A stretch of DNA of 64,000 nt from a virus, in the IMG/VR virus record IMGVR_UViG_3300033155_000498, positions 1 to 64,000 of that record; one strand, given 5' to 3'. Numbering within the stretch: position 1 is the stretch's first letter; every line of letters begins with the position of its first letter. Shown in pieces: positions 1 through 64,000 of the stretch. Both the position numbers and the translations under genes were made by a program. Below the pieces are notes generated by a model. That model ran no database searches, had not been told where the DNA came from, and saw only the letters and a list, made by a program, of their open reading frames with translations.

Positions 1-1041
1 GCTGAATTTGCGTGTATCTGTAGCATACGCTTTGTCATCAGCAGTGGGACTCATTCGATATGACCATTTACCGCTTTTATTCTTCTTTGTAAGAGTTCTA
101 TAGTCCGGGGTAACGGTCTCGTGATATATCTGCCCATTGGCAGTAGCAAGGAACGGGCTTGCACAATCAAAACTAATTGTAAAATCAGGATTATGTGTGC
201 GTCGAACTGCGCGTTGCAATGCTGTTAGTAATACCGCCCATTCTAGTTTACTTGTTCCTAAGAAATGCATCCAATCTTGTTTGCCTTCTTCAAGTAAACC
301 ATCATGTATCAATGTTATTACTCTTTTAATAGCTAGGTGTGGATCTGCCATGTTAGCACCACCCATTGCCCAGCCTTTAAAATACTTTTCGTGTTTGGTC
401 GGATCGCTGTACTCTTTCATTTCTTCGTACCAACGATCTGCTTCACTATGGTTACCACCTTGTAACACGTTAAGAAACTTTGCATCGTTTGTTGCATGTT
501 TCATAAAGTATTCGTGATTATACCTTGTTGCTTGTACTGCATCATCGTAACTATGTATGCCTGACTTCTTAGCAGACTCTGGATTAGTAAATGTCCACGT
601 CGGAATATCAAGTGTCATGCTATAATCACTAATGCTGCATAACCATTTTAATACAGTGCTTCTGTACTTCTCAGCTTTAGGACAATTAGGATTGTTCCAT
701 TCGCCTTCCCATACGCCCTTTGCAATTTGGAATCCGCCGGAGTCAGCTAACAATAATGTATCGCTGCTACGCTTACGGATCATATCTTCTTTAGCTACTT
801 CCTTGGTTAGATCAAGGTTGGCGTGGCCCGCCGAGTAAAGTGCCTGGTTGTACTTAAATAGACCCTTTTGGTTATTAAAGAAGTTCATCATCTCCATGTC
901 TGGAATGCCGGCTGGCATACGACTTGGTGGTACGTAGTTCGGATCGGATTGTTGCTTGCCTATATACGTGCTGTAGAAGCTACTAATGGCTGGCAGAAAT
1001 ACTGCATAATCTTTTTGTTCGTTAGTTAAGTCTTTTTTCAT
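1..1041 (-). CDS. tRNA-guanine transglycosylase/DpdA-like base-exchange enzyme (3' end runs off the window)
   Basis: Not in the ORF track. Manual translation from ATG 1041 (MKKDLTNEQKDYAVFLPAIS...) shows TGT-fold motifs LADSGGFQ, MTLDIP, FLNVLQGG, WMHFLGT and ISFDCASP. ATGA overlap with the upstream gene. Confidence 0.8.
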   Translation of the reverse strand, partial: MKKDLTNEQKDYAVFLPAISSFYSTYIGKQQSDPNYVPPSRMPAGIPDMEMMNFFNNQKGLFKYNQALYSAGHANLDLTKEVAKEDMIRKRSSDTLLLADSGGFQIAKGVWEGEWNNPNCPKAEKYRSTVLKWLCSISDYSMTLDIPTWTFTNPESAKKSGIHSYDDAVQATRYNHEYFMKHATNDAKFLNVLQGGNHSEADRWYEEMKEYSDPTKHEKYFKGWAMGGANMADPHLAIKRVITLIHDGLLEEGKQDWMHFLGTSKLEWAVLLTALQRAVRRTHNPDFTISFDCASPFLATANGQIYHETVTPDYRTLTKKNKSGKWSYRMSPTADDKAYATDTRKFS

Positions 1042-1292
1042 GATTTATATTTTAACATAAACATTGTTTTATTGCTATCTTTATGGAACTTTACTCCTTG
1101 AATGCCGTAGTAACCGTTGTCTACGATAAGTTTACACCCAAACTCTTCTTCAAACTGCTGTGTTGTCTTTCCGCCTGCGGTATACGCCCTGAGTGCCTTT
1201 GCTAGTAACGCCATGGATAACTCATCGCCTTCTAATATAAACGGGTAAAGGTGTTCATCTACTACATCTGCTGTTAGTTGTACTTGTTCCAT
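1038..1292 (-). CDS. hypothetical protein (C-terminal FMLKY motif)
   Basis: ORF track; translationally coupled to its neighbours. Confidence 0.7.
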   Translation of the reverse strand: MEQVQLTADVVDEHLYPFILEGDELSMALLAKALRAYTAGGKTTQQFEEEFGCKLIVDNGYYGIQGVKFHKDSNKTMFMLKYKS

Positions 1293-1495
1293 TATTCACA
1301 GTTCCATGTTAATCTTGTTGCTGTTTCTGCTTCTTCGGTATACACTTCCACAAACATTAATAACGATCCTACAATGTCTCTAGGCCTAGACTCGTATGGA
1401 ATTAGTGCGTATTTGTATTCGTTAAGTTCTAACCATGCTACTACCTGTTCTAAGTCAACTTTCATGTAGTTTATTTTTATACGTCTTTTATCCAT
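1292..1495 (-). CDS. hypothetical protein
   Basis: Likely start MDKRRI at 1495 (TAATG overlap). Confidence 0.6.
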   Translation of the reverse strand: MDKRRIKINYMKVDLEQVVAWLELNEYKYALIPYESRPRDIVGSLLMFVEVYTEEAETATRLTWNCE

Positions 1496-1686
1496 TATGT
1501 TTCGGCTAGTTTGTGATACGTTGACATAGCGCAACAATGATCAAACGCTGCCTGTAGTTCCGGAAACGCTTTCATTACACTAACTCTGTCATACATTCTA
1601 GCATTTGGAATACTATCCAATACACAATCGTACTCGCGCCATGCTTCTTGTTCGTACTCGGTTAGTGTTCGGTCGCCGCTTATCAT
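1495..1686 (-). CDS. hypothetical protein
   Basis: ATGA-coupled small ORF. Confidence 0.6.
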   Translation of the reverse strand: MISGDRTLTEYEQEAWREYDCVLDSIPNARMYDRVSVMKAFPELQAAFDHCCAMSTYHKLAET

Positions 1687-1976
1687 TTGCGTTTTATGAA
1701 TTGTCTTACTTCGCCTGTTTTCTTAGCTGGCTTCTTTCGTTTAAGCCGACGTTTGAACACGCGGCCAAACATGCCCGCGAACATAGCTTTAATTTCATAC
1801 CATGAGGCCCACCATCCGCCCATTTGATATGCACTACTATACATTATCAATCCGCCAACTGCGACAGTTAATAGTGAACTGATGTGACCGTGCCATAGTA
1901 CATTGTAGGATCCTATTCCTAGGAAAATTAAACCTAGTAGAAACCAAATCTTAGTAAGTTTGCTTGGATGAATCAT
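1683..1976 (-). CDS. small membrane protein (2 TM, basic tail)
   Basis: Two hydrophobic stretches and a K/R-rich C-terminus. Confidence 0.65.
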   Translation of the reverse strand: MIHPSKLTKIWFLLGLIFLGIGSYNVLWHGHISSLLTVAVGGLIMYSSAYQMGGWWASWYEIKAMFAGMFGRVFKRRLKRKKPAKKTGEVRQFIKRK

Positions 1977-2236
1977 TATTCTTTATCCTTTAGTTCTGAG
2001 CTTTTAATTAATTCTACCTGCATACCGTGTGGTATTACGATAATCTTAATGTGTTTATCTTCAAATGCATCGTGGAACACTCTTGAAACATTCTCTATGA
2101 ATTTCCCAAGGGCTGCACTTGGCATATTTGCCGATCCCTCAGGTAATGTTACCAATAATGCATCGCCGTCATCAACATTTATTTTTACTACGTCATCTAG
2201 TGTAACGTTAAATTCGTCTGTCATATTGTTTTCCAT
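1976..2236 (-). CDS. hypothetical protein
   Basis: ORF track; coupled. Confidence 0.65.
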   Translation of the reverse strand: MENNMTDEFNVTLDDVVKINVDDGDALLVTLPEGSANMPSAALGKFIENVSRVFHDAFEDKHIKIIVIPHGMQVELIKSSELKDKE

Positions 2237-2403
2237 TTTAGTTTAAATGCTACTTGTGCTTCTTCGTCCGGGACTTTCCATGCGCTAATAGGTACGAATA
2301 ATGTAGGATGAGTTACTGACTGTCCCATTAACGTACATTTGTAATTATTAGCTTGCATCCAAGCTGTAACTTCGAGCGCATTAGCAGATGTCTTAAAAAT
2401 CAT
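2221..2403 (-). CDS. hypothetical protein (C-terminal AFKLKW motif)
   Basis: Likely start MIFK at 2403. Confidence 0.55.
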   Translation of the reverse strand: MIFKTSANALEVTAWMQANNYKCTLMGQSVTHPTLFVPISAWKVPDEEAQVAFKLKWKTI

Positions 2404-2407
2404 TATA

Positions 2408-2746
2408 CTACGAAGCGCCGCCTGTTCCAACTATTAAATTCTTTAACAGGTAATACCGTTCCCATGCATCTTTTAAGGATTCGTTGTCGGTTTCTACGCC
2501 TTCAACAACTTCGAAGTAGTGCCGTTCCCAAGCTGGCTTTCTATCTATTTGTGCTTGTTGTTTCTCGGTGAGATTGCGGATTGTTTTAATCTGTTCCCAT
2601 GCATCGTTTAACGCAGGATTATCCCGTCGAATCTTTTCCATCGCGCTCAATGAGTTTTCAATCATCTCAGCTTCAATCTTAGCTGCAATTTCTTCTTCAG
2701 TTAACCCTTCTAACGAATCTATGTCTGGTATCACTTGTTGATTCAT
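2408..2746 (-). CDS. PAL-AW-YQ motif family protein (two motif copies)
   Basis: IRRDNPALNDAWEQIK and NESLKDAWERYY; start 2746 via TAATG overlap. Confidence 0.7.
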   Translation of the reverse strand: MNQQVIPDIDSLEGLTEEEIAAKIEAEMIENSLSAMEKIRRDNPALNDAWEQIKTIRNLTEKQQAQIDRKPAWERHYFEVVEGVETDNESLKDAWERYYLLKNLIVGTGGAS

Positions 2747-2961
2747 TATTTCCTTGCTAACTTTAATGTAATTTGATATTTCTCCCATGCGTCTTGGACT
2801 GCTGGGTGTGTTAAGCGCATTATTTCTTCTGCTTGGTCAGCCACTTCTCGCACTAACAACTTATTTTCAAGATCATCAATCTTTTGAGAGTCACCCGCTT
2901 CTACTTCGTACATTTCTTCAATCATATCTGTATCGATTTCTTTATACGTATAAACGTTCAC
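2746..2961 (-). CDS. PAL-AW-YQ motif family protein
   Basis: MRLTHPAVQDAWEKYQITLKL; GTG start via GTGA overlap. Confidence 0.65.
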   Translation of the reverse strand: MNVYTYKEIDTDMIEEMYEVEAGDSQKIDDLENKLLVREVADQAEEIMRLTHPAVQDAWEKYQITLKLARK

Positions 2962-3194
2962 GGCTTCACCATCTTTAAAACAGTTTGATATTTGTCCCAT
3001 GCATCTTTCAATGCTGGGTATGATAATCTCAATAACTCTGCTTCTTTCTGTTCTAATTTTGCTGATAGTATTTCATTGCGGAGTTTAGCATTTTCTATCT
3101 TGTTTAGATCAGCTGCTGGGTCGAGTCGAGCCTTAGCTTCTTCTAACTCTTTATGCATTCGCTGTTCAAGTACCCATGGATCTGTAGTGCTCAT
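2958..3194 (-). CDS. PAL-AW-YQ motif family protein
   Basis: LRLSYPALKDAWDKYQTVLKM; ATGA overlap. Confidence 0.7.
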   Translation of the reverse strand: MSTTDPWVLEQRMHKELEEAKARLDPAADLNKIENAKLRNEILSAKLEQKEAELLRLSYPALKDAWDKYQTVLKMVKP

Positions 3195-3394
3195 TCTACT
3201 AACCTTAATATAGTTTGATATTTGTCCCAAGCATCCAGCAATGCTGGATTTTCATCTCGCAATTTTGCCTGGCCCGACGATTTCATCTTGTATTCTAAAA
3301 GCTCAAGTTTAAGAGAGTGTATTTTATTGTCACGCTTATCAATGATATCGCCATCTACATCGTATTCCATACCATCTGCTAACCATTCACTCAT
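3191..3394 (-). CDS. PAL-AW-YQ motif family protein
   Basis: LRDENPALLDAWDKYQTILRL. Confidence 0.7.
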   Translation of the reverse strand: MSEWLADGMEYDVDGDIIDKRDNKIHSLKLELLEYKMKSSGQAKLRDENPALLDAWDKYQTILRLVE

Positions 3395-3600
3395 TTTGCT
3401 GACAACCTTTTAGTTGCTTGAAACTTTTCATACAAATCTTGCAATGCAGGGTTTTGTCTGCGTAACTCTGCATCCCATTCCAGATGTTGTTCAAGTGTAT
3501 CAATACGTTCTTCAAGCATTTTAAAAACACTTTCGTAAGAGTCACCTGCTGAAACACCTGAAAGTCTATTAGTAGCCATATGAGTAACAGTGTTAGCCAC
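3391..3600 (-). CDS. PAL-AW-YQ motif family protein
   Basis: LRRQNPALQDLYEKFQATKRL. Confidence 0.65.
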   Translation of the reverse strand: MANTVTHMATNRLSGVSAGDSYESVFKMLEERIDTLEQHLEWDAELRRQNPALQDLYEKFQATKRLSAK

Positions 3601-3907
3601 TATTTTCTAGTTCACCTAGAGCGTCGTCTGATTTCTTAACTAATGTGTACACCATTTGATACTGATCATACAACTCCTGCAATGCAGGATTGTTCTTGCG
3701 AAGTACTGCTTCGGTATCTTGCTGAAATGTCATCGCTTCGAGTTGTAACTTTAGATTATCAACTGTTAATTTTAATTCCGTTAGTTCATACCCGGGTTGT
3801 ATATCAATTACTAGCTTGTTGCCACCCTGGTGATTGTTTAAGGTTCCGTCGTACTCTTGTCGATGCTCAACATTAATAAACTGCTGGTCTCCCCTAATAT
3901 CAATCAT
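3593..3907 (-). CDS. PAL-AW-YQ motif family protein
   Basis: LRKNNPALQELYDQYQMVYTL; real start MIDIRG at 3907. Confidence 0.65.
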   Translation of the reverse strand: MIDIRGDQQFINVEHRQEYDGTLNNHQGGNKLVIDIQPGYELTELKLTVDNLKLQLEAMTFQQDTEAVLRKNNPALQELYDQYQMVYTLVKKSDDALGELENSG

Positions 3908-3908
3908 G

Positions 3909-4631
3909 TTACTTACTCTGCGCTGGCAGAATGTATGTGTATTCTGCAATACCGCTATCAACAATAATTTGTGCTGCGCCGTCATCACTGATGCGTAGTA
4001 CCTTATCGCCCGGAAGGCCAAGAATGTTAATAACGTGTGCAATAGGCCAGTGCCAGCTACGTTTTAATTCGCCTTCAACACCAGCTGCAAATATAAAGTT
4101 ACCAGCATGTGTGCTGTGGTCGCCAAAGTAAAATACAAGGTTGCTGTCTTCTGTCTTTGCAATAAAAGTACTTTCGTTTGGGTTAGCCATTGCTTGAAAC
4201 TTCAAACGCTGAATGCTTGCAACTGTTGGTTCAAGCTCAACGTTCCATGACACACCTTTAAACTTAACGGTTTTAAGTTGGTCTTCAACAATCTCTTTAC
4301 TCATAAACCTGTAGTCGTTTGTAAAGTCGCCTGCTGCGTTCTTGAAGTTCATGCTAACTGGACCTTTAACTGCATCCTGTTTAACAGTAATAGTAGCATT
4401 TGTTAAGTACTCGTCAATGCCAAGAATCGTTTTAAGCGTTGACATGTTTGGCATACCAAACGTTCCCTTAAACTCTGAAATTGGATTATGAAATGTTGCC
4501 GTAATAACTACGCTATGATCTTCTGCTAGACCCTCAACGGTTGTTTCGGTGTCTGTACCATTAACCTTAACTAGGTCAATACAACCCAAATCGTGTGTAT
4601 GGGTAATTAAATCTTTTAAATTATCAATCAT
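3909..4631 (-). CDS. DNA polymerase sliding clamp (gp45/PCNA-like)
   Basis: 240 aa; clamp-like pattern ending in YTYILPA; near the DNA polymerase. Confidence 0.65.
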   Translation of the reverse strand: MIDNLKDLITHTHDLGCIDLVKVNGTDTETTVEGLAEDHSVVITATFHNPISEFKGTFGMPNMSTLKTILGIDEYLTNATITVKQDAVKGPVSMNFKNAAGDFTNDYRFMSKEIVEDQLKTVKFKGVSWNVELEPTVASIQRLKFQAMANPNESTFIAKTEDSNLVFYFGDHSTHAGNFIFAAGVEGELKRSWHWPIAHVINILGLPGDKVLRISDDGAAQIIVDSGIAEYTYILPAQSK

Positions 4632-4654
4632 TATTATTCCTCTTATATTCTACA

Positions 4655-4683
4655 ATTATACTTGAATTAGTAAATTTAATCAA
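4655..4683 (-). promoter_or_regulatory. sigma70-type promoter
   Basis: TTGATT-17bp-TATAAT upstream of the clamp gene. Confidence 0.6.
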
Positions 4684-5696
4684 GGCTTTTGATTAAATTT
4701 TTTATTATACTCGATAGATCTGGTTGGGTCGTATTCGGGTTTTACTATCGGGTCACGTTTTATCTCCCCTACTGTCTTACCGCTTTTTATTGATGTAAGC
4801 TCGCCGGGCTTCTTAAGTGCAAGCCAAGAAACACTATCGGTTGCTACTGCATCAATAATTTTAAAATCATAACATTCGCATATTTTCTCTAGCATAGCGC
4901 CGGGTGTGAAACAATAGTTGCCACTTTCAAAAAGTCTCGCTCCAGCAGGTAAATCACAATTGTTGTATGTAAACATTAAATGACCACCTGGTTTCAATAA
5001 CTCAAATGATTCAGTTAAATATTGCTTAATAACGTCCAGTGGTTTAAAGTGCATAAAGTGTTCCATAACTATTAATCCCACTTGCCCTGAGGGAATCGAA
5101 TTAGTAAGAAACTGTTCTTTATTCTCATCGATCGCTTTAAAACGAATTTCGTTATACAGCCCATCTTCTAAATTCTCTTTAAGCCAGTTAGTAATATCAC
5201 ACTGTTCTGCAACATATAAAATGCTTGTGGCTTTCATAGCGTCGAAGAACCTAAGTGAATTGGGTCTAACGTATAATGTTGGATACTGCCATGACGAGAA
5301 TTTACGTATTAACGTATTGAACTTATGGGCAGCTACACTGTCATCAGCAAATTGATCTAGGTCACGACACTTCTGTGCTTGCTCCTGATTAAACCAATTC
5401 TTACTCTCGTCATACATATCATAACTATCGCCGAGCGGCTCTTTAGCTAACTCTTGCATTAAGTCATGCGCGGTTGCTTGCGTTTCGTTGATATGTTCGA
5501 CTAATGATGTAACATCGTTAAGGATATCGTCAATGTCGTTACTAACTAGATCGGCTTCCACTAAGTGTTCACCAGCACCAAATTTATCGATGTTGTCTCT
5601 AATTTGCGAAAGTTTATTGCTAAGTTCTAATAGCTCTGGAGTAACATTCCATGCATCAATAGTTCGCTTTTGTAATAGTAGATCGCTTAATTTCAT
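4680..5696 (-). CDS. class I SAM-dependent methyltransferase-like protein with N-terminal coiled coil
   Basis: QYLTESFELLKPGGHLMFTYNN motif; start MKLSD at 5696. Confidence 0.6.
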   Translation of the reverse strand: MKLSDLLLQKRTIDAWNVTPELLELSNKLSQIRDNIDKFGAGEHLVEADLVSNDIDDILNDVTSLVEHINETQATAHDLMQELAKEPLGDSYDMYDESKNWFNQEQAQKCRDLDQFADDSVAAHKFNTLIRKFSSWQYPTLYVRPNSLRFFDAMKATSILYVAEQCDITNWLKENLEDGLYNEIRFKAIDENKEQFLTNSIPSGQVGLIVMEHFMHFKPLDVIKQYLTESFELLKPGGHLMFTYNNCDLPAGARLFESGNYCFTPGAMLEKICECYDFKIIDAVATDSVSWLALKKPGELTSIKSGKTVGEIKRDPIVKPEYDPTRSIEYNKKFNQKP

Positions 5697-5697
5697 T

Positions 5698-8454
5698 TTA
5701 AAACTCGAATAAGTTACTAAATGTACTTGTTGTGTCTGTATGTGCTCCAAGGTCCCAATTCAACACGCCAAGTAGGTTATCAACCTTTTGATCAACAACC
5801 GTTGCTTCCATTAATGCATCATCAAATGGTAAGTCTTTAAACCATTGCGGAATCTGTGTTTCATCAGTAGGCCGCGCTACGCTTGTTATATTAAGTGGAT
5901 TGTCTTTTAATTTACATATGATTGCTTTGCTACCATCTATAATAGACATTGTAAAGTTATCGTTGTGCATCTTACGTAGATTATTATAATTAAATCCTGC
6001 TCGTACATGCCCTGGTAACCTAGCACTCTCACCTTTCTTCCGTGCGTGGATTTCCTGTGCTGTATACATAGTTAAATTATTAATACGCTTGGGTGATCCT
6101 TTCTCCCATGATGGCAATGCACTAAACTCTTTCTTAAAGGCAAGTATTTGTTCGATTACTTTTTCCTTACCAAGTTCGTTTAGCGTTGAGTCAAGTATCT
6201 CCTTAAGGAACTCCTGAACAACCGGTGGAGTATCACTACGTTTTAAGTCTAATCCCATTGCTTTAACTTTACCGGGTTTGTCGTCAACATCAAGACGTTC
6301 GCCTTCATTGTCGATTACCATAAGTGCATAACGTTTCTTAGTAATGAACAGCCCGATATTTGCAACTGCTTCTCTTCCACACTTAATAAGGTCGCCGTAA
6401 TGTTTCGGACAACCAAATGCCTTGTGCATAAAGCCTGGAAAACTCTTATTAGCTTCAACAGCCAGGCTATCGTATAACGCAATAGCAATGTCTGCATCCC
6501 ACTCCTGCTCGCCTGCTTCAACTGCATCTTTAACCACAGGCCATGCTGTAAAGTAGGCAGAGTCAGTATCGCCATATATAATACATTCGCCGACGTGGTT
6601 GTATTCGCCGGTTAGACATTGGTTGACGTGTGCATCCATATGTTGTGCGATAGCTCTGCCCGTTAATGTAGTTGACTGCCCGATCCGTTTATCAAAGAAA
6701 CGACAGTGCTGATTCAGAATAGCGCCGTACAGTGAGTTCAAGTTGATCTTTTTAACAAGCTGTCGCTTGTCCCAGTACTCAATGTCAGCTGTTAACCCTG
6801 CTGCAATTGCTTGTTTAAGTTTCTTCTGCATTTCCTTACGTTCAGCATACCAACGTTTAAGTAAGCCTGGAATGATGCCCGGGTTCTTCAAACTAAAGAT
6901 AGTACCGTTTGCAGTTACTACCCATGGTTGATCACTGTTAAAGATTAAATCGTATGCGTCCTTGGCAGATATCGTAGAGTCGCCTGCTATCTTAGTAAAC
7001 GATGACAAGTTACTAGATGTTTTTGGTTCCCAGTCAATTGTAACTTGGAAGTCATCGCGTCGATCCATAACTGCCGTGTATTCTAAACTACCAAACAAGC
7101 CTTCCCAGGCCGCTGCGAAACTGCAACCCTTCTTCTTTTTAGTTTTACCACTTGGCAGAGTTATTATCTTGTCTGCCATCTTATCAGCAATGTACTTGTC
7201 TGTTTCAATTGGGCGTAACTGGCCAACAATAGTTTCTGGTGCCATGTTACATGCTTGAATAGCAGACGGATACAGACTGTTAATATCAACAGAACCGATC
7301 CATTTGTGTAATCCTTTCTTCGGGTATGCTACGTATGCACCTGCTGCCTGTGTATGTTCATCTGGACCGTAACGTACCTTGTCCGGAACAACGAAACCTT
7401 TTTCGTGTGCTTCGTTAATAATTGCTTGTTCTGTAACTGCAACCGCTCCCATTGTCTTAGGCAATAGTACAGTGTTTTCGTGTGCAACTGAGTTAGCTAA
7501 GTCAATAAACTTCAGCTTCTGATCTAGCTTATGTAGTAGCAGTGTATCTTGTTGGTTGTACTCAATGAACTTCGGAAAGTCATTGTTGTACAAATCATCA
7601 AGCGATCCATCGTATGCAACTTTGCGTTCGTTTAGCTCGTACTCACCAATTGCATCCAAGCTGTACGAATGCATTTCGTGATATGTGTACTTGCGGTACA
7701 ACTGCATGTAATCTAGATGTATACGACCAATTAAATCGTATGTAATGTTCTCTGCGCCAAATCGTTCAAACGTGCGCTTCTTAGGAAGTTTATTCCATAA
7801 GCAGAAACGGCGCGTATCATCTTTAGATAACGTTCGTGTAATACGATTAACCATATATGGAATATCGTAACCTTCGCTGTTCCAACCACTTAGTACATCT
7901 GCATCTTCAATAATGTCAAGAAAGTCTTTAAACATTTCCTTTTCATCTGTATACAGAATTGTGTTATCGTACCGACTGCAAATTTCCTTTGCTTCTTGTG
8001 GCGACATGTGTCGCGGTGCGATAACTTGTGTAACTAGTGTATTGGACCAATTTAGATAAGTTGAAATTGCCGTTACTTTGTTAAAGGGATCAGTCACAGG
8101 ACTAAACCCTTTTTCCTTGTCGAAGTCTACTTCAATATCAAAGAATGCCGTTTGAAGTACAGGAAATTCTGCTCCCTTGTAGTTTCTTTCTAAACAACGT
8201 GCAATGGGTTGGAAGTCGCTTTCATACAACTTCGAACCCATGTGCATACGTTTTTCTTTTTGATATTCTTTGTGTGAGTTTGATGTAAACTTACCAACCG
8301 GTTTGTCGTACACCGTGCTATGCTTCCCGCGTCGGTCATCATAATAAAATGTGTACTCCGCAGGATACTCAACAAAGACACGCTTGCCATGTAATCGTTC
8401 TACAACATAAACGGTGTCTTTATCTTTGTCGTAGCGGGCGTCGACAAAACTCAT
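5698..8454 (-). CDS. family B DNA polymerase
   Basis: ExoI FFDIEV, ExoII GWNSEGYD, DINSLYPS, KINLNSLYG, YGDTDS, KKRY. Confidence 0.97.
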   Translation of the reverse strand: MSFVDARYDKDKDTVYVVERLHGKRVFVEYPAEYTFYYDDRRGKHSTVYDKPVGKFTSNSHKEYQKEKRMHMGSKLYESDFQPIARCLERNYKGAEFPVLQTAFFDIEVDFDKEKGFSPVTDPFNKVTAISTYLNWSNTLVTQVIAPRHMSPQEAKEICSRYDNTILYTDEKEMFKDFLDIIEDADVLSGWNSEGYDIPYMVNRITRTLSKDDTRRFCLWNKLPKKRTFERFGAENITYDLIGRIHLDYMQLYRKYTYHEMHSYSLDAIGEYELNERKVAYDGSLDDLYNNDFPKFIEYNQQDTLLLHKLDQKLKFIDLANSVAHENTVLLPKTMGAVAVTEQAIINEAHEKGFVVPDKVRYGPDEHTQAAGAYVAYPKKGLHKWIGSVDINSLYPSAIQACNMAPETIVGQLRPIETDKYIADKMADKIITLPSGKTKKKKGCSFAAAWEGLFGSLEYTAVMDRRDDFQVTIDWEPKTSSNLSSFTKIAGDSTISAKDAYDLIFNSDQPWVVTANGTIFSLKNPGIIPGLLKRWYAERKEMQKKLKQAIAAGLTADIEYWDKRQLVKKINLNSLYGAILNQHCRFFDKRIGQSTTLTGRAIAQHMDAHVNQCLTGEYNHVGECIIYGDTDSAYFTAWPVVKDAVEAGEQEWDADIAIALYDSLAVEANKSFPGFMHKAFGCPKHYGDLIKCGREAVANIGLFITKKRYALMVIDNEGERLDVDDKPGKVKAMGLDLKRSDTPPVVQEFLKEILDSTLNELGKEKVIEQILAFKKEFSALPSWEKGSPKRINNLTMYTAQEIHARKKGESARLPGHVRAGFNYNNLRKMHNDNFTMSIIDGSKAIICKLKDNPLNITSVARPTDETQIPQWFKDLPFDDALMEATVVDQKVDNLLGVLNWDLGAHTDTTSTFSNLFEF

Positions 8455-8717
8455 TATTCAGTGCGGCCGACTGTTTCCAATATATTTTCTAACAGTTCAT
8501 AATCTGTAGTAGTTTGATGGAAGGTAGACTTGTGTGCTGTTTTAATAGCTTTATTAAGCACGGAAGGCTTAATGTCCATTTCTTCTGCAATTGCTTTTAC
8601 AGTGTCTTTGAGACCACCACTTAACACTTCAATTTCTGATAATACTGATAGACCTTCACTCATCAAATGCTTGAGTTTGGCTTTTTCTTCTGGGTTAAAA
8701 ATTTTTGTATCTGACAT
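8454..8717 (-). CDS. small dsDNA-binding protein (T4 DsbA/GapR-like)
   Basis: LKDTVKAIAEEMDIKPSVLNKAIK pattern; 87 aa. Confidence 0.55.
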   Translation of the reverse strand: MSDTKIFNPEEKAKLKHLMSEGLSVLSEIEVLSGGLKDTVKAIAEEMDIKPSVLNKAIKTAHKSTFHQTTTDYELLENILETVGRTE

Positions 8718-8741
8718 CTATAATTCTCCTTTCAATGCGTT

Positions 8742-8770
8742 ATTATACTGCATTACTTAACAAATGTCAA
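8742..8770 (-). promoter_or_regulatory. consensus sigma70 promoter
   Basis: TTGACA-17bp-TATAAT driving the DNA-binding protein/polymerase operon. Confidence 0.85.
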
Positions 8771-8780
8771 TACACAAGCC

Positions 8781-8807
8781 AAAAAAATAGGCCCCTAAGG
8801 ACCTATT
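8781..8807 (-). terminator. Rho-independent terminator
   Basis: AATAGGTCC-TTAG-GGGCCTATT followed by a T-run. Confidence 0.8.
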
Positions 8808-8825
8808 GAACTATGGTTGTTTATT

Positions 8826-9218
8826 TTAGAATTCAGTAGTGCCTACTGCTAAACCTAAAATAGTTTTTGGAGTTGGGCTTAACTCAAACCCACGTTTGTC
8901 AGCTTCTGCGGCTAACTTCTTTAAATACGGAACTAATTTCTTTTTATCTTCCGGACCCATACTTTTTGCTTTGGCTAAAAGTCGCTGCCATGTTTTATTC
9001 AACTTAACACCTGACTGTTTACGTGCTGCGTCTTTAGCGGCCTTGATTCCGTATCCAGAGTCTGATGATTTACCAGTACCTTTGAATTCTGGCTGTGGCT
9101 CCCATTCAAGTTCGCCTGCTTCTAATAGTGCTATAGCTGATTTACACAACTTAATTGACTCCTTAAGGGTCTTTGATTTACGTCGTGGACGCTGACTGTA
9201 TAGTTCAAATAATTTCAT
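8826..9218 (-). CDS. putative virion internal protein
   Basis: MKLFEL N-terminus; TAAATA box and GGAG RBS upstream. Confidence 0.55.
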   Translation of the reverse strand: MKLFELYSQRPRRKSKTLKESIKLCKSAIALLEAGELEWEPQPEFKGTGKSSDSGYGIKAAKDAARKQSGVKLNKTWQRLLAKAKSMGPEDKKKLVPYLKKLAAEADKRGFELSPTPKTILGLAVGTTEF

Positions 9219-9244
9219 TCTTAACTCCGATGCTTATATTTAGC

Positions 9245-10237
9245 TTAAAAGTACTTTGCATTATGTTCTGAGTATTCAAGCCAGTTTTTACCTGCTCGTA
9301 TACGGCGGTGGGTGCCTAATCTACCTAATTCTGCTGCTAGTCCTGGGGTCATTTCAAACCCAGCTATGCTGGCTGCTGTTGACAAGTTCATGTGTCCAAG
9401 CATACCCGGACCTTGTTCGTGATCCCAAACAACAACTAATGGATTTTGACTTGTTGTTTCTGGTTTGCCATCTTCTGTAACTTTGCCACGGGACTTGCGT
9501 ACTGCATTAACAGCATTAATAACCTTCTTTGCTAGTGCAACGAATGTCTCACCGTTGTTAACTTTAAATTCTTCTTCTACATCGGATATATGGCTAGCAA
9601 ACAATCCCATGCGTTTAATCTGTGCTATCAGCTCTTGCATATTAATATCAATTGGCTTGCTTTCGGTAACGGCTTTAGATTCAAATGCTGATTGATGTAG
9701 CTGTTGATTTGTGGCTGCGTCTGGAATAGGTATACGATTTGCTGCTTGATATGCAATTTTATTCCACATGTGTTCTGGTGCATCTAGTTCGTGTGCAATG
9801 TCCTTAAGATACATGTGTAGTGCTGTATCCTCATCACCGCCCATAACAACAGACATTAACATCTCTTGGTCTTGTGACCCGGTTAGTATAACTAGTTCTA
9901 CCCAGTCATCAAATGACTTTGTATCGTTCTCTTCTCTAACGGGCCTATTTTGTAATTTGTTGATACGATCTCTAAGATCATTTAACTCGGATTCTTGATC
10001 GTTGTTTACTCTTTCGTTGTCATCAATTTCAACGTCCTGATCCTTATTGTAAATATCCAAAGAATTAAGTTCTTTGTCTTGAACTTGTTGTTCATCGCCC
10101 ATCATACTAACCAATGCGCCCAAATCATCATCAGCTGAACCGTGATATTTTGATCTTGCTCTTAGGAGTGTTTGTATAACTCGAGGATCTTTTGACTTAA
10201 TATTGTCGGCTTTTTCAAATAGTTCAAATAGTTTCAT
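9245..10237 (-). CDS. putative virion internal protein
   Basis: MKLFELFE N-terminus; several [VIL]xE putative maturation sites. Confidence 0.55.
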   Translation of the reverse strand: MKLFELFEKADNIKSKDPRVIQTLLRARSKYHGSADDDLGALVSMMGDEQQVQDKELNSLDIYNKDQDVEIDDNERVNNDQESELNDLRDRINKLQNRPVREENDTKSFDDWVELVILTGSQDQEMLMSVVMGGDEDTALHMYLKDIAHELDAPEHMWNKIAYQAANRIPIPDAATNQQLHQSAFESKAVTESKPIDINMQELIAQIKRMGLFASHISDVEEEFKVNNGETFVALAKKVINAVNAVRKSRGKVTEDGKPETTSQNPLVVVWDHEQGPGMLGHMNLSTAASIAGFEMTPGLAAELGRLGTHRRIRAGKNWLEYSEHNAKYF

Positions 10238-11538
10238 TATTTTCTGCCTGTGCGTGGAAAGCTATCTTGGTGTAGTTCTTTATATTCTTCACGGACATTT
10301 GCCATAATTTCGCGCTGGTATGATGGATCAAGGAATTTTTTCGTGGCTTGCTCAACATACTCTTTTTCGTTCTGTGCATTGGTCCTGCCAGGTCCTTCAT
10401 CTTCCCAGACTTCTTTAGCTAGCCGCACACCTTCTTGGAATAACTCTTCTGCTAATGCAGATACTAATTGATCAATTTTAGCATCTTGACCGCTGCTAAT
10501 AGTATTCGAACCGTCTTCCTGGAATGCGTCATCTGACAATTCGTCACCTGGTAATCCTGCTGCGTCTATCATATCGTTAGTTACACCAAAGCCTATATCG
10601 TTTGATTCTATTTCAATCGAATACGAAACAATCTCGCCTTTGTAACGGTCGCTTACATGTGATTCTTTAGCAGTAACATGAATTGTGTTGCCCTGGGCCA
10701 TTAAACGTTTCATGTCGCTAACCATACCATCGAAGTTTGCTGTTGTATCTGTGCCGCCTTCTTTAACTGGCTCTTCGGCTAAGTCAAACTTACCGTTTTC
10801 ACCTTTGTTTAATGAACCTTTTTCTTTTAATTTACTGTAGAATTCTTTTTCTAAGCGTGAAGTCTTATCTGCTTCAGCTTCATCCATTGAACGGAAAATG
10901 TCTGCTAATGATTGTTTCTTAGGTGCAACTGTATCTTCGTGTATCTCACCATGACCTTTGCATGTTGGGCATGTATCGCCGTATGCTGTGCCGTCACCAT
11001 TACAGTCTGGGCACGTTGTAGTTGCTGGTTCAAATTTAGCTTTGTCGCGTTTAAGTTTGTTTGTTCTAGCGTCTGCGTCAAACGGAACAACTAATGAATC
11101 TGGTTCTTCCTTTAAATCTTTATTTTGATCGTCTAGATCTATGGAACCCATTGACTGATGGCCCATTGCTTGTTGCCTGCGTTTGTCACGCTTATCTTGC
11201 ATCACATCTTTAATTTTAGCAGTAACCACGCCAGTCATATTTTCCTGGTCCCATCTATGATCTAGTTCGTCTGCGTTTGGCTCATCATCGTATTCACCGC
11301 CTACTAGGAATTTACTTGCTGGGTGCTTTGTGGCTGTATTCTTTGCCATTTTATGTTGCGCTGGCATTTGGTTAACACTTTTCTGCGCTGAGTCTAAACC
11401 TTCGAGAATGTTTTTCATTGCTGCATTATCGGTGATTTTATTCTTAGTTGGTGTGACTTCTGTTAAAGGCTTATCCTTGTCAGGCGTTGCTGCTTTATCA
11501 AACCCCTTTAAGATATCTGTCATTTTAAAATCGTTCAT
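10237..11538 (-). CDS. putative internal head protein with DnaJ-type Zn finger
   Basis: CPDCNGDG...CPTCKGHG; real start MNDFKM at 11538. Confidence 0.6.
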   Translation of the reverse strand: MNDFKMTDILKGFDKAATPDKDKPLTEVTPTKNKITDNAAMKNILEGLDSAQKSVNQMPAQHKMAKNTATKHPASKFLVGGEYDDEPNADELDHRWDQENMTGVVTAKIKDVMQDKRDKRRQQAMGHQSMGSIDLDDQNKDLKEEPDSLVVPFDADARTNKLKRDKAKFEPATTTCPDCNGDGTAYGDTCPTCKGHGEIHEDTVAPKKQSLADIFRSMDEAEADKTSRLEKEFYSKLKEKGSLNKGENGKFDLAEEPVKEGGTDTTANFDGMVSDMKRLMAQGNTIHVTAKESHVSDRYKGEIVSYSIEIESNDIGFGVTNDMIDAAGLPGDELSDDAFQEDGSNTISSGQDAKIDQLVSALAEELFQEGVRLAKEVWEDEGPGRTNAQNEKEYVEQATKKFLDPSYQREIMANVREEYKELHQDSFPRTGRK

Positions 11539-11539
11539 A

Positions 11540-11710
11540 TTAATCCTTGCCTGCGCTGTTAGCGTATTTACCGGTTTTCTTGGCTTTACTCTTCTTTTTG
11601 GTATTACCGTATACAGATGCATTACGTGTAAATGCTGGCGCAAGGGCAGACGATACTGTAGCAATGCCGCCTGCGGAAGTTGTTTCTGTTATAAATTCAT
11701 TTGCTCTCAT
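11540..11710 (-). CDS. 56-aa basic putative internal head peptide (missed by the ORF track)
   Basis: MRANEFITETTSAGGIATV...KKKSKAKKTGKYANSAGKD; ATGA overlap with the upstream gene. Confidence 0.75.
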   Translation of the reverse strand: MRANEFITETTSAGGIATVSSALAPAFTRNASVYGNTKKKSKAKKTGKYANSAGKD

Positions 11711-12123
11711 TCGTATGGTTTCCGTTTTTGTATATCGCCGAAATCAACCCTTAATAGATTCAAGACCTTTGTTAAACGCTCGTCGTCAAGTTTATCCCAG
11801 TCGTAACCTTTAAGATACTTTCTTCTCTGCTTATCGTGTGCATTATCAAGCTCTTTTTGTGTTACATGTCTAGCAGAAACAATCTTTCCCGTCGAGCCTG
11901 CTAGTTGATAGCCCTTGCGTCTAAATATTATTCCGTCACGGCCAAACACATTACCTTCTTCATCTTGTAGCCTATTACTTGAAACTACCCTTGCAATTTT
12001 TGTAACAAGTTTTTGGGGCATACCCTGAATCCCAATTTGTATAATATCACCAACTTTGGCATCATGCAGGCCTGTAATAGACTTGTCAGCTGCGCCGTTT
12101 GTTGTTACTTCGGATAAGTTCAT
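11707..12123 (-). CDS. hypothetical protein (putative internal protein)
   Basis: MNLSEV N-terminus; coupled. Confidence 0.55.
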   Translation of the reverse strand: MNLSEVTTNGAADKSITGLHDAKVGDIIQIGIQGMPQKLVTKIARVVSSNRLQDEEGNVFGRDGIIFRRKGYQLAGSTGKIVSARHVTQKELDNAHDKQRRKYLKGYDWDKLDDERLTKVLNLLRVDFGDIQKRKPYE

Positions 12124-12407
12124 TCTAATATCTCAAATCTAGTATCGTCTAGTACAATGGCGTCACCTTGCTCGATATACGGACTGCCAATTGTAAATTT
12201 ACCTGGCGCCGGGGCTAATTGTTCAAAATAGATCTGGTATACGCCGGGCTTGGCCTTAATCTGGAGCATTTCATTAATATAAAAACCATCATGGTATTTA
12301 AATGTGCGCTCTGTAAAAAGTTCGTCGTTAACATAAATGCGATACTCCGGGTAAAATCCCTGCCATTTGCATTTAACATCAAACTTGACTGTAACAAACT
12401 TTTCCAT
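12120..12407 (-). CDS. hypothetical late protein
   Basis: TAAATA-N5-ATG. Confidence 0.65.
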   Translation of the reverse strand: MEKFVTVKFDVKCKWQGFYPEYRIYVNDELFTERTFKYHDGFYINEMLQIKAKPGVYQIYFEQLAPAPGKFTIGSPYIEQGDAIVLDDTRFEILE

Positions 12408-12481
12408 AATAGTATTTATTCGGATTGGGATGATTTGAAATGAATTCTACGTTCGCATCTTGTTACTGCATATATAATTGT

Positions 12482-13369
12482 ATGGATACACTCTTCCACC
12501 TCGAATTAACCAATCTATGTACACTTAAATGCCCGGGTTGCCACAGAACGCAACTAAAGAATGAAGGCGTTAAGTGGGAAAATCATTCGGTTACACTTGA
12601 TGATTTGAAGCAGTTCATTGATGTTGATATATCAGGTAAGCAGATTAATATGTGTGGAACATATGGTGATGCTTTGTACCACCCAGACTTGATTAACATA
12701 GTTAAATGGATTAAAGAAAGCGGAGCATGTATACAGCTAACTACAAACGGCAGCCACAAGTCCTTGGCGTTCTGGGCAAGTTTAGCAGAACAGTTGGATA
12801 GCAATGACGAAGTAATATTCAGTATTGACGGCACGCCAGAGAACTTTACAGAGTACAGGATCAACGGCGATTGGAAAACTACGCTAAATGGTATAACAGC
12901 CATTGACGTTTCACCTGCTAAAATGAGTTGGAAATATATTGTATTCAACTACAACGAAAACGATATTGATGCAACAGAAGCGTTAGCATACAAACTAGGG
13001 TTTGATTCGTTTAGTACACACCTGTCTAATAGATACACAGATGACTTCAACCTAAAGTATATGCCATCCGAAAAGTTTATTAACAAGGAAGAACTTGAAG
13101 CTAGAGATAAAGTAATGTCTAATGTAGACACTGATTTTACACCTAGTTGTCGGGGAGAATCTCCAGCGTTTAACTATTATATTAGTGCTGAGGGATATTT
13201 TACGCCGTGTTGTTTATTAGCAGATAAAAGGTTTTATTATGATACGGAGTTCAGTAACGAAGATTATAATATTCGCAAGACAACATTTTCTAAGGTATTA
13301 AAAATGACTGAGGAATTCTATAAGTTCGATAATCCAACGGACGGGTGTAGGTTCTTCTGCGGTAGTTAG
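12482..13369 (+). CDS. radical SAM protein with SPASM/twitch-like C-terminus
   Basis: CTLKCPGC (CxxxCxxC), TTNG, FSIDG, C-terminal C/CC/CxxxC; likely start MDTLF. Confidence 0.85.
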   Translation: MDTLFHLELTNLCTLKCPGCHRTQLKNEGVKWENHSVTLDDLKQFIDVDISGKQINMCGTYGDALYHPDLINIVKWIKESGACIQLTTNGSHKSLAFWASLAEQLDSNDEVIFSIDGTPENFTEYRINGDWKTTLNGITAIDVSPAKMSWKYIVFNYNENDIDATEALAYKLGFDSFSTHLSNRYTDDFNLKYMPSEKFINKEELEARDKVMSNVDTDFTPSCRGESPAFNYYISAEGYFTPCCLLADKRFYYDTEFSNEDYNIRKTTFSKVLKMTEEFYKFDNPTDGCRFFCGS

Positions 13370-13605
13370 AGTTTTGCGTTAGCTAGTCTAGTATAATAGT
13401 CTGGCTTTTCAAGTAAGTGATCCAGCGCAATTTCTATTGCCATTGCATCATCATTAGTGTGTTCCAGTTCAACTTTAATCCCCATACGTAACTGAGCAAG
13501 AATTTCTTTAAGAGGCACTCCGTGCTTTCTAGCTAGTTCACTAGGTGAGTATGTTCTAACATCTGGGAACCGTTCGGCTTCTGATATAAACTCAATTGCT
13601 TTCAT
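13366..13605 (-). CDS. DUF5661-like protein with capsid-targeting-like N-terminus
   Basis: GIKVELEHT...EIALDHLLEKPDYYTRL; MKAIEFISE start. Confidence 0.7.
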   Translation of the reverse strand: MKAIEFISEAERFPDVRTYSPSELARKHGVPLKEILAQLRMGIKVELEHTNDDAMAIEIALDHLLEKPDYYTRLANAKL

Positions 13606-13613
13606 AGTACTAT

Positions 13614-14219
13614 TTAGCCGTATGTCCAATCGTTAACCAGTTTGTATTTAATGTTAAATGCGTTCATTAATAATTCCAATTCGCGCAAACATTCATGTCT
13701 ACCGCCGCCACCCATTAACGAACCACTTAATGCTTTAAGATCGCCAATGCTGATGTCAGGCAAGTATATGTTCATTTCCCTATTATCGTAGTACTCGAAG
13801 TCTTCGCCTACTAGCTTTAACCATGCTTCGTCTTCTATTTCTCTACTGTCGTTTAAATTATTTGTTACAAGGTAACGTATAACTCTGATAGTCATACTAT
13901 CGTCAACGCCTTCGTCCATCCATTGCCTTAACCATGCATACGACTTTTCTTTAAACGTAAATAGATGTGTTAAATCTTCGTCAAGTCCTTGTTCGATGTA
14001 ATGCCACATCACCTCGTTCTTTGTGTCTTCAATCCCAACGTCTTGCCCATTATAAAACACTGTAACATTCGGTTTCTTTTTGTTTATGTATTGTATAGCC
14101 TGTTGCATTGCTTCATTGTAGCCAAATCCGTCTGAATCTGCGCCTTGATGATCAGGACTATACGCAGGCTGGAAGTCTACTAGTATAAGACTGTTGCCGC
14201 GCGCCTCAACTAACTTCAT
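13614..14219 (-). CDS. isochorismatase/cysteine hydrolase-like protein
   Basis: LILVDFQ ... K ... GGGRHEC triad pattern. Confidence 0.6.
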   Translation of the reverse strand: MKLVEARGNSLILVDFQPAYSPDHQGADSDGFGYNEAMQQAIQYINKKKPNVTVFYNGQDVGIEDTKNEVMWHYIEQGLDEDLTHLFTFKEKSYAWLRQWMDEGVDDSMTIRVIRYLVTNNLNDSREIEDEAWLKLVGEDFEYYDNREMNIYLPDISIGDLKALSGSLMGGGGRHECLRELELLMNAFNIKYKLVNDWTYG

Positions 14220-15151
14220 TCGTCTGTGCTCGTTACTATTAATACTGGGACTTCGTTTACGCCAGCTTTAATAGCTGCCATTGAACGATGTACGCCTTCC
14301 TGCGACACTCGTGGACCACGTGAATAATCTAATGTAAGGATCGGAAACTGCTCTCCGTCTATCATCTTTTGTGTATATTTCTCAACTAACTCCGCATCAC
14401 GCTGTTTTGTAACTTGCTCAACAGTTTTACCAAACCCGTCTGCAACTCGATTTAAATATTCGCTTGGAGACATGTTAACTAACTCTGATACTAGGCCTTT
14501 TGCTCTTTCAAAGTATTCTGGATTTTGCATCATGTTATCGTAAAATGGCATTTCTGTTGTGTCTTTATGGAATGCATTTTGTATATCTTCGTTAGTTGGA
14601 TCGCCTTTGTCAACATCATCTTCAGCTGGTACTGGTGGCTTATTATGCCAAACTGATGTGTCGCTTATCCTACTCATGCTACCATAATCAATATAGCGAT
14701 TGTTACGCTTCACCCAAAGCAAGCCGCCTGCACGTAACGCTGGTTCGTACTTGTCTGACCCAAACTCCCCGGAAACTGTGCCGAGGTCTTTCGAACGTGG
14801 TTTACTTTTAAGTACTTCCCAAACGTGTTCTATTACAGATTCAACAGTTGGGAATAATGTTTTAATTGTTGAATATTTTCGTCCCAAGCGTCTAAGATCA
14901 CTATCGTTAACATAAAAATAACCAGGATCTTTATATCGAACGCCATCACCACGTGTCCAAACGCGCATGCCAGGATCTTTAACGTGTATTAGTGCAAGGT
15001 TAACTTTTTGATCTTTGAGTGCTAACATTGTTCTACGCTTGCCAGTCATTTTTTCTAAAACTGTGCGACTAATCTCTTTGTTTAGAGCGTCAGCAATAGC
15101 ATTAACTTTACTAAACATACTGGCTTCTGTTATAAAATCATTTGCCTTCAT
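14216..15151 (-). CDS. putative internal protein with C-terminal ParB/Srx-like domain
   Basis: MKANDFITE; QEGVHRSMAAIKAGVNEVPVLI. Confidence 0.6.
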   Translation of the reverse strand: MKANDFITEASMFSKVNAIADALNKEISRTVLEKMTGKRRTMLALKDQKVNLALIHVKDPGMRVWTRGDGVRYKDPGYFYVNDSDLRRLGRKYSTIKTLFPTVESVIEHVWEVLKSKPRSKDLGTVSGEFGSDKYEPALRAGGLLWVKRNNRYIDYGSMSRISDTSVWHNKPPVPAEDDVDKGDPTNEDIQNAFHKDTTEMPFYDNMMQNPEYFERAKGLVSELVNMSPSEYLNRVADGFGKTVEQVTKQRDAELVEKYTQKMIDGEQFPILTLDYSRGPRVSQEGVHRSMAAIKAGVNEVPVLIVTSTDE

Positions 15152-18100
15152 TGTGGGTAGTGTCCTATATTTTTCATTAAGTTTTTAAATACTTCTTCAG
15201 CGGCAGATGCCTCATTGCCGTGTATGTCACGCTCAACTTCCATTCCTTCCAACCAGCGCATGTTTGCATCCATATCTTCTACACTGTGCCTATCAGCAAT
15301 CATTTGTATTGCGTCACGATGTGACTTTGGTATAGCCGGAGTGCCGTCGTCAACTGCTGGAGCGGCTTGTTTAGCACGTCTACTCTTTAGCTGATTAATT
15401 AATTCTTCCTTGGTAATCATACCTGCGTTAAATGCTGCAAATAAAGTAAACGCTGGTTTGTCTGCTTCGCCCTGTCCTACATTGGATGCTAACTTATATA
15501 ACTTCTTAGCGTATTCTTTCTTGTACGCTGCTGGATCTGCTGCTACTGCATACGCAACAATAAAGCGGTTTATAGCTGCAAAGATAGCTTCAATATCGTG
15601 GAAGTAGTCTTCGCCGCCTGCGGATCTAAACTCGATCCAGCCATCCCTAACACCCACTGACGCAAATTTACCAAAGCTAATATTGTTAAAGGAATTACTA
15701 ACTGCATGACTCAGATCACCTTTCATTTTAGACATTAGCATTGCAAGTGATTTTTCCTTGCCTGGTTTATCTCTTTCGAAACCTTGTCGTGCATCCATCA
15801 TATCACTTAGTTGTGTGAGTGAGTGTACTGCATATTCGTTAAACTCGCGCCCAAAATGTTTTAATATATGTGCGTCACCTAGCATAATAACTAACTTCGC
15901 ATAATCCAATTTAGATTGATCCACTTTAGCAAGGCTTACGTTAATATGTAAACCTGTTGATTCGTTTGCATACGCGCCCTTGCCCTTTAGATATTCAATA
16001 ACTGCTTCAACATTCTCAATACCATCTACATAATTCATTTTTGATGTGACTATTTCCAAACCACTATCACCATCGTTATTCGGCTTAATGGACGCATCGC
16101 TTGTAACTGACCACGTTGTACTTGTATCAGTATCACCGTAACTGTCGCCGCCATCTACCGAAACACTTTCACCGGATATGTCTTCTAAGTCGCTTGCAAC
16201 TTGATGTGCAAGTTCTTCGTCAAAATCTTCTTGGTACAATGGACCACCGGGCCAAGTTAAATCACCGGACCATTCGTTATATACATCGCCCATGCTGTTT
16301 AAATGTACCTGGCGTAACCACGTACCAACAGAATAATCATAATCATTGACTGCTATTTCTGTCTCATAGAATTCTTGCTGATAAAATTCATTTAATGCTT
16401 CTATAGCTTCCACATTGTCAGCAACGAAAACTTCATAGTATAAAAGTAAGTACGGGTCGGTGGCTTCCTGCACAGGCCACTGTTCAGCATCGCCGTCTGT
16501 TTTATATGCATCGTGTGCCACACGTAACACTTCATTGGCAATCTCTTCTGTTATCTCAAGATCGTCTTCGTCTACTTTCTCACCTGCTTTATCAGCAAGA
16601 TCGTTTTTAATTCTAATAATAGCATCGTCTGCATCACTTGAGTTAACATACAGGTCTGTCATTATTTCTACTTTCTTAGTGTCTTCAACAGTTGGATTAT
16701 TAAGAGCATCGTCTACTTCACTTGTCTGCCAAGCTGATGCCCGTTCGTCTATCCATTCTTGATGCGCTGCCATCATAGTTTCAAACGCTTCGTCGTTGTC
16801 TGTGTCGTATGTAAAGAATTCGCGTATGTCGTCAAATGATGTGTGTTTAGTAATGTCCGGATTTGCTTCTGTGTCTCGCTGAATTATAACTTCAAACTCA
16901 AGTCCAATCATTGGATCAACTGATTGTATAATACTGTTTACATGCTTCTGCAATCCGCCCGGTGACATGTTAAGCTCGTTAACAAGCCCTTCGAATATAT
17001 TATTAACTGTTTTAGTTTTGCCGTTTGTTTTTAGTATTGGCGGTACACCACCTACTGTTACCGTGTGCCCTAATTTTGCTGCTTCTATTTTAGTTTGGTT
17101 AACTCCAACATCGCATGTTGTGTTAACACCTTGAACAATGCGGCCTTGTTCATTAATCTGTGTGCCTACAACTTTATGTACTAATCGTTTCGCTTCTTTA
17201 GTTCTGTCTGCTGCTATTAAACGTGTAAGTAAATCAATCTGTGCTTTTGGTGCTATTTTATAAAATTGACTGATTTCGTTAGGGCCGGTATCTGTAGCGA
17301 ACTTAGTAAGATTTGATGCTGCTTCGTAGATATAGTCATAATCAAAATCATCAAACAGGCTTTCTCTCGCTGCCATTAAACGTTTGACCATTCCTTCTGT
17401 TGCTTGTGTTGTTGTACCTGTTTCAAGCTCTGCACGTAGCTCTTGTGCTAATGTATCGGGTTCGTCTTTCTTTTGCTCAAGACTTAACTTACTGTCTTCG
17501 TGCCCGCGCCTCTTAGCCCAAAGTTTTGCAAAGTAACCATCTGTGCGTAGCATTTTAAATGCTAAGTTCTCAGGTCCAAACTCTCCAAACTCGTCTAGTC
17601 CAGCGGATCTGTACTTCTTAACTAGATCTAAAACACTGTTTAAATATTCTGAATCGTCGGAGGCCAATGCACGAATAGCAAGGTTCTTTAGTTTGTCGTA
17701 TTTTAATAAGGTTGCAGTATCGTTAAGGTTTGCACGTTGCTTAGATGGAATCTTATTCCACTCATCCTTCATAACACTGTAGCTACCTAAGGAATGATGT
17801 GGTTCTGCTGCATCTTGTACGTACAGCTCAACTTCATATCCTTTAATTTTAATATCGTGGTTGTGATTGTATTGATACTTCTTAGCATCAAACATTTCTT
17901 TATAAACTTCGTTATTTGGAAGTTTTGTAAAGTCTACTATAAGGTGTAAGTCAACATCTGAGTGTGGTGTATAACTATATGCTGCATTAGATCCACTTAC
18001 TTCGATATCAACTAATGCGATGTTCTGTACGCCTAAGAACTCGCGGAAATGATCCGCAATCTCTATTAGTTTATTACGTACCAGCGGGCGCATCTTGTCA

Positions 18101-18183
18101 TTCATAAAGATTTGTGGATTCAAATCAGTATTAAAGTTTATGGCCTTCGTTAGTTGGAAGTTGTCGAGTTCTTCTAAATTCAT
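15148..18183 (-). CDS. nucleotidyltransferase + putative amidoligase (COOH-NH2 ligase) multidomain protein
   Basis: N-terminal SGSNA...SDVDLH (pol-beta NTase); C-terminal GLEFE, DASI, GLEIVT, NESTGLHINVS, IEFRSAGG. Confidence 0.75.
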   Translation of the reverse strand: MNLEELDNFQLTKAINFNTDLNPQIFMNDKMRPLVRNKLIEIADHFREFLGVQNIALVDIEVSGSNAAYSYTPHSDVDLHLIVDFTKLPNNEVYKEMFDAKKYQYNHNHDIKIKGYEVELYVQDAAEPHHSLGSYSVMKDEWNKIPSKQRANLNDTATLLKYDKLKNLAIRALASDDSEYLNSVLDLVKKYRSAGLDEFGEFGPENLAFKMLRTDGYFAKLWAKRRGHEDSKLSLEQKKDEPDTLAQELRAELETGTTTQATEGMVKRLMAARESLFDDFDYDYIYEAASNLTKFATDTGPNEISQFYKIAPKAQIDLLTRLIAADRTKEAKRLVHKVVGTQINEQGRIVQGVNTTCDVGVNQTKIEAAKLGHTVTVGGVPPILKTNGKTKTVNNIFEGLVNELNMSPGGLQKHVNSIIQSVDPMIGLEFEVIIQRDTEANPDITKHTSFDDIREFFTYDTDNDEAFETMMAAHQEWIDERASAWQTSEVDDALNNPTVEDTKKVEIMTDLYVNSSDADDAIIRIKNDLADKAGEKVDEDDLEITEEIANEVLRVAHDAYKTDGDAEQWPVQEATDPYLLLYYEVFVADNVEAIEALNEFYQQEFYETEIAVNDYDYSVGTWLRQVHLNSMGDVYNEWSGDLTWPGGPLYQEDFDEELAHQVASDLEDISGESVSVDGGDSYGDTDTSTTWSVTSDASIKPNNDGDSGLEIVTSKMNYVDGIENVEAVIEYLKGKGAYANESTGLHINVSLAKVDQSKLDYAKLVIMLGDAHILKHFGREFNEYAVHSLTQLSDMMDARQGFERDKPGKEKSLAMLMSKMKGDLSHAVSNSFNNISFGKFASVGVRDGWIEFRSAGGEDYFHDIEAIFAAINRFIVAYAVAADPAAYKKEYAKKLYKLASNVGQGEADKPAFTLFAAFNAGMITKEELINQLKSRRAKQAAPAVDDGTPAIPKSHRDAIQMIADRHSVEDMDANMRWLEGMEVERDIHGNEASAAEEVFKNLMKNIGHYPQ

Positions 18184-18201
18184 ATCAGTATTTATGAAGA
18201 T

Positions 18202-18792
18202 CTACGAGCGTGTGATGTTTACGGACTTGTGTGACCATACGTGCCCGCCGATATCACGCCAGCGGTTGCAAAATTCCCAGGACTCATCCTGCTCTATATT
18301 TTTGCGTACTGTGGTTTCGAAATATGATCTTAGTAAGGAATCATCGCTAAATGCAGATACACGTGGGTGGTCTTTTAGGTGTTCAAATGCTTCGCGGCTT
18401 ATCATCATAAATCCGCCATCAACGTTATCAACTTCTCTAGTGTCAACTTCGTCTAGCATTTTAGTGGTACAGTATTGATTGACTGGACCAATTATATGTT
18501 TCTTAGCTGAAAGTAACGCTAATACTTGCCATGGTTCAAATCTAACATCTGCGTCAATGAATAACAAATGTGTTAGTTTAGGGAAGTTTAAGAACGTTGA
18601 TACTAGAGTATTTTTTAAGCCTGGAACGAGTACAGCGGCTTCAGCTGTATGTCCAATGCCAATTTGTGTTGCTGTTTCGCTCCACATAACATAACTTTGA
18701 AATGTGTGAGTGGATATACCGGGTTGGGAGAATATGCAGGTGTGTACGTGTTGTTCTTTAAGGTAGTCAATGGGTGCTAAATTTATGTTCAT
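18202..18792 (-). CDS. GT-A fold glycosyltransferase-like protein
   Basis: THLLFIDAD (DxD), GGFMMISREAF, FCNRWRDIGG. Confidence 0.6.
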   Translation of the reverse strand: MNINLAPIDYLKEQHVHTCIFSQPGISTHTFQSYVMWSETATQIGIGHTAEAAVLVPGLKNTLVSTFLNFPKLTHLLFIDADVRFEPWQVLALLSAKKHIIGPVNQYCTTKMLDEVDTREVDNVDGGFMMISREAFEHLKDHPRVSAFSDDSLLRSYFETTVRKNIEQDESWEFCNRWRDIGGHVWSHKSVNITRS

Positions 18793-18822
18793 AACTGTAT
18801 TTAATACAATTATGTACGTAGT

Positions 18823-19479
18823 TTAAAATTTCGTAATAAACTCTACAAATTCGCGTATTAGATCTTCTGTTTGTACTACGCCTAGTTTCTTATCAAACAA
18901 GTTGCGTAGTCCTTGTGGTACATCACCATAAAGGTCTGCAAGGATTTTGCCACGATTCTTATCTGTTGCTGTAGCATACATGTCGCGTATTTGAGTTGCG
19001 CCTTTTACCTTCTTGCCTGCTACTGGAAACTCGATAGTTGGTGTTACATACGCATACATATGGCCTGATGAAACTGGCTGCGCGTCTTTGCGTAACCACT
19101 GTATGGCTGCGCGTTCTCCGTTCTTTTTAACGGCGTACCCTTCTGCGTCTGTATTTGCGCCAACTAAACGATCACCATCTTTTTGGCTTACTGCAAGAAT
19201 TATAACAGTATCAGTATCACTAAATGGAATTGCATCTTTAATAAACTTTTCGACGTACGGACTCTTAACTTTAACGAACTTATTAGCTGGAATGCCCATT
19301 GCCGTTGCAATACGTTTCTTTTCGTTCCATGAAAATGGATCTCTTGGACCAGTTGCTTTTTCAGCTGATGCCATGAATACGCTATTAGCACCAAACTTTT
19401 GAGCTAGGTGATCGTAGGATGATTTATGGCCTTTGTGTGGCGGTTGGAATCGGCCGCCATATACAACTAATGTCTTCAT
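18823..19479 (-). CDS. HxGH cytidylyl/adenylyltransferase-like protein
   Basis: GGRFQPPHKGH; GATQIR. Confidence 0.75.
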   Translation of the reverse strand: MKTLVVYGGRFQPPHKGHKSSYDHLAQKFGANSVFMASAEKATGPRDPFSWNEKKRIATAMGIPANKFVKVKSPYVEKFIKDAIPFSDTDTVIILAVSQKDGDRLVGANTDAEGYAVKKNGERAAIQWLRKDAQPVSSGHMYAYVTPTIEFPVAGKKVKGATQIRDMYATATDKNRGKILADLYGDVPQGLRNLFDKKLGVVQTEDLIREFVEFITKF

Positions 19480-19487
19480 AGCTGTAT

Positions 19488-19823
19488 TTATTTCTTTTTA
19501 GGGAATGTTAAGATATTTGCATTTTGGTGTGCTTCTTCAAGTACCGTTTGCATAGCTAATGATTTTTGGAATTCTTCTACTTGTTTGTAGAATATTGTAA
19601 CCATTGCGTTATAACGTGCAACAGGGTCTTTATATTTGGATAGGTCTTGCTCTAAGCGCCACTGTACTCCCCTGAGTCTTTCTTCTTTCTTAGGATCGCC
19701 TTCGGAAATACGAATAATTTCTTTATCTAATAAGTCTTTGCGGTAGTCTTCAAATGCTTCAGGATCAATCTTGGCCATCTCTACTAGCTGTGCAAACTTA
19801 GTATCAAAATCGTCGCCAAACAT
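19488..19823 (-). CDS. DUF3135-like protein
   Basis: LVEMAKIDPEAFEDYR...RLRGVQWRLE. Confidence 0.6.
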   Translation of the reverse strand: MFGDDFDTKFAQLVEMAKIDPEAFEDYRKDLLDKEIIRISEGDPKKEERLRGVQWRLEQDLSKYKDPVARYNAMVTIFYKQVEEFQKSLAMQTVLEEAHQNANILTFPKKK

Positions 19824-20195
19824 TTAATACCCGACTGATACTTTGTTAATAGTTCCTGCTGTAAACTGAGTTACAGTGGCTCGAAGCCATGTGTAGTTGC
19901 CTTCAAGATTAGCGAAGTTATTTTCGGTTAAAGGATTAATACCATCGCCGATTGTTTGGATTGGAAAATAATTGGGTGTGGTGTTATCTGCATCTAGTGT
20001 AGCTTCAATAGTAATAATAGCTATTACGCCGGTTAAATACCAGGACAATGTTTGAACGCTCTTATCCTTAGAATAATATGCTGCGGCTTTTTGTGGTGGG
20101 CCACTAAAGTCTCCGCTATCAACAAGCGGATCATAGTTTCCGTTGGCTGTGGCAAACGTTGTTGATGGGATTAAATTGTACGATGATGTTTTCAT
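19824..20195 (-). CDS. hypothetical beta-rich structural protein
   Basis: IEATLD...GNYTWLRA; TAAATA-N5-ATG. Confidence 0.55.
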   Translation of the reverse strand: MKTSSYNLIPSTTFATANGNYDPLVDSGDFSGPPQKAAAYYSKDKSVQTLSWYLTGVIAIITIEATLDADNTTPNYFPIQTIGDGINPLTENNFANLEGNYTWLRATVTQFTAGTINKVSVGY

Positions 20196-20196
20196 A

Positions 20197-20646
20197 TCAG
20201 TATTTATCTGTTATTTCAAACAATGGTTCTTGATCTTCTAACCAGTCTTTTATCATTTGTAGCTCTGTACGTGTTTTGACTGGATTATTAGGAAAGACCA
20301 ACCCATCTATAGTTAGATCATATATGATACCGTCTCCGCTATCCTTACCACTGGATATCGGCACCAGCTGAAGATCAGTTTCTTCAATTAATTGAGATGC
20401 AATCTTACCCATTGGCGTTGGAAGCATTTCTACATGAGCTACAACATAGTCACCCTCTATAGAAAGGATCGCTTTAGCTGCAATGCGATCCATAGTAGAC
20501 GACTTAGGCACCGGGTATTCATCAAACGTAACAATACCAAGACCTTTGTTGAATTCTTCAACTGCTTTAACTAGTTCGTCTCTGGGGTAGATTCTACCTC
20601 TGCCATTGCCTGATACGACATCGCATTTGTAAATCTTTGCTTTCAT
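20197..20646 (-). CDS. prohead protease (T4 gp21)-like protein, degenerate
   Basis: NGRGRIYPRDELVKAV, LPTPMGKI; lacks the GELxHP and SSRG motifs. Confidence 0.55.
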   Translation of the reverse strand: MKAKIYKCDVVSGNGRGRIYPRDELVKAVEEFNKGLGIVTFDEYPVPKSSTMDRIAAKAILSIEGDYVVAHVEMLPTPMGKIASQLIEETDLQLVPISSGKDSGDGIIYDLTIDGLVFPNNPVKTRTELQMIKDWLEDQEPLFEITDKY

Positions 20647-22964
20647 TACTTGTCAGGTTTAAATTGATCTAAAATAATATACCCATCATCGTCTGTGCCG
20701 CCAGGCTCTGGAGTGCCAGCTAATGGCTTAGGCAATGCTGCTGGCTGGATACCTTGCTTATTAAGGAATATAATCTCATCATCTTTTAAGTCTGCTACTA
20801 TGGAACAATGACTTAAACCTTCAAACAAGATGCGCTTGCTAAGTGGTTTCTTAAGCAATTCAGAAATTTCACGCTTAATAGGTCTAGCACCAAGAGCTGC
20901 ATCATAACCAACTGATGCGATGTGTGTAATTACAGTCTCATTAACGTGCAAATCGATCTTCTTAGATTTAAGGTTGTCTTTAAGTTCTTTGATAAACTTA
21001 ATAACAATCTTCTTGATATCCATATCTTCAAGTTTCTTAAATTTAGCAATACCATCAAGTCTGTTACGGAACTCTGGGCGGAAGAACTCTTTAACTGCTT
21101 TATCTTCTTCACCTGTGCGTTCCATATCTGTAAAGCCGATACGGTTCTTTTCATTCTCAGCGGCACCAAGGTTGGATGTTAGTATAATAATACAGTTACG
21201 TAGACTAACTTCCTTACCACTACGACTAGTAATCTTGCCTTCGTCTAGTACCTGTAACATTACGTTCATAACGTCCGGGTGTGCCTTTTCTACTTCGTCA
21301 AATAGTAGTACAGAGAATGGGTGTTTGCTAACATCTGAAATTAACTTACCACCACCGCCTGCATCTTCAAATCCAACATAGCCTGGTGGAGCACCAATTA
21401 ATGATGCCACTGTGTGCTTCTCCATGTATTCTGACATGTCGTAACGTAGCAGTTCCATATCCAAATTATCACTAATTAACTTAGCAAGTTCTGTTTTGCC
21501 TGTGCCTGTTGGGCCAAGGAATAAGAAACTTGCGACCGGTTTGTTCTCTTCTGAAAGTCCACTAAAGTTAACATAGATCTTATCTAGTACTTCATCGACG
21601 GCTTGTTCCTGACCGTACAGCTTGTCATCTATGTTATGCCTAAGCGAGATGAGTGATGCACTCTTTTCGTTACTTAGACGCTCAACTGGAACACCTGTTA
21701 TTTTACTAACTTGAACAATAACTTTATCTTCCGTTATAATTGCGGCCTGGGTATCATTTGCGCGTTCCTTAGCACATGCGGCATCGAGAATGTCAATTGA
21801 TTTATCAGGGTTCTTTCTATTGTGTATGTAACGACTGCTTAAATCAACCGATGCCTCGATGGCTTCTTTATTAATTCGCACCTTGTGGAATTCACTTAAT
21901 CGATCGGCAACACCTGTTAGTATCTTGATCGTAGTTTCGTGATCTGGTTCATCAATTGTTAAGTTGTAGAACCTACGCATTAATGCTTTATCTTTTTCAA
22001 AGGACTCGTAGTATTCGTCCCATGTAGTGTTCGCAACAACCTTAATCTTGCCGCGTGTGATTACTGGTTTTAACATGTTTGCAAAGTCTAAGTTAGAACC
22101 TCCTCCTGCACCAGCACCTTTCATTGTGTGCGCTTCGTCAATAAACAAAATGCCGTTACCAGATGCTTCAAGTGCATTAATAACTTTCTTAAATTTATCT
22201 TCAAAGTCGCCCCTGTACTTACTACCGGCTAGCATATCGCTAATATTGAGTTCCCATACAGTGTGATCATGTAAGAACGCAGGAACTGTCTTGGCAATAA
22301 TTTGTTGTGCTAGGCCTTCAACGATTGCAGTTTTACCTACGCCCGGATCGCCTATCATTAGCACATTAGACTTAAATTTCTTAGCAAGGATTTCAATTGC
22401 GTCTCTGACTTCTTCAGTACGACCAATAAGCGGTTCTAACTCGCCCTTCTCGGCTCTAGCTGATAAGTTAGTGCAATGTTCTTCAAGCAACTCTGCAGAC
22501 TGTACATCTGACAAGCCGCCTGTTGCATTGTTATAATGTTCGTTCCAGTATTCAGCAAAGTTTTCTTTGTCGTCAATGCCGTACTTTAAAATAAAGTAGT
22601 GTGCATGGCTGTTAGTTTCGCTTGAGATACTTAGAAATAAATCAATTGTTGTAACATAACGTCTGCCGCTGAATAACACTTGTGTCACAGCACGGTTAAA
22701 TACGCGCTCTAGACTATTTGTTCTTTTTGGTGCTTCTTCAGTTGGCTGGCCCTGAGTTGTTGGCAATAATCCATCTAGATATTCTTCAATGTCTCCAATT
22801 AAATCATCTATTTTAACGCCGTAACCTTTAGCGCAAAAGTAGAATGGTTCATAGCTTAGAAGTGCGACAAGCAAGTGTTCGAGTAATACGTATTCGTGTC
22901 CTCGTTTTTTTGCTAGGGCAATTGCATAGTCTGTGATTTGTTCGATTTCTGGATTAATTTGCAT
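20646..22964 (-). CDS. clpA: ATP-dependent Clp protease ATPase subunit
   Basis: Clp N-domain, two AAA+ modules (GDPGVGKT, GPTGTGKT), IGF loop; start MQINPE. Confidence 0.92.
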   Translation of the reverse strand: MQINPEIEQITDYAIALAKKRGHEYVLLEHLLVALLSYEPFYFCAKGYGVKIDDLIGDIEEYLDGLLPTTQGQPTEEAPKRTNSLERVFNRAVTQVLFSGRRYVTTIDLFLSISSETNSHAHYFILKYGIDDKENFAEYWNEHYNNATGGLSDVQSAELLEEHCTNLSARAEKGELEPLIGRTEEVRDAIEILAKKFKSNVLMIGDPGVGKTAIVEGLAQQIIAKTVPAFLHDHTVWELNISDMLAGSKYRGDFEDKFKKVINALEASGNGILFIDEAHTMKGAGAGGGSNLDFANMLKPVITRGKIKVVANTTWDEYYESFEKDKALMRRFYNLTIDEPDHETTIKILTGVADRLSEFHKVRINKEAIEASVDLSSRYIHNRKNPDKSIDILDAACAKERANDTQAAIITEDKVIVQVSKITGVPVERLSNEKSASLISLRHNIDDKLYGQEQAVDEVLDKIYVNFSGLSEENKPVASFLFLGPTGTGKTELAKLISDNLDMELLRYDMSEYMEKHTVASLIGAPPGYVGFEDAGGGGKLISDVSKHPFSVLLFDEVEKAHPDVMNVMLQVLDEGKITSRSGKEVSLRNCIIILTSNLGAAENEKNRIGFTDMERTGEEDKAVKEFFRPEFRNRLDGIAKFKKLEDMDIKKIVIKFIKELKDNLKSKKIDLHVNETVITHIASVGYDAALGARPIKREISELLKKPLSKRILFEGLSHCSIVADLKDDEIIFLNKQGIQPAALPKPLAGTPEPGGTDDDGYIILDQFKPDK

Positions 22965-22965
22965 A

Positions 22966-23340
22966 TTATACCTTTTTCTTTCGTTTGGCACGTTTGATGC
23001 CGTTATGCAGACGATCAATGGCTTTTCCTATCTCGCCATCCTCGTCTGAGATTGTAATCTGCTTCTCATTACCTAAATAATTTGTATAACTTATATGTAT
23101 TGTACTGTCTTCTTGATCTTTTTGCAAGTCTTTTATAGATGGATTGAAGAAAAAATGCGGTTTTATTTTGGTTACAAGTATTTTGGCATCAAGCCCAACG
23201 TCCGGACCAGTCAATGCTGACCTAGGAGTTAGGTTAAGTGCAATTAGCATCTCAATCCCTTGTTTTTGATTTGTAGTAGGAGCACTATATGTTACATCCT
23301 TGGCTGGTTTCTTCTGTGGTTTATCTTTTATTTTTAGCAT
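22966..23340 (-). CDS. peptide deformylase-like protein lacking catalytic motifs
   Basis: ALTGPDVG ~ GLAAPQVG, FFNPSI ~ INPEI, IDRLHNGI ~ HEIDHLNG; no EGCLS or HExxH. Confidence 0.5.
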   Translation of the reverse strand: MLKIKDKPQKKPAKDVTYSAPTTNQKQGIEMLIALNLTPRSALTGPDVGLDAKILVTKIKPHFFFNPSIKDLQKDQEDSTIHISYTNYLGNEKQITISDEDGEIGKAIDRLHNGIKRAKRKKKV

Positions 23341-23349
23341 ATAAAATAT

Positions 23350-24090
23350 TTAGTCCTTATCCTTCCGAATCAGTGCTAAAAGTGACTCGGAAATATCGTC
23401 TGGAATCTTCCCAACCAAGCGGACTAACAGGTCACCTTTTACTAAATGGTTTGATCTTGATTGTATTCCATTGCCCTTTACGCGCATATGAGTGCCAGGA
23501 TTTGTTCTCGGTGGGACCTTCAATCTTATTGTGCTGCCGTCTATTGTCCTAACATCTAATTCTGTTCCAGTAATTAAGTCCCAGATGCTTATGTCCTCAC
23601 CCTTAATTAAATCAAGATTTTGTACTTCCCATATAGTATCAGGTTGAATTCTAAATTTAATAACAACATCAATATTGTTTGCTAACTTTGGATATCTGAT
23701 TGCTTCGCCATTACGTATACCAGGCGGAATAGTTATTTCAACATTCTCATTTTTGCCATGTACTGGAATTTGCATTAGATGGTCGCCACCGAGAACTGCA
23801 TCTTTAAGTGATATTAGCATTGATAGACTAACTTGCATCTGATGGCGGAATCTTGCTTCTCGCAAGAAATCATTGATGTCGCCGGGTGTTTTAAAATTGA
23901 AACTTGCTGCTGTGAAGTCTGGTGGTCCGTCTTTAACTTGGTCGTATGCTGTTTGAAGTTCTTTAAACTTTTCGTCCCTGCCACCATTGCGGTCAGGATG
24001 AAGCTTCATAGCAAGACGTTTGTATGCTTTTTTAACTTCTTCTGTTGTGGCGTTTGATTCTAAACCAAGAACCTTATACGGATCACTCAT
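23350..24090 (-). CDS. dnaJ: DnaJ/CbpA-family co-chaperone
   Basis: J-domain with HPD; DnaJ C-terminal domain; no Zn finger. Confidence 0.88.
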   Translation of the reverse strand: MSDPYKVLGLESNATTEEVKKAYKRLAMKLHPDRNGGRDEKFKELQTAYDQVKDGPPDFTAASFNFKTPGDINDFLREARFRHQMQVSLSMLISLKDAVLGGDHLMQIPVHGKNENVEITIPPGIRNGEAIRYPKLANNIDVVIKFRIQPDTIWEVQNLDLIKGEDISIWDLITGTELDVRTIDGSTIRLKVPPRTNPGTHMRVKGNGIQSRSNHLVKGDLLVRLVGKIPDDISESLLALIRKDKD

Positions 24091-24135
24091 ACTAATATTT
24101 AAGCGGCCTTGCGACCGCTTGCATATTTTTAGTTC

Positions 24136-25194
24136 TTATTTAACTAGTTCTGGTTTGTAAACTGAACGTAAGCCAAGTGCTTCTGTGTTGAACTTAACAA
24201 GAGCTTTAAGTGCTGGCTCTGTAATAAGTCCATGTAAGATATCAACTGTCTTGTTACCATTCTGTCCAATTACCCAATCGTACTTGCCAATCTTCTTTTC
24301 TAAGATAGCAATTGATTCTGGATTCTTTGACATTTGCTCACATGCTGTACGGAACTTTTCAGTATTAGGATTGCCTTTGTTAACCCATAACGCTTTCTGA
24401 ATACTATCGCGCCATGTTTTAATAAGTAGGTACGCATCGTATAACTCACCACTCGGATATACACCGTGCTTCGCTTTAAATACATCTCTGAACAATTTAC
24501 CAGGATAGTTAATATCGTCTTCAGTTTTACCTGTTGCAATATTAAGTACACCATGATGGAACCAAGTTTCAGCTGAATTCACGTCAATGAATGGAACTAC
24601 CTTAGACTTATATGCTGCTGGATTTTCACGTGTGCCAAGTAGCTCACCTTTAGCAAATGCTAAACGTCTGCCTTTACCGTTTACCCATGTAACTTTGTCT
24701 TTAAAGATTGCAATGTACTCATCAACAGTTTTACCTGGACCACCAATCATCATAGCAATAGATAATCCTTCCGGTACCATACCACTACCAGCTGAGAAAC
24801 TAAATCCGTTATCTTCGTTAACGCCTGTGCGCTTTGCGACAATGATGTTTAAGTTTTGATGGCAAATTGAATCGTATTCTTTGTAGTCGTACTTTACTTT
24901 TTCTTGTACGTACGAAATACCGTTGCCGCCATGTGATACCATAATTGTGTTGTTATCAAAACGACTTGTTTTATGGAACTTGTTGAAACCTGCTTGATCA
25001 CGTGCGCCAGGATTGTAAGAAATAATAACATTCTCATCCTTAAGTGCTGGTGTCTTGGCTAGTTCCGTTGCAATGATGCCTGCCCATTGACTTGTACCTT
25101 TACCTGGTTTCTGTGGTACCATTAAAGTAACATCTGCAAATGCTGATGTGGTAATTGCTAATAACATTACTGCTATTATAGTTTTAATTTTCAT
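24136..25194 (-). CDS. tripartite tricarboxylate transporter substrate-binding protein (TctC-like)
   Basis: Signal peptide; VPQKPGKGT...NPGA pattern; adjacent to TctA. Confidence 0.65.
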   Translation of the reverse strand: MKIKTIIAVMLLAITTSAFADVTLMVPQKPGKGTSQWAGIIATELAKTPALKDENVIISYNPGARDQAGFNKFHKTSRFDNNTIMVSHGGNGISYVQEKVKYDYKEYDSICHQNLNIIVAKRTGVNEDNGFSFSAGSGMVPEGLSIAMMIGGPGKTVDEYIAIFKDKVTWVNGKGRRLAFAKGELLGTRENPAAYKSKVVPFIDVNSAETWFHHGVLNIATGKTEDDINYPGKLFRDVFKAKHGVYPSGELYDAYLLIKTWRDSIQKALWVNKGNPNTEKFRTACEQMSKNPESIAILEKKIGKYDWVIGQNGNKTVDILHGLITEPALKALVKFNTEALGLRSVYKPELVK

Positions 25195-25251
25195 TCTAAT
25201 TCTAATTTTCCTGGTGTTACGATCAAGTCCTTTAGCTAACTTGCCGGGTTA

Positions 25252-26823
25252 CTACGAGTAATCAACAATGCCCTTGTTCTTCCAGCCCCATATAGAGACT
25301 ACAACAATAACAAGTGCAATGCCAATAAATGTTGGGTGGTTAAGTAAGTCATTGCTCGGTAATGACGCAATAGCTAGTTGACCTTCACCAACGTGATACC
25401 CGAATATCTCTTTAAGCCTAAGTAAGGGATATCCAGCTATATTAAATAATTGAAAAGTTTGTATCGTTAACTCTTCAATTTTGTATCCTAATATAAACCC
25501 GATCATCAATGCGGGCCTACTAAATTCGTATACCTTCGCCATGTAGCCTACTATTGTAAATACAATTAGTAGCACGACATTTTCTATACCGTAAGTTCCA
25601 AAGCCTGATGTGTATGTTGCCCATACTATTAAAGATAGTATTATGGGAAAGTAATATTTATATGGCACATAGACTATGCGGGAAATATATTTAATTGTGA
25701 ACAGGCAAATGATTCCTGTTAGTAAAGTTGCTGCCAAAAAGCCTAAACTCATAGCATTAAAGAAGAGCGGATCTTTAAGAACATTTTCACTGTCTAATGA
25801 CAGGTCAAAACCGATAGCAGTAAACAATCCTATTATAACAGCGGCAAACGGTGCGCCAGGTATTCCAAATAATACTGTTGGGATCATACTTGTTGCTTTC
25901 TGTGCGTTGTTGCTACCTTCTGGCCCAATGACACCTTTAATATTGCCATTGCCGAATTCCTCTTTTGGGTTCGTTGCAACGGTTTGTCCGTATGCTAACC
26001 AGTCACTTACTGTGCCGCCTATGCCTGGTAAAAATCCAACAACAGAACCAATCGCACCACCCTTTAACGATAGTTTCCATTCTTTAAAAGATATTGTAAA
26101 TCCATCTTTGACTTGTTGCCAATCGTCTACTTTATGATGCTTGGAGAATATCGATTCTTTTTGTAACGCAATTATCATTTCAGGCATTGCAAATATACCT
26201 GCCATAAGTGGAATTAACGGAATACCTTGACCACCATCGCCTTCTAAGAATTCCCAGCCCATTGTAAAACGTGGCGCTGCCGTAATCGGATCTGTTCCTA
26301 TTAGGCTTAAAAATATACCAACCCCAAGTGCAATTAATGAACGTAACCAAAACTTATTAGACACGAAGCTAACTGTTATAAATGCAAGTATACAAAATGC
26401 AAAAAGTTCAGACTGTCCAATGCCGCCCTGACTAGCAGGTAGTAATAAGAAGTCTTTGTAATAAGGTAATAACAAGAATGTTAACGCGCCGAACAATAGT
26501 CCGTTGATAGTTGATGTTGTAATGGCTGCTGATAGTGCATAACTTGCCTTGCCTTGTTGTGCAAGTGGAAAGCCGTCTACCATTGTTGCTGCTGAACTGT
26601 TCGAGCCAGGTATCCCTAGTAAAATAGCTGCGAATGTATCACCTGTTGTACTCGACGCGACTACTGCCATTATGAATACAACTGAAAGATAAGGGTCAAC
26701 ACTTTGTAACATAATTATAAAAGGAAATAGTGCAACTAATCCTGTAGTCGCGCCTGCTGCTGGCACAAGTCCTATAAACAATCCGTAAAATGTTCCTGCT
26801 AATAAAGCTAATAAGTATGTCAT
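25252..26823 (-). CDS. tctA: tripartite tricarboxylate transporter permease
   Basis: ILLGIPGS, DGFPLAQQG, GFLPGIG, PEGSNNA, LFGIPG; about 12 TM. Confidence 0.9.
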   Translation of the reverse strand: MTYLLALLAGTFYGLFIGLVPAAGATTGLVALFPFIIMLQSVDPYLSVVFIMAVVASSTTGDTFAAILLGIPGSNSSAATMVDGFPLAQQGKASYALSAAITTSTINGLLFGALTFLLLPYYKDFLLLPASQGGIGQSELFAFCILAFITVSFVSNKFWLRSLIALGVGIFLSLIGTDPITAAPRFTMGWEFLEGDGGQGIPLIPLMAGIFAMPEMIIALQKESIFSKHHKVDDWQQVKDGFTISFKEWKLSLKGGAIGSVVGFLPGIGGTVSDWLAYGQTVATNPKEEFGNGNIKGVIGPEGSNNAQKATSMIPTVLFGIPGAPFAAVIIGLFTAIGFDLSLDSENVLKDPLFFNAMSLGFLAATLLTGIICLFTIKYISRIVYVPYKYYFPIILSLIVWATYTSGFGTYGIENVVLLIVFTIVGYMAKVYEFSRPALMIGFILGYKIEELTIQTFQLFNIAGYPLLRLKEIFGYHVGEGQLAIASLPSNDLLNHPTFIGIALVIVVVSIWGWKNKGIVDYS

Positions 26824-27410
26824 GGTCTATATATTGTTACTAGCGTGTCTAAATTTGATCTTGGTAAAATTGCTCCTTTAATACCAAAGTTCTCATCTAT
26901 CCACTTCGATGTAAAGTAGTCCCACTTAAGGTTTTTATAAAATGCAAAACGTAACATCGCTTCGTTCTGCTCACGTATGCAATATGTCATCCTAGAATTA
27001 TCGATATAATGTTTATAATCAGGATATGTAATGCCAAAGCCGCCAGCCGCTTGCCACCATTCCATGCAAAGGTCATTCGGCCTATACACTAGCATTGTCC
27101 ATGCATTGTGCTTAACAGAGTGAGCTTCTAGATAACCCGGGATGCCGAACAACCACTCGTGACTCTTAGCAATCATTGTCCCTGCGGCAGGATCTTTGTA
27201 CGCTTGTGGAACTAGATAGGGGTCTGCTTCAAACTCCATCCCAGTACCGAAGTATGCTCCTGTGTGTCCTGAATACGAATGATGTGTGTATGTACGTTCG
27301 GGGGTTCTATCTGTTGTATTAAATTGCGGATGTTCTTCTAACACCTGTGCGATCCCGCTCCACTTAGAGCCAGGTGCACCTGTAAAGAATATTTTCTTAG
27401 GTAATATCAC
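26820..27410 (-). CDS. sulfotransferase/P-loop-like protein
   Basis: FFTGAPGSKWS; KSH. Confidence 0.5.
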   Translation of the reverse strand: MILPKKIFFTGAPGSKWSGIAQVLEEHPQFNTTDRTPERTYTHHSYSGHTGAYFGTGMEFEADPYLVPQAYKDPAAGTMIAKSHEWLFGIPGYLEAHSVKHNAWTMLVYRPNDLCMEWWQAAGGFGITYPDYKHYIDNSRMTYCIREQNEAMLRFAFYKNLKWDYFTSKWIDENFGIKGAILPRSNLDTLVTIYRP

Positions 27411-28141
27411 TATACAAATTTCCCGTACACTCTGTGATTCATTTCAGTCCAGTGCATTAGTATATAATCTAGTGCTGCTTCGTGTGCTTTTTCTAGTGGG
27501 TGCCACATTGGGCTAATAGGATATTTGTAATCCTTACTCCACTGGTAAAATCCTCTACTCTCAAACCATTTAATATCATTTCCGTGTACGTTTTGCAAGG
27601 TTTGCATTAGCGGCGTTTTGTAGTGTGGATCAAAATAAATCATATCATCAATACACGTTGCAATATAATCTATGTCATTTAGTTTAAGGTAATCTAGTAC
27701 TAAGTTAATAGCTTTTAACGATTCAATCTGATCCCAAGTAGAATTGTGTAAGTGCTTATAATATAGCTCGTGGTAGTCTGAGTCTTCTGTACCAGAAGGG
27801 CGAACTGTATGCCATTGCTGTTCTTCATCATTGTAAAAATCATAACGGTCGCGCCATGTAAAATTAATACTAACTAGATCACCCGGTTGTATTCGTTGAA
27901 CGTTTTCAAAGAAACGTCTAACAATCGATTGATTACTGCATCCTTGTTCAGCTAAACATACATAGTTCAATTCTAGTTTGTTTGCTAATAGTGCTTGCCA
28001 AGTGAAACGCGAATACAACGTGTCAAATGGTTTTTGCCTGCGTTCTTCTTTTGACAATTTGTTCCATTCAAAATCGCGCATGGTATCGGACATATCCGAC
28101 CCCCATGTAAAGCTATCTCCAAACGCTATCATTTTAGCCAT
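27410..28141 (-). CDS. SGNH/GDSL hydrolase-like protein
   Basis: FGDSFTWG, GCSN, WHP...H. Confidence 0.65.
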   Translation of the reverse strand: MAKMIAFGDSFTWGSDMSDTMRDFEWNKLSKEERRQKPFDTLYSRFTWQALLANKLELNYVCLAEQGCSNQSIVRRFFENVQRIQPGDLVSINFTWRDRYDFYNDEEQQWHTVRPSGTEDSDYHELYYKHLHNSTWDQIESLKAINLVLDYLKLNDIDYIATCIDDMIYFDPHYKTPLMQTLQNVHGNDIKWFESRGFYQWSKDYKYPISPMWHPLEKAHEAALDYILMHWTEMNHRVYGKFV

Positions 28142-28365
28142 AGATAAATTAATCCTGGTATGATAATAAAAAACTGTGGCAGGAAGTTCAGCATCATTGC
28201 TTTCTCATTCCATCTATATGCAACATAGACCCAACCACTTGCACCTAGCAATTGAAGATAACTGTTGTATGGTGTGATTCCTAACACATGGAAGACCATA
28301 GCGATAAGTATAATAGTGGCAGACGTCCACTTAATAAAAACGGTTAATTTATCATCATCATGCAT
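28129..28365 (-). CDS. small membrane protein (DUF6552-like)
   Basis: KW...PYN...GW; 3 TM. Confidence 0.6.
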   Translation of the reverse strand: MHDDDKLTVFIKWTSATIILIAMVFHVLGITPYNSYLQLLGASGWVYVAYRWNEKAMMLNFLPQFFIIIPGLIYLWLK

Positions 28366-28896
28366 AATCAGAAATTCCTAAATAAGTACTTCGCCAACAC
28401 GTGGTGTTCTAGCACAAGTAAGTATATTTACAGTGGCTACACCATCCTTGACAAATTATCCGACTCGGATAACGTCATTGACGTTGGGTGTGGATCAAAT
28501 CCGTTTAAGGGTAAAATCAAAAACTTAATTGGTATAGATCCCACGGATGTTGGTGCTGATGTTGTTACTACAATTGAAAACTTTACACCCAATACAAAGT
28601 TCAACGTAGCATTATGTCTTGGTTCCATCAACTTCGGCGATGAACACATTATAGCAAACCAAATTAAAAAAGTCAATGATTTATTATTACCTAGTGCCAG
28701 GGTCTTTTGGCGACTTAATCCAGGACAACACGATCACAATAACGAGTTATGCAACGACATAGATTTCTATCCATGGACTTTTGAAGAACTAAATATGTAC
28801 GCGATCAAATACAACTTTAAACAAATAAACTGTGCTTTTGACAGTAACGGACAACACATGCGTCTATACGCAGAATGGATAAGACATGACAACTAA
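28360..28896 (+). CDS. class I SAM methyltransferase
   Basis: VIDVGCG, ALCLGSINF. Confidence 0.75.
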   Translation: MHNQKFLNKYFANTWCSSTSKYIYSGYTILDKLSDSDNVIDVGCGSNPFKGKIKNLIGIDPTDVGADVVTTIENFTPNTKFNVALCLGSINFGDEHIIANQIKKVNDLLLPSARVFWRLNPGQHDHNNELCNDIDFYPWTFEELNMYAIKYNFKQINCAFDSNGQHMRLYAEWIRHDN

Positions 28897-29422
28897 AGGC
28901 TGGACTGGTGATAACACATGGAGACTAAAAATTTGGTCTCCCGAATGGACATACGAGTATAGCCATTATGCTATACTAGATAAAATAAATCCAGACACAG
29001 ACTCGGTTGTGGATGTCGGTTGTGGAACTAACATGTTTCACGGTAAGATTAAACACTTAGTTGCATTTGATCCTACGCCTTGCAGTGATGATAGCATCGC
29101 TCCGTATATTATATCAACACTTGAAAATTTTGAAACAACTGAAAAGTTTGATGTTGCGTTATGCTTAGGGTCTATTCAATTCGGCACTGATGATGATATG
29201 ATTAGGCAAATTGAAAAAATAAACGGTATGCTAAAACCATCATGTAAAGTATTTTGGAGATTTAGACTCGAAGATGATAGTCCTGAAAAATACCTGTATA
29301 ATTGGACCTTATCTAGATTACAAGAGTTTGCCGATCAGTACGGATTCACGCAACAAGAAGAACACGTCGATACTAATATTAAAGGTGTCTTGCCTAGGCA
29401 ATATGTTGAATGGGTTAGATAA
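28886..29422 (+). CDS. class I SAM methyltransferase (paralog of the upstream gene)
   Basis: VVDVGCG, ALCLGSIQF, YVEW. Confidence 0.75.
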   Translation: MTTKGWTGDNTWRLKIWSPEWTYEYSHYAILDKINPDTDSVVDVGCGTNMFHGKIKHLVAFDPTPCSDDSIAPYIISTLENFETTEKFDVALCLGSIQFGTDDDMIRQIEKINGMLKPSCKVFWRFRLEDDSPEKYLYNWTLSRLQEFADQYGFTQQEEHVDTNIKGVLPRQYVEWVR

Positions 29423-29980
29423 TTATTTTTTAACTGGTAAGTGTGCTAACGTACGAAACGCATTCATTTCATCATCAGTACTTCTGTAAATATTCTTATG
29501 TGGTAAGCCAGATGCTAAACGCATTTCATTTAATTCCATCTCGTGAGTTTCGCGATATGATTGCGGGCTTAGAATTAACTCTCTTGCTAGTACTTCTTCA
29601 TCAAATCCAAATTCATTACCATCGTATGTGACAGTCCAATCTGTTATTTCTAAATCAGTTAGTGTATTAAAATCTTCTAGCATCTCTTTCATTTGTGCAA
29701 TTAATTGAGTCCTACGTTGAATTTCAACAAATACCAAATACCTGTTTGGTTCAATCTCGCCAGGTGAACGATCAGCATCAATTACCCATGTGTAGCCGGT
29801 TTCAAACCACTTAACTAAGTCTTCTGCTACAACAATATTATGTACGTAAAAGCTCAATACAACATAAGCATCATCGTCACCAACTTTGCTTTTAAACTCG
29901 TCAACATATACAGTAGGCTTAATCATGTCTACCATATCTTTGTATTCTAGGCCTTCGTTAAGCGAATGGGTTTTCTTCAT
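29423..29980 (-). CDS. phage hypothetical protein
   Basis: ORF track; coupled in a late operon. Confidence 0.6.
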   Translation of the reverse strand: MKKTHSLNEGLEYKDMVDMIKPTVYVDEFKSKVGDDDAYVVLSFYVHNIVVAEDLVKWFETGYTWVIDADRSPGEIEPNRYLVFVEIQRRTQLIAQMKEMLEDFNTLTDLEITDWTVTYDGNEFGFDEEVLARELILSPQSYRETHEMELNEMRLASGLPHKNIYRSTDDEMNAFRTLAHLPVKK

Positions 29981-30551
29981 CTTCTAAGTCCTGTTGTTCT
30001 GCTGCTTCATCGGCAAACTCTTCTTCGTCGTTGTCAATATTAGCATCCTGATCGAGATCTTCCTCATAACCAAGATCCAAGTCTTCAAGATCAATTTCTT
30101 GTCCTTCAAGCTCAATACTACCACTACGTATATCTGCGATAAGATCCTTTGGCATTGTAATCTCAACTAACCAAATTGGCATATCGTCTAAGATAGGTTT
30201 CTTTGTACCGGACCTAAAGTCGTCTTTATCTTCAACTTTACGTGGTATTTTCATTGTGGTTTTCTTAAATTTAATCTTACAATCAAATGGAAGTAACCGT
30301 CTAGCACCCTTTGGGTCTGGCATTAAGTGCCCGGGCCACATAAATGTACACGCTACGGTATATCGAGTAACTTCTGGGCCTTCGACCAATTCACCTAGTA
30401 TCCAGTTTTTAAATGCATACAAGTCAATTTCGTCAAGCACACCTTCAAAGTCTAGTAAGGTAGTTAAGCTACCATCACTCATGTAAATGTCTTTGATAGT
30501 GTCGGCTATTGCCCAGTAATCGGTATCTTTTGAAAAGAGTTCATCATTCAT
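29958..30551 (-). CDS. phage hypothetical protein (acidic tail)
   Basis: TAAATA-N5-ATG; 197 aa. Confidence 0.6.
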   Translation of the reverse strand: MNDELFSKDTDYWAIADTIKDIYMSDGSLTTLLDFEGVLDEIDLYAFKNWILGELVEGPEVTRYTVACTFMWPGHLMPDPKGARRLLPFDCKIKFKKTTMKIPRKVEDKDDFRSGTKKPILDDMPIWLVEITMPKDLIADIRSGSIELEGQEIDLEDLDLGYEEDLDQDANIDNDEEEFADEAAEQQDLEDEENPFA

Positions 30552-30699
30552 AGTGTTATTTATGACTATCTAATAGGATGGGAGTAATTGACTAGTTGTA
30601 AATCAACCGTGTTATTTATCTTAAAATAATCCAGAATATGTACATATACTCGTGCCTGGTTGTTGAAGTAAATATTATTGCAAAGAGGAGATTTTCGAT

Positions 30700-31428
30700 T
30701 TGACAAAGAAACAAAAAGCAAAACTTAAAAAGAAAGGCAGTGTAGTTAGTTTTAATGACGCATTGAAAGTAAAAGCAAAAACAAGAGATATAAAATTAAT
30801 ACCTAAATCAGTAAATCAAGAGAAGTACATTTTTAGTTTATTGGACGACCAGCAAGATATAGTCATTGCATACGGTCCAGCCGGAACTGGCAAAACTTAC
30901 CTAGCGATGCAAGCCGCTATAAAGAACTTGCGAAACGGGCTATGCGAACGCATAGTTTTAACCAGACCAGCAGTGGGAGTAGAAGACGAAAAACATGGAT
31001 TCTTGCCAGGCACCCTAGAGGAGAAGATGGCACCATGGACGCGTCCATTACTTGATGTAATGAGAGAATATTATACACCACTCGAAATAACGAGAATGCT
31101 AGAAAACCAAATAGTCGAGATAGCACCCCTAGCGTTTATGCGTGGTCGTACGTTTAAAGACTCGTGGATTATTGGCGACGAGATGCAAAATGCAACTCCA
31201 GGCCAAATGAAGATGCTACTAACCCGCATTGGCGAAGGGAGCAAGATTATAATTACAGGCGATATCGAACAAACGGATAAGCGCAAGAAAGACAACGGTC
31301 TTATTGACTTATGTAATCGACTAGAAGAATCAGTTGATGGTATTTCACAATGTGAACTAACTAAGAAGGATATCCAACGCCACAGAATTATTGAATCTGT
31401 GTTAGGAATGTATAACGACGTTACGTAA
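30700..31428 (+). CDS. phoH: PhoH-like ATPase
   Basis: GPAGTGKT, RPAV, GFLPG, FMRGRT, DEMQN, TRIG, GD. Confidence 0.95.
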   Translation: MTKKQKAKLKKKGSVVSFNDALKVKAKTRDIKLIPKSVNQEKYIFSLLDDQQDIVIAYGPAGTGKTYLAMQAAIKNLRNGLCERIVLTRPAVGVEDEKHGFLPGTLEEKMAPWTRPLLDVMREYYTPLEITRMLENQIVEIAPLAFMRGRTFKDSWIIGDEMQNATPGQMKMLLTRIGEGSKIIITGDIEQTDKRKKDNGLIDLCNRLEESVDGISQCELTKKDIQRHRIIESVLGMYNDVT

Positions 31429-32002
31429 GAATCTTATAGATTTCTTTCCAGTTTTTAACTAAAGGAATGTCTGGGTTTTTATAATTCATGTTAAACCCGT
31501 GCTCCATGAGTATTGGCTTAAGGCCAAATGTCAGGCCGTCTTCTGCGTTTTGAATATTGTCTTCAATCCAGTAGTCACCAGAGTTAACAAAATCAATCAG
31601 ATACTTCTTTTTAGGAGCGCCAATCGGCAGACATTCGATGTGTTCAAATGTGCTCTCACCGAACAGTTTGTTTAGATTCATTATACGTAGTCTAGCGACA
31701 TTCTCATCTTCGCTAACACTTGTAATAACGTGGAATACATATCCGTGGTCTTCATGCAACATTCTAACATACTGCATTGCATCACGCAAGGGCGGTAGGA
31801 AACCTATTGAGGCAGACTCATTAAAGTTTTTAACAAGCCGTATTACTTTCTTATCCTCAAGACCATACTGATCAGCAACTTTATAAAACAATCCTTGATC
31901 CATTACAACAGGATCATGGCCGTGATGATCTAGCCATACATGGAAAGCAAATTCCCAATTCAACAAAACGCCATCAGCATCAACTAGAATTCGTTTGTTC
32001 AT
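31421..32002 (-). CDS. HAD-family 5'(3')-nucleotidase-like protein
   Basis: DADGVL, WIED. Confidence 0.75.
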   Translation of the reverse strand: MNKRILVDADGVLLNWEFAFHVWLDHHGHDPVVMDQGLFYKVADQYGLEDKKVIRLVKNFNESASIGFLPPLRDAMQYVRMLHEDHGYVFHVITSVSEDENVARLRIMNLNKLFGESTFEHIECLPIGAPKKKYLIDFVNSGDYWIEDNIQNAEDGLTFGLKPILMEHGFNMNYKNPDIPLVKNWKEIYKILT

Positions 32003-32267
32003 TTTTCACCTTTTTTACGAAGAACTTCTTATGTAATAGTAAAGCACATATAAACCCAAGTGCTCCACCTGTGCCAATCCACAGTGCGGAAGCCCATCCT
32101 ATCTTAACAACATACAAAATTAATGCTATGTCTGCAAATGCAATAGCATAACTCGTTACAGCACCCCAAACAAAAAGTCTATGTATGACGTTCTGCTGTT
32201 GAAGTACTCTTAACGTGACAAGGCAGAATGCTGCCAATGTCATTAATAGACCGCTAGTCAGATCCAT
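31980..32267 (-). CDS. small membrane protein
   Basis: 3 hydrophobic segments. Confidence 0.6.
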   Translation of the reverse strand: MDLTSGLLMTLAAFCLVTLRVLQQQNVIHRLFVWGAVTSYAIAFADIALILYVVKIGWASALWIGTGGALGFICALLLHKKFFVKKVKNEQTNSS

Positions 32268-32652
32268 CTTCAGTCTTGGCTTCTACTGCCGCAGCTACTT
32301 CTGCTTTTAACTCAGCTTCAACACCTTCAACAATTTCAGCAGGTACATCATCATTAATAATGGTGCTTGCCATTTCTGTTGCTGCTGTTAATACCTCGTA
32401 CTTCGCTTCTAACTGGCTAATAACCTGTGTGTAATGTGTCTTGTAAAAGTTATTGATAGTGGCAAAGTCTTTGCTATCCACTTCATCGCCAAGCTCACCT
32501 TGGAAGCGTGACTTAATAATTTTGCGATCCTTGTAATCAATAATAACAGATGCAGTATTTAAATACTTGTTTCTAATTTTATTATCAACTTTAATTGTTT
32601 CGTTGTATTTCCCAAGTGGTGTCTGGTGATACGTTACTATAAAATATCTCAT
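32254..32652 (-). CDS. hypothetical protein
   Basis: ORF track; coupled. Confidence 0.6.
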   Translation of the reverse strand: MRYFIVTYHQTPLGKYNETIKVDNKIRNKYLNTASVIIDYKDRKIIKSRFQGELGDEVDSKDFATINNFYKTHYTQVISQLEAKYEVLTAATEMASTIINDDVPAEIVEGVEAELKAEVAAAVEAKTEDGSD

Positions 32653-32942
32653 TATGTCTCCTTAAAATTTAATCCCCGTGTCCATAACTCTTTAATAATC
32701 TCCGAGCTTACATTATCTGGGTGTTCCGGGGAATAGTCCACGCCGTCGATAAATTTAGGTTCCCATGAGATTTCCCATAAGTTATAATTATTGCGAATTT
32801 CCCTACCAAGTGTATGATGGTATTGCGACAAAGCCCTATCATCCCATCCTGTCTTAAAGAACCAATCTCTATCGTCCTCAGTCCACTCTTCCTTAACAAT
32901 TCGTTGCAGATCCTTAATTATTTTTTCGTGTTCTTCTCTCAT
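32652..32942 (-). CDS. hypothetical protein (DUF6794-like)
   Basis: HHTLGREIRNNYNLW...HPDNVS. Confidence 0.55.
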   Translation of the reverse strand: MREEHEKIIKDLQRIVKEEWTEDDRDWFFKTGWDDRALSQYHHTLGREIRNNYNLWEISWEPKFIDGVDYSPEHPDNVSSEIIKELWTRGLNFKET

Positions 32943-33865
32943 TTAGCACCTTGCACCAACTCTATTAACGTTGCCGACAAGTTAATTTCTGGATCAGCAA
33001 CTAACGCATGGTTTACTAACCCTGTACGAATTGTTAAGATAGCTGCATCTTGTTCTTCTTCTGTATCGCCCCATAAGCCAATTGAATCATACATCCAACG
33101 GTAAACACTTTCGATCTCTTCTGGTCTGATACTTGCACAAATAACTTCGCGCGCCTTTGTGTACTGTTGTTTCTTCATTAAGTCAATGACTGCCACCTTC
33201 CAATCATCACCTGCGCCGCTTTCATCACCGTGCGGTTGGACAAGTGTACCTGTGGTGCTGTTCATTTGCACAAGGTTTAAACACTTACGTAAATCTGGAT
33301 AGGTCGCTTTTACATAATTGTCAAGCGTATCGATATCAAACTCAACTTCTTCTGTGATTAATACTTCTGCTACTCTTGCAGTAAACTCAGTTGCATCAAT
33401 CTTGTTAATGTGGAAACCCTGGCAACGTGAATGCAGTGGTCCGATAATCTTATTTGCAAGATTACATGTTAGAATAAAACGGGCAGACGTTGCGTATGTT
33501 TCCATAACACCACGTAACATACCTTGAGCATTAGGTGATAAGTAGTCTGCTTCATCTAACAACACAACTTTGAAATCACCAAATGGCATTGTTTGTACAA
33601 AACCTATAATCCTTTCACGTATATGGTCTACACCAGTCTCACGGCTTGCATTAACTTCCATTAAATCATAATCATCAACACCGCATTGGTTAATTAAGAT
33701 CTTCGCAAGCGTTGTTTTTCCTGTACCAGGTGGCCCACTGAATAATAAATGTGGAATAGATTTTTCTTCGATCCACGTTTGAATTTGTTTCTTTTGCGCT
33801 TCATCTCTAAATACGTAACCTTCAATTGAATCCGGTCTGTACTTCTCAGTCCATAGTTCTTGCAT
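32939..33865 (-). CDS. clamp loader AAA+ subunit (RFC small/gp44-like)
   Basis: WTEKYRP, GPPGTGKT, NAS, DEAD, SRC. Confidence 0.93.
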   Translation of the reverse strand: MQELWTEKYRPDSIEGYVFRDEAQKKQIQTWIEEKSIPHLLFSGPPGTGKTTLAKILINQCGVDDYDLMEVNASRETGVDHIRERIIGFVQTMPFGDFKVVLLDEADYLSPNAQGMLRGVMETYATSARFILTCNLANKIIGPLHSRCQGFHINKIDATEFTARVAEVLITEEVEFDIDTLDNYVKATYPDLRKCLNLVQMNSTTGTLVQPHGDESGAGDDWKVAVIDLMKKQQYTKAREVICASIRPEEIESVYRWMYDSIGLWGDTEEEQDAAILTIRTGLVNHALVADPEINLSATLIELVQGAK

Positions 33866-34265
33866 TAACTGTTCTCTCTCTTAAATTGGTTGTGCTAAAC
33901 GAGTGCTTTCTACTATTATACACAAGTTCAATGCCATTGTCTAGGCAAATCTGTTTTCCGGTGAAGTCCATATCTTTATATTCTTCACCTATAAATCGTT
34001 TATTAATATGATATGTGCGTAGGATATCTAAAACTTCAGCTTCAGTAGCATACGGAATAATCTCGTCTACGTATTTGCAGCCTTCTAACTGTACATAACG
34101 CTCAAACACGGATTGAATTGGTTTGTTCTTTCCCGGTCTGTCTAACGTAGGATCCGTTTGTAAGCATACAATCATATGGTCGCATTGTGCATGAGCTTCT
34201 TTAAGCATCGCAACATGACCAGCATGGAACAGATCAAACGCAGAAAATACTATTCCTACTGTCAT
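33846..34265 (-). CDS. tagD: glycerol-3-phosphate cytidylyltransferase-like protein
   Basis: FDLFHAGH, HSFSTT. Confidence 0.8.
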   Translation of the reverse strand: MTVGIVFSAFDLFHAGHVAMLKEAHAQCDHMIVCLQTDPTLDRPGKNKPIQSVFERYVQLEGCKYVDEIIPYATEAEVLDILRTYHINKRFIGEEYKDMDFTGKQICLDNGIELVYNSRKHSFSTTNLRERTVNARTMD

Positions 34266-34440
34266 CGGTATATCACCCTTGTTACTCTCTTATAAGGAAA
34301 ATATGGCTTGACCAACGATTGTATGCTAACCTTAGGATTGTAATTATGTTGCTTTCCCCAAATATCGAATAGTCGTAATTGTTCTTCATCTCGGATACAA
34401 ATAATGTTACTAGCAATTTCTTTATCTAATAACTCAGTGT

Positions 34441-34776
34441 TCATTTGGTGCCTCTAGATCCGTCAAATATACATATGAAATACAGTTCAATTCTTTCGCT
34501 GTTGAATACTTTATGGAATACGCCGTCTTCGATTGTTACTATATCGCCGGGCCTAACTGAGAATGTTTCATCGTCTAACTGCATCATACCTTCACCTCGT
34601 ACAAAGATATATACTTCTTCTTGTCCTTCGTGTTTGTGGCCGGTTGTGCATTGATTTGGGTGTAGCATTGTGCTACTTAAAACTAGATTATTAAGTTCGG
34701 TATTGTCTTGGACAATGTAAGTATCGTTATCTCTAACTAGCTCACCGCCAATGTTTAGTGTTGTGTGTTTTGCCAT
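34441..34776 (-). CDS. cupin-domain protein
   Basis: GHKHEGQEEVY...GVFHKV. Confidence 0.8.
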   Translation of the reverse strand: MAKHTTLNIGGELVRDNDTYIVQDNTELNNLVLSSTMLHPNQCTTGHKHEGQEEVYIFVRGEGMMQLDDETFSVRPGDIVTIEDGVFHKVFNSERIELYFICIFDGSRGTK

Positions 34777-34797
34777 TAAAAAACCTCCGCATGGATA

Positions 34798-34826
34798 ATT
34801 ATACAATTATTCACGTCGAAGGTCAA
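34798..34826 (-). promoter_or_regulatory. sigma70-type promoter
   Basis: TTGACC-17bp-TATAAT. Confidence 0.7.
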
Positions 34827-34841
34827 GTGGGTTTGGTTATA

Positions 34842-35174
34842 TTATAATTCTTCTTGGTGGCCTGGTTGCCAAATTTCTGAGGCTGTGCCGCCTGTTGTGT
34901 GTACTCTAATTGGGCCCGGTGCTTCACGGTGATAGTAGCGTGTCCAGGTAGTGTCGTAATCGTCATAACCTGTTCTTTCGGTATGATAATCTTTAGTCAT
35001 CCAACCCAAAGCTTCTACATCACCCATTGTGTAAATCGGGTCTGATGCGCTTGAAGCATTGTGTACAGTCGGCATCATGCCAGCTTCAATTTCTGCTTTT
35101 AAACGTGCTTGACGTTTTTTGGTATCGTGCATGTCGCTGTCGACATCTTCTGTAATAAACTCTGATGATTTCAT
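34842..35174 (-). CDS. putative internal protein
   Basis: MKSSEFITE; TAAATA-N5-ATG. Confidence 0.6.
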   Translation of the reverse strand: MKSSEFITEDVDSDMHDTKKRQARLKAEIEAGMMPTVHNASSASDPIYTMGDVEALGWMTKDYHTERTGYDDYDTTWTRYYHREAPGPIRVHTTGGTASEIWQPGHQEEL

Positions 35175-35185
35175 AACGTTATTTA

Positions 35186-35599
35186 TTAAAAATCGTCGCT
35201 ACCATCTCTGTGCAATGAACCTTCAATCCTGTGTAGATCGGATTTACCTGTAATAGCTGTTGACCATGTCTCATCGCTCTGCGGTTCGTCACTAACTAAT
35301 ATAATGTCATTAACATCAACTCGTCTAAGAACAAGTTCTTCATCTGCAATTACCAGCTTCATACCGCGTGTCCAGCGACCGTGTTCAACAAGTACCCATT
35401 CGCCTACTTCAATATCCGTTTGCTCTGGTCCAATTGCAACTACTTCGCCCCAGCGAGGTTTAATTCCCTCGGACTTACCATCGTTGCCCGGTACAATAAT
35501 GCCGCCGTTTGTGATCCTTTCGTGGAACTCCATGCCTTTAACTAAGACATGGTCTTTAATTGCTTCTATACCGTTAGCTTTATAGGTTAATGATGACAT
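35186..35599 (-). CDS. phage-type GroES co-chaperonin
   Basis: GGIIVPG...GEVVAIGP...VGEWVL. Confidence 0.8.
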   Translation of the reverse strand: MSSLTYKANGIEAIKDHVLVKGMEFHERITNGGIIVPGNDGKSEGIKPRWGEVVAIGPEQTDIEVGEWVLVEHGRWTRGMKLVIADEELVLRRVDVNDIILVSDEPQSDETWSTAITGKSDLHRIEGSLHRDGSDDF

Positions 35600-36045
35600 T
35601 AAATTTTCTTAACACCGTCAACCGCACGTTCTTCTTCACGTGCTGACTGCTGTGGTTCTTGTTTAACTTCTCTCGCCTTTGCAATTGCGGCAGCTAGACC
35701 ACCTGTTGGTGCTTCTTCAGCTTGTGTTTCTACTGGAGCAATAGTTGGTGCTTCGTCAAGTCCTACAATCTCTGTAGAGCCTTCATTACGTGCTGCAATG
35801 TCCTTGGCTGCTTTCTTGCTAGTAGCAACAGGTAAATCTCTTGCAACATTACCAATTTGCTTACGATAATTTTTGTTAACTTGTGCTGAACGTGTGGCTG
35901 TAGTCTTGTTAGTGTTATCAAGTACATCTCCGCGAGCATTAACATTCATATTGCCAACGGCACGAACAGTTTCGTTCTTTAATATTAGTTTCTGAAAATC
36001 AATTTCTTGCCCAGACGCTGATCTATAAATTTTGTTTCCTGCCAT
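35599..36045 (-). CDS. hypothetical late protein
   Basis: AVGNMNVNARGD; TAAATA plus RBS. Confidence 0.6.
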   Translation of the reverse strand: MAGNKIYRSASGQEIDFQKLILKNETVRAVGNMNVNARGDVLDNTNKTTATRSAQVNKNYRKQIGNVARDLPVATSKKAAKDIAARNEGSTEIVGLDEAPTIAPVETQAEEAPTGGLAAAIAKAREVKQEPQQSAREEERAVDGVKKI

Positions 36046-36074
36046 AATTTATTCCTCTAGTTATATACGCATAT

Positions 36075-36599
36075 TTAGCGTAAAAATTCCTTGGGATCAA
36101 GTTTATAAAACATACTATCAATCCTATGTACTTTTAATTTGTACAATACATAGCTTGATACACTAGATCCTCGTCCAACGCCCCAAACTACGTTATTCAA
36201 TTCCATAATATCTACTAAGTATTTCATATAACGCAACAGGTCAAACAGATCCCGGTCCATGTACAATAATAGTTCTTCGCCGCATCTTTGCAATTCTGCT
36301 TCGGTATCACACAAACTTAGAATATATTCAGCAATGTCCATCTCTTTATAGCTATCGGGCATGTACCATTGTTCTTGATTTTGCTTATCAAAATCTTCTA
36401 CAGATAAATCGTTTTCTAAATGAATAACCAGTGCTTCGTACCCGGCAGCTTTATTTGTGTTGCTGACATCTATTGTCTGCCCATCCTCTATTTGGAACGG
36501 TCCAGGACGATAAGCAGGGTCAGGATTTATGTCATGCATGAGTATATCAAACACTTCGGCTTGATCATAAATCATTTGTCCAAATTTATCTGTTTTCAT
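36075..36599 (-). CDS. DNA polymerase III alpha (DnaE)-like fragment
   Basis: GVGRGSSVSSYVLY ~ DnaE GPGRGS; ends before the catalytic DxD. Confidence 0.7.
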   Translation of the reverse strand: MKTDKFGQMIYDQAEVFDILMHDINPDPAYRPGPFQIEDGQTIDVSNTNKAAGYEALVIHLENDLSVEDFDKQNQEQWYMPDSYKEMDIAEYILSLCDTEAELQRCGEELLLYMDRDLFDLLRYMKYLVDIMELNNVVWGVGRGSSVSSYVLYKLKVHRIDSMFYKLDPKEFLR

Positions 36600-37297
36600 T
36601 TTTTAGGTTTTTTAGGCTTCTTTGATTTCTTGCCTGTGAAGTCAGCTTTAATAACTGTGCCCGCACCTTCCTTAGGTGCTTTCAATGAAGATGGAAGAAT
36701 AAATTTATCTTCCTCTTCATCTGTCTCTTCATCTGCTAGCCAACCTAAGTTTAACAGATCCCAAGTCAAAGGAAAAGGTTTAGCTTCTTCGATTTCTTCT
36801 ACATCTGTGCCCGCTGGATATGATGCGAAGCGCGGAGCAGGTGATGCCCACCATTTTGTATCATCTTCATCATTTACTAATTCATGTACTTCGTCATCTT
36901 CGTCAGCGGAATCCCAAACGTATGTAAGCAATCCGCCCACTGCGCTCGTAATTTCGGCGTCAGATATAACAAGCGTATCTTCTAAGATGACATTCATCTT
37001 TGTAACTAGTGTAGCTAATATTATTGGATCAAATGGGCCTGGTGCAGGAACCGATAATACAGGCACTCCCATTTTCATAAATGACTTCATGGTTGCATGA
37101 TCATTTTCTTGAACAAAAATACTACGTTGAACTGTCTCGTATATAAAATACGATATGCGTTCTACGCCGGTATTCTGATCTTTCATTGCATCACCTAAGG
37201 TGTAGAAATCTATTATTAACGAATATTTGTTAAAATACAACTCACCATCTAAGTATATGCCTGCCATAAAATCATATTGGTTCTTCATTCTTGCCAT
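36596..37297 (-). CDS. hypothetical protein
   Basis: ORF track; coupled. Confidence 0.6.
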   Translation of the reverse strand: MARMKNQYDFMAGIYLDGELYFNKYSLIIDFYTLGDAMKDQNTGVERISYFIYETVQRSIFVQENDHATMKSFMKMGVPVLSVPAPGPFDPIILATLVTKMNVILEDTLVISDAEITSAVGGLLTYVWDSADEDDEVHELVNDEDDTKWWASPAPRFASYPAGTDVEEIEEAKPFPLTWDLLNLGWLADEETDEEEDKFILPSSLKAPKEGAGTVIKADFTGKKSKKPKKPKK

Positions 37298-37312
37298 CTA
37301 AACTAAATTCCT

Positions 37313-37786
37313 CTAATGTAACTCTACTACAATACCCACGCTGACAGTTTCCTTAAACATAGCATAAACATTGAAGTGAGTGTCAGGCTGCCCATCAAAT
37401 ATAACAAAAGATCTATATTCCACGGGCTTGAGATTCGTTAATGCATTTGGACTAAGCGGTACTATAGCATTGTTTATTCTGTCACGAAGTGCTTGATTTG
37501 AGGTGTAATCCCTAATCATATTTTGCATATCATCTTTGCGACTGTGCTTAGTTACAAATAACAATGCATCTGGGTGTTCGCATAATAATTGAAGAGCTGC
37601 TGTAGAATGTCCCGACCGCCTTGGTAGAAATATTCTTACTGTACCAAAATCTTCACGGAATGCCCGTCTTGGCATATTGCGCTTCATGCTTACAATTTGC
37701 GGTGCCTTTAGATTCTCTAGTGCTTGCATACATAAATCAACTATCAACTGTGAGTTGACTTTCGCTGCGGTATCATCAACTATCAT
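37313..37786 (-). CDS. hypothetical protein with degenerate P-loop
   Basis: LPRRSGHST ... VIFD. Confidence 0.5.
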   Translation of the reverse strand: MIVDDTAAKVNSQLIVDLCMQALENLKAPQIVSMKRNMPRRAFREDFGTVRIFLPRRSGHSTAALQLLCEHPDALLFVTKHSRKDDMQNMIRDYTSNQALRDRINNAIVPLSPNALTNLKPVEYRSFVIFDGQPDTHFNVYAMFKETVSVGIVVELH

Positions 37787-38025
37787 GAAATATCAATCTT
37801 CTCGTCTAAATCCGGACCATCTTTATTGCCATACATTTCTTCAAGCACCTCATATTGTGCCCTTCTATAAACTTCAATCACCATTTCAAGCTGATTGATG
37901 AGAGATTGATTGCCTGTCCTGTACACAAATGTAATTCGTTTTTGGAGATCCATAATCTTTGCTTGAATCTCTTCAAGGTTTAAATCATTCTTTATTTGAT
38001 GTATATCTACGCCTGGGTGTTCCAT
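37783..38025 (-). CDS. hypothetical late protein
   Basis: TAAGTA-N5-ATG. Confidence 0.6.
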   Translation of the reverse strand: MEHPGVDIHQIKNDLNLEEIQAKIMDLQKRITFVYRTGNQSLINQLEMVIEVYRRAQYEVLEEMYGNKDGPDLDEKIDIS

Positions 38026-38037
38026 AATAGTACTTAG

Positions 38038-38448
38038 TTATAGATCGCCTTCTGCACGATTTTCTGATTCCTCAACTGTAAAGCCTTCCTTATAACGACC
38101 GTCTAGCTTATCTCTGTTCATTTCGATAATTTCATCACCTGTAATGCCCAGTGCCACACATGCAACCATAACGTAAAACATTAAATCACCAAGCTCTTTT
38201 TGTAGATGGAGTTTGTTGGCTAGATCAAGTGGTTTGCCCTGAAAGATCATTTTCTTAACAATCTCATCAAACTCTCCTGCTTCCGCAGTAAGGCCAACTG
38301 CCGCTGTAAGTAACTCCGGAATTTGCACTCCGATACCATCGCCATCTTCTTTAAGAGCTACTAAGCTCTCAATCATTGTATCAAAGTCTTTACTTTGCTT
38401 TGATAGTTTGCTTTGCACAAACATTTCGTAATCTTGTAAATCTGCCAT
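38038..38448 (-). CDS. mazG: MazG-like NTP pyrophosphohydrolase
   Basis: GLTAEAGEFDEIVKK...KELGD...NRDKL. Confidence 0.85.
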   Translation of the reverse strand: MADLQDYEMFVQSKLSKQSKDFDTMIESLVALKEDGDGIGVQIPELLTAAVGLTAEAGEFDEIVKKMIFQGKPLDLANKLHLQKELGDLMFYVMVACVALGITGDEIIEMNRDKLDGRYKEGFTVEESENRAEGDL

Positions 38449-38837
38449 TATTCCTCCTCAGGAAACCATACGTTCATAGCTGCTTCAATAACAGCTTCGT
38501 TTAAATTTATTCTATGTGCAATTGCCGGCTCCGTTTCCGGACCTGGAATGTATCGGTAAATGAAGTATTCCCCTACACCATCATCGTAGAATAGTTTACA
38601 ATCAACATCAGCAATTATTACATCTAGAAGTTTATGATTCTGGTCAAGTCTGTTGAGCGGATCCCACTGTACTGCGGGGTTATTGGATAACATTACCTTG
38701 CCGTCGATAATTTCTACATCACAGGCACAATGCTTGGCAAATGTTACAAGCTGGATAGGGGTAGGTTCCCTAAGCTTCAACATCTCATTCCAATCATCTA
38801 TTTGTTCTTGGGTCATTTCTCGCATGACTATCTCCAC
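38448..38837 (-). CDS. hypothetical protein
   Basis: ORF track. Confidence 0.55.
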   Translation of the reverse strand: MEIVMREMTQEQIDDWNEMLKLREPTPIQLVTFAKHCACDVEIIDGKVMLSNNPAVQWDPLNRLDQNHKLLDVIIADVDCKLFYDDGVGEYFIYRYIPGPETEPAIAHRINLNEAVIEAAMNVWFPEEE

Positions 38838-38894
38838 AATCGTTAGTTATGGTAGTAGTATAAACGAATCTTAGTGGAAAATCAAGCTATTCGG

Positions 38895-39197
38895 TTACCA
38901 AGTAGCGGCTGCTGTACGAACCCAAATATTAGCAATGCCATCATATTCGGCTGTACAAAGATACATATATGTTCCATCGTATGCAAGCTGACCTGGGAGA
39001 TCACCTATTGCACCAATAGTGGTGGGCGGCACTGCAACTAAATTTTGTTTATCTTGTAACGCTTCGATTTCCGTCTTTGCTGCTTCAAAGTTAGTATTGA
39101 TGTTCGTGAAATTATCACGAAATCCTTGACTGTCGTTGTCTTGTCCTGCAATTGGAAAATCTGTGTCGATATTAGTTGTGTTTATAGTGCTAGCCAT
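38895..39197 (-). CDS. small virion structural protein
   Basis: FPIAGQDNDSQGFRDNF; C-terminal YMYLCT...IW module. Confidence 0.65.
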   Translation of the reverse strand: MASTINTTNIDTDFPIAGQDNDSQGFRDNFTNINTNFEAAKTEIEALQDKQNLVAVPPTTIGAIGDLPGQLAYDGTYMYLCTAEYDGIANIWVRTAAATW

Positions 39198-39229
39198 ATT
39201 ATTTTAATCCTTAGTAACTGTATTTATTG

Positions 39230-41581
39230 TTATTGTTCGTTATTTATTATTAATGTCTTAGGGAACTTAACATATTGGTTATTCGTGTCAGTGCTGTCGT
39301 ATACATCCACTGGTGATATAAATCGACAACTGCCACCATCAAACACTGTTTCAAGTTCGATGCCGTCGTCCCTATTAAACGTTGTCTGAACACCGCGTTT
39401 CCATATATTAGAGTCCGATACTAACATCTCTGAATCAGCTGTTAAATTCACTGAATCAGCTGTAATACCCCAGTACTGCGACAACTTAGAATCTAATATG
39501 TATCTATCTATTTCAAAATCTATTAAGTTAAGTTGTGTTCCAAAGAACTCTGTAATGTTGTATTGTAATAATTTTGATTTGCTTGGTATAGTGTAAGCAA
39601 TAACCCAAGCAGGTGTGAATCCTAGTACCTCACCGTCTTCTTGCTTTGAGAGCATCCATCGAGGTAATAATTTTGATTGTTGACCTATCTGATCGACAAT
39701 CTCTTCGCGCATATTTTCTAAGCTATTTGGATACACTGTATTTGTTAGTACGCCATCATCAATTGCTGGATACTTAATATTAACTTCCGGTGGAATACTT
39801 TCACCTGTGCTGCTAACAAGGTTATCAATAATCTGACTATAAACAACTTCATACAATATGTTATCATTATCGTCTAACGCCCTAGCTGTTTTAAACTCAC
39901 CAAGTACTACTTGCCTATTATAATGGTTTAATTCTAATGCTGCAAAGTAATCTTCAAGTGTTGCTGGTGTTAGCCCAAATGCATGTTGGTATATAACTTT
40001 CTTAGCTGATCCAAAATTTGGATCGTCAGCTCTATATAAAATAGCCGGATCAATAATTTGATTTAATAATAAACTATCCAACAACTCTCTATCTGCTAGT
40101 GGCGGCATAGCCTTACAATATATTGTATTGTGAGGTCCATTAAACCTCTTGTTAACTAAAATTGTAAATTCTTTAGTAACCGACACAATGCCATTTGAGC
40201 TGTAAGCTTCAATTGTAAATGTATATGTTGAATCGAATGTAGTAGGGGTCACCTCTAATCTAGTGCTGAACTCTTCGTCAAACGTTGTGGTATCACCATC
40301 CAAACTAAATGTCTTAAAACTAACCTGACCTACGATGTTACCGCTTGGTAACAATTTCAACCCTTGTGGTAACTTACTGTTTAGTCCACCTTCTTTAAAT
40401 CTGTAGCTTAATATTGAATCTGTGTGTTCTGCTTCAACATATAATGTACTAATAGCACCGTTATTAATTGTGCCCAGTACTGGATCTGTTAACCATAAAA
40501 CATTTGTATCTATGTCGCCAACTAATGTCATTGACGTTAGATATAACACTGATTCAATTAATGGATCAACTGCTTTAAATACCTTAACACCAAAGTTATA
40601 TTCTACTTCAGTTAATCCAACAGCTGGTAAGTTACCAGACAACCAGCCGGTAATAGGATCTAATGTAAGACCAGGTGGTAAACTTCCAGACGCAATATAG
40701 TATTGAACTTGGTCACCGTTTGGATCTTCGCCATTGAACTTATGTGCAAAATAGTTATCATGTCTGAAACGGCCTAAATCGGATACGTTGTTAGTAATGT
40801 AAGGTGAGCGTACTGCAATACTATCTGCTGTAATATTAATATGGTCTGCTGTAAATTCAATAGTGTCAGCCGTCATACTATTTCGACTGTATATGAATAT
40901 TTCAAATGTTCGCATGACGATATCTTTACCGTCTGTTACTTGTAATGTAAATTGAAGATTCTGACTAATGGAAGTAGTGCTAAAATCATATGGGAACTCA
41001 TCGAACCCTGTGTCGTCCACATCAAACCCTGGTACTGCACCACCTATGCCAATAAGTGGTGTTGCAAATCCGCTTAGGAGACCGTCAGTTGTAAGTGTTA
41101 ATCCTTCTGGCAGTGAGCCAGACACCAATGAAATTTCAATTTCGTCTGCTGGATCTATATCTACTGCTTCAAACTGAAAAGATACTTCACCACCGTCAAA
41201 CCATTTACCAATTAGGCCGCCGGGTGTAATCCATTCTGGTTTATCTTGACCGGTAACTGTAAGGGTGAATGTTCTATCCGCAATGCGGTCGGGGTCATCA
41301 AAATCTGTAACACGTATCGCAAATTTGGACGTTGTGTTCTCTGCTACGTCAGTTGGCACACCTTTAAAGTCTGCTACCGAAACTGGGATACCTTCGATAG
41401 TACCGTTTGTGCTTACTTGCACACCGGCAGGAAGTTCACCTGCTATAACTGAATAAGTTACTTTAGTTGGATCGCCAGGCCAGTCGGGATCAAATGCTTC
41501 TAGGAATATCCTATAGAACCTTCCCTCGGGTACAACCCCTAAACTACCGGGCTCTGTTATCCAAATTGGTGCCTGCGACAT
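39230..41581 (-). CDS. Ig-repeat baseplate wedge-like protein
   Basis: Repeated GxLPxGL...G putative Ig motifs; structural cluster. Confidence 0.7.
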   Translation of the reverse strand: MSQAPIWITEPGSLGVVPEGRFYRIFLEAFDPDWPGDPTKVTYSVIAGELPAGVQVSTNGTIEGIPVSVADFKGVPTDVAENTTSKFAIRVTDFDDPDRIADRTFTLTVTGQDKPEWITPGGLIGKWFDGGEVSFQFEAVDIDPADEIEISLVSGSLPEGLTLTTDGLLSGFATPLIGIGGAVPGFDVDDTGFDEFPYDFSTTSISQNLQFTLQVTDGKDIVMRTFEIFIYSRNSMTADTIEFTADHINITADSIAVRSPYITNNVSDLGRFRHDNYFAHKFNGEDPNGDQVQYYIASGSLPPGLTLDPITGWLSGNLPAVGLTEVEYNFGVKVFKAVDPLIESVLYLTSMTLVGDIDTNVLWLTDPVLGTINNGAISTLYVEAEHTDSILSYRFKEGGLNSKLPQGLKLLPSGNIVGQVSFKTFSLDGDTTTFDEEFSTRLEVTPTTFDSTYTFTIEAYSSNGIVSVTKEFTILVNKRFNGPHNTIYCKAMPPLADRELLDSLLLNQIIDPAILYRADDPNFGSAKKVIYQHAFGLTPATLEDYFAALELNHYNRQVVLGEFKTARALDDNDNILYEVVYSQIIDNLVSSTGESIPPEVNIKYPAIDDGVLTNTVYPNSLENMREEIVDQIGQQSKLLPRWMLSKQEDGEVLGFTPAWVIAYTIPSKSKLLQYNITEFFGTQLNLIDFEIDRYILDSKLSQYWGITADSVNLTADSEMLVSDSNIWKRGVQTTFNRDDGIELETVFDGGSCRFISPVDVYDSTDTNNQYVKFPKTLIINNEQ

Positions 41582-41593
41582 TAATTATCTTCC

Positions 41594-42484
41594 TTAAATT
41601 TTCTTCCATTCATCGCCAGTCCAAACTAATCCAAAGTTATCATTGTTTGAAGTAACAACTAACGGGCCAGCTGATCCATTAATTGTCATACTAGCATCAC
41701 CAATTGATATATTGTTTGCTGTAAACGAAGCTTCCTGGTCAGCAATATAAAAGTGATCGCCTTGTGTAAACGGACCAATTAAATTTATAGTGAAACTACC
41801 ACCCGACGTATTAATAAGATACTTCCCACCGTTTAGTGCTGTAAAGTTTGCACTCTTTGAAACATATCTTGCGTCTGCTGGTGCATAGTCTGCATCGTGA
41901 TTATGTGATGTAGTAGAATACGTTCCGAGGTCGCTTATCTGACTCTCAGTTAACGATAAAGATGCTTGAAATTGTGTTACGTTAGTTTCTGCAAAACGAG
42001 CATCATCAAACGTACCGCTTATAATATGACTTGTATCGTGGTCATGAATAATTGGTGAATACGTTAAATCGTGATCGTGTGCTGTAGTAGAATACGCTCC
42101 GAGATCGCTAATTTGCGATTCGGTAATAACAATAGTTGCTTGATCATAATGCACATCTGTATCTGCAATATGCGTGTCAATTGCGGCATGATCGTTAGTA
42201 CCGATATTGCTGAGCAATAAGTGATCTGCGCTTAATGTCCAAATATCAGTTACACCATCATAGTCTGCTGAGCAGACATATACTGTGCCATTATCCATAG
42301 CAATCATACCAGCAATATCGCCTGTAGCACCTTTAAGTGTTGGGGGCGGAGTAGTTCTAACTACTGATGCAGTACCATTGTAAACTTCATCAAAATTATC
42401 ATTAATTTTAGTGCCAGTGACTCGCAATGTGTCGCCGGTGCTGTCGTTTGGTTTTATACCAATATTGATTGTTTGTTTTGACAT
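41594..42484 (-). CDS. baseplate/tail-fibre protein (gp9/gp10-like N-terminus, HxH repeats)
   Basis: INIGIKPNDSTGDTLR...KINDNF; HDHD repeats. Confidence 0.7.
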   Translation of the reverse strand: MSKQTINIGIKPNDSTGDTLRVTGTKINDNFDEVYNGTASVVRTTPPPTLKGATGDIAGMIAMDNGTVYVCSADYDGVTDIWTLSADHLLLSNIGTNDHAAIDTHIADTDVHYDQATIVITESQISDLGAYSTTAHDHDLTYSPIIHDHDTSHIISGTFDDARFAETNVTQFQASLSLTESQISDLGTYSTTSHNHDADYAPADARYVSKSANFTALNGGKYLINTSGGSFTINLIGPFTQGDHFYIADQEASFTANNISIGDASMTINGSAGPLVVTSNNDNFGLVWTGDEWKKI

Positions 42485-42494
42485 TGGCTACACC

Positions 42495-42770
42495 TTAAAC
42501 CCAAGTAGCGGCTGCGGCTCTAGTCCAAATGTCTGTAATACCATCGTAGTCTATTGTGCAAACATAGATATAGCTTGCATCAAACGCAACCATCCCAGCG
42601 ACATCGCCAGTAGCACCAATAGATGCGGCTGGAGCCGTTGGACGCGCAACAGGTACAAGACCTGTGTAAGATTCGGTGGTGTTATCGTTTATTTTATCAA
42701 AAGCGTCACGAAGTTGATCGCCTGTGCCATCATTCGCTACTGCTCCGATATTAATTAATTGTTGAGACAT
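42495..42770 (-). CDS. gp9/gp10-like N-terminus structural protein
   Basis: INIGAVANDGTGDQLRDAFDKIN. Confidence 0.7.
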   Translation of the reverse strand: MSQQLINIGAVANDGTGDQLRDAFDKINDNTTESYTGLVPVARPTAPAASIGATGDVAGMVAFDASYIYVCTIDYDGITDIWTRAAAATWV

Positions 42771-42823
42771 ATACTGTTCCTCTGTAAGTTACAGTATATT
42801 TATCAACTTAGGAGGGTGTCTAA

Positions 42824-43120
42824 CTAAACAAGAATTCCTATGATCTCTTCTTCGTTTAAAATTAGCAGATCTTCATTATCGACATTAATTTCTTGTCCAA
42901 CATATTGTCCAAATAGTACTTTATCACCTACTGTCACACCCATTGGCTGGATGTCACCGTTTGGTAGGGTTTTGCCACTTCCGATTGCAAGTACAATACC
43001 TTCGTGTGGTTTCTCTGCTACGGCGCCCGGAATTACAATTCCACCCGCGGATGTTGTTTCTGCTTCTAACTGGCGTACAACGACGCGGTCGTGTAAGGGA
43101 CGGATTCCTATTTCGCTCAT
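42824..43120 (-). CDS. groES: host-like co-chaperonin GroES
   Basis: IRPLHDRVVV, GGIVIPG, EKP, VGDKVLF. Confidence 0.92.
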   Translation of the reverse strand: MSEIGIRPLHDRVVVRQLEAETTSAGGIVIPGAVAEKPHEGIVLAIGSGKTLPNGDIQPMGVTVGDKVLFGQYVGQEINVDNEDLLILNEEEIIGILV

Positions 43121-43141
43121 GTGTTTTTCCTATTTTAATTC

Positions 43142-43417
43142 TTATCCTAGAGCTATAAAAAAGCCTACGATGTTAATAACTACAAAATATGCAGTTAACA
43201 CAATAGTCCATACCATCTCTCTACGATAATAAGCATACAGACCTGTCGCTGCCCCAACTAAAAACAGTGGGTAAACGATAAGCATGTTTGGATCTTTTGC
43301 TGTAAGTGCTAATACTAATGAACCAGCAACTGTAAATAACATGCCAACCATTTCAAACATAAATGCGGTACGGTCATGTTCCCAGCTTCGCACTAATGCG
43401 TTTTTTATTCGTTCCAT
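43142..43417 (-). CDS. small membrane protein
   Basis: 3 TM; TAAATA-N5-ATG. Confidence 0.6.
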   Translation of the reverse strand: MERIKNALVRSWEHDRTAFMFEMVGMLFTVAGSLVLALTAKDPNMLIVYPLFLVGAATGLYAYYRREMVWTIVLTAYFVVINIVGFFIALG

Positions 43418-43439
43418 ATATTTATTTACTGCTGGCGGG

Positions 43440-43769
43440 CTAATGTATCTTTCTGTCCGAATCTAAATCGCTGGAATCAGCAAAATCATCGGAATCAACT
43501 AGTTCATCTAATTCGTCTAATTCATCTAACCCTTCGTCGTATTGCCGAACACGCTCTCTTTCTGCATCTTTAAAAGCTAGGTATTCAGTAATCCAGTCTG
43601 GGTCATCAAATAAAAACCCGGTTGTTTTGTCTCCGGGAAAATTGTCTGGTACCCCAAACAACCGTAATACATCGCCAAGTGCAACTTCTTCAACCATTCC
43701 ACTTTCGTAGAGTGCTGATAAAATTCTTAATATGGCGATGCGTACGGTTGGTTCGAGATTGTCAAGCAT
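43440..43769 (-). CDS. acidic hypothetical protein
   Basis: ORF track. Confidence 0.55.
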   Translation of the reverse strand: MLDNLEPTVRIAILRILSALYESGMVEEVALGDVLRLFGVPDNFPGDKTTGFLFDDPDWITEYLAFKDAERERVRQYDEGLDELDELDELVDSDDFADSSDLDSDRKIH

Positions 43770-44156
43770 TTACTCTGTTGCTTCAACTTCGCTATTTGCT
43801 TCCACAAACTTTTCGACGCGTGGGTCAGTTGGTGCTTTGTCAGCAATGCGGGTTTTGACATTCTTAGTCAAAGTGGTCTTCATGTTTGCACGTTTTGAAG
43901 CTTTGCTCTTTTCAGCAATCTTAACTTCAAGAATTTCTTTTTGTGCGCCATCCAGGCCGTCTTTGTTGTCCAAGAAATACTGAGCTGCGTCAAGTTTTGT
44001 CATACCTTTAGACAGTTCAATAAGGTCAATGCCAGTACAGCCGGCCTTGTTCAAAATCTTGATGCGCGAAACAAGATCGTTCGCCCAACGGACTTTGATA
44101 GTGCCGTTTGCATTAACCGCAGTACCTACGATTGTAAAAGTTTTCTCTTTACTCAT
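43770..44156 (-). CDS. hypothetical protein
   Basis: Strong RBS GAGGA. Confidence 0.65.
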   Translation of the reverse strand: MSKEKTFTIVGTAVNANGTIKVRWANDLVSRIKILNKAGCTGIDLIELSKGMTKLDAAQYFLDNKDGLDGAQKEILEVKIAEKSKASKRANMKTTLTKNVKTRIADKAPTDPRVEKFVEANSEVEATE

Positions 44157-44194
44157 GTTTTAATCCTCCTCAGGATTGTTGTTTTAGGTTAGGT

Positions 44195-45252
44195 TTAGTT
44201 TAGCCGTTCAAGATTGGCTAGGTTGGAAGATTCCATGCAGTGTTTAAAATCAGACTTTCCATCAATTACATCAATAATTGATTCAAGGTGCTCGCACATA
44301 TCATCAACTGATAATATTGCATCGCTTTCCCAAACATTGCCAACGAGTGTTAATGCACGTTCTACTTCAGCAGTTTGGATTTCATCTGTACGCTTGTTTG
44401 TCTGAGTATTCATTATATCCTCTCCAACCATTTTGCAGCGTTAATTATATTAGTTTGTTTAGGGTAGGTCAACCGATATTTGGTATCAATTTAACCGATT
44501 TTAATCATCCACGGTGAAGAACTTGTTGAATTTGATGCTCTTATTTCGGTTGGGACCGAAATAACGTTAGCGGAACCGTATTGTGCCGCGCACATCTGTT
44601 GAGCTGCAAAGCTAGACTCTGCATTAAATTGGACAGTATGTGGTACACGGGCGTTGCCGTTGCGTACATATACTTTGGCTTGAAAGGTTTTCATATACTT
44701 ATTTATCGTAAACCAACCGGTCTACTGTGTCCTTTGTGAGCGTTGCAAATGTGCGTCTGGCTTTGTAAAAATATGCAGGTTTGGTAAACATTTTGATATC
44801 TGTTGTACCATCCTTGATATACCCAACCATATTCTCACCTTCAATTAAGTAGATGTGATTTGGAACCTTAGCTTCGCAATTCCAGGTTTTGGTTGTTTCT
44901 TTTAGAAAGACAATGCTCATACAATACCTTGTACTTCATTAAAACCAAATCCAGCTACACCGTATTGTACACCAGCGCCGTCAACAATAACATCTCCAAC
45001 GCTAATGGAATGCATTTTTGCAATACGGTTAATGTTTTCTTCTGGTCCCATGTTTCCCACGTGGAAAACATTTTCAAGGTCCGTAGCTTCAATTTCTGCT
45101 ACTTTTTCATAGAAGCCTTTAGCTTTATCAAATTCTTCTATTTTGCAATCGTGATATGCTTTAAACTTTGGATGGGTATATGGATCTTCCATACCGTTAA
45201 TTACATCACGTTCTAATTTAGTAAGTCTAATTTGGTAAATGCTGTATTTCAT
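44195..45252 (-). other. run of four small early hypothetical genes (44195-44431, 44491-44694, 44699-44920, 44917-45252); the last is YodL-like
   Basis: ORF track; the last has YSIYQ...HSISVGDV. Confidence 0.55.
44444..44472 (-). promoter_or_regulatory. early sigma70-type promoter
   Basis: TTGACC-17bp-TATAAT. Confidence 0.7.
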
Positions 45253-45282
45253 AATTTTGACCTTTCTTTAATTTATGTACTA

Positions 45283-45311
45283 ATTATAGTTTCTTTTGCC
45301 CAAAAGGTCAA
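45283..45311 (-). promoter_or_regulatory. early sigma70-type promoter
   Basis: TTGACC-17bp-TATAATTAGTACATAA. Confidence 0.8.
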
Positions 45312-45342
45312 CCAAAATGCTAAATTTATTTGCATCTATATA

Positions 45343-45521
45343 AATCAATGACTTACATTAAACCGCCTGTTTAATGTGGTTTTAAGCTGTTTAAGCGGTA
45401 CTGTTACACATTATATCATTATATGCGCCGTTTTTCAGCGTTTTACTATATAAATCAACGACTTAGCGGTTTAAGTGAATAGGTTTACAGTTGGTTTAAC
45501 TCTATATAAATCAATGACTTA
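45343..45521. repeat. three direct repeats CTATATAAATCAAYGACTTA (IHF consensus)
   Basis: AATCAAYGACTTA at 45343, 45453 and 45509 matches WATCAANNNNTTR. Confidence 0.8.
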
Positions 45522-45540
45522 GTAAGCCTCCCAGTAAAAC

Positions 45541-45798
45541 CTATGCTTTATTTAATAACTTGTGTGTCATTAAGAATGCTGTCATTTGCGCTGGGGGTAT
45601 TACTACAAACTCGCTGGCGTTGTGTATCTGTGGACTTGTCCACAGATACGGATAGATAATATCTACTTTGATCCGAATAGAATTGTATCTGCCAGGTTTT
45701 GCCAGTGCTAACACTTTATGGAGTTTTTCGTTGCGATATACGTGATCACCAATACTAATCGGAACGCCCATAAAATCAACATAATTATTCATATGCAA
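45541..45798 (-). CDS. hypothetical protein
   Basis: ORF track; has its own promoter. Confidence 0.55.
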   Translation of the reverse strand: MHMNNYVDFMGVPISIGDHVYRNEKLHKVLALAKPGRYNSIRIKVDIIYPYLWTSPQIHNASEFVVIPPAQMTAFLMTHKLLNKA

Positions 45799-45822
45799 AA
45801 CCTCGCGATAAGTTATGTACTA

Positions 45823-45850
45823 ATTATAGCAGGTATTCGCCAAAGGTCTA
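45823..45850 (-). promoter_or_regulatory. early promoter (extended -10)
   Basis: TAGACC-16bp-TATAAT with TG; shares TATAATTAGTACATAA with the 45283 promoter. Confidence 0.7.
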
Positions 45851-45867
45851 CCTTTATTTGCACCCAA

Positions 45868-45895
45868 TAAAAAGCCCGCATTGCGCGGGCTTTTA
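45868..45895. terminator. bidirectional Rho-independent terminator
   Basis: TAAAAAGCCCGC-ATTGC-GCGGGCTTTTA. Confidence 0.85.
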
Positions 45896-45951
45896 GTATT
45901 TCCTTATGCGCTTAGTAGATAAGCGATAATTCCATATTTTACCAGGGGTGT

Positions 45952-46185
45952 TTAGCCAAGCACTTTAGCACGGCTTCCAGCTACGTCACGTGAAGACACG
46001 GAATACTTTCCGGCCTTAACACTAACGTTCAAACCTAACTGACGCAAATCAAAAACGCGAGCGGTTAAGTTCAAAATACCATAACGGTTAGCTGCTTGTG
46101 AAGCTGTAAGAGTACGGCCGGTACCACGTAAGTGGGTTTCCAAGAAACGTGATTGTCCCTTTACTTTATAATATGCCATTTTCAT
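45952..46185 (-). CDS. helix-turn-helix DNA-binding protein
   Basis: LTASQAANRYGILNLTARVFDLRQLG. Confidence 0.7.
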   Translation of the reverse strand: MKMAYYKVKGQSRFLETHLRGTGRTLTASQAANRYGILNLTARVFDLRQLGLNVSVKAGKYSVSSRDVAGSRAKVLG

Positions 46186-46290
46186 TTCCTCTAATTTTCA
46201 CTGAGAAGGTCTTACTCTTCACAATGTATGCTGGCTATTTTACACTCATCGTTATAGACTGTCAATAGTCAGTTTTGCCAGAAAAGCTAG

Positions 46291-46878
46291 TTAAGCTCTC
46301 TTTAGGATAACCTCGTCTGCTAGACCGTATGCTACAGATTCATCTGCTGTCATAAAATTGTCACGATCTGTATCTGCGTAGATAGTTTTATAAGGCTTTC
46401 CGGTTACAGTAACGTACACATCATTTAATGCTTTCTTCCAACGCAAGGTTTCATTAGTATGAATTTCCATATCAGATGCTTGACCTTTATAGCCAGCTAG
46501 AACCTGATGTATCATATGCGTACTATGTTTCAACATCATGCGCTTGCCTTTGGTACCACTTGCTGCTAACAATGATCCCATGCTACATGCCTCGCCAGCA
46601 ACAATAGTCCTAACATCACACTTGATGAAGTTCATAGTGTCGATTACTGACATACCTGCTGTAACTGAGCCGCCTGGGCTGTTAATGTAAAAAAGGATTT
46701 CTGCATCTGGCGCTTCACTTTCCAAAAACAACATTTGAGCGACAATAACATTACAGCTATTATCGTCAACTACACCGTTAAGCATGATAATTCGTTCTTT
46801 GAGCAAGCGACTGTAGATATCATAACTACGTTCGCCGTTTGGTGTCTTTTCGATCACCATTGGTATTAATCCAGACAT
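46291..46878 (-). CDS. clpP: Clp protease proteolytic subunit
   Basis: [24 protein letters not shown] (Ser), MIHQ (His), DRDNFM (Asp). Confidence 0.95.
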
Positions 46879-46952
46879 ATAAACTCCTCTTTTAAGTATG
46901 AACACATAATAGCATAAATAGTAGAAAGAAAGCAATAGCAATTGGACCAATT

Positions 46953-48470
46953 ATGAGATTTAGAGAGTTTAACATATTAACCGAAGCACGTGGATTAGCA
47001 AGTCGTACAATCGGTGACAAGTTTGAATCAGACGGCGCTGAGGATATGTCCTTTGAAGGAATTGCCTTCTACCCACAATCAGGTAAGTTTGAAACCCCAG
47101 AAGAACTTGCAGACGAAATAGAAAATGCTGAATATGAATACGGTGCAATTATATGGTTGAACCAAGTACCCAAATCAGGTGGGTTTGGTGTTGTTAGCTT
47201 TGAAACAAAAAATGGCGGGGTTGTACACTACGGGCGTTTCTTTAAAATTATTAAAGCTATGCATGATCAAATGGCATGGACCAATAAGGATATTCCAGGG
47301 TACAGTCTTGCAACTAAGTCTGGCGCTAAAGAAACCGCCGGAATGCAACCATCAGATGTGTTAACACAAACCGATAACCTTACTCCAGCATCTATTGTTA
47401 AACAGATTGCCGTTAAGTTCGGTAAGAATAATCCACTAACTAAAGTGGCTGCTTCTGTTGCACGTGGTAAGAAATTTCCAATTACAATACTAAAACAAGA
47501 AGGCTTGAGTTTTGAAGCGTTCCGTGATTACTTCTGCGAAATGTTACACCCAATTGCATTAATGAAACACACTACCACCGGTAATGCTGTTGAAGCTGAA
47601 AAGCAATTCCTTCCAGGTAGTAGCTTTGCTGAATGTTCTATTAGTTTCAGCACTTCCAAAACAGAAGGATTAAGCGATAGCATCCTTGTTAACCCAACTG
47701 GACAGAACGTTAAAGTTAGCAGTAAAGGTAAATCAGGCGGTGCCCAAGCAGGCGTTAAGAACCTAACAGATGCAATACACGAATTAAAGGATCCAAAGCT
47801 AGTAAGAAAACACAAAGACATTATTGAGCTTATTGATCGTATCACAACCGCTGGCGCAAAAGAAGCACCATCTGAACTTGCAATGCATTATAAAATGATT
47901 AACCAAAAGGAAGCAGGTTTAGTTACTAGATTGCAAACAATGGTTAATTCAGGACTAACACACAAGCAGGTCCTTAAGGGTGGTTACCTAACAAAACGTT
48001 TACAAAAGATTTACGCGAACCGTAATGCAAAGGATCCATCTAAAGTAAATCCACATGCACACATGGTTGCTGCGCTTGCTTTCTTAGTAAGCGATTATAT
48101 TAACAGCAAGACTACATTTGGTAAGTCCGCTGCTAATATACTTAATAATGCTGGCTTAGTTACTGTTGATACTAAAGCTAAGGAAACAGCTAAAGAATGG
48201 ATACTTGAAGATTTTGTATCTAAATTCCCAGGCGATTCTATTACAGGTGTGTTGTTATCAGCACAAAAGAACTACGCGAGTACTACGTTCCGCGGTAACT
48301 TTACATTTAAGATACTTAAGAACAATGCTGATCCAAAGGCGTTTGCTGATGTTAAAATGGATAAGGCTCCGGACGTTAAGAAGAAACCTAAAAAGAAAAA
48401 GTTATCTGCTGCTAGTGGTGGTACTAAGAAACCTGCTAAGAAAGGCACTACACAAAGAAGTAAACGTTAA
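46953..48470 (+). CDS. putative virion-packaged PD-(D/E)XK nuclease-like protein
   Basis: MRFREFNILTE; GLSDSIL...VKVSSKG; Lys-rich tail; TAAATA upstream. Confidence 0.45.
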   Translation: MRFREFNILTEARGLASRTIGDKFESDGAEDMSFEGIAFYPQSGKFETPEELADEIENAEYEYGAIIWLNQVPKSGGFGVVSFETKNGGVVHYGRFFKIIKAMHDQMAWTNKDIPGYSLATKSGAKETAGMQPSDVLTQTDNLTPASIVKQIAVKFGKNNPLTKVAASVARGKKFPITILKQEGLSFEAFRDYFCEMLHPIALMKHTTTGNAVEAEKQFLPGSSFAECSISFSTSKTEGLSDSILVNPTGQNVKVSSKGKSGGAQAGVKNLTDAIHELKDPKLVRKHKDIIELIDRITTAGAKEAPSELAMHYKMINQKEAGLVTRLQTMVNSGLTHKQVLKGGYLTKRLQKIYANRNAKDPSKVNPHAHMVAALAFLVSDYINSKTTFGKSAANILNNAGLVTVDTKAKETAKEWILEDFVSKFPGDSITGVLLSAQKNYASTTFRGNFTFKILKNNADPKAFADVKMDKAPDVKKKPKKKKLSAASGGTKKPAKKGTTQRSKR

Positions 48471-48715
48471 CTACAATATTCGTGTGCTAATTCGTTTATT
48501 AGATCATCACACTGCTCGTTAAGCTCATCCATTTGTTCATCCGGCACAACCGTACCATCATTGAATTCTGCATACCCAATAAAAGCGTCACAGAAGTCTG
48601 GATAGTCGTTCATGTTAACATCTTCAATTTCAAAAGTGCTTTCATTGACATTGTTAATATCAAATGGAATTCTCTTTAATGCTTCGAATGTATCTTCTGC
48701 TGTATAGTCTGTCAT
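48467..48715 (-). CDS. acidic hypothetical protein
   Basis: DYPDFCDAFI motif; RBS GGAG. Confidence 0.6.
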   Translation of the reverse strand: MTDYTAEDTFEALKRIPFDINNVNESTFEIEDVNMNDYPDFCDAFIGYAEFNDGTVVPDEQMDELNEQCDDLINELAHEYCS

Positions 48716-48976
48716 GGTATTCTCTCCAGTTGGAAAGGACCTTATCAGTCCTTTCCAGTGGGATTGTAAATCTCTATAGGGCTATTGTCATCCCCTCTTA
48801 GTTCTTAATGAGTATTTAAAGTTTTAGTTAGGGGAATCTCGAATATTTGGAATATTATTATTCATAGCATAACTCCTTTGTTGAGGGTAACCGTCATACC
48901 TTGCAGAGCGTACAAGGATGAGCGGGTTCTACTTTCTATTATCTCTTAGTTTATTGTTTTAAAGGCCTTTATCAGC

Positions 48977-49345
48977 TTATTGCATCTGTGCCTGCCGGCT
49001 CCTATCACACCCGTGAATTCTTTCGTACTGTTCAATATTACTTAGTGCCTGTTCATAATATGAACAAGTTTTTTCTTTGTTCTTTACGTACATCTTTGAG
49101 ATTAAGTATTGCTCCTCACGCAAGAGTTCGCTTTCGCCACAGTTTTCTAATGGCTCTACATTCAAAGTCGTAAAGTTAGGATCGACTAATCCTGATCTAC
49201 TTTTATAGGTTGGATCTTTGAAGTTTAATATAAGCGATCCTGCTATATACGAGAAACTTCCGTTTTCGAGATGCTTTTTCATAATCGGAATAGAGAGCGT
49301 TGCTCGTTCAAGTCGACGAATTGGATCAATAAGTTCTTTACTCAT
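48977..49345 (-). CDS. hypothetical protein
   Basis: Likely start MSKEL. Confidence 0.5.
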   Translation of the reverse strand: MSKELIDPIRRLERATLSIPIMKKHLENGSFSYIAGSLILNFKDPTYKSRSGLVDPNFTTLNVEPLENCGESELLREEQYLISKMYVKNKEKTCSYYEQALSNIEQYERIHGCDRSRQAQMQ

Positions 49346-49349
49346 AATC

Positions 49350-49994
49350 TTATCTTCCTTTCCAACCCTTAAGGGCGGCAAATGTTAGTAATTGAACATG
49401 CTCATCGTTTGGCATTGTAAACGTTTCCGTTATACTGTCAAACTTAAATTCTTTAGATTTATCGGTTAGGTCATCGCCTGTGATTGCCCAAACATTATGA
49501 TTGGTCCAGCGTGTAATACGACCGATGCCTAATCTTTTACCTGGCATAACACCAATAACCCAATCACCTTTTTGAAGTTCCTGCATGTACTTGTTAACAG
49601 GATTCGTAACTTCTACTTTCTCGTGCGTTTCAGTATTGCGAATGTATTCAGTTTGGTGCTGGCCAACAAGTGCTTTTGTATACGAAGCGTTAATACGACC
49701 TTTTTGTTTGCGTCCATCCACTTTATATATAAAAGTGCCACCATATGTTATGATCTGGTTTGCTTTATGGTACTTAGTTTCATCATCGTACGTGTCAACT
49801 TCTATATCTACTACTCTAGCAATAGTGCCTTTAGTTGCAGTAGACGTGATTTCAATAAAAGTATCTTCTGGAACGACAATGTCGCCAACTTTAATAAGTG
49901 TATCCACGAAGCCTTTTTTGCCCTGCCAATCTGTAGTCTCTCTTGTTCTAGCTTCAACACCAGAACAACTTTTTAAAATAGTACTTAATGACAT
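49350..49994 (-). CDS. hypothetical protein
   Basis: Start MSLST via TAATG overlap. Confidence 0.6.
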   Translation of the reverse strand: MSLSTILKSCSGVEARTRETTDWQGKKGFVDTLIKVGDIVVPEDTFIEITSTATKGTIARVVDIEVDTYDDETKYHKANQIITYGGTFIYKVDGRKQKGRINASYTKALVGQHQTEYIRNTETHEKVEVTNPVNKYMQELQKGDWVIGVMPGKRLGIGRITRWTNHNVWAITGDDLTDKSKEFKFDSITETFTMPNDEHVQLLTFAALKGWKGR

Positions 49995-50236
49995 TATGTT
50001 TTCCTTGTTAATCCTAATACTGTTTGGTATTTGTCCCACGCATCTTTAAGAGTAGGGTTTCTATCGCGGAGACGAAGTTCTTCAAGTTCTAGATGTATTG
50101 CATCTTTTTCAGCATCCGCTACCTTCTTCCTTAATTTAAGAATTGTTTGGCCAATATCATTAAGGGCGCCGCCTGTGATAGTATACGTCTTTTCGTCGTA
50201 TACTCTTTTTGGATCAAAAGTGGAGTCCTTAGGCAT
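49994..50236 (-). CDS. PAL-AW-YQ motif family protein (distal paralog)
   Basis: LRDRNPTLKDAWDKYQTVLGL. Confidence 0.7.
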   Translation of the reverse strand: MPKDSTFDPKRVYDEKTYTITGGALNDIGQTILKLRKKVADAEKDAIHLELEELRLRDRNPTLKDAWDKYQTVLGLTRKT

Positions 50237-50664
50237 TAGTCTTTAACCGCCTTCAAGAAAGCGTATGCCTTGTGATACTTCGTAATACGATCGTGATCCT
50301 TAGGACGGAGACCCTTAAGACGATGTGCATCACTGTTATGACGTAAGTCAGCCATCTTAATTGCACGGGCAATTGGACTAACTGAAATCCGCATAATGTA
50401 ATCATCGTAACTTTCACCCTTTCGATGTGTAAGTAGAACAATTATATTAACCGTATGCGGATTAAAGCCTGTTTCGATTAGCTTCTCTGCTGTCCAGGTT
50501 GTGTCTTCAATTAGGTCGTGTAGCACCGCGGCAATCATTGCTTCAACGCCAAGATGCCTTACCTTATACATCACATGTAAGCAATGCATAATATATGGAG
50601 TGCCACCCTTATCAAACACATTTGTGAATGCTGTGGCTGCGATTGCGATTGCTTTATCTAACAT
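50236..50664 (-). CDS. HD-domain small alarmone hydrolase-like protein
   Basis: PYIMHCLHV, AAVLHDLIEDT, IKMADLRHN. Confidence 0.85.
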   Translation of the reverse strand: MLDKAIAIAATAFTNVFDKGGTPYIMHCLHVMYKVRHLGVEAMIAAVLHDLIEDTTWTAEKLIETGFNPHTVNIIVLLTHRKGESYDDYIMRISVSPIARAIKMADLRHNSDAHRLKGLRPKDHDRITKYHKAYAFLKAVKD

Positions 50665-52199
50665 TTTCTGTTTCCTTAATTTTGTTCACTGTCATTATCT
50701 TAATAGCTTCCCTAACTTCATCAATATCTAAATTGAATGCTGTCGCTAGGGTTGCGGCATAGGTATGAAAACTAATACTTTCCATTGGTTTCTCTTTACC
50801 CATTGACGTATTTCTTTGAATCTCTTGAGCTGCTGCTTCAGCAATACGTTCAGCTGCAAATGTAAAATTCACATACGTGTCTGCACCAATTATTAACTTA
50901 TTCGATGTCATGGATCATTTTCCTCATCTGTTTTCTGCTGCGCTTTGTTTTAATACGGTCATCGTCCGTTTGCATCATGCTTAATACTTTGCGGCACAAC
51001 TCGTAATTTGATTTAACACGTGGATCACTTATAAGATCTACGTTCGGATCTTTCCTGTCAGGATCATCATAGCATCCATAATACCCATTTACAAGTGGCA
51101 GGTACCAATGTATTAACTCTCGTATTCCAGCGCGCCAATCTGGATGAATGCTTTCTGGGTTGTCTGCTGCCTTGCCCATCGCACAATAATCCCAGCTTAA
51201 TGGATACATGGAGGTAAATGACATTCTACAATTTGTGTGGTGAATGTCCTGGCACAGATAATCAATATGCTTCTCTGTAAAGTCACGCACAACACCTTCG
51301 TACTCCAGTCGGATCTTTTCGCTCTCTTCCATTACGTCAGAACATTTAGCAAAATTGTATGGCTCGGGCGGATCAATGTGTTCTGGCATTACTTCGTCTG
51401 CTTCCCACGGGTTAACAAGTTTACCATCTACCCATGTGCAAGCGTTACCATTAACTGCAAACAGGTGATGTAGACATTCTAAACGCGAAGGGAAAATGCT
51501 TGGATGGGCAAGCATCATACGCTTAACCTCTAGATCCAAACTGTTTAGTTCTTCACTTTGCATTACTTGATCCTTGCTTAAGGTTTTTCAGTACCAAGTT
51601 CTTTGGAATGTCGCGGAGTTCTTTTCCTACAAATATTGATATTATATAAAAGAACGCTAGTACATAATGACCAAACCAAATAAACACACATGTCACGCAT
51701 AAATCATACATTAAGTCGATTGGAAATGGTATCACTGATTTTGGCATTTCCCTAGCCAACTTTTCCTTTATCTTACCTTTATCTTCATTAGCTTCAGCAC
51801 CATCAACCATTAAAGCGACCATAAACAAAAGACTAATTACTGCCGTAACCCAACCCATAAACAAGGCAATGTTCTTTGCGCCTTCTATAGGCTCTTCAAC
51901 TATAAAGCCATAATACAGAGCGGCTGCAAAGATGCTATTAATTACAATATATCTTAGACCGCGATATACTGGATGATTTGATATAGTTTTCCACATTATA
52001 CGAATACTCCTAACTTGTCTGCCCAAAAATAAACTTGGAACAGAGCTGATGGATACCAAATTAAAAAGTGGCCCGGAGAGCAGATGCCCGGAATGAGATA
52101 CGGTAAGGTCATGTCGTTACCAAGTATCAAACCCATGAACTTGATCGTTGCTGTAATAACCATTACGGCTGTAAAAATAAATAGTATTTCAATTATCAT
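50654..52199 (-). other. four hypothetical genes (50654-50911, 50898-51563, 51553-51996 membrane, 51996-52199 membrane)
   Basis: ORF track; coupled overlaps; hydrophobic segments. Confidence 0.55.
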
Positions 52200-52657
52200 G
52201 CTGCTTGCTCCATATCTGTTGTGTCATTATACACATATTCTTGGATTAAATCATCCACTGTTTTACCAATTTGCATCGCATATCGGGCAACAATAAAACC
52301 GTTCTTTATTAAGTTCGCTTTCTTTTTAGCTGCATCACGTGCCGGCTTCTCAAGAAGGTTTTGCAGTAATTCATCGTAGTGTTCGAAAAACTCTTCTAGC
52401 GACAGATCTGCTTTTAATGTATTGCACCTGCTACATGCACAAACACCATTTTCCATTGTAACTTTACCGCCCTGGCAATCCGGTACAACATGATCGAATG
52501 TTGCCATTAAAGGCCTGTGCGCTATATAGAATCCTTTTGATACTTCGCTACGTAAAAACATGTCTGGTGTTCCGCAGTATCCACATAGACCATTTTGGCG
52601 TTGATACAGGCGGATTACCCTTTCTTGTGTGTAACCCGCTATCCATTCCTTTCTCAT
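52196..52657 (-). CDS. HNH endonuclease
   Basis: CGYCG...TFDHVVP...GG...N...CSRCNTLK. Confidence 0.85.
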   Translation of the reverse strand: MRKEWIAGYTQERVIRLYQRQNGLCGYCGTPDMFLRSEVSKGFYIAHRPLMATFDHVVPDCQGGKVTMENGVCACSRCNTLKADLSLEEFFEHYDELLQNLLEKPARDAAKKKANLIKNGFIVARYAMQIGKTVDDLIQEYVYNDTTDMEQAA

Positions 52658-54776
52658 TATATCGATTCTCCGGCTGCGTCTTCATGCATACCTTCAATTT
52701 CGTTTCGTAAGCGTTCAATCTCTTTTGCTGCTTCGTTGCTCAGATTTTTTTCAATAATTTGAACGGTGAGCGGATCAGTATCGGCAGCGTCTTTTATGCA
52801 GTGCAAAAGATATTCGCGTGATTCCAATTGTGCCCGGAGGCGCTCAATTTCTTTTGCTGCTTCTTCGCAATAAGAAGGGTGCCAATGGTCGCCACAGATG
52901 TTGGTTTTACCGTCGGCAATATCCCTAAGAATTTCTGTAATGTCAGGATTGTATATTTTCTGTTTCATTTGCATCTTCCTGGGCCATCTCCGTTGTCAGC
53001 TGTATTAGATCTTCGTCTGTTACACCTTCAAACATAGTCGGTGAAAACTTTTTGTAGTACACAATAGCCGAACCAATTGTATGATTAAGAAGTTTGCTTG
53101 CTACACGTTGTTTGACATACTTCTTAATTTTATTAATCCGTTTTGTTTTTGCTGCCTTACGTGCTGCATGTAGTTTTGGCAGACGGAATATATAATAACA
53201 CGACATCCATCCTGCGCCAAATCCAAACAGTGCGCCAATTATAAGTGGTGTGTGATCCATTATATCGTATCCTTCTTGCCATTAATGATAACGAAACGGT
53301 GCGCGCCTTCTGCGCTCGATGAGTTATCGTAATAATAATTTACTGTGCCTGTGTTGGTTGCCACACCTTCAATTAACACGTCAGCACCAAGCACAATGTC
53401 TTCATGATAACGAGTATAAACATATTTGTACACGAACGTCATCTTGCCCCAGTACACTTTCTCGCCTATCTTCTCTTCAATGTCACGCATTGCATTAGCA
53501 ATCGTCCTGCGACGCTGTGGCATGAACTTATGTAATTCTTCTATACCATCTTCCCACTTACTATATGTTTTGCCTGGACCTGCCCTAACGGCTTTTACAG
53601 GTTGGAATGATGCCCGCGGTAGATTCAGTGCGCGTTGTATCCTAAGATACTTTGCTTGGTTTGTTTTGCCATCGGCATATACTCTAACAGTAGGATCAGT
53701 AATACCTTTAAGTGTATCCCATGTATCTTGCTGTTCTGCTACTAGGCTCATTTCACTTCCTCTGCGCTAACCAGGACACGTTCCTGCTCGCCCGGTTTAA
53801 GTGTATCGTTAAAATAGTCAATTACCATCTGAGCATATTCTCTAGCGGGTAAACCTTTTGGCGCGCCAGCTATGCAACCACAACTGGTATCAAACTCTTC
53901 TTCCCAGGTGTCTTTCCACGTTTTATCATTTTGTAAACGTTTGAAAGTTATGTATGCATCACAGAACTGTACTGTCATTTTAACTAGCATTTGATAACCT
54001 CTTAAATACTTTCTGGTAATTTAATCCTTCATCAAATCCTTCAAACCAAGCCTTGGATTCTGCTGCATCACGCTCCACGGTAGCTGGGTAACGAATTCGG
54101 TCTGTACAACGATATGGTCCACCCGGACGATAATTCTCGTTCCAGGTCTTACCAGTCATGTATCCGTCTTTGAAAGAGTTACGTTTGTCCATTATTCGTT
54201 CCAGTGAAAACCTTTAAAATATGAAACCTGGATTTCAGCAGTTGAGCTTCCAGGATAGTAACCAGACTGTACGTTAAAACCTTCGCGTACTAAAAAGCGT
54301 TCTGTGGTTTGACGTTCCTCTGGTGTTTTCAAACTAATGTAAACCATGCTACGTCTACCATATGTTTCATCTGAGACGTTGCTATGCTTCAATCCTTTAG
54401 CTGACCACAATGTGGTTTTGAAATGTGTGTCAAGTGCTGCAAACAATTTTTTCTTGGATTTCATTTAGCTGCTCCAGTAGTTTTCGGAAGCTGGTGAAGT
54501 GCTAAAATTTGCATTTACACTTTCTTCGAAATCTTCGCCTGTCATTGCATTTTTACGTGTAACTGTTTTTTCAATGTTAGCGTGGAAGTCACTGGACTCA
54601 GCAACTGCAAAGTCTGCTTTAACTAAGTTGTCACCCAACTTACCTTTATTGTCCTGGCGTGTCAATGCTGCTTTAGCTGCGCCTTCGCTTTTAAATGATT
54701 CTTTATAACAACCTACTGAACGAGCTGGTATGCTCAAAATCTGTGTAGTTGCTTTGTTGTATATTACATGTGACAT
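52657..54776 (-). other. seven small early hypothetical genes (52657-52974, 52943-53260, 53260-53751, 53748-53990, 53980-54192, 54192-54464, 54465-54776)
   Basis: Tightly coupled ORFs downstream of the early promoter at 54816-54843. Confidence 0.6.
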
Positions 54777-54815
54777 AGTTGAATTCCTGTTTAGTTTTAT
54801 ATTTTGTATACTGTA

Positions 54816-54850
54816 AGTATAGCAGATATGCTCAAAAGGTCTACCTTTTG
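54816..54850 (-). promoter_or_regulatory. early promoter with a palindrome over -35
   Basis: TAGACC-16bp-TATACT; CAAAAGGT-CT-ACCTTTTG. Confidence 0.7.
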
Positions 54851-54871
54851 GTAAAATTCGTTATCTAATAA

Positions 54872-54944
54872 AATCAATGACTTACAAAATAGTTGTACGT
54901 GTTGTAAAATCAATGACTTAGCACCTATATGAATCAATGACTTA
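54872..54944. repeat. three direct repeats AATCAATGACTTA (IHF consensus)
   Basis: Copies at 54872, 54908 and 54932. Confidence 0.8.
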
Positions 54945-54987
54945 GCTTAACTAGTGTTTACGCGGGTCTTAGACATAAATATTATTA

Positions 54988-55770
54988 ATGAATAGAGAAA
55001 TAGCACAATACATCAGAGCCTCTATTAGAGACAACTCAATGAATATAAAGTACCAGCCACAGTTTTGTACTGAGGGTGACTATTTTAAGATTACTGGAGT
55101 CGAGGCGTTGCTTCGGCCTGACACATCTGTATGTCATATTGACAAACTAATCAGGGTTGCTGTTGATACCGACCAGATGATCGATTTAGGTTACTGGGTA
55201 ATGAGGCGGGCGTGTCATCAGCTTAGATCATGGGTAGATGAGAATCTAGTTACTAGCACATTTTCAATGTCGGTTAACGTATCAGCAGAACAACTGCAAG
55301 ATAAACATTTCTGCACCAGAGTACTAGAAGTAATTCAAGACACAGAAATTAAAGCGCACCAGCTCACACTTGAGCTTACTGAAACATCAATGATTAACGA
55401 TTTGAACATCGCAAAGATATACCAGCTATCAACTAACGGTGTTAATATATCAATTGATGACTTTGGTACTGGATATAGTTCATTGGGCCGACTAAAATTA
55501 CTGCCAATTCACGAAATTAAAATAGACAAGACATTTGTAGATGACGTCACAAAGACGGAGCAGGATATCGCTCTGATCACAGCGATGTATCAACTAACTA
55601 AGGCGTTAAATAAATTTACTATTGTTGAAGGTGTAGAGAATACATGTCAGTATAATATTCTACGTGATATTGGATTTACTTGTTTTCAGGGTTATTATTT
55701 TTGTAAAGCAGAAACTGCTGAAGAGATTGAAGAAACTATTACCCTAATAAATTCTTTACACTGCCAATAG
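54988..55770 (+). CDS. stand-alone EAL c-di-GMP phosphodiesterase
   Basis: YQP, EALLR, SVNVS, ELTE, DDFGTGYSS, KID, EGVE, QGY. Confidence 0.92.
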   Translation: MNREIAQYIRASIRDNSMNIKYQPQFCTEGDYFKITGVEALLRPDTSVCHIDKLIRVAVDTDQMIDLGYWVMRRACHQLRSWVDENLVTSTFSMSVNVSAEQLQDKHFCTRVLEVIQDTEIKAHQLTLELTETSMINDLNIAKIYQLSTNGVNISIDDFGTGYSSLGRLKLLPIHEIKIDKTFVDDVTKTEQDIALITAMYQLTKALNKFTIVEGVENTCQYNILRDIGFTCFQGYYFCKAETAEEIEETITLINSLHCQ

Positions 55771-56278
55771 TATCCAACGTTAAATTATCAAGGTCCCGTG
55801 TCCAGCTTGCCAACTCGTGTGTGTAATCAACTAATACAAATTGTGTTGTATCATTGGCTTTAATTAACTCGCGTATATTGAAATAATATTCTTCTTGTGA
55901 TGGATTTGTTTCTGTAATAGGACTAAAATTAAATCCTGTCATTAGCACAATATCAGATTGCGGTACTGCAAGGTTCAAGGCGACAATATCGTCTTTGTTA
56001 CCAACTGAACTATTTTTGAATTGCCCGTTGAATAGTTTGACCCCAGATGGGTTGCCAACTACGGAATAACTTTCTTGCATGATATATAAAGTACAAACGG
56101 CATGGAAAGCACGTTGGATTAAATTCTTAGCTTCGTTGGTGTCGGAACAAACACAATTGTCTGGGCGAAATTCTTTCCACGTTTTCCAACTGCCCCAAGA
56201 TACTGCTGTATTCTTAATGTCTTTTGGATCTATTAAACCTGATGGGATATCTTCACTAATTATCCAGCATACTTTCAT
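55739..56278 (-). CDS. hypothetical protein
   Basis: ORF track; coupled. Confidence 0.55.
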   Translation of the reverse strand: MKVCWIISEDIPSGLIDPKDIKNTAVSWGSWKTWKEFRPDNCVCSDTNEAKNLIQRAFHAVCTLYIMQESYSVVGNPSGVKLFNGQFKNSSVGNKDDIVALNLAVPQSDIVLMTGFNFSPITETNPSQEEYYFNIRELIKANDTTQFVLVDYTHELASWTRDLDNLTLDTIGSVKNLLG

Positions 56279-57816
56279 ATTGTAGCCTTAAGTGCTATCC
56301 AGCTATAGTCATGCAAACAATACCATGCAAAGATTGGATTGTCTTCTGTTAATGTTGTATTCAGTACTAAATCACCTGACGCACCTGCATATCCAGGCAC
56401 ACTGTTACCATGCTTAATTGTGTGATTACCTAGTTTAAGTTTTCGAATTGTTACTACGCCATCAGTGTCAATAGATATATCATCACGACGTTTAACACCA
56501 ATTGCTAAGTCCTGTGATCTATTAGTACCAATGAATGCAGTTTGTTCTTTAAGTTTGCCTATAATAATTTCAATTTCGTCGTCCCAAACAGCTAATGCTG
56601 AGTTCGGTGTTTTAGTATTAATGCCAACTCTCTTATCTACCGAGTGTATTGCATCTACAGTAGATGTTCCGATTACCTTTAATCCTTTTAATGTACCAAC
56701 TGTGTTTAACGTTGAATTGGTTATTTGGCTGCCTAGTGTGTTACCTGATAATGCTGGTTTTCCATTAATAGATATCTGTGTAAAGTCTAAATCATTAGAT
56801 TGTGATATTACTGCGTCAATCATATCTTGCTTAACTGCAATTATAACTTCATCTACTACTGCAATTTTAATATTCGACGATAACTCATCCCATGCACCTG
56901 TTGTAATATCTATTGATCCATTAACTAGTAGGTCACCACTAATGGTTGCATTCTTAACGGCTAGTTGTTCATATACACTGACATTTGTTGCTGCTATTGT
57001 GTTTTCAACAACAACGGTATCTTCCATTATTGTCATTTCGCGTTTAGTCGCATTACAGTGGAGGCCCATGCCATCAAATTGTTCTGCAAATTGTTCTGCG
57101 ATCTTGTCAGTTATAATTTTTTCAATATCGCTTTCTGCGCTGAGTTGACGTATGAATGATGAAATTGCTTGTGTCTTAAGAGATCCTAACATCTTTGGAT
57201 CATTTTTAATAAGCAATCCGATTTGAGTTGCTGCTCCATCAGCGACGTTTTTTGCAACTGTAGAATTAATAATAGCAGGATCAAATAACCCGGTATCTTC
57301 AGTAACTAAGAGTTTAGCTATTTCTGCTGCTACTTCTCCAGTCATGCTTTGTTTAACTAGTGTGTCAAGATTAAAGTTACGCACTAGAAGAGATACGGCC
57401 TGACTTTGAAGATTCAGTAGTAACTCTTTGTCGTTCTTAAAGAGACCTGCAACTTGCTTGCTGACCGCATCGCTAACATTACCAGTAAGAGATTCTATCA
57501 TTGTTGGATCATTTTTAATAATCGATCCAAGTTGTGTTGCTGTTGCATCACCTATTGCAGAATTAATAATAGCAGGATCAAGTAAATCGGTATTTTTAGT
57601 TACTATAAGTTTAGCCACTTCTGCTGCTACCAGACCGGATATGTTTTGTTTAACTATTGTGTCAAGGTTAAAGTTACGTACCAGAAGAGATACGGCTTGG
57701 CTTCTAAGATTTTCTATTAATTTTGTGTCAGTTTTAAAAAGATTAGCAACTTGCTCTGTTACTGCCTCATTGACTTTAGCTGTTATTGCGGCATTAATTT
57801 CATCTTGGTTAATCAT
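56275..57816 (-). CDS. probable structural/fibre protein with an internal 99-aa duplication
   Basis: SQAVSLLVRNFNLD occurs twice; STLNTVGTL and VGINTKTP fibre motifs. Confidence 0.6.
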   Translation of the reverse strand: MINQDEINAAITAKVNEAVTEQVANLFKTDTKLIENLRSQAVSLLVRNFNLDTIVKQNISGLVAAEVAKLIVTKNTDLLDPAIINSAIGDATATQLGSIIKNDPTMIESLTGNVSDAVSKQVAGLFKNDKELLLNLQSQAVSLLVRNFNLDTLVKQSMTGEVAAEIAKLLVTEDTGLFDPAIINSTVAKNVADGAATQIGLLIKNDPKMLGSLKTQAISSFIRQLSAESDIEKIITDKIAEQFAEQFDGMGLHCNATKREMTIMEDTVVVENTIAATNVSVYEQLAVKNATISGDLLVNGSIDITTGAWDELSSNIKIAVVDEVIIAVKQDMIDAVISQSNDLDFTQISINGKPALSGNTLGSQITNSTLNTVGTLKGLKVIGTSTVDAIHSVDKRVGINTKTPNSALAVWDDEIEIIIGKLKEQTAFIGTNRSQDLAIGVKRRDDISIDTDGVVTIRKLKLGNHTIKHGNSVPGYAGASGDLVLNTTLTEDNPIFAWYCLHDYSWIALKATI

Positions 57817-57854
57817 AGTATCTCCGGGTTAGACTCAGTGTATTTACCACTGCA

Positions 57855-58847
57855 TCAAGTCGCCCGTAGCAAATCAAGAGTTGCACAATGAAACCCACCG
57901 CCCAATGTACGTGCGTGACGCAACTCAAGTGGTATCACATCAAACCCGTGCTTCTTTAATTCAGCATGTATCAGCGGCTGATTAGCATCACAGATTACTG
58001 TCTTGTTGCCTACAGATAACATGTTAATAGCTATCCATTTACTTGCATATGGATAGCCTGTAAACGATTGCGGATTAATCATATCCTCTGTAATATATAT
58101 TTTATTGTAGTCTTGTAAGAATTCTGGTAAATTGTCATCAGTAACGCGATTGGCATTTAACAATATATCGTTTTCACCAATGGGTATAATAGTGCTGTCT
58201 ATGTGCGCTGCATCATAAACATCTGTTGTATGTACCGTGAACATATCACCTAGTACAGTTTGCAGCCATTCGGCTCCACGCTCGTTGGCGGAGTCACTAA
58301 CAAGATACAATATATCAAATCCGAACCTTGCTATGTTTGCAGCATCAAAGATAGGTTCCATATTTGTTAAACTAAAACTGCCAGTGGGCAATACGTTTTC
58401 GCTATATATTAAATCTGGGTGTGGGGCCGCTATCCACTCAACACCTGTGCGTATAGCCCAACGCTTTACTTCTCTATAACATTGTACTTCATGCTGCCTA
58501 GCTCGTACTGACATTGGTGCTTCGATTACCCTGTCGCCAATAACTAGTAAATTGTCGCGTGGGCAATATGCGTACTGCCCATCAGTAAATTGAAAATTAA
58601 TTGGCTCGGGCCTATATACAGTAATACCAAGATCATCAAACGTTTCGCACAGGGTATCCAAGTCACGATTGGTTTCGTCTATTATTTGTTGTGCGACTGG
58701 TCCGGCAGGCGGAGGTGTTTCGGCCCAGCCTGCATCGGCCATTTGTAATTGAAATAGTTTATCTGCGGTTGGAAAATTAGCGTGTGTTGCTGTTCCTACA
58801 AGGACAGTCTTGAGTGGATCGTATTCGTTAAAACTAGAAATTATCAT
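57855..58847 (-). CDS. amidinotransferase (glycine/inosamine-phosphate amidinotransferase family)
   Basis: NEYDPL, CPRD, EAPM, FDAA, HIDST, GGGFHC. Confidence 0.9.
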   Translation of the reverse strand: MIISSFNEYDPLKTVLVGTATHANFPTADKLFQLQMADAGWAETPPPAGPVAQQIIDETNRDLDTLCETFDDLGITVYRPEPINFQFTDGQYAYCPRDNLLVIGDRVIEAPMSVRARQHEVQCYREVKRWAIRTGVEWIAAPHPDLIYSENVLPTGSFSLTNMEPIFDAANIARFGFDILYLVSDSANERGAEWLQTVLGDMFTVHTTDVYDAAHIDSTIIPIGENDILLNANRVTDDNLPEFLQDYNKIYITEDMINPQSFTGYPYASKWIAINMLSVGNKTVICDANQPLIHAELKKHGFDVIPLELRHARTLGGGFHCATLDLLRAT

Positions 58848-59379
58848 CTATCATAAACCCTGTTAACTGTAATGTGTATCTATCTTCTAAGCCTAAGTTT
58901 GCTGCCATGTGTGGCACGTCATGTCTGAATCGCACAAAGTCGCCCGCCTTCCATTGCGGGAATTGTTTGTCTGCAACTGTTAATACATGACCAGGCGCCC
59001 AGTCTTCAAGCATTATAACCGCACGATAAATTGGGCTATGGTAATCAGCATGAAGTTCCTTAAAGCGTCTAAATGTGTCTACGTGTTCGGGTAGGATTGT
59101 TCCTGTGGACATCTTGTAGAATGACCAACTTAACTGATACCACGGAAATTCTTTTAAATATGGGTCCATATTAAGCCATGCAGGCCACGGGTGTTGCATG
59201 TCATACATTTCACCTGTGTAGTGTGTATGTGTGTGACCTTGGGCTTGCCATTTATCTATGTCATCCTGATTATTAAATGGTTCACGTCTATATGAAAGCA
59301 ATCGATGACCGTAATTAGTCCACGGTAGATCTATATGCCCAAACTCATAATAGAAATCAGTCACTGCGGGTATCACCAT
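58834..59379 (-). CDS. 2OG-Fe(II) hydroxylase (AspH/LpxO-like); start uncertain (59379 or 59364)
   Basis: LPEHVD...WKAGD...PHMAAN...RYTLQ. Confidence 0.7.
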   Translation of the reverse strand: MVIPAVTDFYYEFGHIDLPWTNYGHRLLSYRREPFNNQDDIDKWQAQGHTHTHYTGEMYDMQHPWPAWLNMDPYLKEFPWYQLSWSFYKMSTGTILPEHVDTFRRFKELHADYHSPIYRAVIMLEDWAPGHVLTVADKQFPQWKAGDFVRFRHDVPHMAANLGLEDRYTLQLTGFMIDDNF

Positions 59380-60589
59380 AATGTATAATTGTATACATGT
59401 CGTTCTCTTTATTAATTCTGCGCCATGGGTCAATAATAACACAACCAGGTAACATTTCAAAATATGTATTGTCGTCTTGCATGTTGCCTGTGTAGCCGTA
59501 AGTGATGTTCCTGTTGTGTGCCCAAAGAACAACTGCCTGCATGGGTTCTAGTTCGTCGCCTGTAAGCGGATCAGCATAGGATACGCTGTGACCCGTTCCT
59601 TCGATGTAATGTCCAATAAGTGTACTATAGCTGCCTATTGTGTAAGGAACATCAGGCTTGTATGCTTTGCCGTGTATTACAATCGGAAGCTGTTCTTTTT
59701 CTGCTACGTCAACAATAAACTTAGCAAGGTTCTCTGCTTGTACTTCACGTGCGCCCATAATGGTCTGGAACATGTCGTAACCAATTTCATATTCTTGCGC
59801 GAGCCAACGCAATGCAATATTATCACGTGGGTGACATGCTCCCGAGTCGCCCATGCCAGGTACCATGTACTGTGGACTTTGCAGACGCATAGTGCTTCGT
59901 GCTAATGCACTAGCTACAACGTCTGAATTCATGTTGCCAATCTTCATTGCAAAATCTTGTATCATATTAACAATGCCAATCTTTGCGCTTATGTACGTAT
60001 TGTAGAAAATCTTAATACCTTCAGCTTCTTCCCACGTGCCTATTTCTGCACGGGTTTTGTTTCGCATGTGCATTCTACTATAAATTTTAACTAACTCGTC
60101 TACACGAGGATCGTTGCCATCCTTGCTGCCAATTATTAGCATCTCAGGATTAACCATATCCCACTTAGTGGTGCCCATTGCAATTAAATATGGATTGTAA
60201 ATTAATGTGTGACTGTCTAGTAAGTCATCAAACTCCCTGCGGGTGGTGCCTGGCAATACTGTACTGATTAGTACAATGTTCTTTTCTACTGATGCACATC
60301 TGTTGATTTCTTTTAGCACATCTTTAACAATAGTGTAATCAAAATCTTTTGGCTCTAAATGGCATGACGGGATGCCGCCACCGTATTCTTCATCATGTGG
60401 CGTAGGTACTGCAATAAAAATCCATTCACTGTTATCACATACATCTTTAATACTGTCTTTTACATCTACTAGATCAGACTCCACTGGTGCGACATCATAT
60501 CCAACTGTTGGAAATGTCTCTGCAAATACTTCTGCACAATCCATGCCCAATTTGCCTAAGCCAATGAACCCTATTTTTTCTTCTCGCAT
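59357..60589 (-). CDS. UDP-glucose/GDP-mannose dehydrogenase family protein
   Basis: GLGKLG, AVPTP, STVLPGT, KIFYN, GACHPRD, AYKP. Confidence 0.9.
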   Translation of the reverse strand: MREEKIGFIGLGKLGMDCAEVFAETFPTVGYDVAPVESDLVDVKDSIKDVCDNSEWIFIAVPTPHDEEYGGGIPSCHLEPKDFDYTIVKDVLKEINRCASVEKNIVLISTVLPGTTRREFDDLLDSHTLIYNPYLIAMGTTKWDMVNPEMLIIGSKDGNDPRVDELVKIYSRMHMRNKTRAEIGTWEEAEGIKIFYNTYISAKIGIVNMIQDFAMKIGNMNSDVVASALARSTMRLQSPQYMVPGMGDSGACHPRDNIALRWLAQEYEIGYDMFQTIMGAREVQAENLAKFIVDVAEKEQLPIVIHGKAYKPDVPYTIGSYSTLIGHYIEGTGHSVSYADPLTGDELEPMQAVVLWAHNRNITYGYTGNMQDDNTYFEMLPGCVIIDPWRRINKENDMYTIIHYGDTRSD

Positions 60590-60611
60590 GTTCTCTCCAC
60601 TAAGTAGTATT

Positions 60612-61901
60612 ATGTTTTCAGTCGACAACTTTTACAACTATTTAAACCAGTATCTCCAGACCAATAAAAAAGATGCAAATATGAAATCGTTTAACGTACA
60701 CGGTTCTCGGTTACTTAAAGATATTATTATACCTTCTTTTAACATTGGTGAATCCAAACCATTCCGGTTTAACGGACAAGTCGCAATGTTTGATCAGGAA
60801 CCAATTGAGCTTTCATATTATGAAGATTGGATTAATTTCGATCCTGAATCTTTTCCCGAGCATTATGAATATAATCAAACTGGCGACTTATACAAAAATC
60901 TTACACCCCAGGAGTTTATCTTTAGACACTTTTCTGGTGTGTATAATCCTATACTTTGCCATTCAGAACGCAATAGCCCAGAAGTAGAATTGTTTAAAGC
61001 TAATCATTTTCATCCTGTACATTATTTCTATCACGGGTTAATTGCACGTGATTGGTTTAGGCATTGGAAACATTATAACATGAAACCAGGTACAGAGTCA
61101 AAACGTCTGGGCATGTATTGCCGTGATGCTACTGGTAGTAGGACATACCGTTTAGATTTACTTAACAAGTTAATTCCGTTAAAAGATGAGTTATATTATA
61201 ATCTGCAGGATCCAATCTTTCAACTTGATCCACAGCTTAACATACATTATCAAAGTGGTGATACTCAATACGATAGTCATGCAAGTGCAACTATTGTACC
61301 TGAGGATTGTCAAGAATTTGATATACAAATTGTGCCCGAAACATTGTTTGATACACAAAAAACACATTTAACCGAAAAGGTATTTAAACCTATTGTAATG
61401 GAACAGCCGTTTATAATCGTTGGTTGTCCGAACAGTCTTGAGTACTTACAGAGTTATGGTTTCCAAACGTTTGGAAGTATTTGGGATGAATCGTATGATA
61501 AAGAAACTGATCCTGCAATCCGCATGGACAAAATAATAAACGTTGTGAAGTCTATAACTTCGCTTAACGAGCGGGAATATAAAAATGCAATGGGCAAAGC
61601 CCGTAGCATCGCAAAGTATAATCGCCAGCGTTTTTTCTCTGGTGTCTTTGAAGATATACTACTTAATGAATTGCACACTAACCTAGATGCTGCAATTGAA
61701 AATCGCAATAAAGAATATGAATCTATGCCTGGTGGCACATGGTTTATGTATTTAGATAAACTAGTTGAAAGTGGTTATACCATTCCAGAATATATCTCAG
61801 AACGCAATCATGAAATTATAAAATATCTATTAACTAACGACCCAATAATGGGCCGCAAGTTAATGATAAAATATAAACACTTATTAAATAGGTGTAATTA
61901 G
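60612..61901 (+). CDS. glycosyltransferase (GT10-like) protein
   Basis: IVPET...LTEKVFKPI...PF...YGFQTF...DESYD; start 60612 after TAAGTA-N5. Confidence 0.6.
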   Translation: MFSVDNFYNYLNQYLQTNKKDANMKSFNVHGSRLLKDIIIPSFNIGESKPFRFNGQVAMFDQEPIELSYYEDWINFDPESFPEHYEYNQTGDLYKNLTPQEFIFRHFSGVYNPILCHSERNSPEVELFKANHFHPVHYFYHGLIARDWFRHWKHYNMKPGTESKRLGMYCRDATGSRTYRLDLLNKLIPLKDELYYNLQDPIFQLDPQLNIHYQSGDTQYDSHASATIVPEDCQEFDIQIVPETLFDTQKTHLTEKVFKPIVMEQPFIIVGCPNSLEYLQSYGFQTFGSIWDESYDKETDPAIRMDKIINVVKSITSLNEREYKNAMGKARSIAKYNRQRFFSGVFEDILLNELHTNLDAAIENRNKEYESMPGGTWFMYLDKLVESGYTIPEYISERNHEIIKYLLTNDPIMGRKLMIKYKHLLNRCN

Positions 61902-62213
61902 TCCGAAGTGTGTTGCTGCTACAATAGCACCAATAATCAAAGCCATAACAATCAAGGAAACATCGCGTTTCTTTTTCTTCTTAGCTGCTACTTGAACTGG
62001 AGTATCTAGCTCGATTACTTCCGCTTCAGGTTTCTTAGCTTGTTCAGGCATAGCCTTCTTCTTAGCTACTGTTTTCTTTTTAGCTACTGCTTTTTTAGCA
62101 GGTGCTTTCTTTTTAGCAACTGCTTTTTTAGCTGGTGCTTTCTTCGCTACTTTTTTCTTGACCGTTGATTTCTTCTTGGACGGTGTTTTCTTTTTGTCGT
62201 CTGACATTGTCAT
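61884..62213 (-). CDS. histone H1-like Lys/Ala-rich protein with C-terminal TM helix
   Basis: KKAPAKKAVAKKK repeats; LIVMALIIGAIVAA. Confidence 0.7.
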   Translation of the reverse strand: MTMSDDKKKTPSKKKSTVKKKVAKKAPAKKAVAKKKAPAKKAVAKKKTVAKKKAMPEQAKKPEAEVIELDTPVQVAAKKKKKRDVSLIVMALIIGAIVAATHFGLITPI

Positions 62214-62219
62214 CTCCTT

Positions 62220-62600
62220 TTAATCATGAATTGAGTTCTTGCCAATTTTCTGTAAGAACCAACCCCACGACGTAACTGATGCAATTAATAACATCTTACG
62301 CCATTTTTTAATGTCCAATACATCAATTTCTTTTTTAAATTGATAATTGGCTTTAGCCCAATCATGTTCTGTTACTATTATATAGTCATGAACTATGGCC
62401 GCACCAAAATATCTTCCTGTTGGCGAAAACCACATACGAGCGTAAAATGGTATGCTCGCGCCGTCAGTAATGAATCCTATCGGAACATTAACTTCTTCAT
62501 TATTAGAAGTATAAACTTCCATTAATTCCCACTTGGCACGTTTGTACCATTTCACTGCTGGGATAAACTTTACTACTACTGTATCTCTCACTGAACACAT
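62220..62600 (-). CDS. DUF1353 family protein
   Basis: VPIGFITDGASIP...AAIVHD. Confidence 0.8.
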   Translation of the reverse strand: MCSVRDTVVVKFIPAVKWYKRAKWELMEVYTSNNEEVNVPIGFITDGASIPFYARMWFSPTGRYFGAAIVHDYIIVTEHDWAKANYQFKKEIDVLDIKKWRKMLLIASVTSWGWFLQKIGKNSIHD

Positions 62601-62652
62601 TCCTCTATAGGCTATTATTTATTTAAATTTAGTGGGAAATAGTGTGGTTAGA

Positions 62653-63495
62653 TTACCAAGTTATAGCATCAACTGCGGCTTCGTCTGCTGCGGCTAATAC
62701 TTGCGCTTTCTTAACATTGAACTTCTGTAAGACTGTAAGTTTAACATCCTTACCATCGTTAATGACTACTAACAATTCGGTGTTAGTGTGTAACTTGTAT
62801 ATTTTTTCTGACGTGCCCGCTGCTGTTACACCAACAGATGCATCACCAATTGCAACATACCCTGTAATACTACTAAACAATGTAGTATCAACAATGTTGA
62901 TAGATGATGTAACATCATACACACCGCTACCCAACGTTAAGTTACCACCCGACAATACTACGCTTGCGGGATTAGTACCAAGGTCTAAATCACCTTGTAT
63001 TTGTGTAACTAAATCATCAATTGTTTGTGCTGTAGCACCTTCAATACTAACGAAAGTACTCACTCCATCAATAACAATTTCTGCATCATATGTTGTTGCA
63101 TCATTTGCAAATCCTGTAGCATCTGTGCCTACTTTCGTTCCGTTGACATCTATTACTATGGCACTATTAATACCCGGACGACACGAATACGGCATAGTTG
63201 ATTGTGTTGCAACCGCGCCTATTAGGTTCAATTGATCATCACGCTCAGAATCATACCAGTGCGGGGAACCTAGTGCTTCTGATTCGAAACCGTCAATTAT
63301 TTCGGCTTCTGCGTTGGCACCGAATGCCACTAGTTTTATTGTCATGTAATCAAGTAATTGTTTACCGTTTAATTCAGCTTCTGGAATTGGTGTTGTAATC
63401 CAATTAATGTTTGCATACACAGTTGGATTACCACTTGACCATGCTTCAGCTGCTGGATAATATTGACCTATTAGGTTCATGTAGTTCGTTGCCAT
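62653..63495 (-). CDS. tail-fibre assembly-like (DUF4376) protein with an inserted domain
   Basis: ALGSPHWYDS...DQLNL; C-terminal AAADEAAVDAITW. Confidence 0.6.
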   Translation of the reverse strand: MATNYMNLIGQYYPAAEAWSSGNPTVYANINWITTPIPEAELNGKQLLDYMTIKLVAFGANAEAEIIDGFESEALGSPHWYDSERDDQLNLIGAVATQSTMPYSCRPGINSAIVIDVNGTKVGTDATGFANDATTYDAEIVIDGVSTFVSIEGATAQTIDDLVTQIQGDLDLGTNPASVVLSGGNLTLGSGVYDVTSSINIVDTTLFSSITGYVAIGDASVGVTAAGTSEKIYKLHTNTELLVVINDGKDVKLTVLQKFNVKKAQVLAAADEAAVDAITW

Positions 63496-64000
63496 TATAG
63501 TGTTACCACCTCTTCAATTACGTATGCATTGTTTGTTAATACACTACCAAACACTGTTAGAATGCTATCGTGTTCATTTATATACCATGTTGCATTACCA
63601 CTCTCTTTACCTACACGAACTGAGTATGTAATTGGTGTGGCTGCTACGCCAGCTACTGGATCTTTTACAATGAATGAAATTACCTGGAATGCACCACCAT
63701 TTGTAGCAGAGTCATTCATAACGCCGATACATACGTTATCTCTAAACAATGCCACAATAATTGCTGATGATGCGTTTGTAACTAAGAATGCAAATGACTG
63801 TGATATTTTCAATGATCCGCCTGTTTGGCTTGGCGTAAACACCTGTGACCAAAGTTCAGTGCCTTCTGTAATTAGTGGTGCTGTTGTTGTCTGTACGATA
63901 ATCGTTGTACCTGACAAAGCCGGAACTGTGCCAGAAACTTGTTGAATTGATTGTTCTGTACCTGGCGTAAACAACTGTGTATTCTGCCATTCACCTGCGC
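63495..64000 (-). CDS. tail fibre C-terminal portion (5' end outside the window)
   Basis: Open frame to the window edge; T/S/G-rich beta domain. Confidence 0.55.
   Translation of the reverse strand, partial: AGEWQNTQLFTPGTEQSIQQVSGTVPALSGTTIIVQTTTAPLITEGTELWSQVFTPSQTGGSLKISQSFAFLVTNASSAIIVALFRDNVCIGVMNDSATNGGAFQVISFIVKDPVAGVAATPITYSVRVGKESGNATWYINEHDSILTVFGSVLTNNAYVIEEVVTL

Follow-up and report, generated by a model that had tools for sequence, protein, structure and literature searches.

The window analyzed here is a 64,000-bp stretch (positions 1 to 64,000) of IMG/VR virus record IMGVR_UViG_3300033155_000498, a 78,393-bp contig that is 22% complete according to CheckV and whose PolB is 40–47% identical to those of the jumbo phages Phosso, Vibrio phage 2.275.O and the 121Q/GAP32 group. 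Between positions 2408 and 3907, on the minus strand, lie six small genes coding for proteins of 67–112 residues, each of which contains at least one copy of a shared sequence module. The genes form a translationally coupled array, as a first-pass annotation made from the DNA letters had described, and each overlaps the next (all gene bounds given here for g1–g7 include the stop codon). The first gene of the array, g1 (3593–3907; 104 aa), starts with an ATG positioned 1 nt past the stop codon of an upstream gene coding for a 240 residue protein, and its module, NNPALQELYDQYQ, is located near the C-terminus. The next gene, g2 (3391–3600, minus strand; 69 aa; module QNPALQDLYEKFQ), starts with a GTG and overlaps the g1 stop by 8 nt. 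It is followed on the same strand by g3 (3191–3394; 67 aa; module ENPALLDAWDKYQ) and g4 (2958–3194; 78 aa; module SYPALKDAWDKYQ), both of which begin within an ATGA overlap with the preceding gene, and by g5 (2746–2961; 71 aa; module THPAVQDAWEKYQ), which begins within a GTGA overlap with g4. The last gene, g6 (2408–2746, minus strand; 112 aa), shares a TAATG overlap with g5 and contains two copies of the module, DNPALNDAWEQIK and NESLKDAWERYY. An alternative ATG start for g2 is present at position 3579. The ORF finder also proposed longer ORFs with MGQISNYIKVS N-termini; these are +1 frame translations of the DNA coding for the conserved motif and are rejected as real starts. A seventh paralog, g7 (49994–50236, minus strand; 80 aa), is dispersed from the array and is TAATG-coupled on both sides, with an HD-domain gene upstream and a gene coding for 214 residues downstream.

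The 240 residue protein encoded directly upstream of the array (3909–4631, minus strand) is likely a sliding clamp of the gp45/PCNA type. It has no Pfam match and falls in phrog_12062, for which no function is annotated. Its homologs are labelled PCNA or sliding clamp by two depositors, and its ESM Atlas neighbors include clusters with the same names at scores of 0.94–0.98; these depositor names and neighbors together support the assignment as a likely clamp. The first-pass annotation had placed the array directly downstream of the clamp gene, which is correct as to position and likely as to the identity of the clamp. A perfect sigma-70 consensus promoter, TTGACA-17-TATAAT (8742–8770, minus strand), is present upstream of polB and is a candidate promoter for a polB-clamp-array operon. 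The single terminator-like site between this promoter and the array is a 5 bp stem at 7111–7098, inside polB, and no minus-strand terminator-like site is found at the array or just downstream of it. The late-type boxes of this phage, TAA[AG]TA-N-ATG, are absent from the array region, from in front of every array gene and from the vicinity of g7. The consensus promoter, the lack of a terminator-like site at the array and the lack of late boxes together suggest that the array belongs to a polB-clamp operon, whose expression would be early or middle.

The array was also described as lying upstream of a TGT/DpdA-like gene (1–1041), and it does, at a distance of 1.4 kb and with six small ORFs between them. 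The product of this gene has no Pfam match and carries the sequence DSGGFQ, a motif of TGT enzymes. Homologs of the gene in PA5oct and Vibrio phage 2.275.O adjoin 7-deazaguanine genes.

The shared module spans 27 residues, with the consensus E-E-x-L-R-x-x-(N/H/Y)-P-A-L-x-D-A-W-x-K-Y-Q-x-x-L-x-L among g1–g7. In the alignment, the pattern R-x-x-[NYH]-P-[AT]-[LV]-x-[DE]-[AL]-[WY]-[DE]-[KQ]-[YFI]-[QK]-x-x-x-x-[LM] is present in all seven proteins. When an HMM of the 27 residue motif is compared with all stop-to-stop frames in a six-frame translation of the whole contig, only the seven ORFs match (E values of 1e-15 to 8e-19), and the next best match has an E value of 1.2. Both the shared C-terminal motif and the presence of a seventh paralog at the g7 locus, as proposed in the first-pass annotation, are therefore confirmed. 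The same annotation reported one gene with two motif copies, and this gene is g6; its second copy is weak relative to the HMM (iE 0.046), yet residues L91, A94, W95, Y98, Y99, K102 and L104 are invariant in 22 g6-like sequences. Outside of the module the proteins are dissimilar. Pairwise comparison of the paralogs with the module removed, leaving the segments referred to here as heads, identifies no significant similarity (best E value of 0.038 at permissive settings), in agreement with the earlier description of unrelated N-termini. Five of the seven heads are clearly acidic, with net charges of −6 to −11, and the remaining two have net charges of −3 and, in g7, −1.

In a larger set of 202 family members, the conserved positions are occupied by R in 99%, P in 98%, W or Y in 98%, Y in 87%, Q in 83% and the last L in 92% of the sequences, although these statistics are partly circular, as the sequences were chosen by the motif HMM. 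Together with the contig-wide HMM result, this conservation leads us to reject chance or coiled-coil composition as the origin of the motif. The motif is far more specific than generic coiled-coil composition, to which the first-pass annotation had considered it might reduce. We propose to define the family as small helical viral proteins that contain L-R-x-x-[NHY]-P-[ATS]-[LV]-x-[DE]-[AL]-[WY]-[ED]-[KQ]-[YFI]-[QK]-x-x-x-x-L, a definition that all seven window proteins fit.

The module is under purifying selection at the protein level. Codon usage was compared across 24 distinct copies of the motif from the window and related contigs. At the conserved residues, Arg is encoded by six synonymous codons, Ala by four and Pro by three, and Leu by both TTR and CTN codons; third positions of the motif codons have an entropy of 1–2 bits, and first and second positions are nearly fixed. 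The use of synonymous codons across the conserved residues indicates that selection acts on the protein. A conserved segment near the ends of tightly coupled genes could in principle be a nucleic acid element instead, for example a structured RNA, a signal that prompts re-initiation at the following gene, or a site of recombination repeated at the gene ends. Within the array the motif lies 30–60 nt ahead of the next start codon, and the NPAL codons form 7 bp palindromes in g1 and g3, as might be expected of such an element. However, the third codon positions are nearly free, the palindromes are missing from the other copies and are thus treated as a by-product, and in some proteins (P0055 and P0060 among them) the module is located mid-protein or at the N-terminus. 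The codon test excludes a nucleic acid element, and we give this explanation next to no chance of being correct.

Structure prediction suggests how the conserved residues are arranged. The AlphaFold2 model of g7, built from 150 aligned relatives (pLDDT 85.5), contains a helix at residues 22–59, a break at N60-P61 and a second helix at residues 61–79. The predicted layout of the module is thus the end of a long helix (E-E-x-L-R), the (N/H/Y)-P break, and a 19 residue amphipathic helix (A-L-x-D-A-W-x-K-Y-Q-x-V-L-x-L). The g6 protein is also predicted to be all-helical, although a pLDDT of 59.7 is too low to reveal the packing of its two modules. When the second helix is plotted on a helical wheel, its hydrophobic columns fall at 60–240 degrees, forming a face of ~180 degrees. 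Each of columns 22–33 carries at least 2.4 bits, and the polar positions 26, 27, 30, 31 and 33 are fixed as well, such that conservation extends to every face of the helix over its first three turns. A hydrophobic face of this width, combined with fixed polar positions, exceeds what is needed for packing against one helix, and we infer that the module is buried, either in an oligomer or against a partner. Foldseek searches of the PDB and BFVD yield no PDB match at E ≤ 0.001 and only generic helical matches, and the best VIA-align score (Z of 6.1) is to generic coiled coils.

The module defines a large family of small, all-helical, virus-only proteins that has so far gone unnamed. A search of 1.84 billion cluster representatives (clusters at 50% identity) with a profile built from the seven modules identifies 689 at E ≤ 1e-3. 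Nearly all of the best 150 of these 689 are 40–135 aa in length, and 124 of 202 members have no more than 5 aa between the module and their C-terminus. Searches for longer forms identify no fused or longer module proteins, which is weak evidence owing to candidate crowding, and the sole long match, one FecR-domain protein that ends with the module, is an isolated case and may be chimeric. The ESM Atlas neighbors are unnamed clusters that are 100% viral. A scan of cellular genomes, covering 185,579 bacterial and archaeal species by one genome apiece, gives 27 pattern matches, none of which is a relative.

Searches of the known families support the suggestion in the first-pass annotation that no described family is represented here. 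First, the seven window proteins have no Pfam match with E < 0.02, and all of their matches are below the family cut-offs (gathering threshold); ten longer relatives also match no Pfam family. When 150 members are compared with Pfam at E ≤ 1, the commonest match is a coiled-coil model (8 of 150), and TPR-type families are matched by 2 of 150 each. Second, there is no significant match in PHROGs, where the best is phrog_24500 (6 of 150 members, E ≥ 0.005), and NCBIfam yields chance-level matches only, far under the curated cut-offs. Third, sequence and profile searches of the PDB reach a best E value of 0.1, and the top sequence matches, which are non-significant, are to helical-repeat mitoribosomal proteins. 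Finally, the motif strings are not found in a full-text literature search. No match to a characterised domain emerges from these searches.

Megablast of the region against 50,697 GenBank phages gives no match, and tblastn against cultured phages gives none for g7 even at E ≤ 10 and only chance matches for g6. Two divergent members are nonetheless present in cultured phages, both annotated as hypothetical proteins: gp166 of the Sinorhizobium meliloti phage Phosso (...KEHPILNDAWNRYMMALRL...) and gp319 of the Pseudomonas aeruginosa phage PA5oct (...EKYPALKSAYDEYEVILSI...). The latter is located between the clamp and DpdA-like genes and QueE, and it goes unmentioned in the article text of the PA5oct omics paper (PMC7318152).

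IMG/VR contains 66 family loci. The closest complete relative, G001, is a 344,483-bp IMG/VR genome with terminal repeats and a PolB that is 88% identical to that of the contig. This 344 kb genome contains 8 module matches, G002 (250 kb) contains 14 in two arrays, G003 (364 kb) contains 3, and five further large contigs of 195–293 kb contain 1–4 copies each. The count of copies per phage genome, one of the checks put forward in the first-pass annotation, therefore gives 1–14 in the relatives. The clamp is 88% identical to that of the window in G001, 80% in G006, 77% in G002 and 59% in G003. The window shares the order of clamp gene followed by array with four related jumbo-phage contigs (G001, G002, G006 and L021), with g1 orthologs always first after the clamp gene. 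The g1–g6 order is kept in the relatives and the middle members vary, and no g5 ortholog is present in G001. Comparison with G001 shows the window heads of g1–g4 to be 26–50% identical to those of their orthologs and the modules 57–86%, as compared with 88% for both PolB and the clamp, which bears out the earlier view of a constant module attached to a variable head. The best conserved paralog is g6, which is 73% identical to its G001 ortholog throughout and 79% identical within the head.

The synteny with the clamp gene, and the location of the array in the same apparent operon as polB, raise the possibility that these proteins are sliding clamp adaptors, which would attach to the phage clamp through the C-terminal module and so deliver their different heads to late promoters or the replication fork. 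This synteny is restricted to one lineage, however. The g7 gene, the second G002 array and the G003 copies are all far from the clamp gene, and most other loci have other neighbors: 129 ORFs flanking 25 diverse family loci are heterogeneous, including PolB, ligase, EF-G, ClpP/X and GTP cyclohydrolase I, with no recurrent partner family and no consistent co-occurrence among them. Moreover, the cultured phages Vibrio phage 2.275.O, Atu_ph07 and GAP32 encode a homologous clamp and no family member. Known clamp-binding motifs, such as the PIP box, QL[SD]LF and the T4 tails, are extended peptides of 6–10 aa with aromatic pairs, rather than a 27 residue helical module. The clamp, which the first-pass annotation had listed among candidates for the common partner, is thus not supported in that role, and we regard clamp adaptors as very unlikely.

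Our preferred explanation treats the module as a unit of protein-protein interaction, combined with heads that diversify. The module would either dock all of the paralogs onto one conserved partner or mediate assembly of the paralogs with each other, and the fast-evolving, mostly acidic heads would provide each paralog with its own specificity. We consider this explanation to have about an even chance of being correct. An argument against it is that the fast evolution of the heads could equally reflect weakly constrained spacers, and the varied neighbors of the family loci also count against it.

The shortest family members bear on this question. The smallest are 38 and 49 aa, and members of 38–51 aa contain barely more than the module. 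Such members with almost no head (38–50 aa) indicate that the module is itself functional and not merely a docking tag. They are also consistent with a different explanation, in which the module would be the effector, a short inhibitory or modulatory peptide acting on a universal host machine (RNA polymerase, the ribosome or an AAA+ protease, for example), with the heads serving as hardly more than spacers or aids to solubility. The conservation of the first three helix turns on all faces, polar positions included, is compatible with a peptide of this kind, as are the presence of the family in phages of very different hosts and habitats, Phosso and PA5oct among them, and its absence from cellular genomes. 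It is more difficult to reconcile an effector module with the 6–14 copies per genome, ordered and each with its own ortholog, which are hard to explain if they are functionally the same, or with the conservation of g6 along its full length, including the head. The module as effector is a real if doubtful possibility.

The interaction explanation can also be taken further. It is conceivable that the family constitutes a docking or assembly code of large lytic phages, in which acidic-headed paralogs, up to 14 per genome, would plug via the invariant helix into one conserved hub. Such a hub could come from the phage itself, in the form of its replisome or clamp, or could be a universal machine of the host, and each paralog would redirect or protect it in a different way. 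Such a code would amount to a combinatorial adaptor system, possibly with a role in counter-defence, that has no described counterpart. We consider this extended proposal to be rather unlikely.

The gene content of jumbo phages consists mostly of small proteins of unknown function, a class in which many host takeover and counter-defence functions have been found. The family identified here is large (~690 clusters at 50% identity), exclusive to viruses, marked by one very sharp motif and often represented by many copies in a single genome. With a profile of the module, hundreds of genes now labelled 'hypothetical' would be annotated in one step. The family has no entry in Pfam, PHROGs or NCBIfam and merits both a profile and a name of its own. 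Should all of the paralogs prove to have a partner in common, that partner would act as a hub, targeted or exploited by large phages in more than one way. The divergent members in the cultured phages PA5oct and Phosso make the function of the family testable at the bench.

Several known proteins and systems resemble parts of this family. The unannotated phrog_24500 (PHROGs v4) gives weak alignments that fall exactly on the module in the 6 of 150 matching members, although the match is non-significant (best E value of 0.005) and phrog_24500 is not taken as the same family. A long helix combined with a short one is also the layout of oligomerisation domains in the hepatitis delta antigen (1a92), the H-NS-like TurB (5b52) and GapR (6jyk). 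VIA-align superimposes these structures with an rmsd of 2.3–3.8 over 50–61 aa, at Z scores of 5.1–5.2, which by the guidance given with VIA-align are far below a meaningful level for helical proteins; sequence identity is 8–22%, and Foldseek finds no match. There is also a likeness in sequence to the junctions of TPR/HAT repeats, which consist of helix B, a P-containing turn and helix A (P-x-x-x-x-[AL]-W-x-x-Y). The module shares the same spacing of P, four residues, A-W, two residues and Y, and its preceding helix also ends in L-R/E. Unlike TPR/HAT proteins, however, family members contain one hairpin per protein (two in g6) and no solenoid, and none of 17 proteins scanned singly has a Pfam TPR/HAT match at E ≤ 1.

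Two T4 systems provide further points of comparison. The C-terminal tails of T4 gp43, gp33 and gp55 bind the gp45 clamp, and the small proteins described here likewise have a conserved C-terminal element and, in this lineage, genes adjacent to the clamp gene. They differ from the T4 tails, the PIP box and the beta-clamp motifs in that the module is a folded helix whose residue pattern is unlike theirs, and most of the family has no linked clamp gene. The T4 internal proteins IPI, IPII and IPIII are small paralogs encoded at a variable tandem locus, and they share a capsid-targeting sequence on unrelated, fast-evolving bodies. The shared T4 segment is N-terminal and ~10 aa in length, is cleaved by the prohead protease, and belongs to proteins expressed late. 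The array is alike in its tandem small paralogs and in the combination of a short constant segment with unrelated, fast-evolving bodies. In contrast, the module is helical, 27 aa in length and usually C-terminal, and it is encoded in a replication operon with no late box before the array genes and no sign of cleavage; an identity as T4-type internal proteins is rejected on the C-terminal position of the constant part and the lack of late boxes. The family is new in that it matches nothing described, whereas its general design, in which tandem small phage paralogs combine a constant segment with variable bodies, is already known from systems such as the T4 internal proteins.

The contig from which the window is drawn, IMGVR_UViG_3300033155_000498, is part of a jumbo phage genome of about 345 kb. 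CheckV places its completeness at only 22%, and the nearest whole genome, IMGVR_UViG_3300032254_000001, is 344,483 bp long with direct terminal repeats. Ahead of polB, on the minus strand, a terminator-like hairpin (8807–8786) directly precedes a perfect match to the sigma-70 consensus promoter, TTGACA-17-TATAAT (8770–8742), and polB starts ~290 nt downstream of the latter. The hairpin and promoter together (8742–8807) look like an operon boundary, and the promoter itself resembles a strong early promoter of host type.

Between polB and the likely sliding clamp gene lies a minus-strand gene for a 356-residue protein (4680–5750), which has a weak, sub-threshold Pfam match to Methyltransf_23 (E = 0.0025) and shares 64% sequence identity with the corresponding protein of the 344-kb relative, a lower conservation than that of its neighbors. 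Six further small, tightly packed minus-strand ORFs of 63–97 codons (1038–2430) separate the paralog array from the DpdA-like gene; none has a Pfam or PHROG match or contains the module, the conserved helical segment common to the paralogs, and the ORF at 1683–1976 (minus strand) looks like a membrane protein gene. The seventh paralog, g7, lies directly downstream of, and is coupled via TAATG to, a minus-strand gene (50236–50664) encoding a 142-residue HD_4-domain protein (Pfam E = 6e-8), an HD type resembling (p)ppGpp hydrolases.

Within the array, the NPAL(L/Q)(D/E) codons of two genes, g3 (3233–3249) and g1 (3675–3689), form perfect 7 bp palindromes that a scan scored as terminator-like on the plus strand. 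The palindromes are missing from the other module copies and so probably arose incidentally from codon choice.

Module genes also occur in other genomic settings. Larger module proteins of about 136 and 160 residues recur as a pair downstream of an ATP-dependent DNA ligase gene in >20 contigs, one of them a complete 364-kb genome; these loci include L005, L007, L012, L038, L059, L061 and others, and sequence segments of the pair are NPTVKDAWDKFQMVAGL and HPAVRDAYEQFQTVCNL. In three large viral contigs from IMG/VR (L009, L036 and L055), a full-length EF-G gene, whose product of about 690 residues carries all five EF-G Pfam domains, lies within 1–3 kb of the module gene. At locus L070 (218999–221821) of the cultured Pseudomonas phage PA5oct, which encodes a divergent module protein, a gene for a Hef-like homing endonuclease interrupts the polB homolog, and the clamp homolog is annotated as a ‘structural protein’ on the basis of virion mass spectrometry.

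Follow-up and report, generated by a model that had tools for sequence, protein, structure and literature searches.

Boxed gene starts and leadered boxes in the window

We analysed a window of 64,000 nucleotides within a 78-kb contig of an uncultured giant phage of the T4 superfamily. The genome is 60% A+T, of which the contig represents 22%, and the complete genome of a close relative (G001, 344 kb) served for comparison. Along the window, a TAA(A/G)TA box directly precedes genuine gene starts, with five nucleotides between box and ATG (N5) in 13 cases and six (N6) in two. The initial annotation had listed ten TAAATA and two TAAGTA starts at N5 and two starts at N6; all of these coordinates hold, and one further start, 44694, had been missed. 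Twelve boxed ATGs are the first start codon of their ORF (at least 67 aa). Three other N5 matches, at 12289, 29498 and 34668, were rejected as not credible gene starts.

Most of the boxed genes lie on the minus strand. The TAAATA-N5-ATG at 12405-12418 starts gene 12120-12407 (95 aa), which heads a leftward run and is separated by only 32 bp from the gene diverging at 12440(+), and the G001 orthologue retains box and spacing. A TATATA-N5-ATG had also been proposed as a variant before 12482(+); the sequence is present, but as its ATG lies in frame, 42 nt inside the ORF opening at ATG 12440, it is only a candidate start. At 13603-13616, the layout starts gene 13366-13605 (79 aa, DUF5661), which has one TTG 24 nt upstream of its ATG and whose G001 orthologue has lost the box. 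Gene 15148-18183 (1011 aa, phrog_36119 and amidoligase-like; box and start at 18181-18194) keeps the boxed layout in G001, and for gene 18202-18792 (196 aa; 18790-18803) the G001 box sits 11 nt upstream instead. In front of gene 18823-19479 (218 aa, cytidylyltransferase-like; 19477-19490), the TAA of the box is also the stop codon of the upstream gene, and the G001 orthologue has no box. The TGA stop of the upstream gene falls within the five-nucleotide spacer at 20193-20206, where gene 19824-20195 (123 aa) starts with a layout conserved in G001.

Further along the same strand, gene 22966-23340 (124 aa; 23338-23352) carries a TAAATA at N6, which is N5 in the G001 orthologue, and the N5 box of the DnaJ gene 23350-24090 (246 aa; 24088-24101) adjoins a G+C-rich hairpin at 24100-24121. 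Gene 29958-30551 encodes a virion structural protein (197 aa, phrog_12928), and its TAAATA-N5-ATG at 30549-30562 lies within a divergent intergenic region. The counterpart of gene 34842-35174 (110 aa; 35172-35185) in G001 is also N5-boxed and encodes a longer protein. Gene 37783-38025 (80 aa; 38023-38036) has a TAAGTA box, and G001 keeps both this variant and its spacing. The start of ORF 43142-43417 (91 aa; 43415-43428) is ambiguous, because a second, overlapping TAAATA stands at N1 and the G001 orthologue keeps the N1 box only. The additional gene 44491-44694 (67 aa; 44692-44705) conserves its boxed layout in G001.

Two boxed genes are on the plus strand. Gene 54988-55770 (260 aa, phrog_11823; 54976-54990) is the first after a strand switch and has a TAAATA at N6, which is again N5 in the G001 orthologue. 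The TAAGTA-N5-ATG at 60601-60614 marks the true start of gene 60612-61901 (429 aa). This ORF is open from 60372, and the box moves the start call to 60612; the G001 orthologue likewise starts with a TAAGTA-N5-ATG, and its alignment to the long ORF begins at residue 81 of the latter, which confirms the shorter gene. The genes starting at 12407, 30551, 54988 and 60612 are each the first after a strand switch, a position at which a promoter is required.

The same box also occurs at a greater distance from start codons. On the minus strand, TAAATA boxes lie at 9237-9242, 18 nt upstream of ATG 9218, with a GGAG-containing leader; at 36072-36077, 26 nt before ATG 36045 with a Shine-Dalgarno (SD) sequence in the leader; at 39221-39226, before ATG 39197, with a second box at 39241-39246; at 42797-42802, 26 nt before ATG 42770, with an SD-containing leader and a product with a baseplate-wedge-like N-terminus; and at 57841-57846, 24 nt before ATG 57816, again with GGAG. 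On the plus strand, the box at 30669-30674 precedes gene 30700-31428 and has GAGGAG in its leader. All four leadered boxes with a matched orthologue (36077, 39226, 42802 and 57846) are conserved in G001, including both boxes before 39197 and the leader that follows the box at 36077. Other late genes, among them the G001 capsid operon, have the same box followed by a leader of 10-60 nt containing an SD. Accordingly, the coexistence of two architectures noted in the initial annotation is borne out.

Spacing, conservation and promoter identity

We scanned the pattern TAA(A/G)TA-N-ATG at spacings from 0 to 25 nucleotides and used 100-200 dinucleotide shuffles as control. This comparison of box-to-start distances, which the initial annotation had proposed as a check, gave a single peak at N5 in both the contig and G001. 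At N5 the contig holds 18 matches against 3.6±1.8 in shuffles, and the window alone 16 against 2.84±1.8; none of the shuffles reached the observed count, and none of the other contig spacings was enriched. In G001 the lone N5 peak comprised 48 matches against 14.9±3.5 in the control. In 61 further relatives (367 kb), the N5 count was 62 against 3 in a reversed control. Among called genes, TAAATA was the top hexamer at -11 to -6, with 36 cases, followed by SD hexamers with at most 10 each. The spacing is not absolute, as the N6 cases in this contig show. The boxed genes make up about 12% of contig genes and 6% of G001 genes, and start-abutting boxes are about one-third of the TAAATA boxes near gene starts. 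The class postulated in the initial annotation thus exists, but it is smaller than the "large class" envisaged there.

One might attribute the pattern to chance at AT-rich gene junctions ending in TAA stops, given the base composition and the few cases in which the TAA of the box doubles as an upstream stop. However, such overlap occurs in just 5 of 42 boxed starts, with the TAA out of frame with the ATG; no shuffle reaches the observed count, and N5 alone is enriched. The layout is also conserved among orthologues of 55-84% identity. It is absent from T4 (10 matches against 5 in the control), CBB (4 against 10) and, in the same scan, 121Q, PA5oct and Vibrio 2.275.O, although the box is the T4 late core and is predicted for CBB. 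The explanation by chance or composition is effectively refuted.

Conservation was assessed at two levels. Between the contig and G001, 12 of 16 boxed starts are still boxed and four are not, at a median of 66% amino acid identity and with unalignable flanks. For the virion-protein gene (30551), [A/C]TAAATA-N5-ATG is present in 41 of 58 distinct metagenomic orthologues, and the remainder range from N4 to N8, with N7 in 11 of the 58. These data suggest that the boxed layout is under purifying selection. The orthologues of this gene in the cultured phages PA5oct, BF and Munch have TAAATA 25-53 nt upstream together with an SD leader, and the PA5oct protein is annotated as verified in virions by mass spectrometry.

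The motif itself points to a late promoter of the T4 type. In a position matrix of 42 boxed starts, in which the TAA(A/G)TA positions are fixed by the search pattern, position -12 is A in 25 cases and C in 11, nothing upstream of -13 is informative, and no -35 element is visible. T at -13 occurs in only 3 of 42 starts and is not conserved, which is also true of other T4-like phages. In the textbook case of T4, gp55, with gp33 and the gp45 clamp, reads the late promoter in a manner coupled to replication, and late messages have a normal leader with an SD for ribosome binding. The T4 late box is TATAAATA at -13 to -6, and CTAAATA is the late-promoter variant of Aeh1 (PMC1524935). In addition, ATAAATA late promoters are predicted before structural genes of CBB and GAP32 (PMC5259590), T4-related phages of about 350 kb in the same wider group, with PolB about 40% identical. 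The late motifs of T4, Aeh1 and CBB match the [A/C]TAAATA found here. In G001, 106 of 282 boxes are intergenic, though intergenic DNA is 7.7% of the genome.

G001 encodes two members of the gp55 family. The first (337 aa) matches phrog_12791 (E=5e-76) and T4 gp55 (PDB 7d7c, E=8e-5), and the second (131 aa) matches phrog_234 (E=1e-16) and Pfam Sigma70_r2. Accordingly, the T4-type, -10-only promoter proposed in the initial annotation agrees with both the consensus and the sigma factor genes of the relative; the late sigma factor itself was located in G001 but not in the contig, which is 22% of the genome. A clamp loader gene is present, and the candidate clamp gene 3909-4631 had no named match. 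Boxed genes of G001 include those for the terminase large subunit, a virion protein and three homing endonucleases. Taken together, boxed or leadered genes cover the virion protein phrog_12928, the terminase large subunit, baseplate-wedge-like genes and the capsid operon, and many boxed genes have no known function.

Since the motif overlaps the translation initiation region, UAAAUA-N5-AUG could instead be an RNA-level operator or enhancer, bound by a RegA-like repressor or ribosomal protein S1, and no promoter here. T4 RegA binds AU-rich sites over the start codons of about 30 mRNAs (PMC3014915). However, the invariant hexamer is unlike the loose AU-rich sites of S1 or RegA, and the same heptamer also precedes SD-led genes by 10-60 nt and is over-represented between genes. 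It matches T4-family late promoters in a genome with gp55 homologues, and a Pfam RegA search, run without a positive control, found no match in G000 or G001. We regard this explanation as very unlikely.

Probable leaderless late transcripts and their translation

We consider it likely that gp55-type late promoters abut start codons in this phage and yield leaderless late mRNAs. In this scheme, [A/C]TAAATA would be a -10-only late promoter recognised by host RNA polymerase with a phage sigma factor of the gp55 family, and in 13-15 genes of the window its last A lies five, sometimes six, bases before the ATG. T4 late transcription starts six bases downstream of the final A of the box. With the box at -13 to -6 and the N5 spacing, +1 therefore coincides with the A of the ATG, so that transcription would begin on the A of AUG, and the late mRNA would have neither a 5' leader nor an SD. 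We infer this 5' end from promoter geometry alone. The N6 and N7 spacings would mean leaders of 1-2 nt or a shifted start.

The sequence around the start is compatible with this scheme. T occupies position -1 in 35 of 42 boxed starts, compared with about 24% elsewhere, and of 28 starts in other relatives 25 have a pyrimidine there, which fits a transcription start with a pyrimidine at -1 and a purine at +1. The codon following box and N5 at ORF starts is ATG in 38 cases and GTG or TTG in 3. In addition, the first 36 nucleotides (+1 to +36) of boxed genes are less structured (minimum free energy -1.43 vs -2.49 kcal/mol, p=0.001), and A is more frequent in the boxed coding 5' ends. Leaderless translation is known to depend on how accessible the start codon is (PMC8459731).

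No SD fits between box and start, as the initial annotation had pointed out, the spacer being only five bases. In G001, 26 of 30 boxed genes have no SD in a lenient scan from -17 to -4, and about half of the other genes have one. Late mRNAs of the boxed class would accordingly be translated via a 5'-terminal AUG. When boxed genes are carried in read-through transcripts they would have no SD there either, and translation would therefore be limited to the late, promoter-proximal transcript. There is no support for the further suggestion of suppressed SD-led translation or of special ribosomes: about half of the phage's own genes have an SD, including leadered late genes and the G001 major capsid gene. 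Searches for IF1 (PF01176) and IF3_C (PF00707) gave no match in G000 or the complete G001, while positive controls matched.

Alternatively, the late promoter may be real while translation occurs mainly from read-through polycistronic mRNA, by termination-reinitiation or 70S scanning, and the adjacency of box and start reflects genome compaction. The genome is 92-96% coding, and with many boxed genes immediately following another gene on the same strand, translational coupling on read-through mRNA is possible. Of the 42 boxed starts, 13 are preceded by a same-strand stop codon that begins within 14 nt of the ATG; five of these 13 use the TAA of the box and five begin at -7, beside its last A. 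However, compaction alone predicts neither one exact spacing, nor T at -1, nor the preference for ATG. Many boxed starts have an upstream spacer of 15-400 nt or no same-strand gene within 400 nt, four stand at strand switches, and the leadered boxes indicate that the phage tolerates leaders. We therefore consider predominant translation from read-through mRNA improbable.

Comparison with known phage systems and significance

The leaderless late mRNAs that we propose would share with T4 the TAAATA core, the lack of a -35 element, a gp55-family sigma factor, and structural and homing-endonuclease targets; T4 differs in having no N5 excess. In T4, gene e and the gene of the homing endonuclease I-TevI each have a late promoter right in front of the translation start, and I-TevI is translated from late-promoter transcripts only; read-through early transcripts remain untranslated since their SD is hidden in a hairpin that is absent from the late transcript (PMC3014915). 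The boxed genes would represent a leader-free counterpart of this late-only translation, in which no SD is involved and the gate would be the 5'-terminal position of the AUG. The report on CBB and GAP32, with the same motif before structural genes, makes no leaderless claim (PMC5259590).

In the large Thermus phage phiYS40, extended -10 promoters are read with the host sigma factor, and during infection IF2 goes up and IF3 goes down. Most of its middle and late mRNAs are described as leaderless, their promoters being placed right in front of the ORF (Sevostyanova et al. 2007, as cited in PMC3594737), and leaderless genes are common in its host phylum (PMC12340547). Here, on the other hand, the promoter is of the gp55 type, a minority of genes is concerned, and we found no tie to initiation factors.

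The layout is not confined to the giant phages. The giant-phage clade includes more than 200 metagenomic relatives, and outside it HTVC008M, a cultured 147-kb T4-like phage of Pelagibacter (SAR11; Kyanoviridae), shows TAAATA-N5-ATG 14 times, compared with 4 in the control. In its first 50 kb, nine of nine matches lie at annotated starts of tail, baseplate, head-closure and other genes. We found neither a transcript map of HTVC008M in the literature nor a report of leaderless mRNAs for it, and no published description of a start-fused late-promoter layout. It is possible, though somewhat short of probable, that start-fused gp55-type promoters are a widespread mode in T4-superfamily phages, in the giant clade and independently in HTVC008M, providing a leaderless late set whose ORFs stay silent on read-through early transcripts, maybe with the help of a phage initiator-like tRNA.

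If our interpretation is correct, T4-related phages of SD-using hosts would routinely employ leaderless translation in late gene expression, and they would have a simple mechanism for late-only translation. The layout predicts exact 5' ends of transcripts and would give annotators a precise start-codon rule, as in the correction from 60372 to 60612. Its scope would comprise a large uncultured giant-phage clade and a cultured SAR11 phage.

Spacing between the late box and the start codon

The initial annotation had placed a TAA(A/G)TA box 5 nt before the ATG of a set of genes, and all of its coordinates were correct on re-examination. In the window, TAA(A/G)TA-N5-ATG occurs 16 times, compared with 2.84 ± 1.8 times in shuffled sequences. 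A histogram of spacings from 0 to 25 nt over the whole contig gave 18 occurrences at N5 against 3.6 ± 1.8 in shuffles, and other spacings were not enriched. The complete genome of a close relative, IMGVR_UViG_3300032254_000001 (G001), likewise showed a single peak at N5 (48 vs 14.9 ± 3.5), and 30 of its 507 called genes are boxed.

We consider 13 N5 matches in the window credible gene starts, namely 12407, 13605, 18183, 18792, 19479, 20195, 24090, 30551, 35174, 38025, 43417, 44694 and 60612(+), together with two at N6 (23340 and 54988(+)). The start at 44694 is an addition to the initial annotation. For 12 of the N5 cases, no start codon of the ORF lies ahead of the boxed ATG. The G001 orthologue confirms the start at 60612: it opens with a TAAGTA-N5-ATG of its own, and its alignment to the longer ORF starts at residue 81. 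The N5 assignment at 43417 is doubtful; a second box overlaps there at N1, and the N1 box alone is retained in G001. The ATG at 12482, downstream of a TATATA variant, is internal and in frame. At positions -11 to -6 of called genes, TAAATA is the top hexamer (n = 36), and the next-ranked are Shine-Dalgarno (SD) hexamers with at most 10 each.

We rejected the reading that the box is a stop-codon artefact: its TAA is the stop of the upstream gene in only 5 of 42 boxed starts and is out of frame with the ATG, and upstream stop codons are scattered from -4 to beyond -400. At 12407, 30551, 54988 and 60612 the box coincides with a change of coding strand, which calls for a promoter and leaves it little other room. 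Boxed genes packed behind a same-strand neighbour may instead be translated by coupling on a polycistronic mRNA.

Conservation among relatives of the source genome

The window covers the first 64 kb of a 78,393-bp IMG/VR viral contig, which CheckV estimated to be 22% complete; this implies a full genome of about 350 kb. The window has a G+C content of about 39%, and its minus strand carries the majority of the genes. The contig encodes a T4-type family-B DNA polymerase (PolB), a clamp loader, a ClpA-like ATPase and baseplate-wedge-like proteins; a candidate sliding clamp (3909-4631(-)) had no match to a named PHROG or a PDB sequence. PolB is only 40-47% identical to those of the nearest named phages (Sinorhizobium phage Phosso, Vibrio phage 2.275.O, the 121Q/GAP32/CBB group and Atu_ph07), and PA5oct, matched via the ClpA-like protein, is similarly distant (~38% identity). 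No cultured phage gave a megablast match to the contig, and a host search from a TctA-like gene against genome contigs found nothing. G001 (344,483 bp, with terminal repeats) is much closer, sharing 74 reciprocal best hits with the contig at a median of 66% amino acid identity; the sheath family PF04984 had no match in it.

Among the boxed starts with a G001 orthologue, 12 of 16 are boxed there also (N5 or N6), and the sequence flanking these conserved boxes is unalignable between the two genomes. The virion-protein gene (29958-30551, phrog_12928), which starts at the boxed ATG at 30551, has 204 IMG/VR relatives with 58 distinct upstream regions (55-84% amino acid identity). [A/C]TAAATA-N5-ATG is present in 41 of these regions, N7 in 11, and N4, N6, N8 or a more distant box in 6; in some orthologues the spacing varies between N4 and N8. 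Across 61 non-redundant loci of these relatives (367 kb), N5 occurred 62 times against 3 in a reversed-sequence control, and 28 of the 62 matches are the starts of other ORFs.

The N5 excess is absent in T4, CBB, 121Q, PA5oct, Vibrio phage 2.275.O and Phosso, and these nearest named phages were rejected as models for that reason. The cultured SAR11 phage HTVC008M has 14 N5 matches against 4 in the control; in its first 50 kb, all 9 matches fall on annotated starts. Examples of its boxed ATGs are record positions 18943, 19456, 31132 and 49760. Its boxed genes include those for the tail tape measure, DNA end protector, head closure, tail tube cap and baseplate wedge. In 121Q (NC_025447), the region 121927-131286(-) holds seven copies of TAAATATAGTATAATG (N7) and an eighth that differs by one base, spaced about 1.2 kb apart, which looks like a tandem paralogue array with a late box per copy.

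Probable late promoter identity and sigma factors

A position matrix of 42 boxed starts gave [A/C]TAAATA, with no conservation in the -35 region. The core of the T4 late promoter TATAAATA is identical. The late-promoter variant of Aeh1 is CTAAATA (PMC1524935), and ATAAATA or CTAAATA has been predicted upstream of structural genes in CBB and GAP32 (PMC5259590). The box is enriched about 5-fold in intergenic DNA.

A search for the late sigma factor found two gp55-family proteins encoded by G001. The long one (284984-285997(-), or 4984-5997 in sequence piece L032) has 337 aa with an N-terminal extension, and matches phrog_12791 (E = 5e-76) as well as the T4 gp55 of PDB 7d7c; the short one (256009-256404(-), or L030:16009-16404) has 131 aa and contains Sigma70 region 2. 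The sigma factor is documented in G001, and gp55 had no match in our contig, a negative that says little for a 22% genome fragment. The late-type pair in G001 might divide two classes of promoter between them.

The coexistence of two architectures was also borne out: the box is found 10-60 nt ahead of SD-led genes as well, and such leadered copies are conserved across both genomes. In Serratia phage BF, Salmonella phage Munch and PA5oct, the orthologous virion gene has its TAAATA 25-53 nt upstream with an SD after the box, and the PA5oct annotation flags the protein as detected by ESI-MS/MS. Accordingly, the same promoter probably serves the same gene in these cultured phages and in the present clade, which would have removed the leader.

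In the window, TATAAT-type elements and an SD precede 8454-8717(-), 3909-4631(-), 44917-45252(-) and 45541-45792(-), with ctataattagtacataa repeated ahead of 45252 and 45792. These elements resemble promoters of another class, read by a host sigma factor in the early or middle phase.

Predicted leaderless initiation and late expression

The T4 late box lies at -13 to -6 (PMC1524935); with this geometry and 5 nt between the last A of the box and the ATG, the predicted +1 is the A of the ATG. Base -1 is T in 35 of 42 boxed starts, compared with ~24% in other genes, and is a pyrimidine in 25 of 28 starts of the wider clade. RNA polymerase favours starting on a purine (+1) that follows a pyrimidine (-1). 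Where box-N5 precedes an ORF start, the codon is ATG in 38 cases and GTG or TTG in 3. The first 36 nt of boxed ORFs have less structure and more A than those of other genes. At the DnaJ gene start (24090), a 7-bp G+C-rich hairpin (24100-24121) directly adjoins the box; it scores as a plus-strand terminator and so could stop antisense or upstream RNAs immediately ahead of the late start.

In the mechanism that we propose, the late sigma factor would bring RNA polymerase to the box, the late transcript would start at the AUG, and this 5'-terminal AUG would be initiated by 70S ribosomes, a mechanism reviewed in PMC9031893. Since boxed ORFs have no SD, their copies within read-through transcripts should be poorly translated, and protein synthesis from them would be limited to the late transcript. 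In T4 lysozyme and I-TevI, the same late-only outcome is reached by a hairpin that hides the SD and is missing from late transcripts (PMC3014915), whereas the boxed ORFs of this clade are without an SD.

The further suggestion of suppressed host SD-led translation or special ribosomes found no support, as about half of the phage genes have an SD, late leadered genes included. The complete G001 carries no gene for IF1 or IF3, and the idea of phage-borne initiation factors in the clade was dropped. A RegA family search gave no match, and no positive control scored either. The boxed 79-aa protein at 13366-13605(-) matches DUF5661 (E = 3e-18) and scored 24.3 bits against the IF2 N-terminal domain, just under the 25.3 cut-off. 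Phosso (PV764938, 469 kb) has an annotated IF-1 and peptide deformylase (116147-116365 and 124937-125455), the latter directly preceding the ClpA-like gene.

Features for tRNAs in G001 lie at ~33.4-49.2 kb (L019:13469 to L020:9145), L020:3529-3614(-) and L022:13267-13340(-). The array holds ~39 genes, three with CAT anticodons. One of these is initiator-like in that 1:72 is mismatched and its anticodon stem has three G-C pairs at the base, but its extra arm is long. A further tRNA, with a CTA anticodon, would read UAG. Leaderless translation is reportedly boosted by extra initiator tRNA (PMC9031893).

A literature search for leaderless late mRNAs in T4-like or jumbo phages gave only unrelated uses of the word. 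Thermus phage phiYS40 uses the host sigma factor. This phage is the nearest published precedent (PMC3594737). The promoter type and the translation mode are each known already; their combination here, with the leaderless part predicted from sequence, is new to the literature found.

The abundant major capsid protein of G001 (264347-265537(-); Pfam Gp23, E = 1e-96) is SD-led. In front of its gene, TAAATA is followed at once by GGAG, 10 bases before the ATG; the box adjoins the SD, and a start six bases past the box would remove the SD. A leadered box three genes upstream probably drives this gene. The boxed genes of G001 include those for the terminase large subunit, a virion protein and three homing or HNH endonucleases (53070-53792(-), 61310-61999(-) and 183309-184085(-)), each of the latter at TAAATA-N5-ATG, reminiscent of T4, where the homing endonuclease I-TevI is under late-promoter control. 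Those of our contig encode DnaJ, the virion protein, enzymes and small proteins without known function. These gene classes would suit late and probably modest expression.
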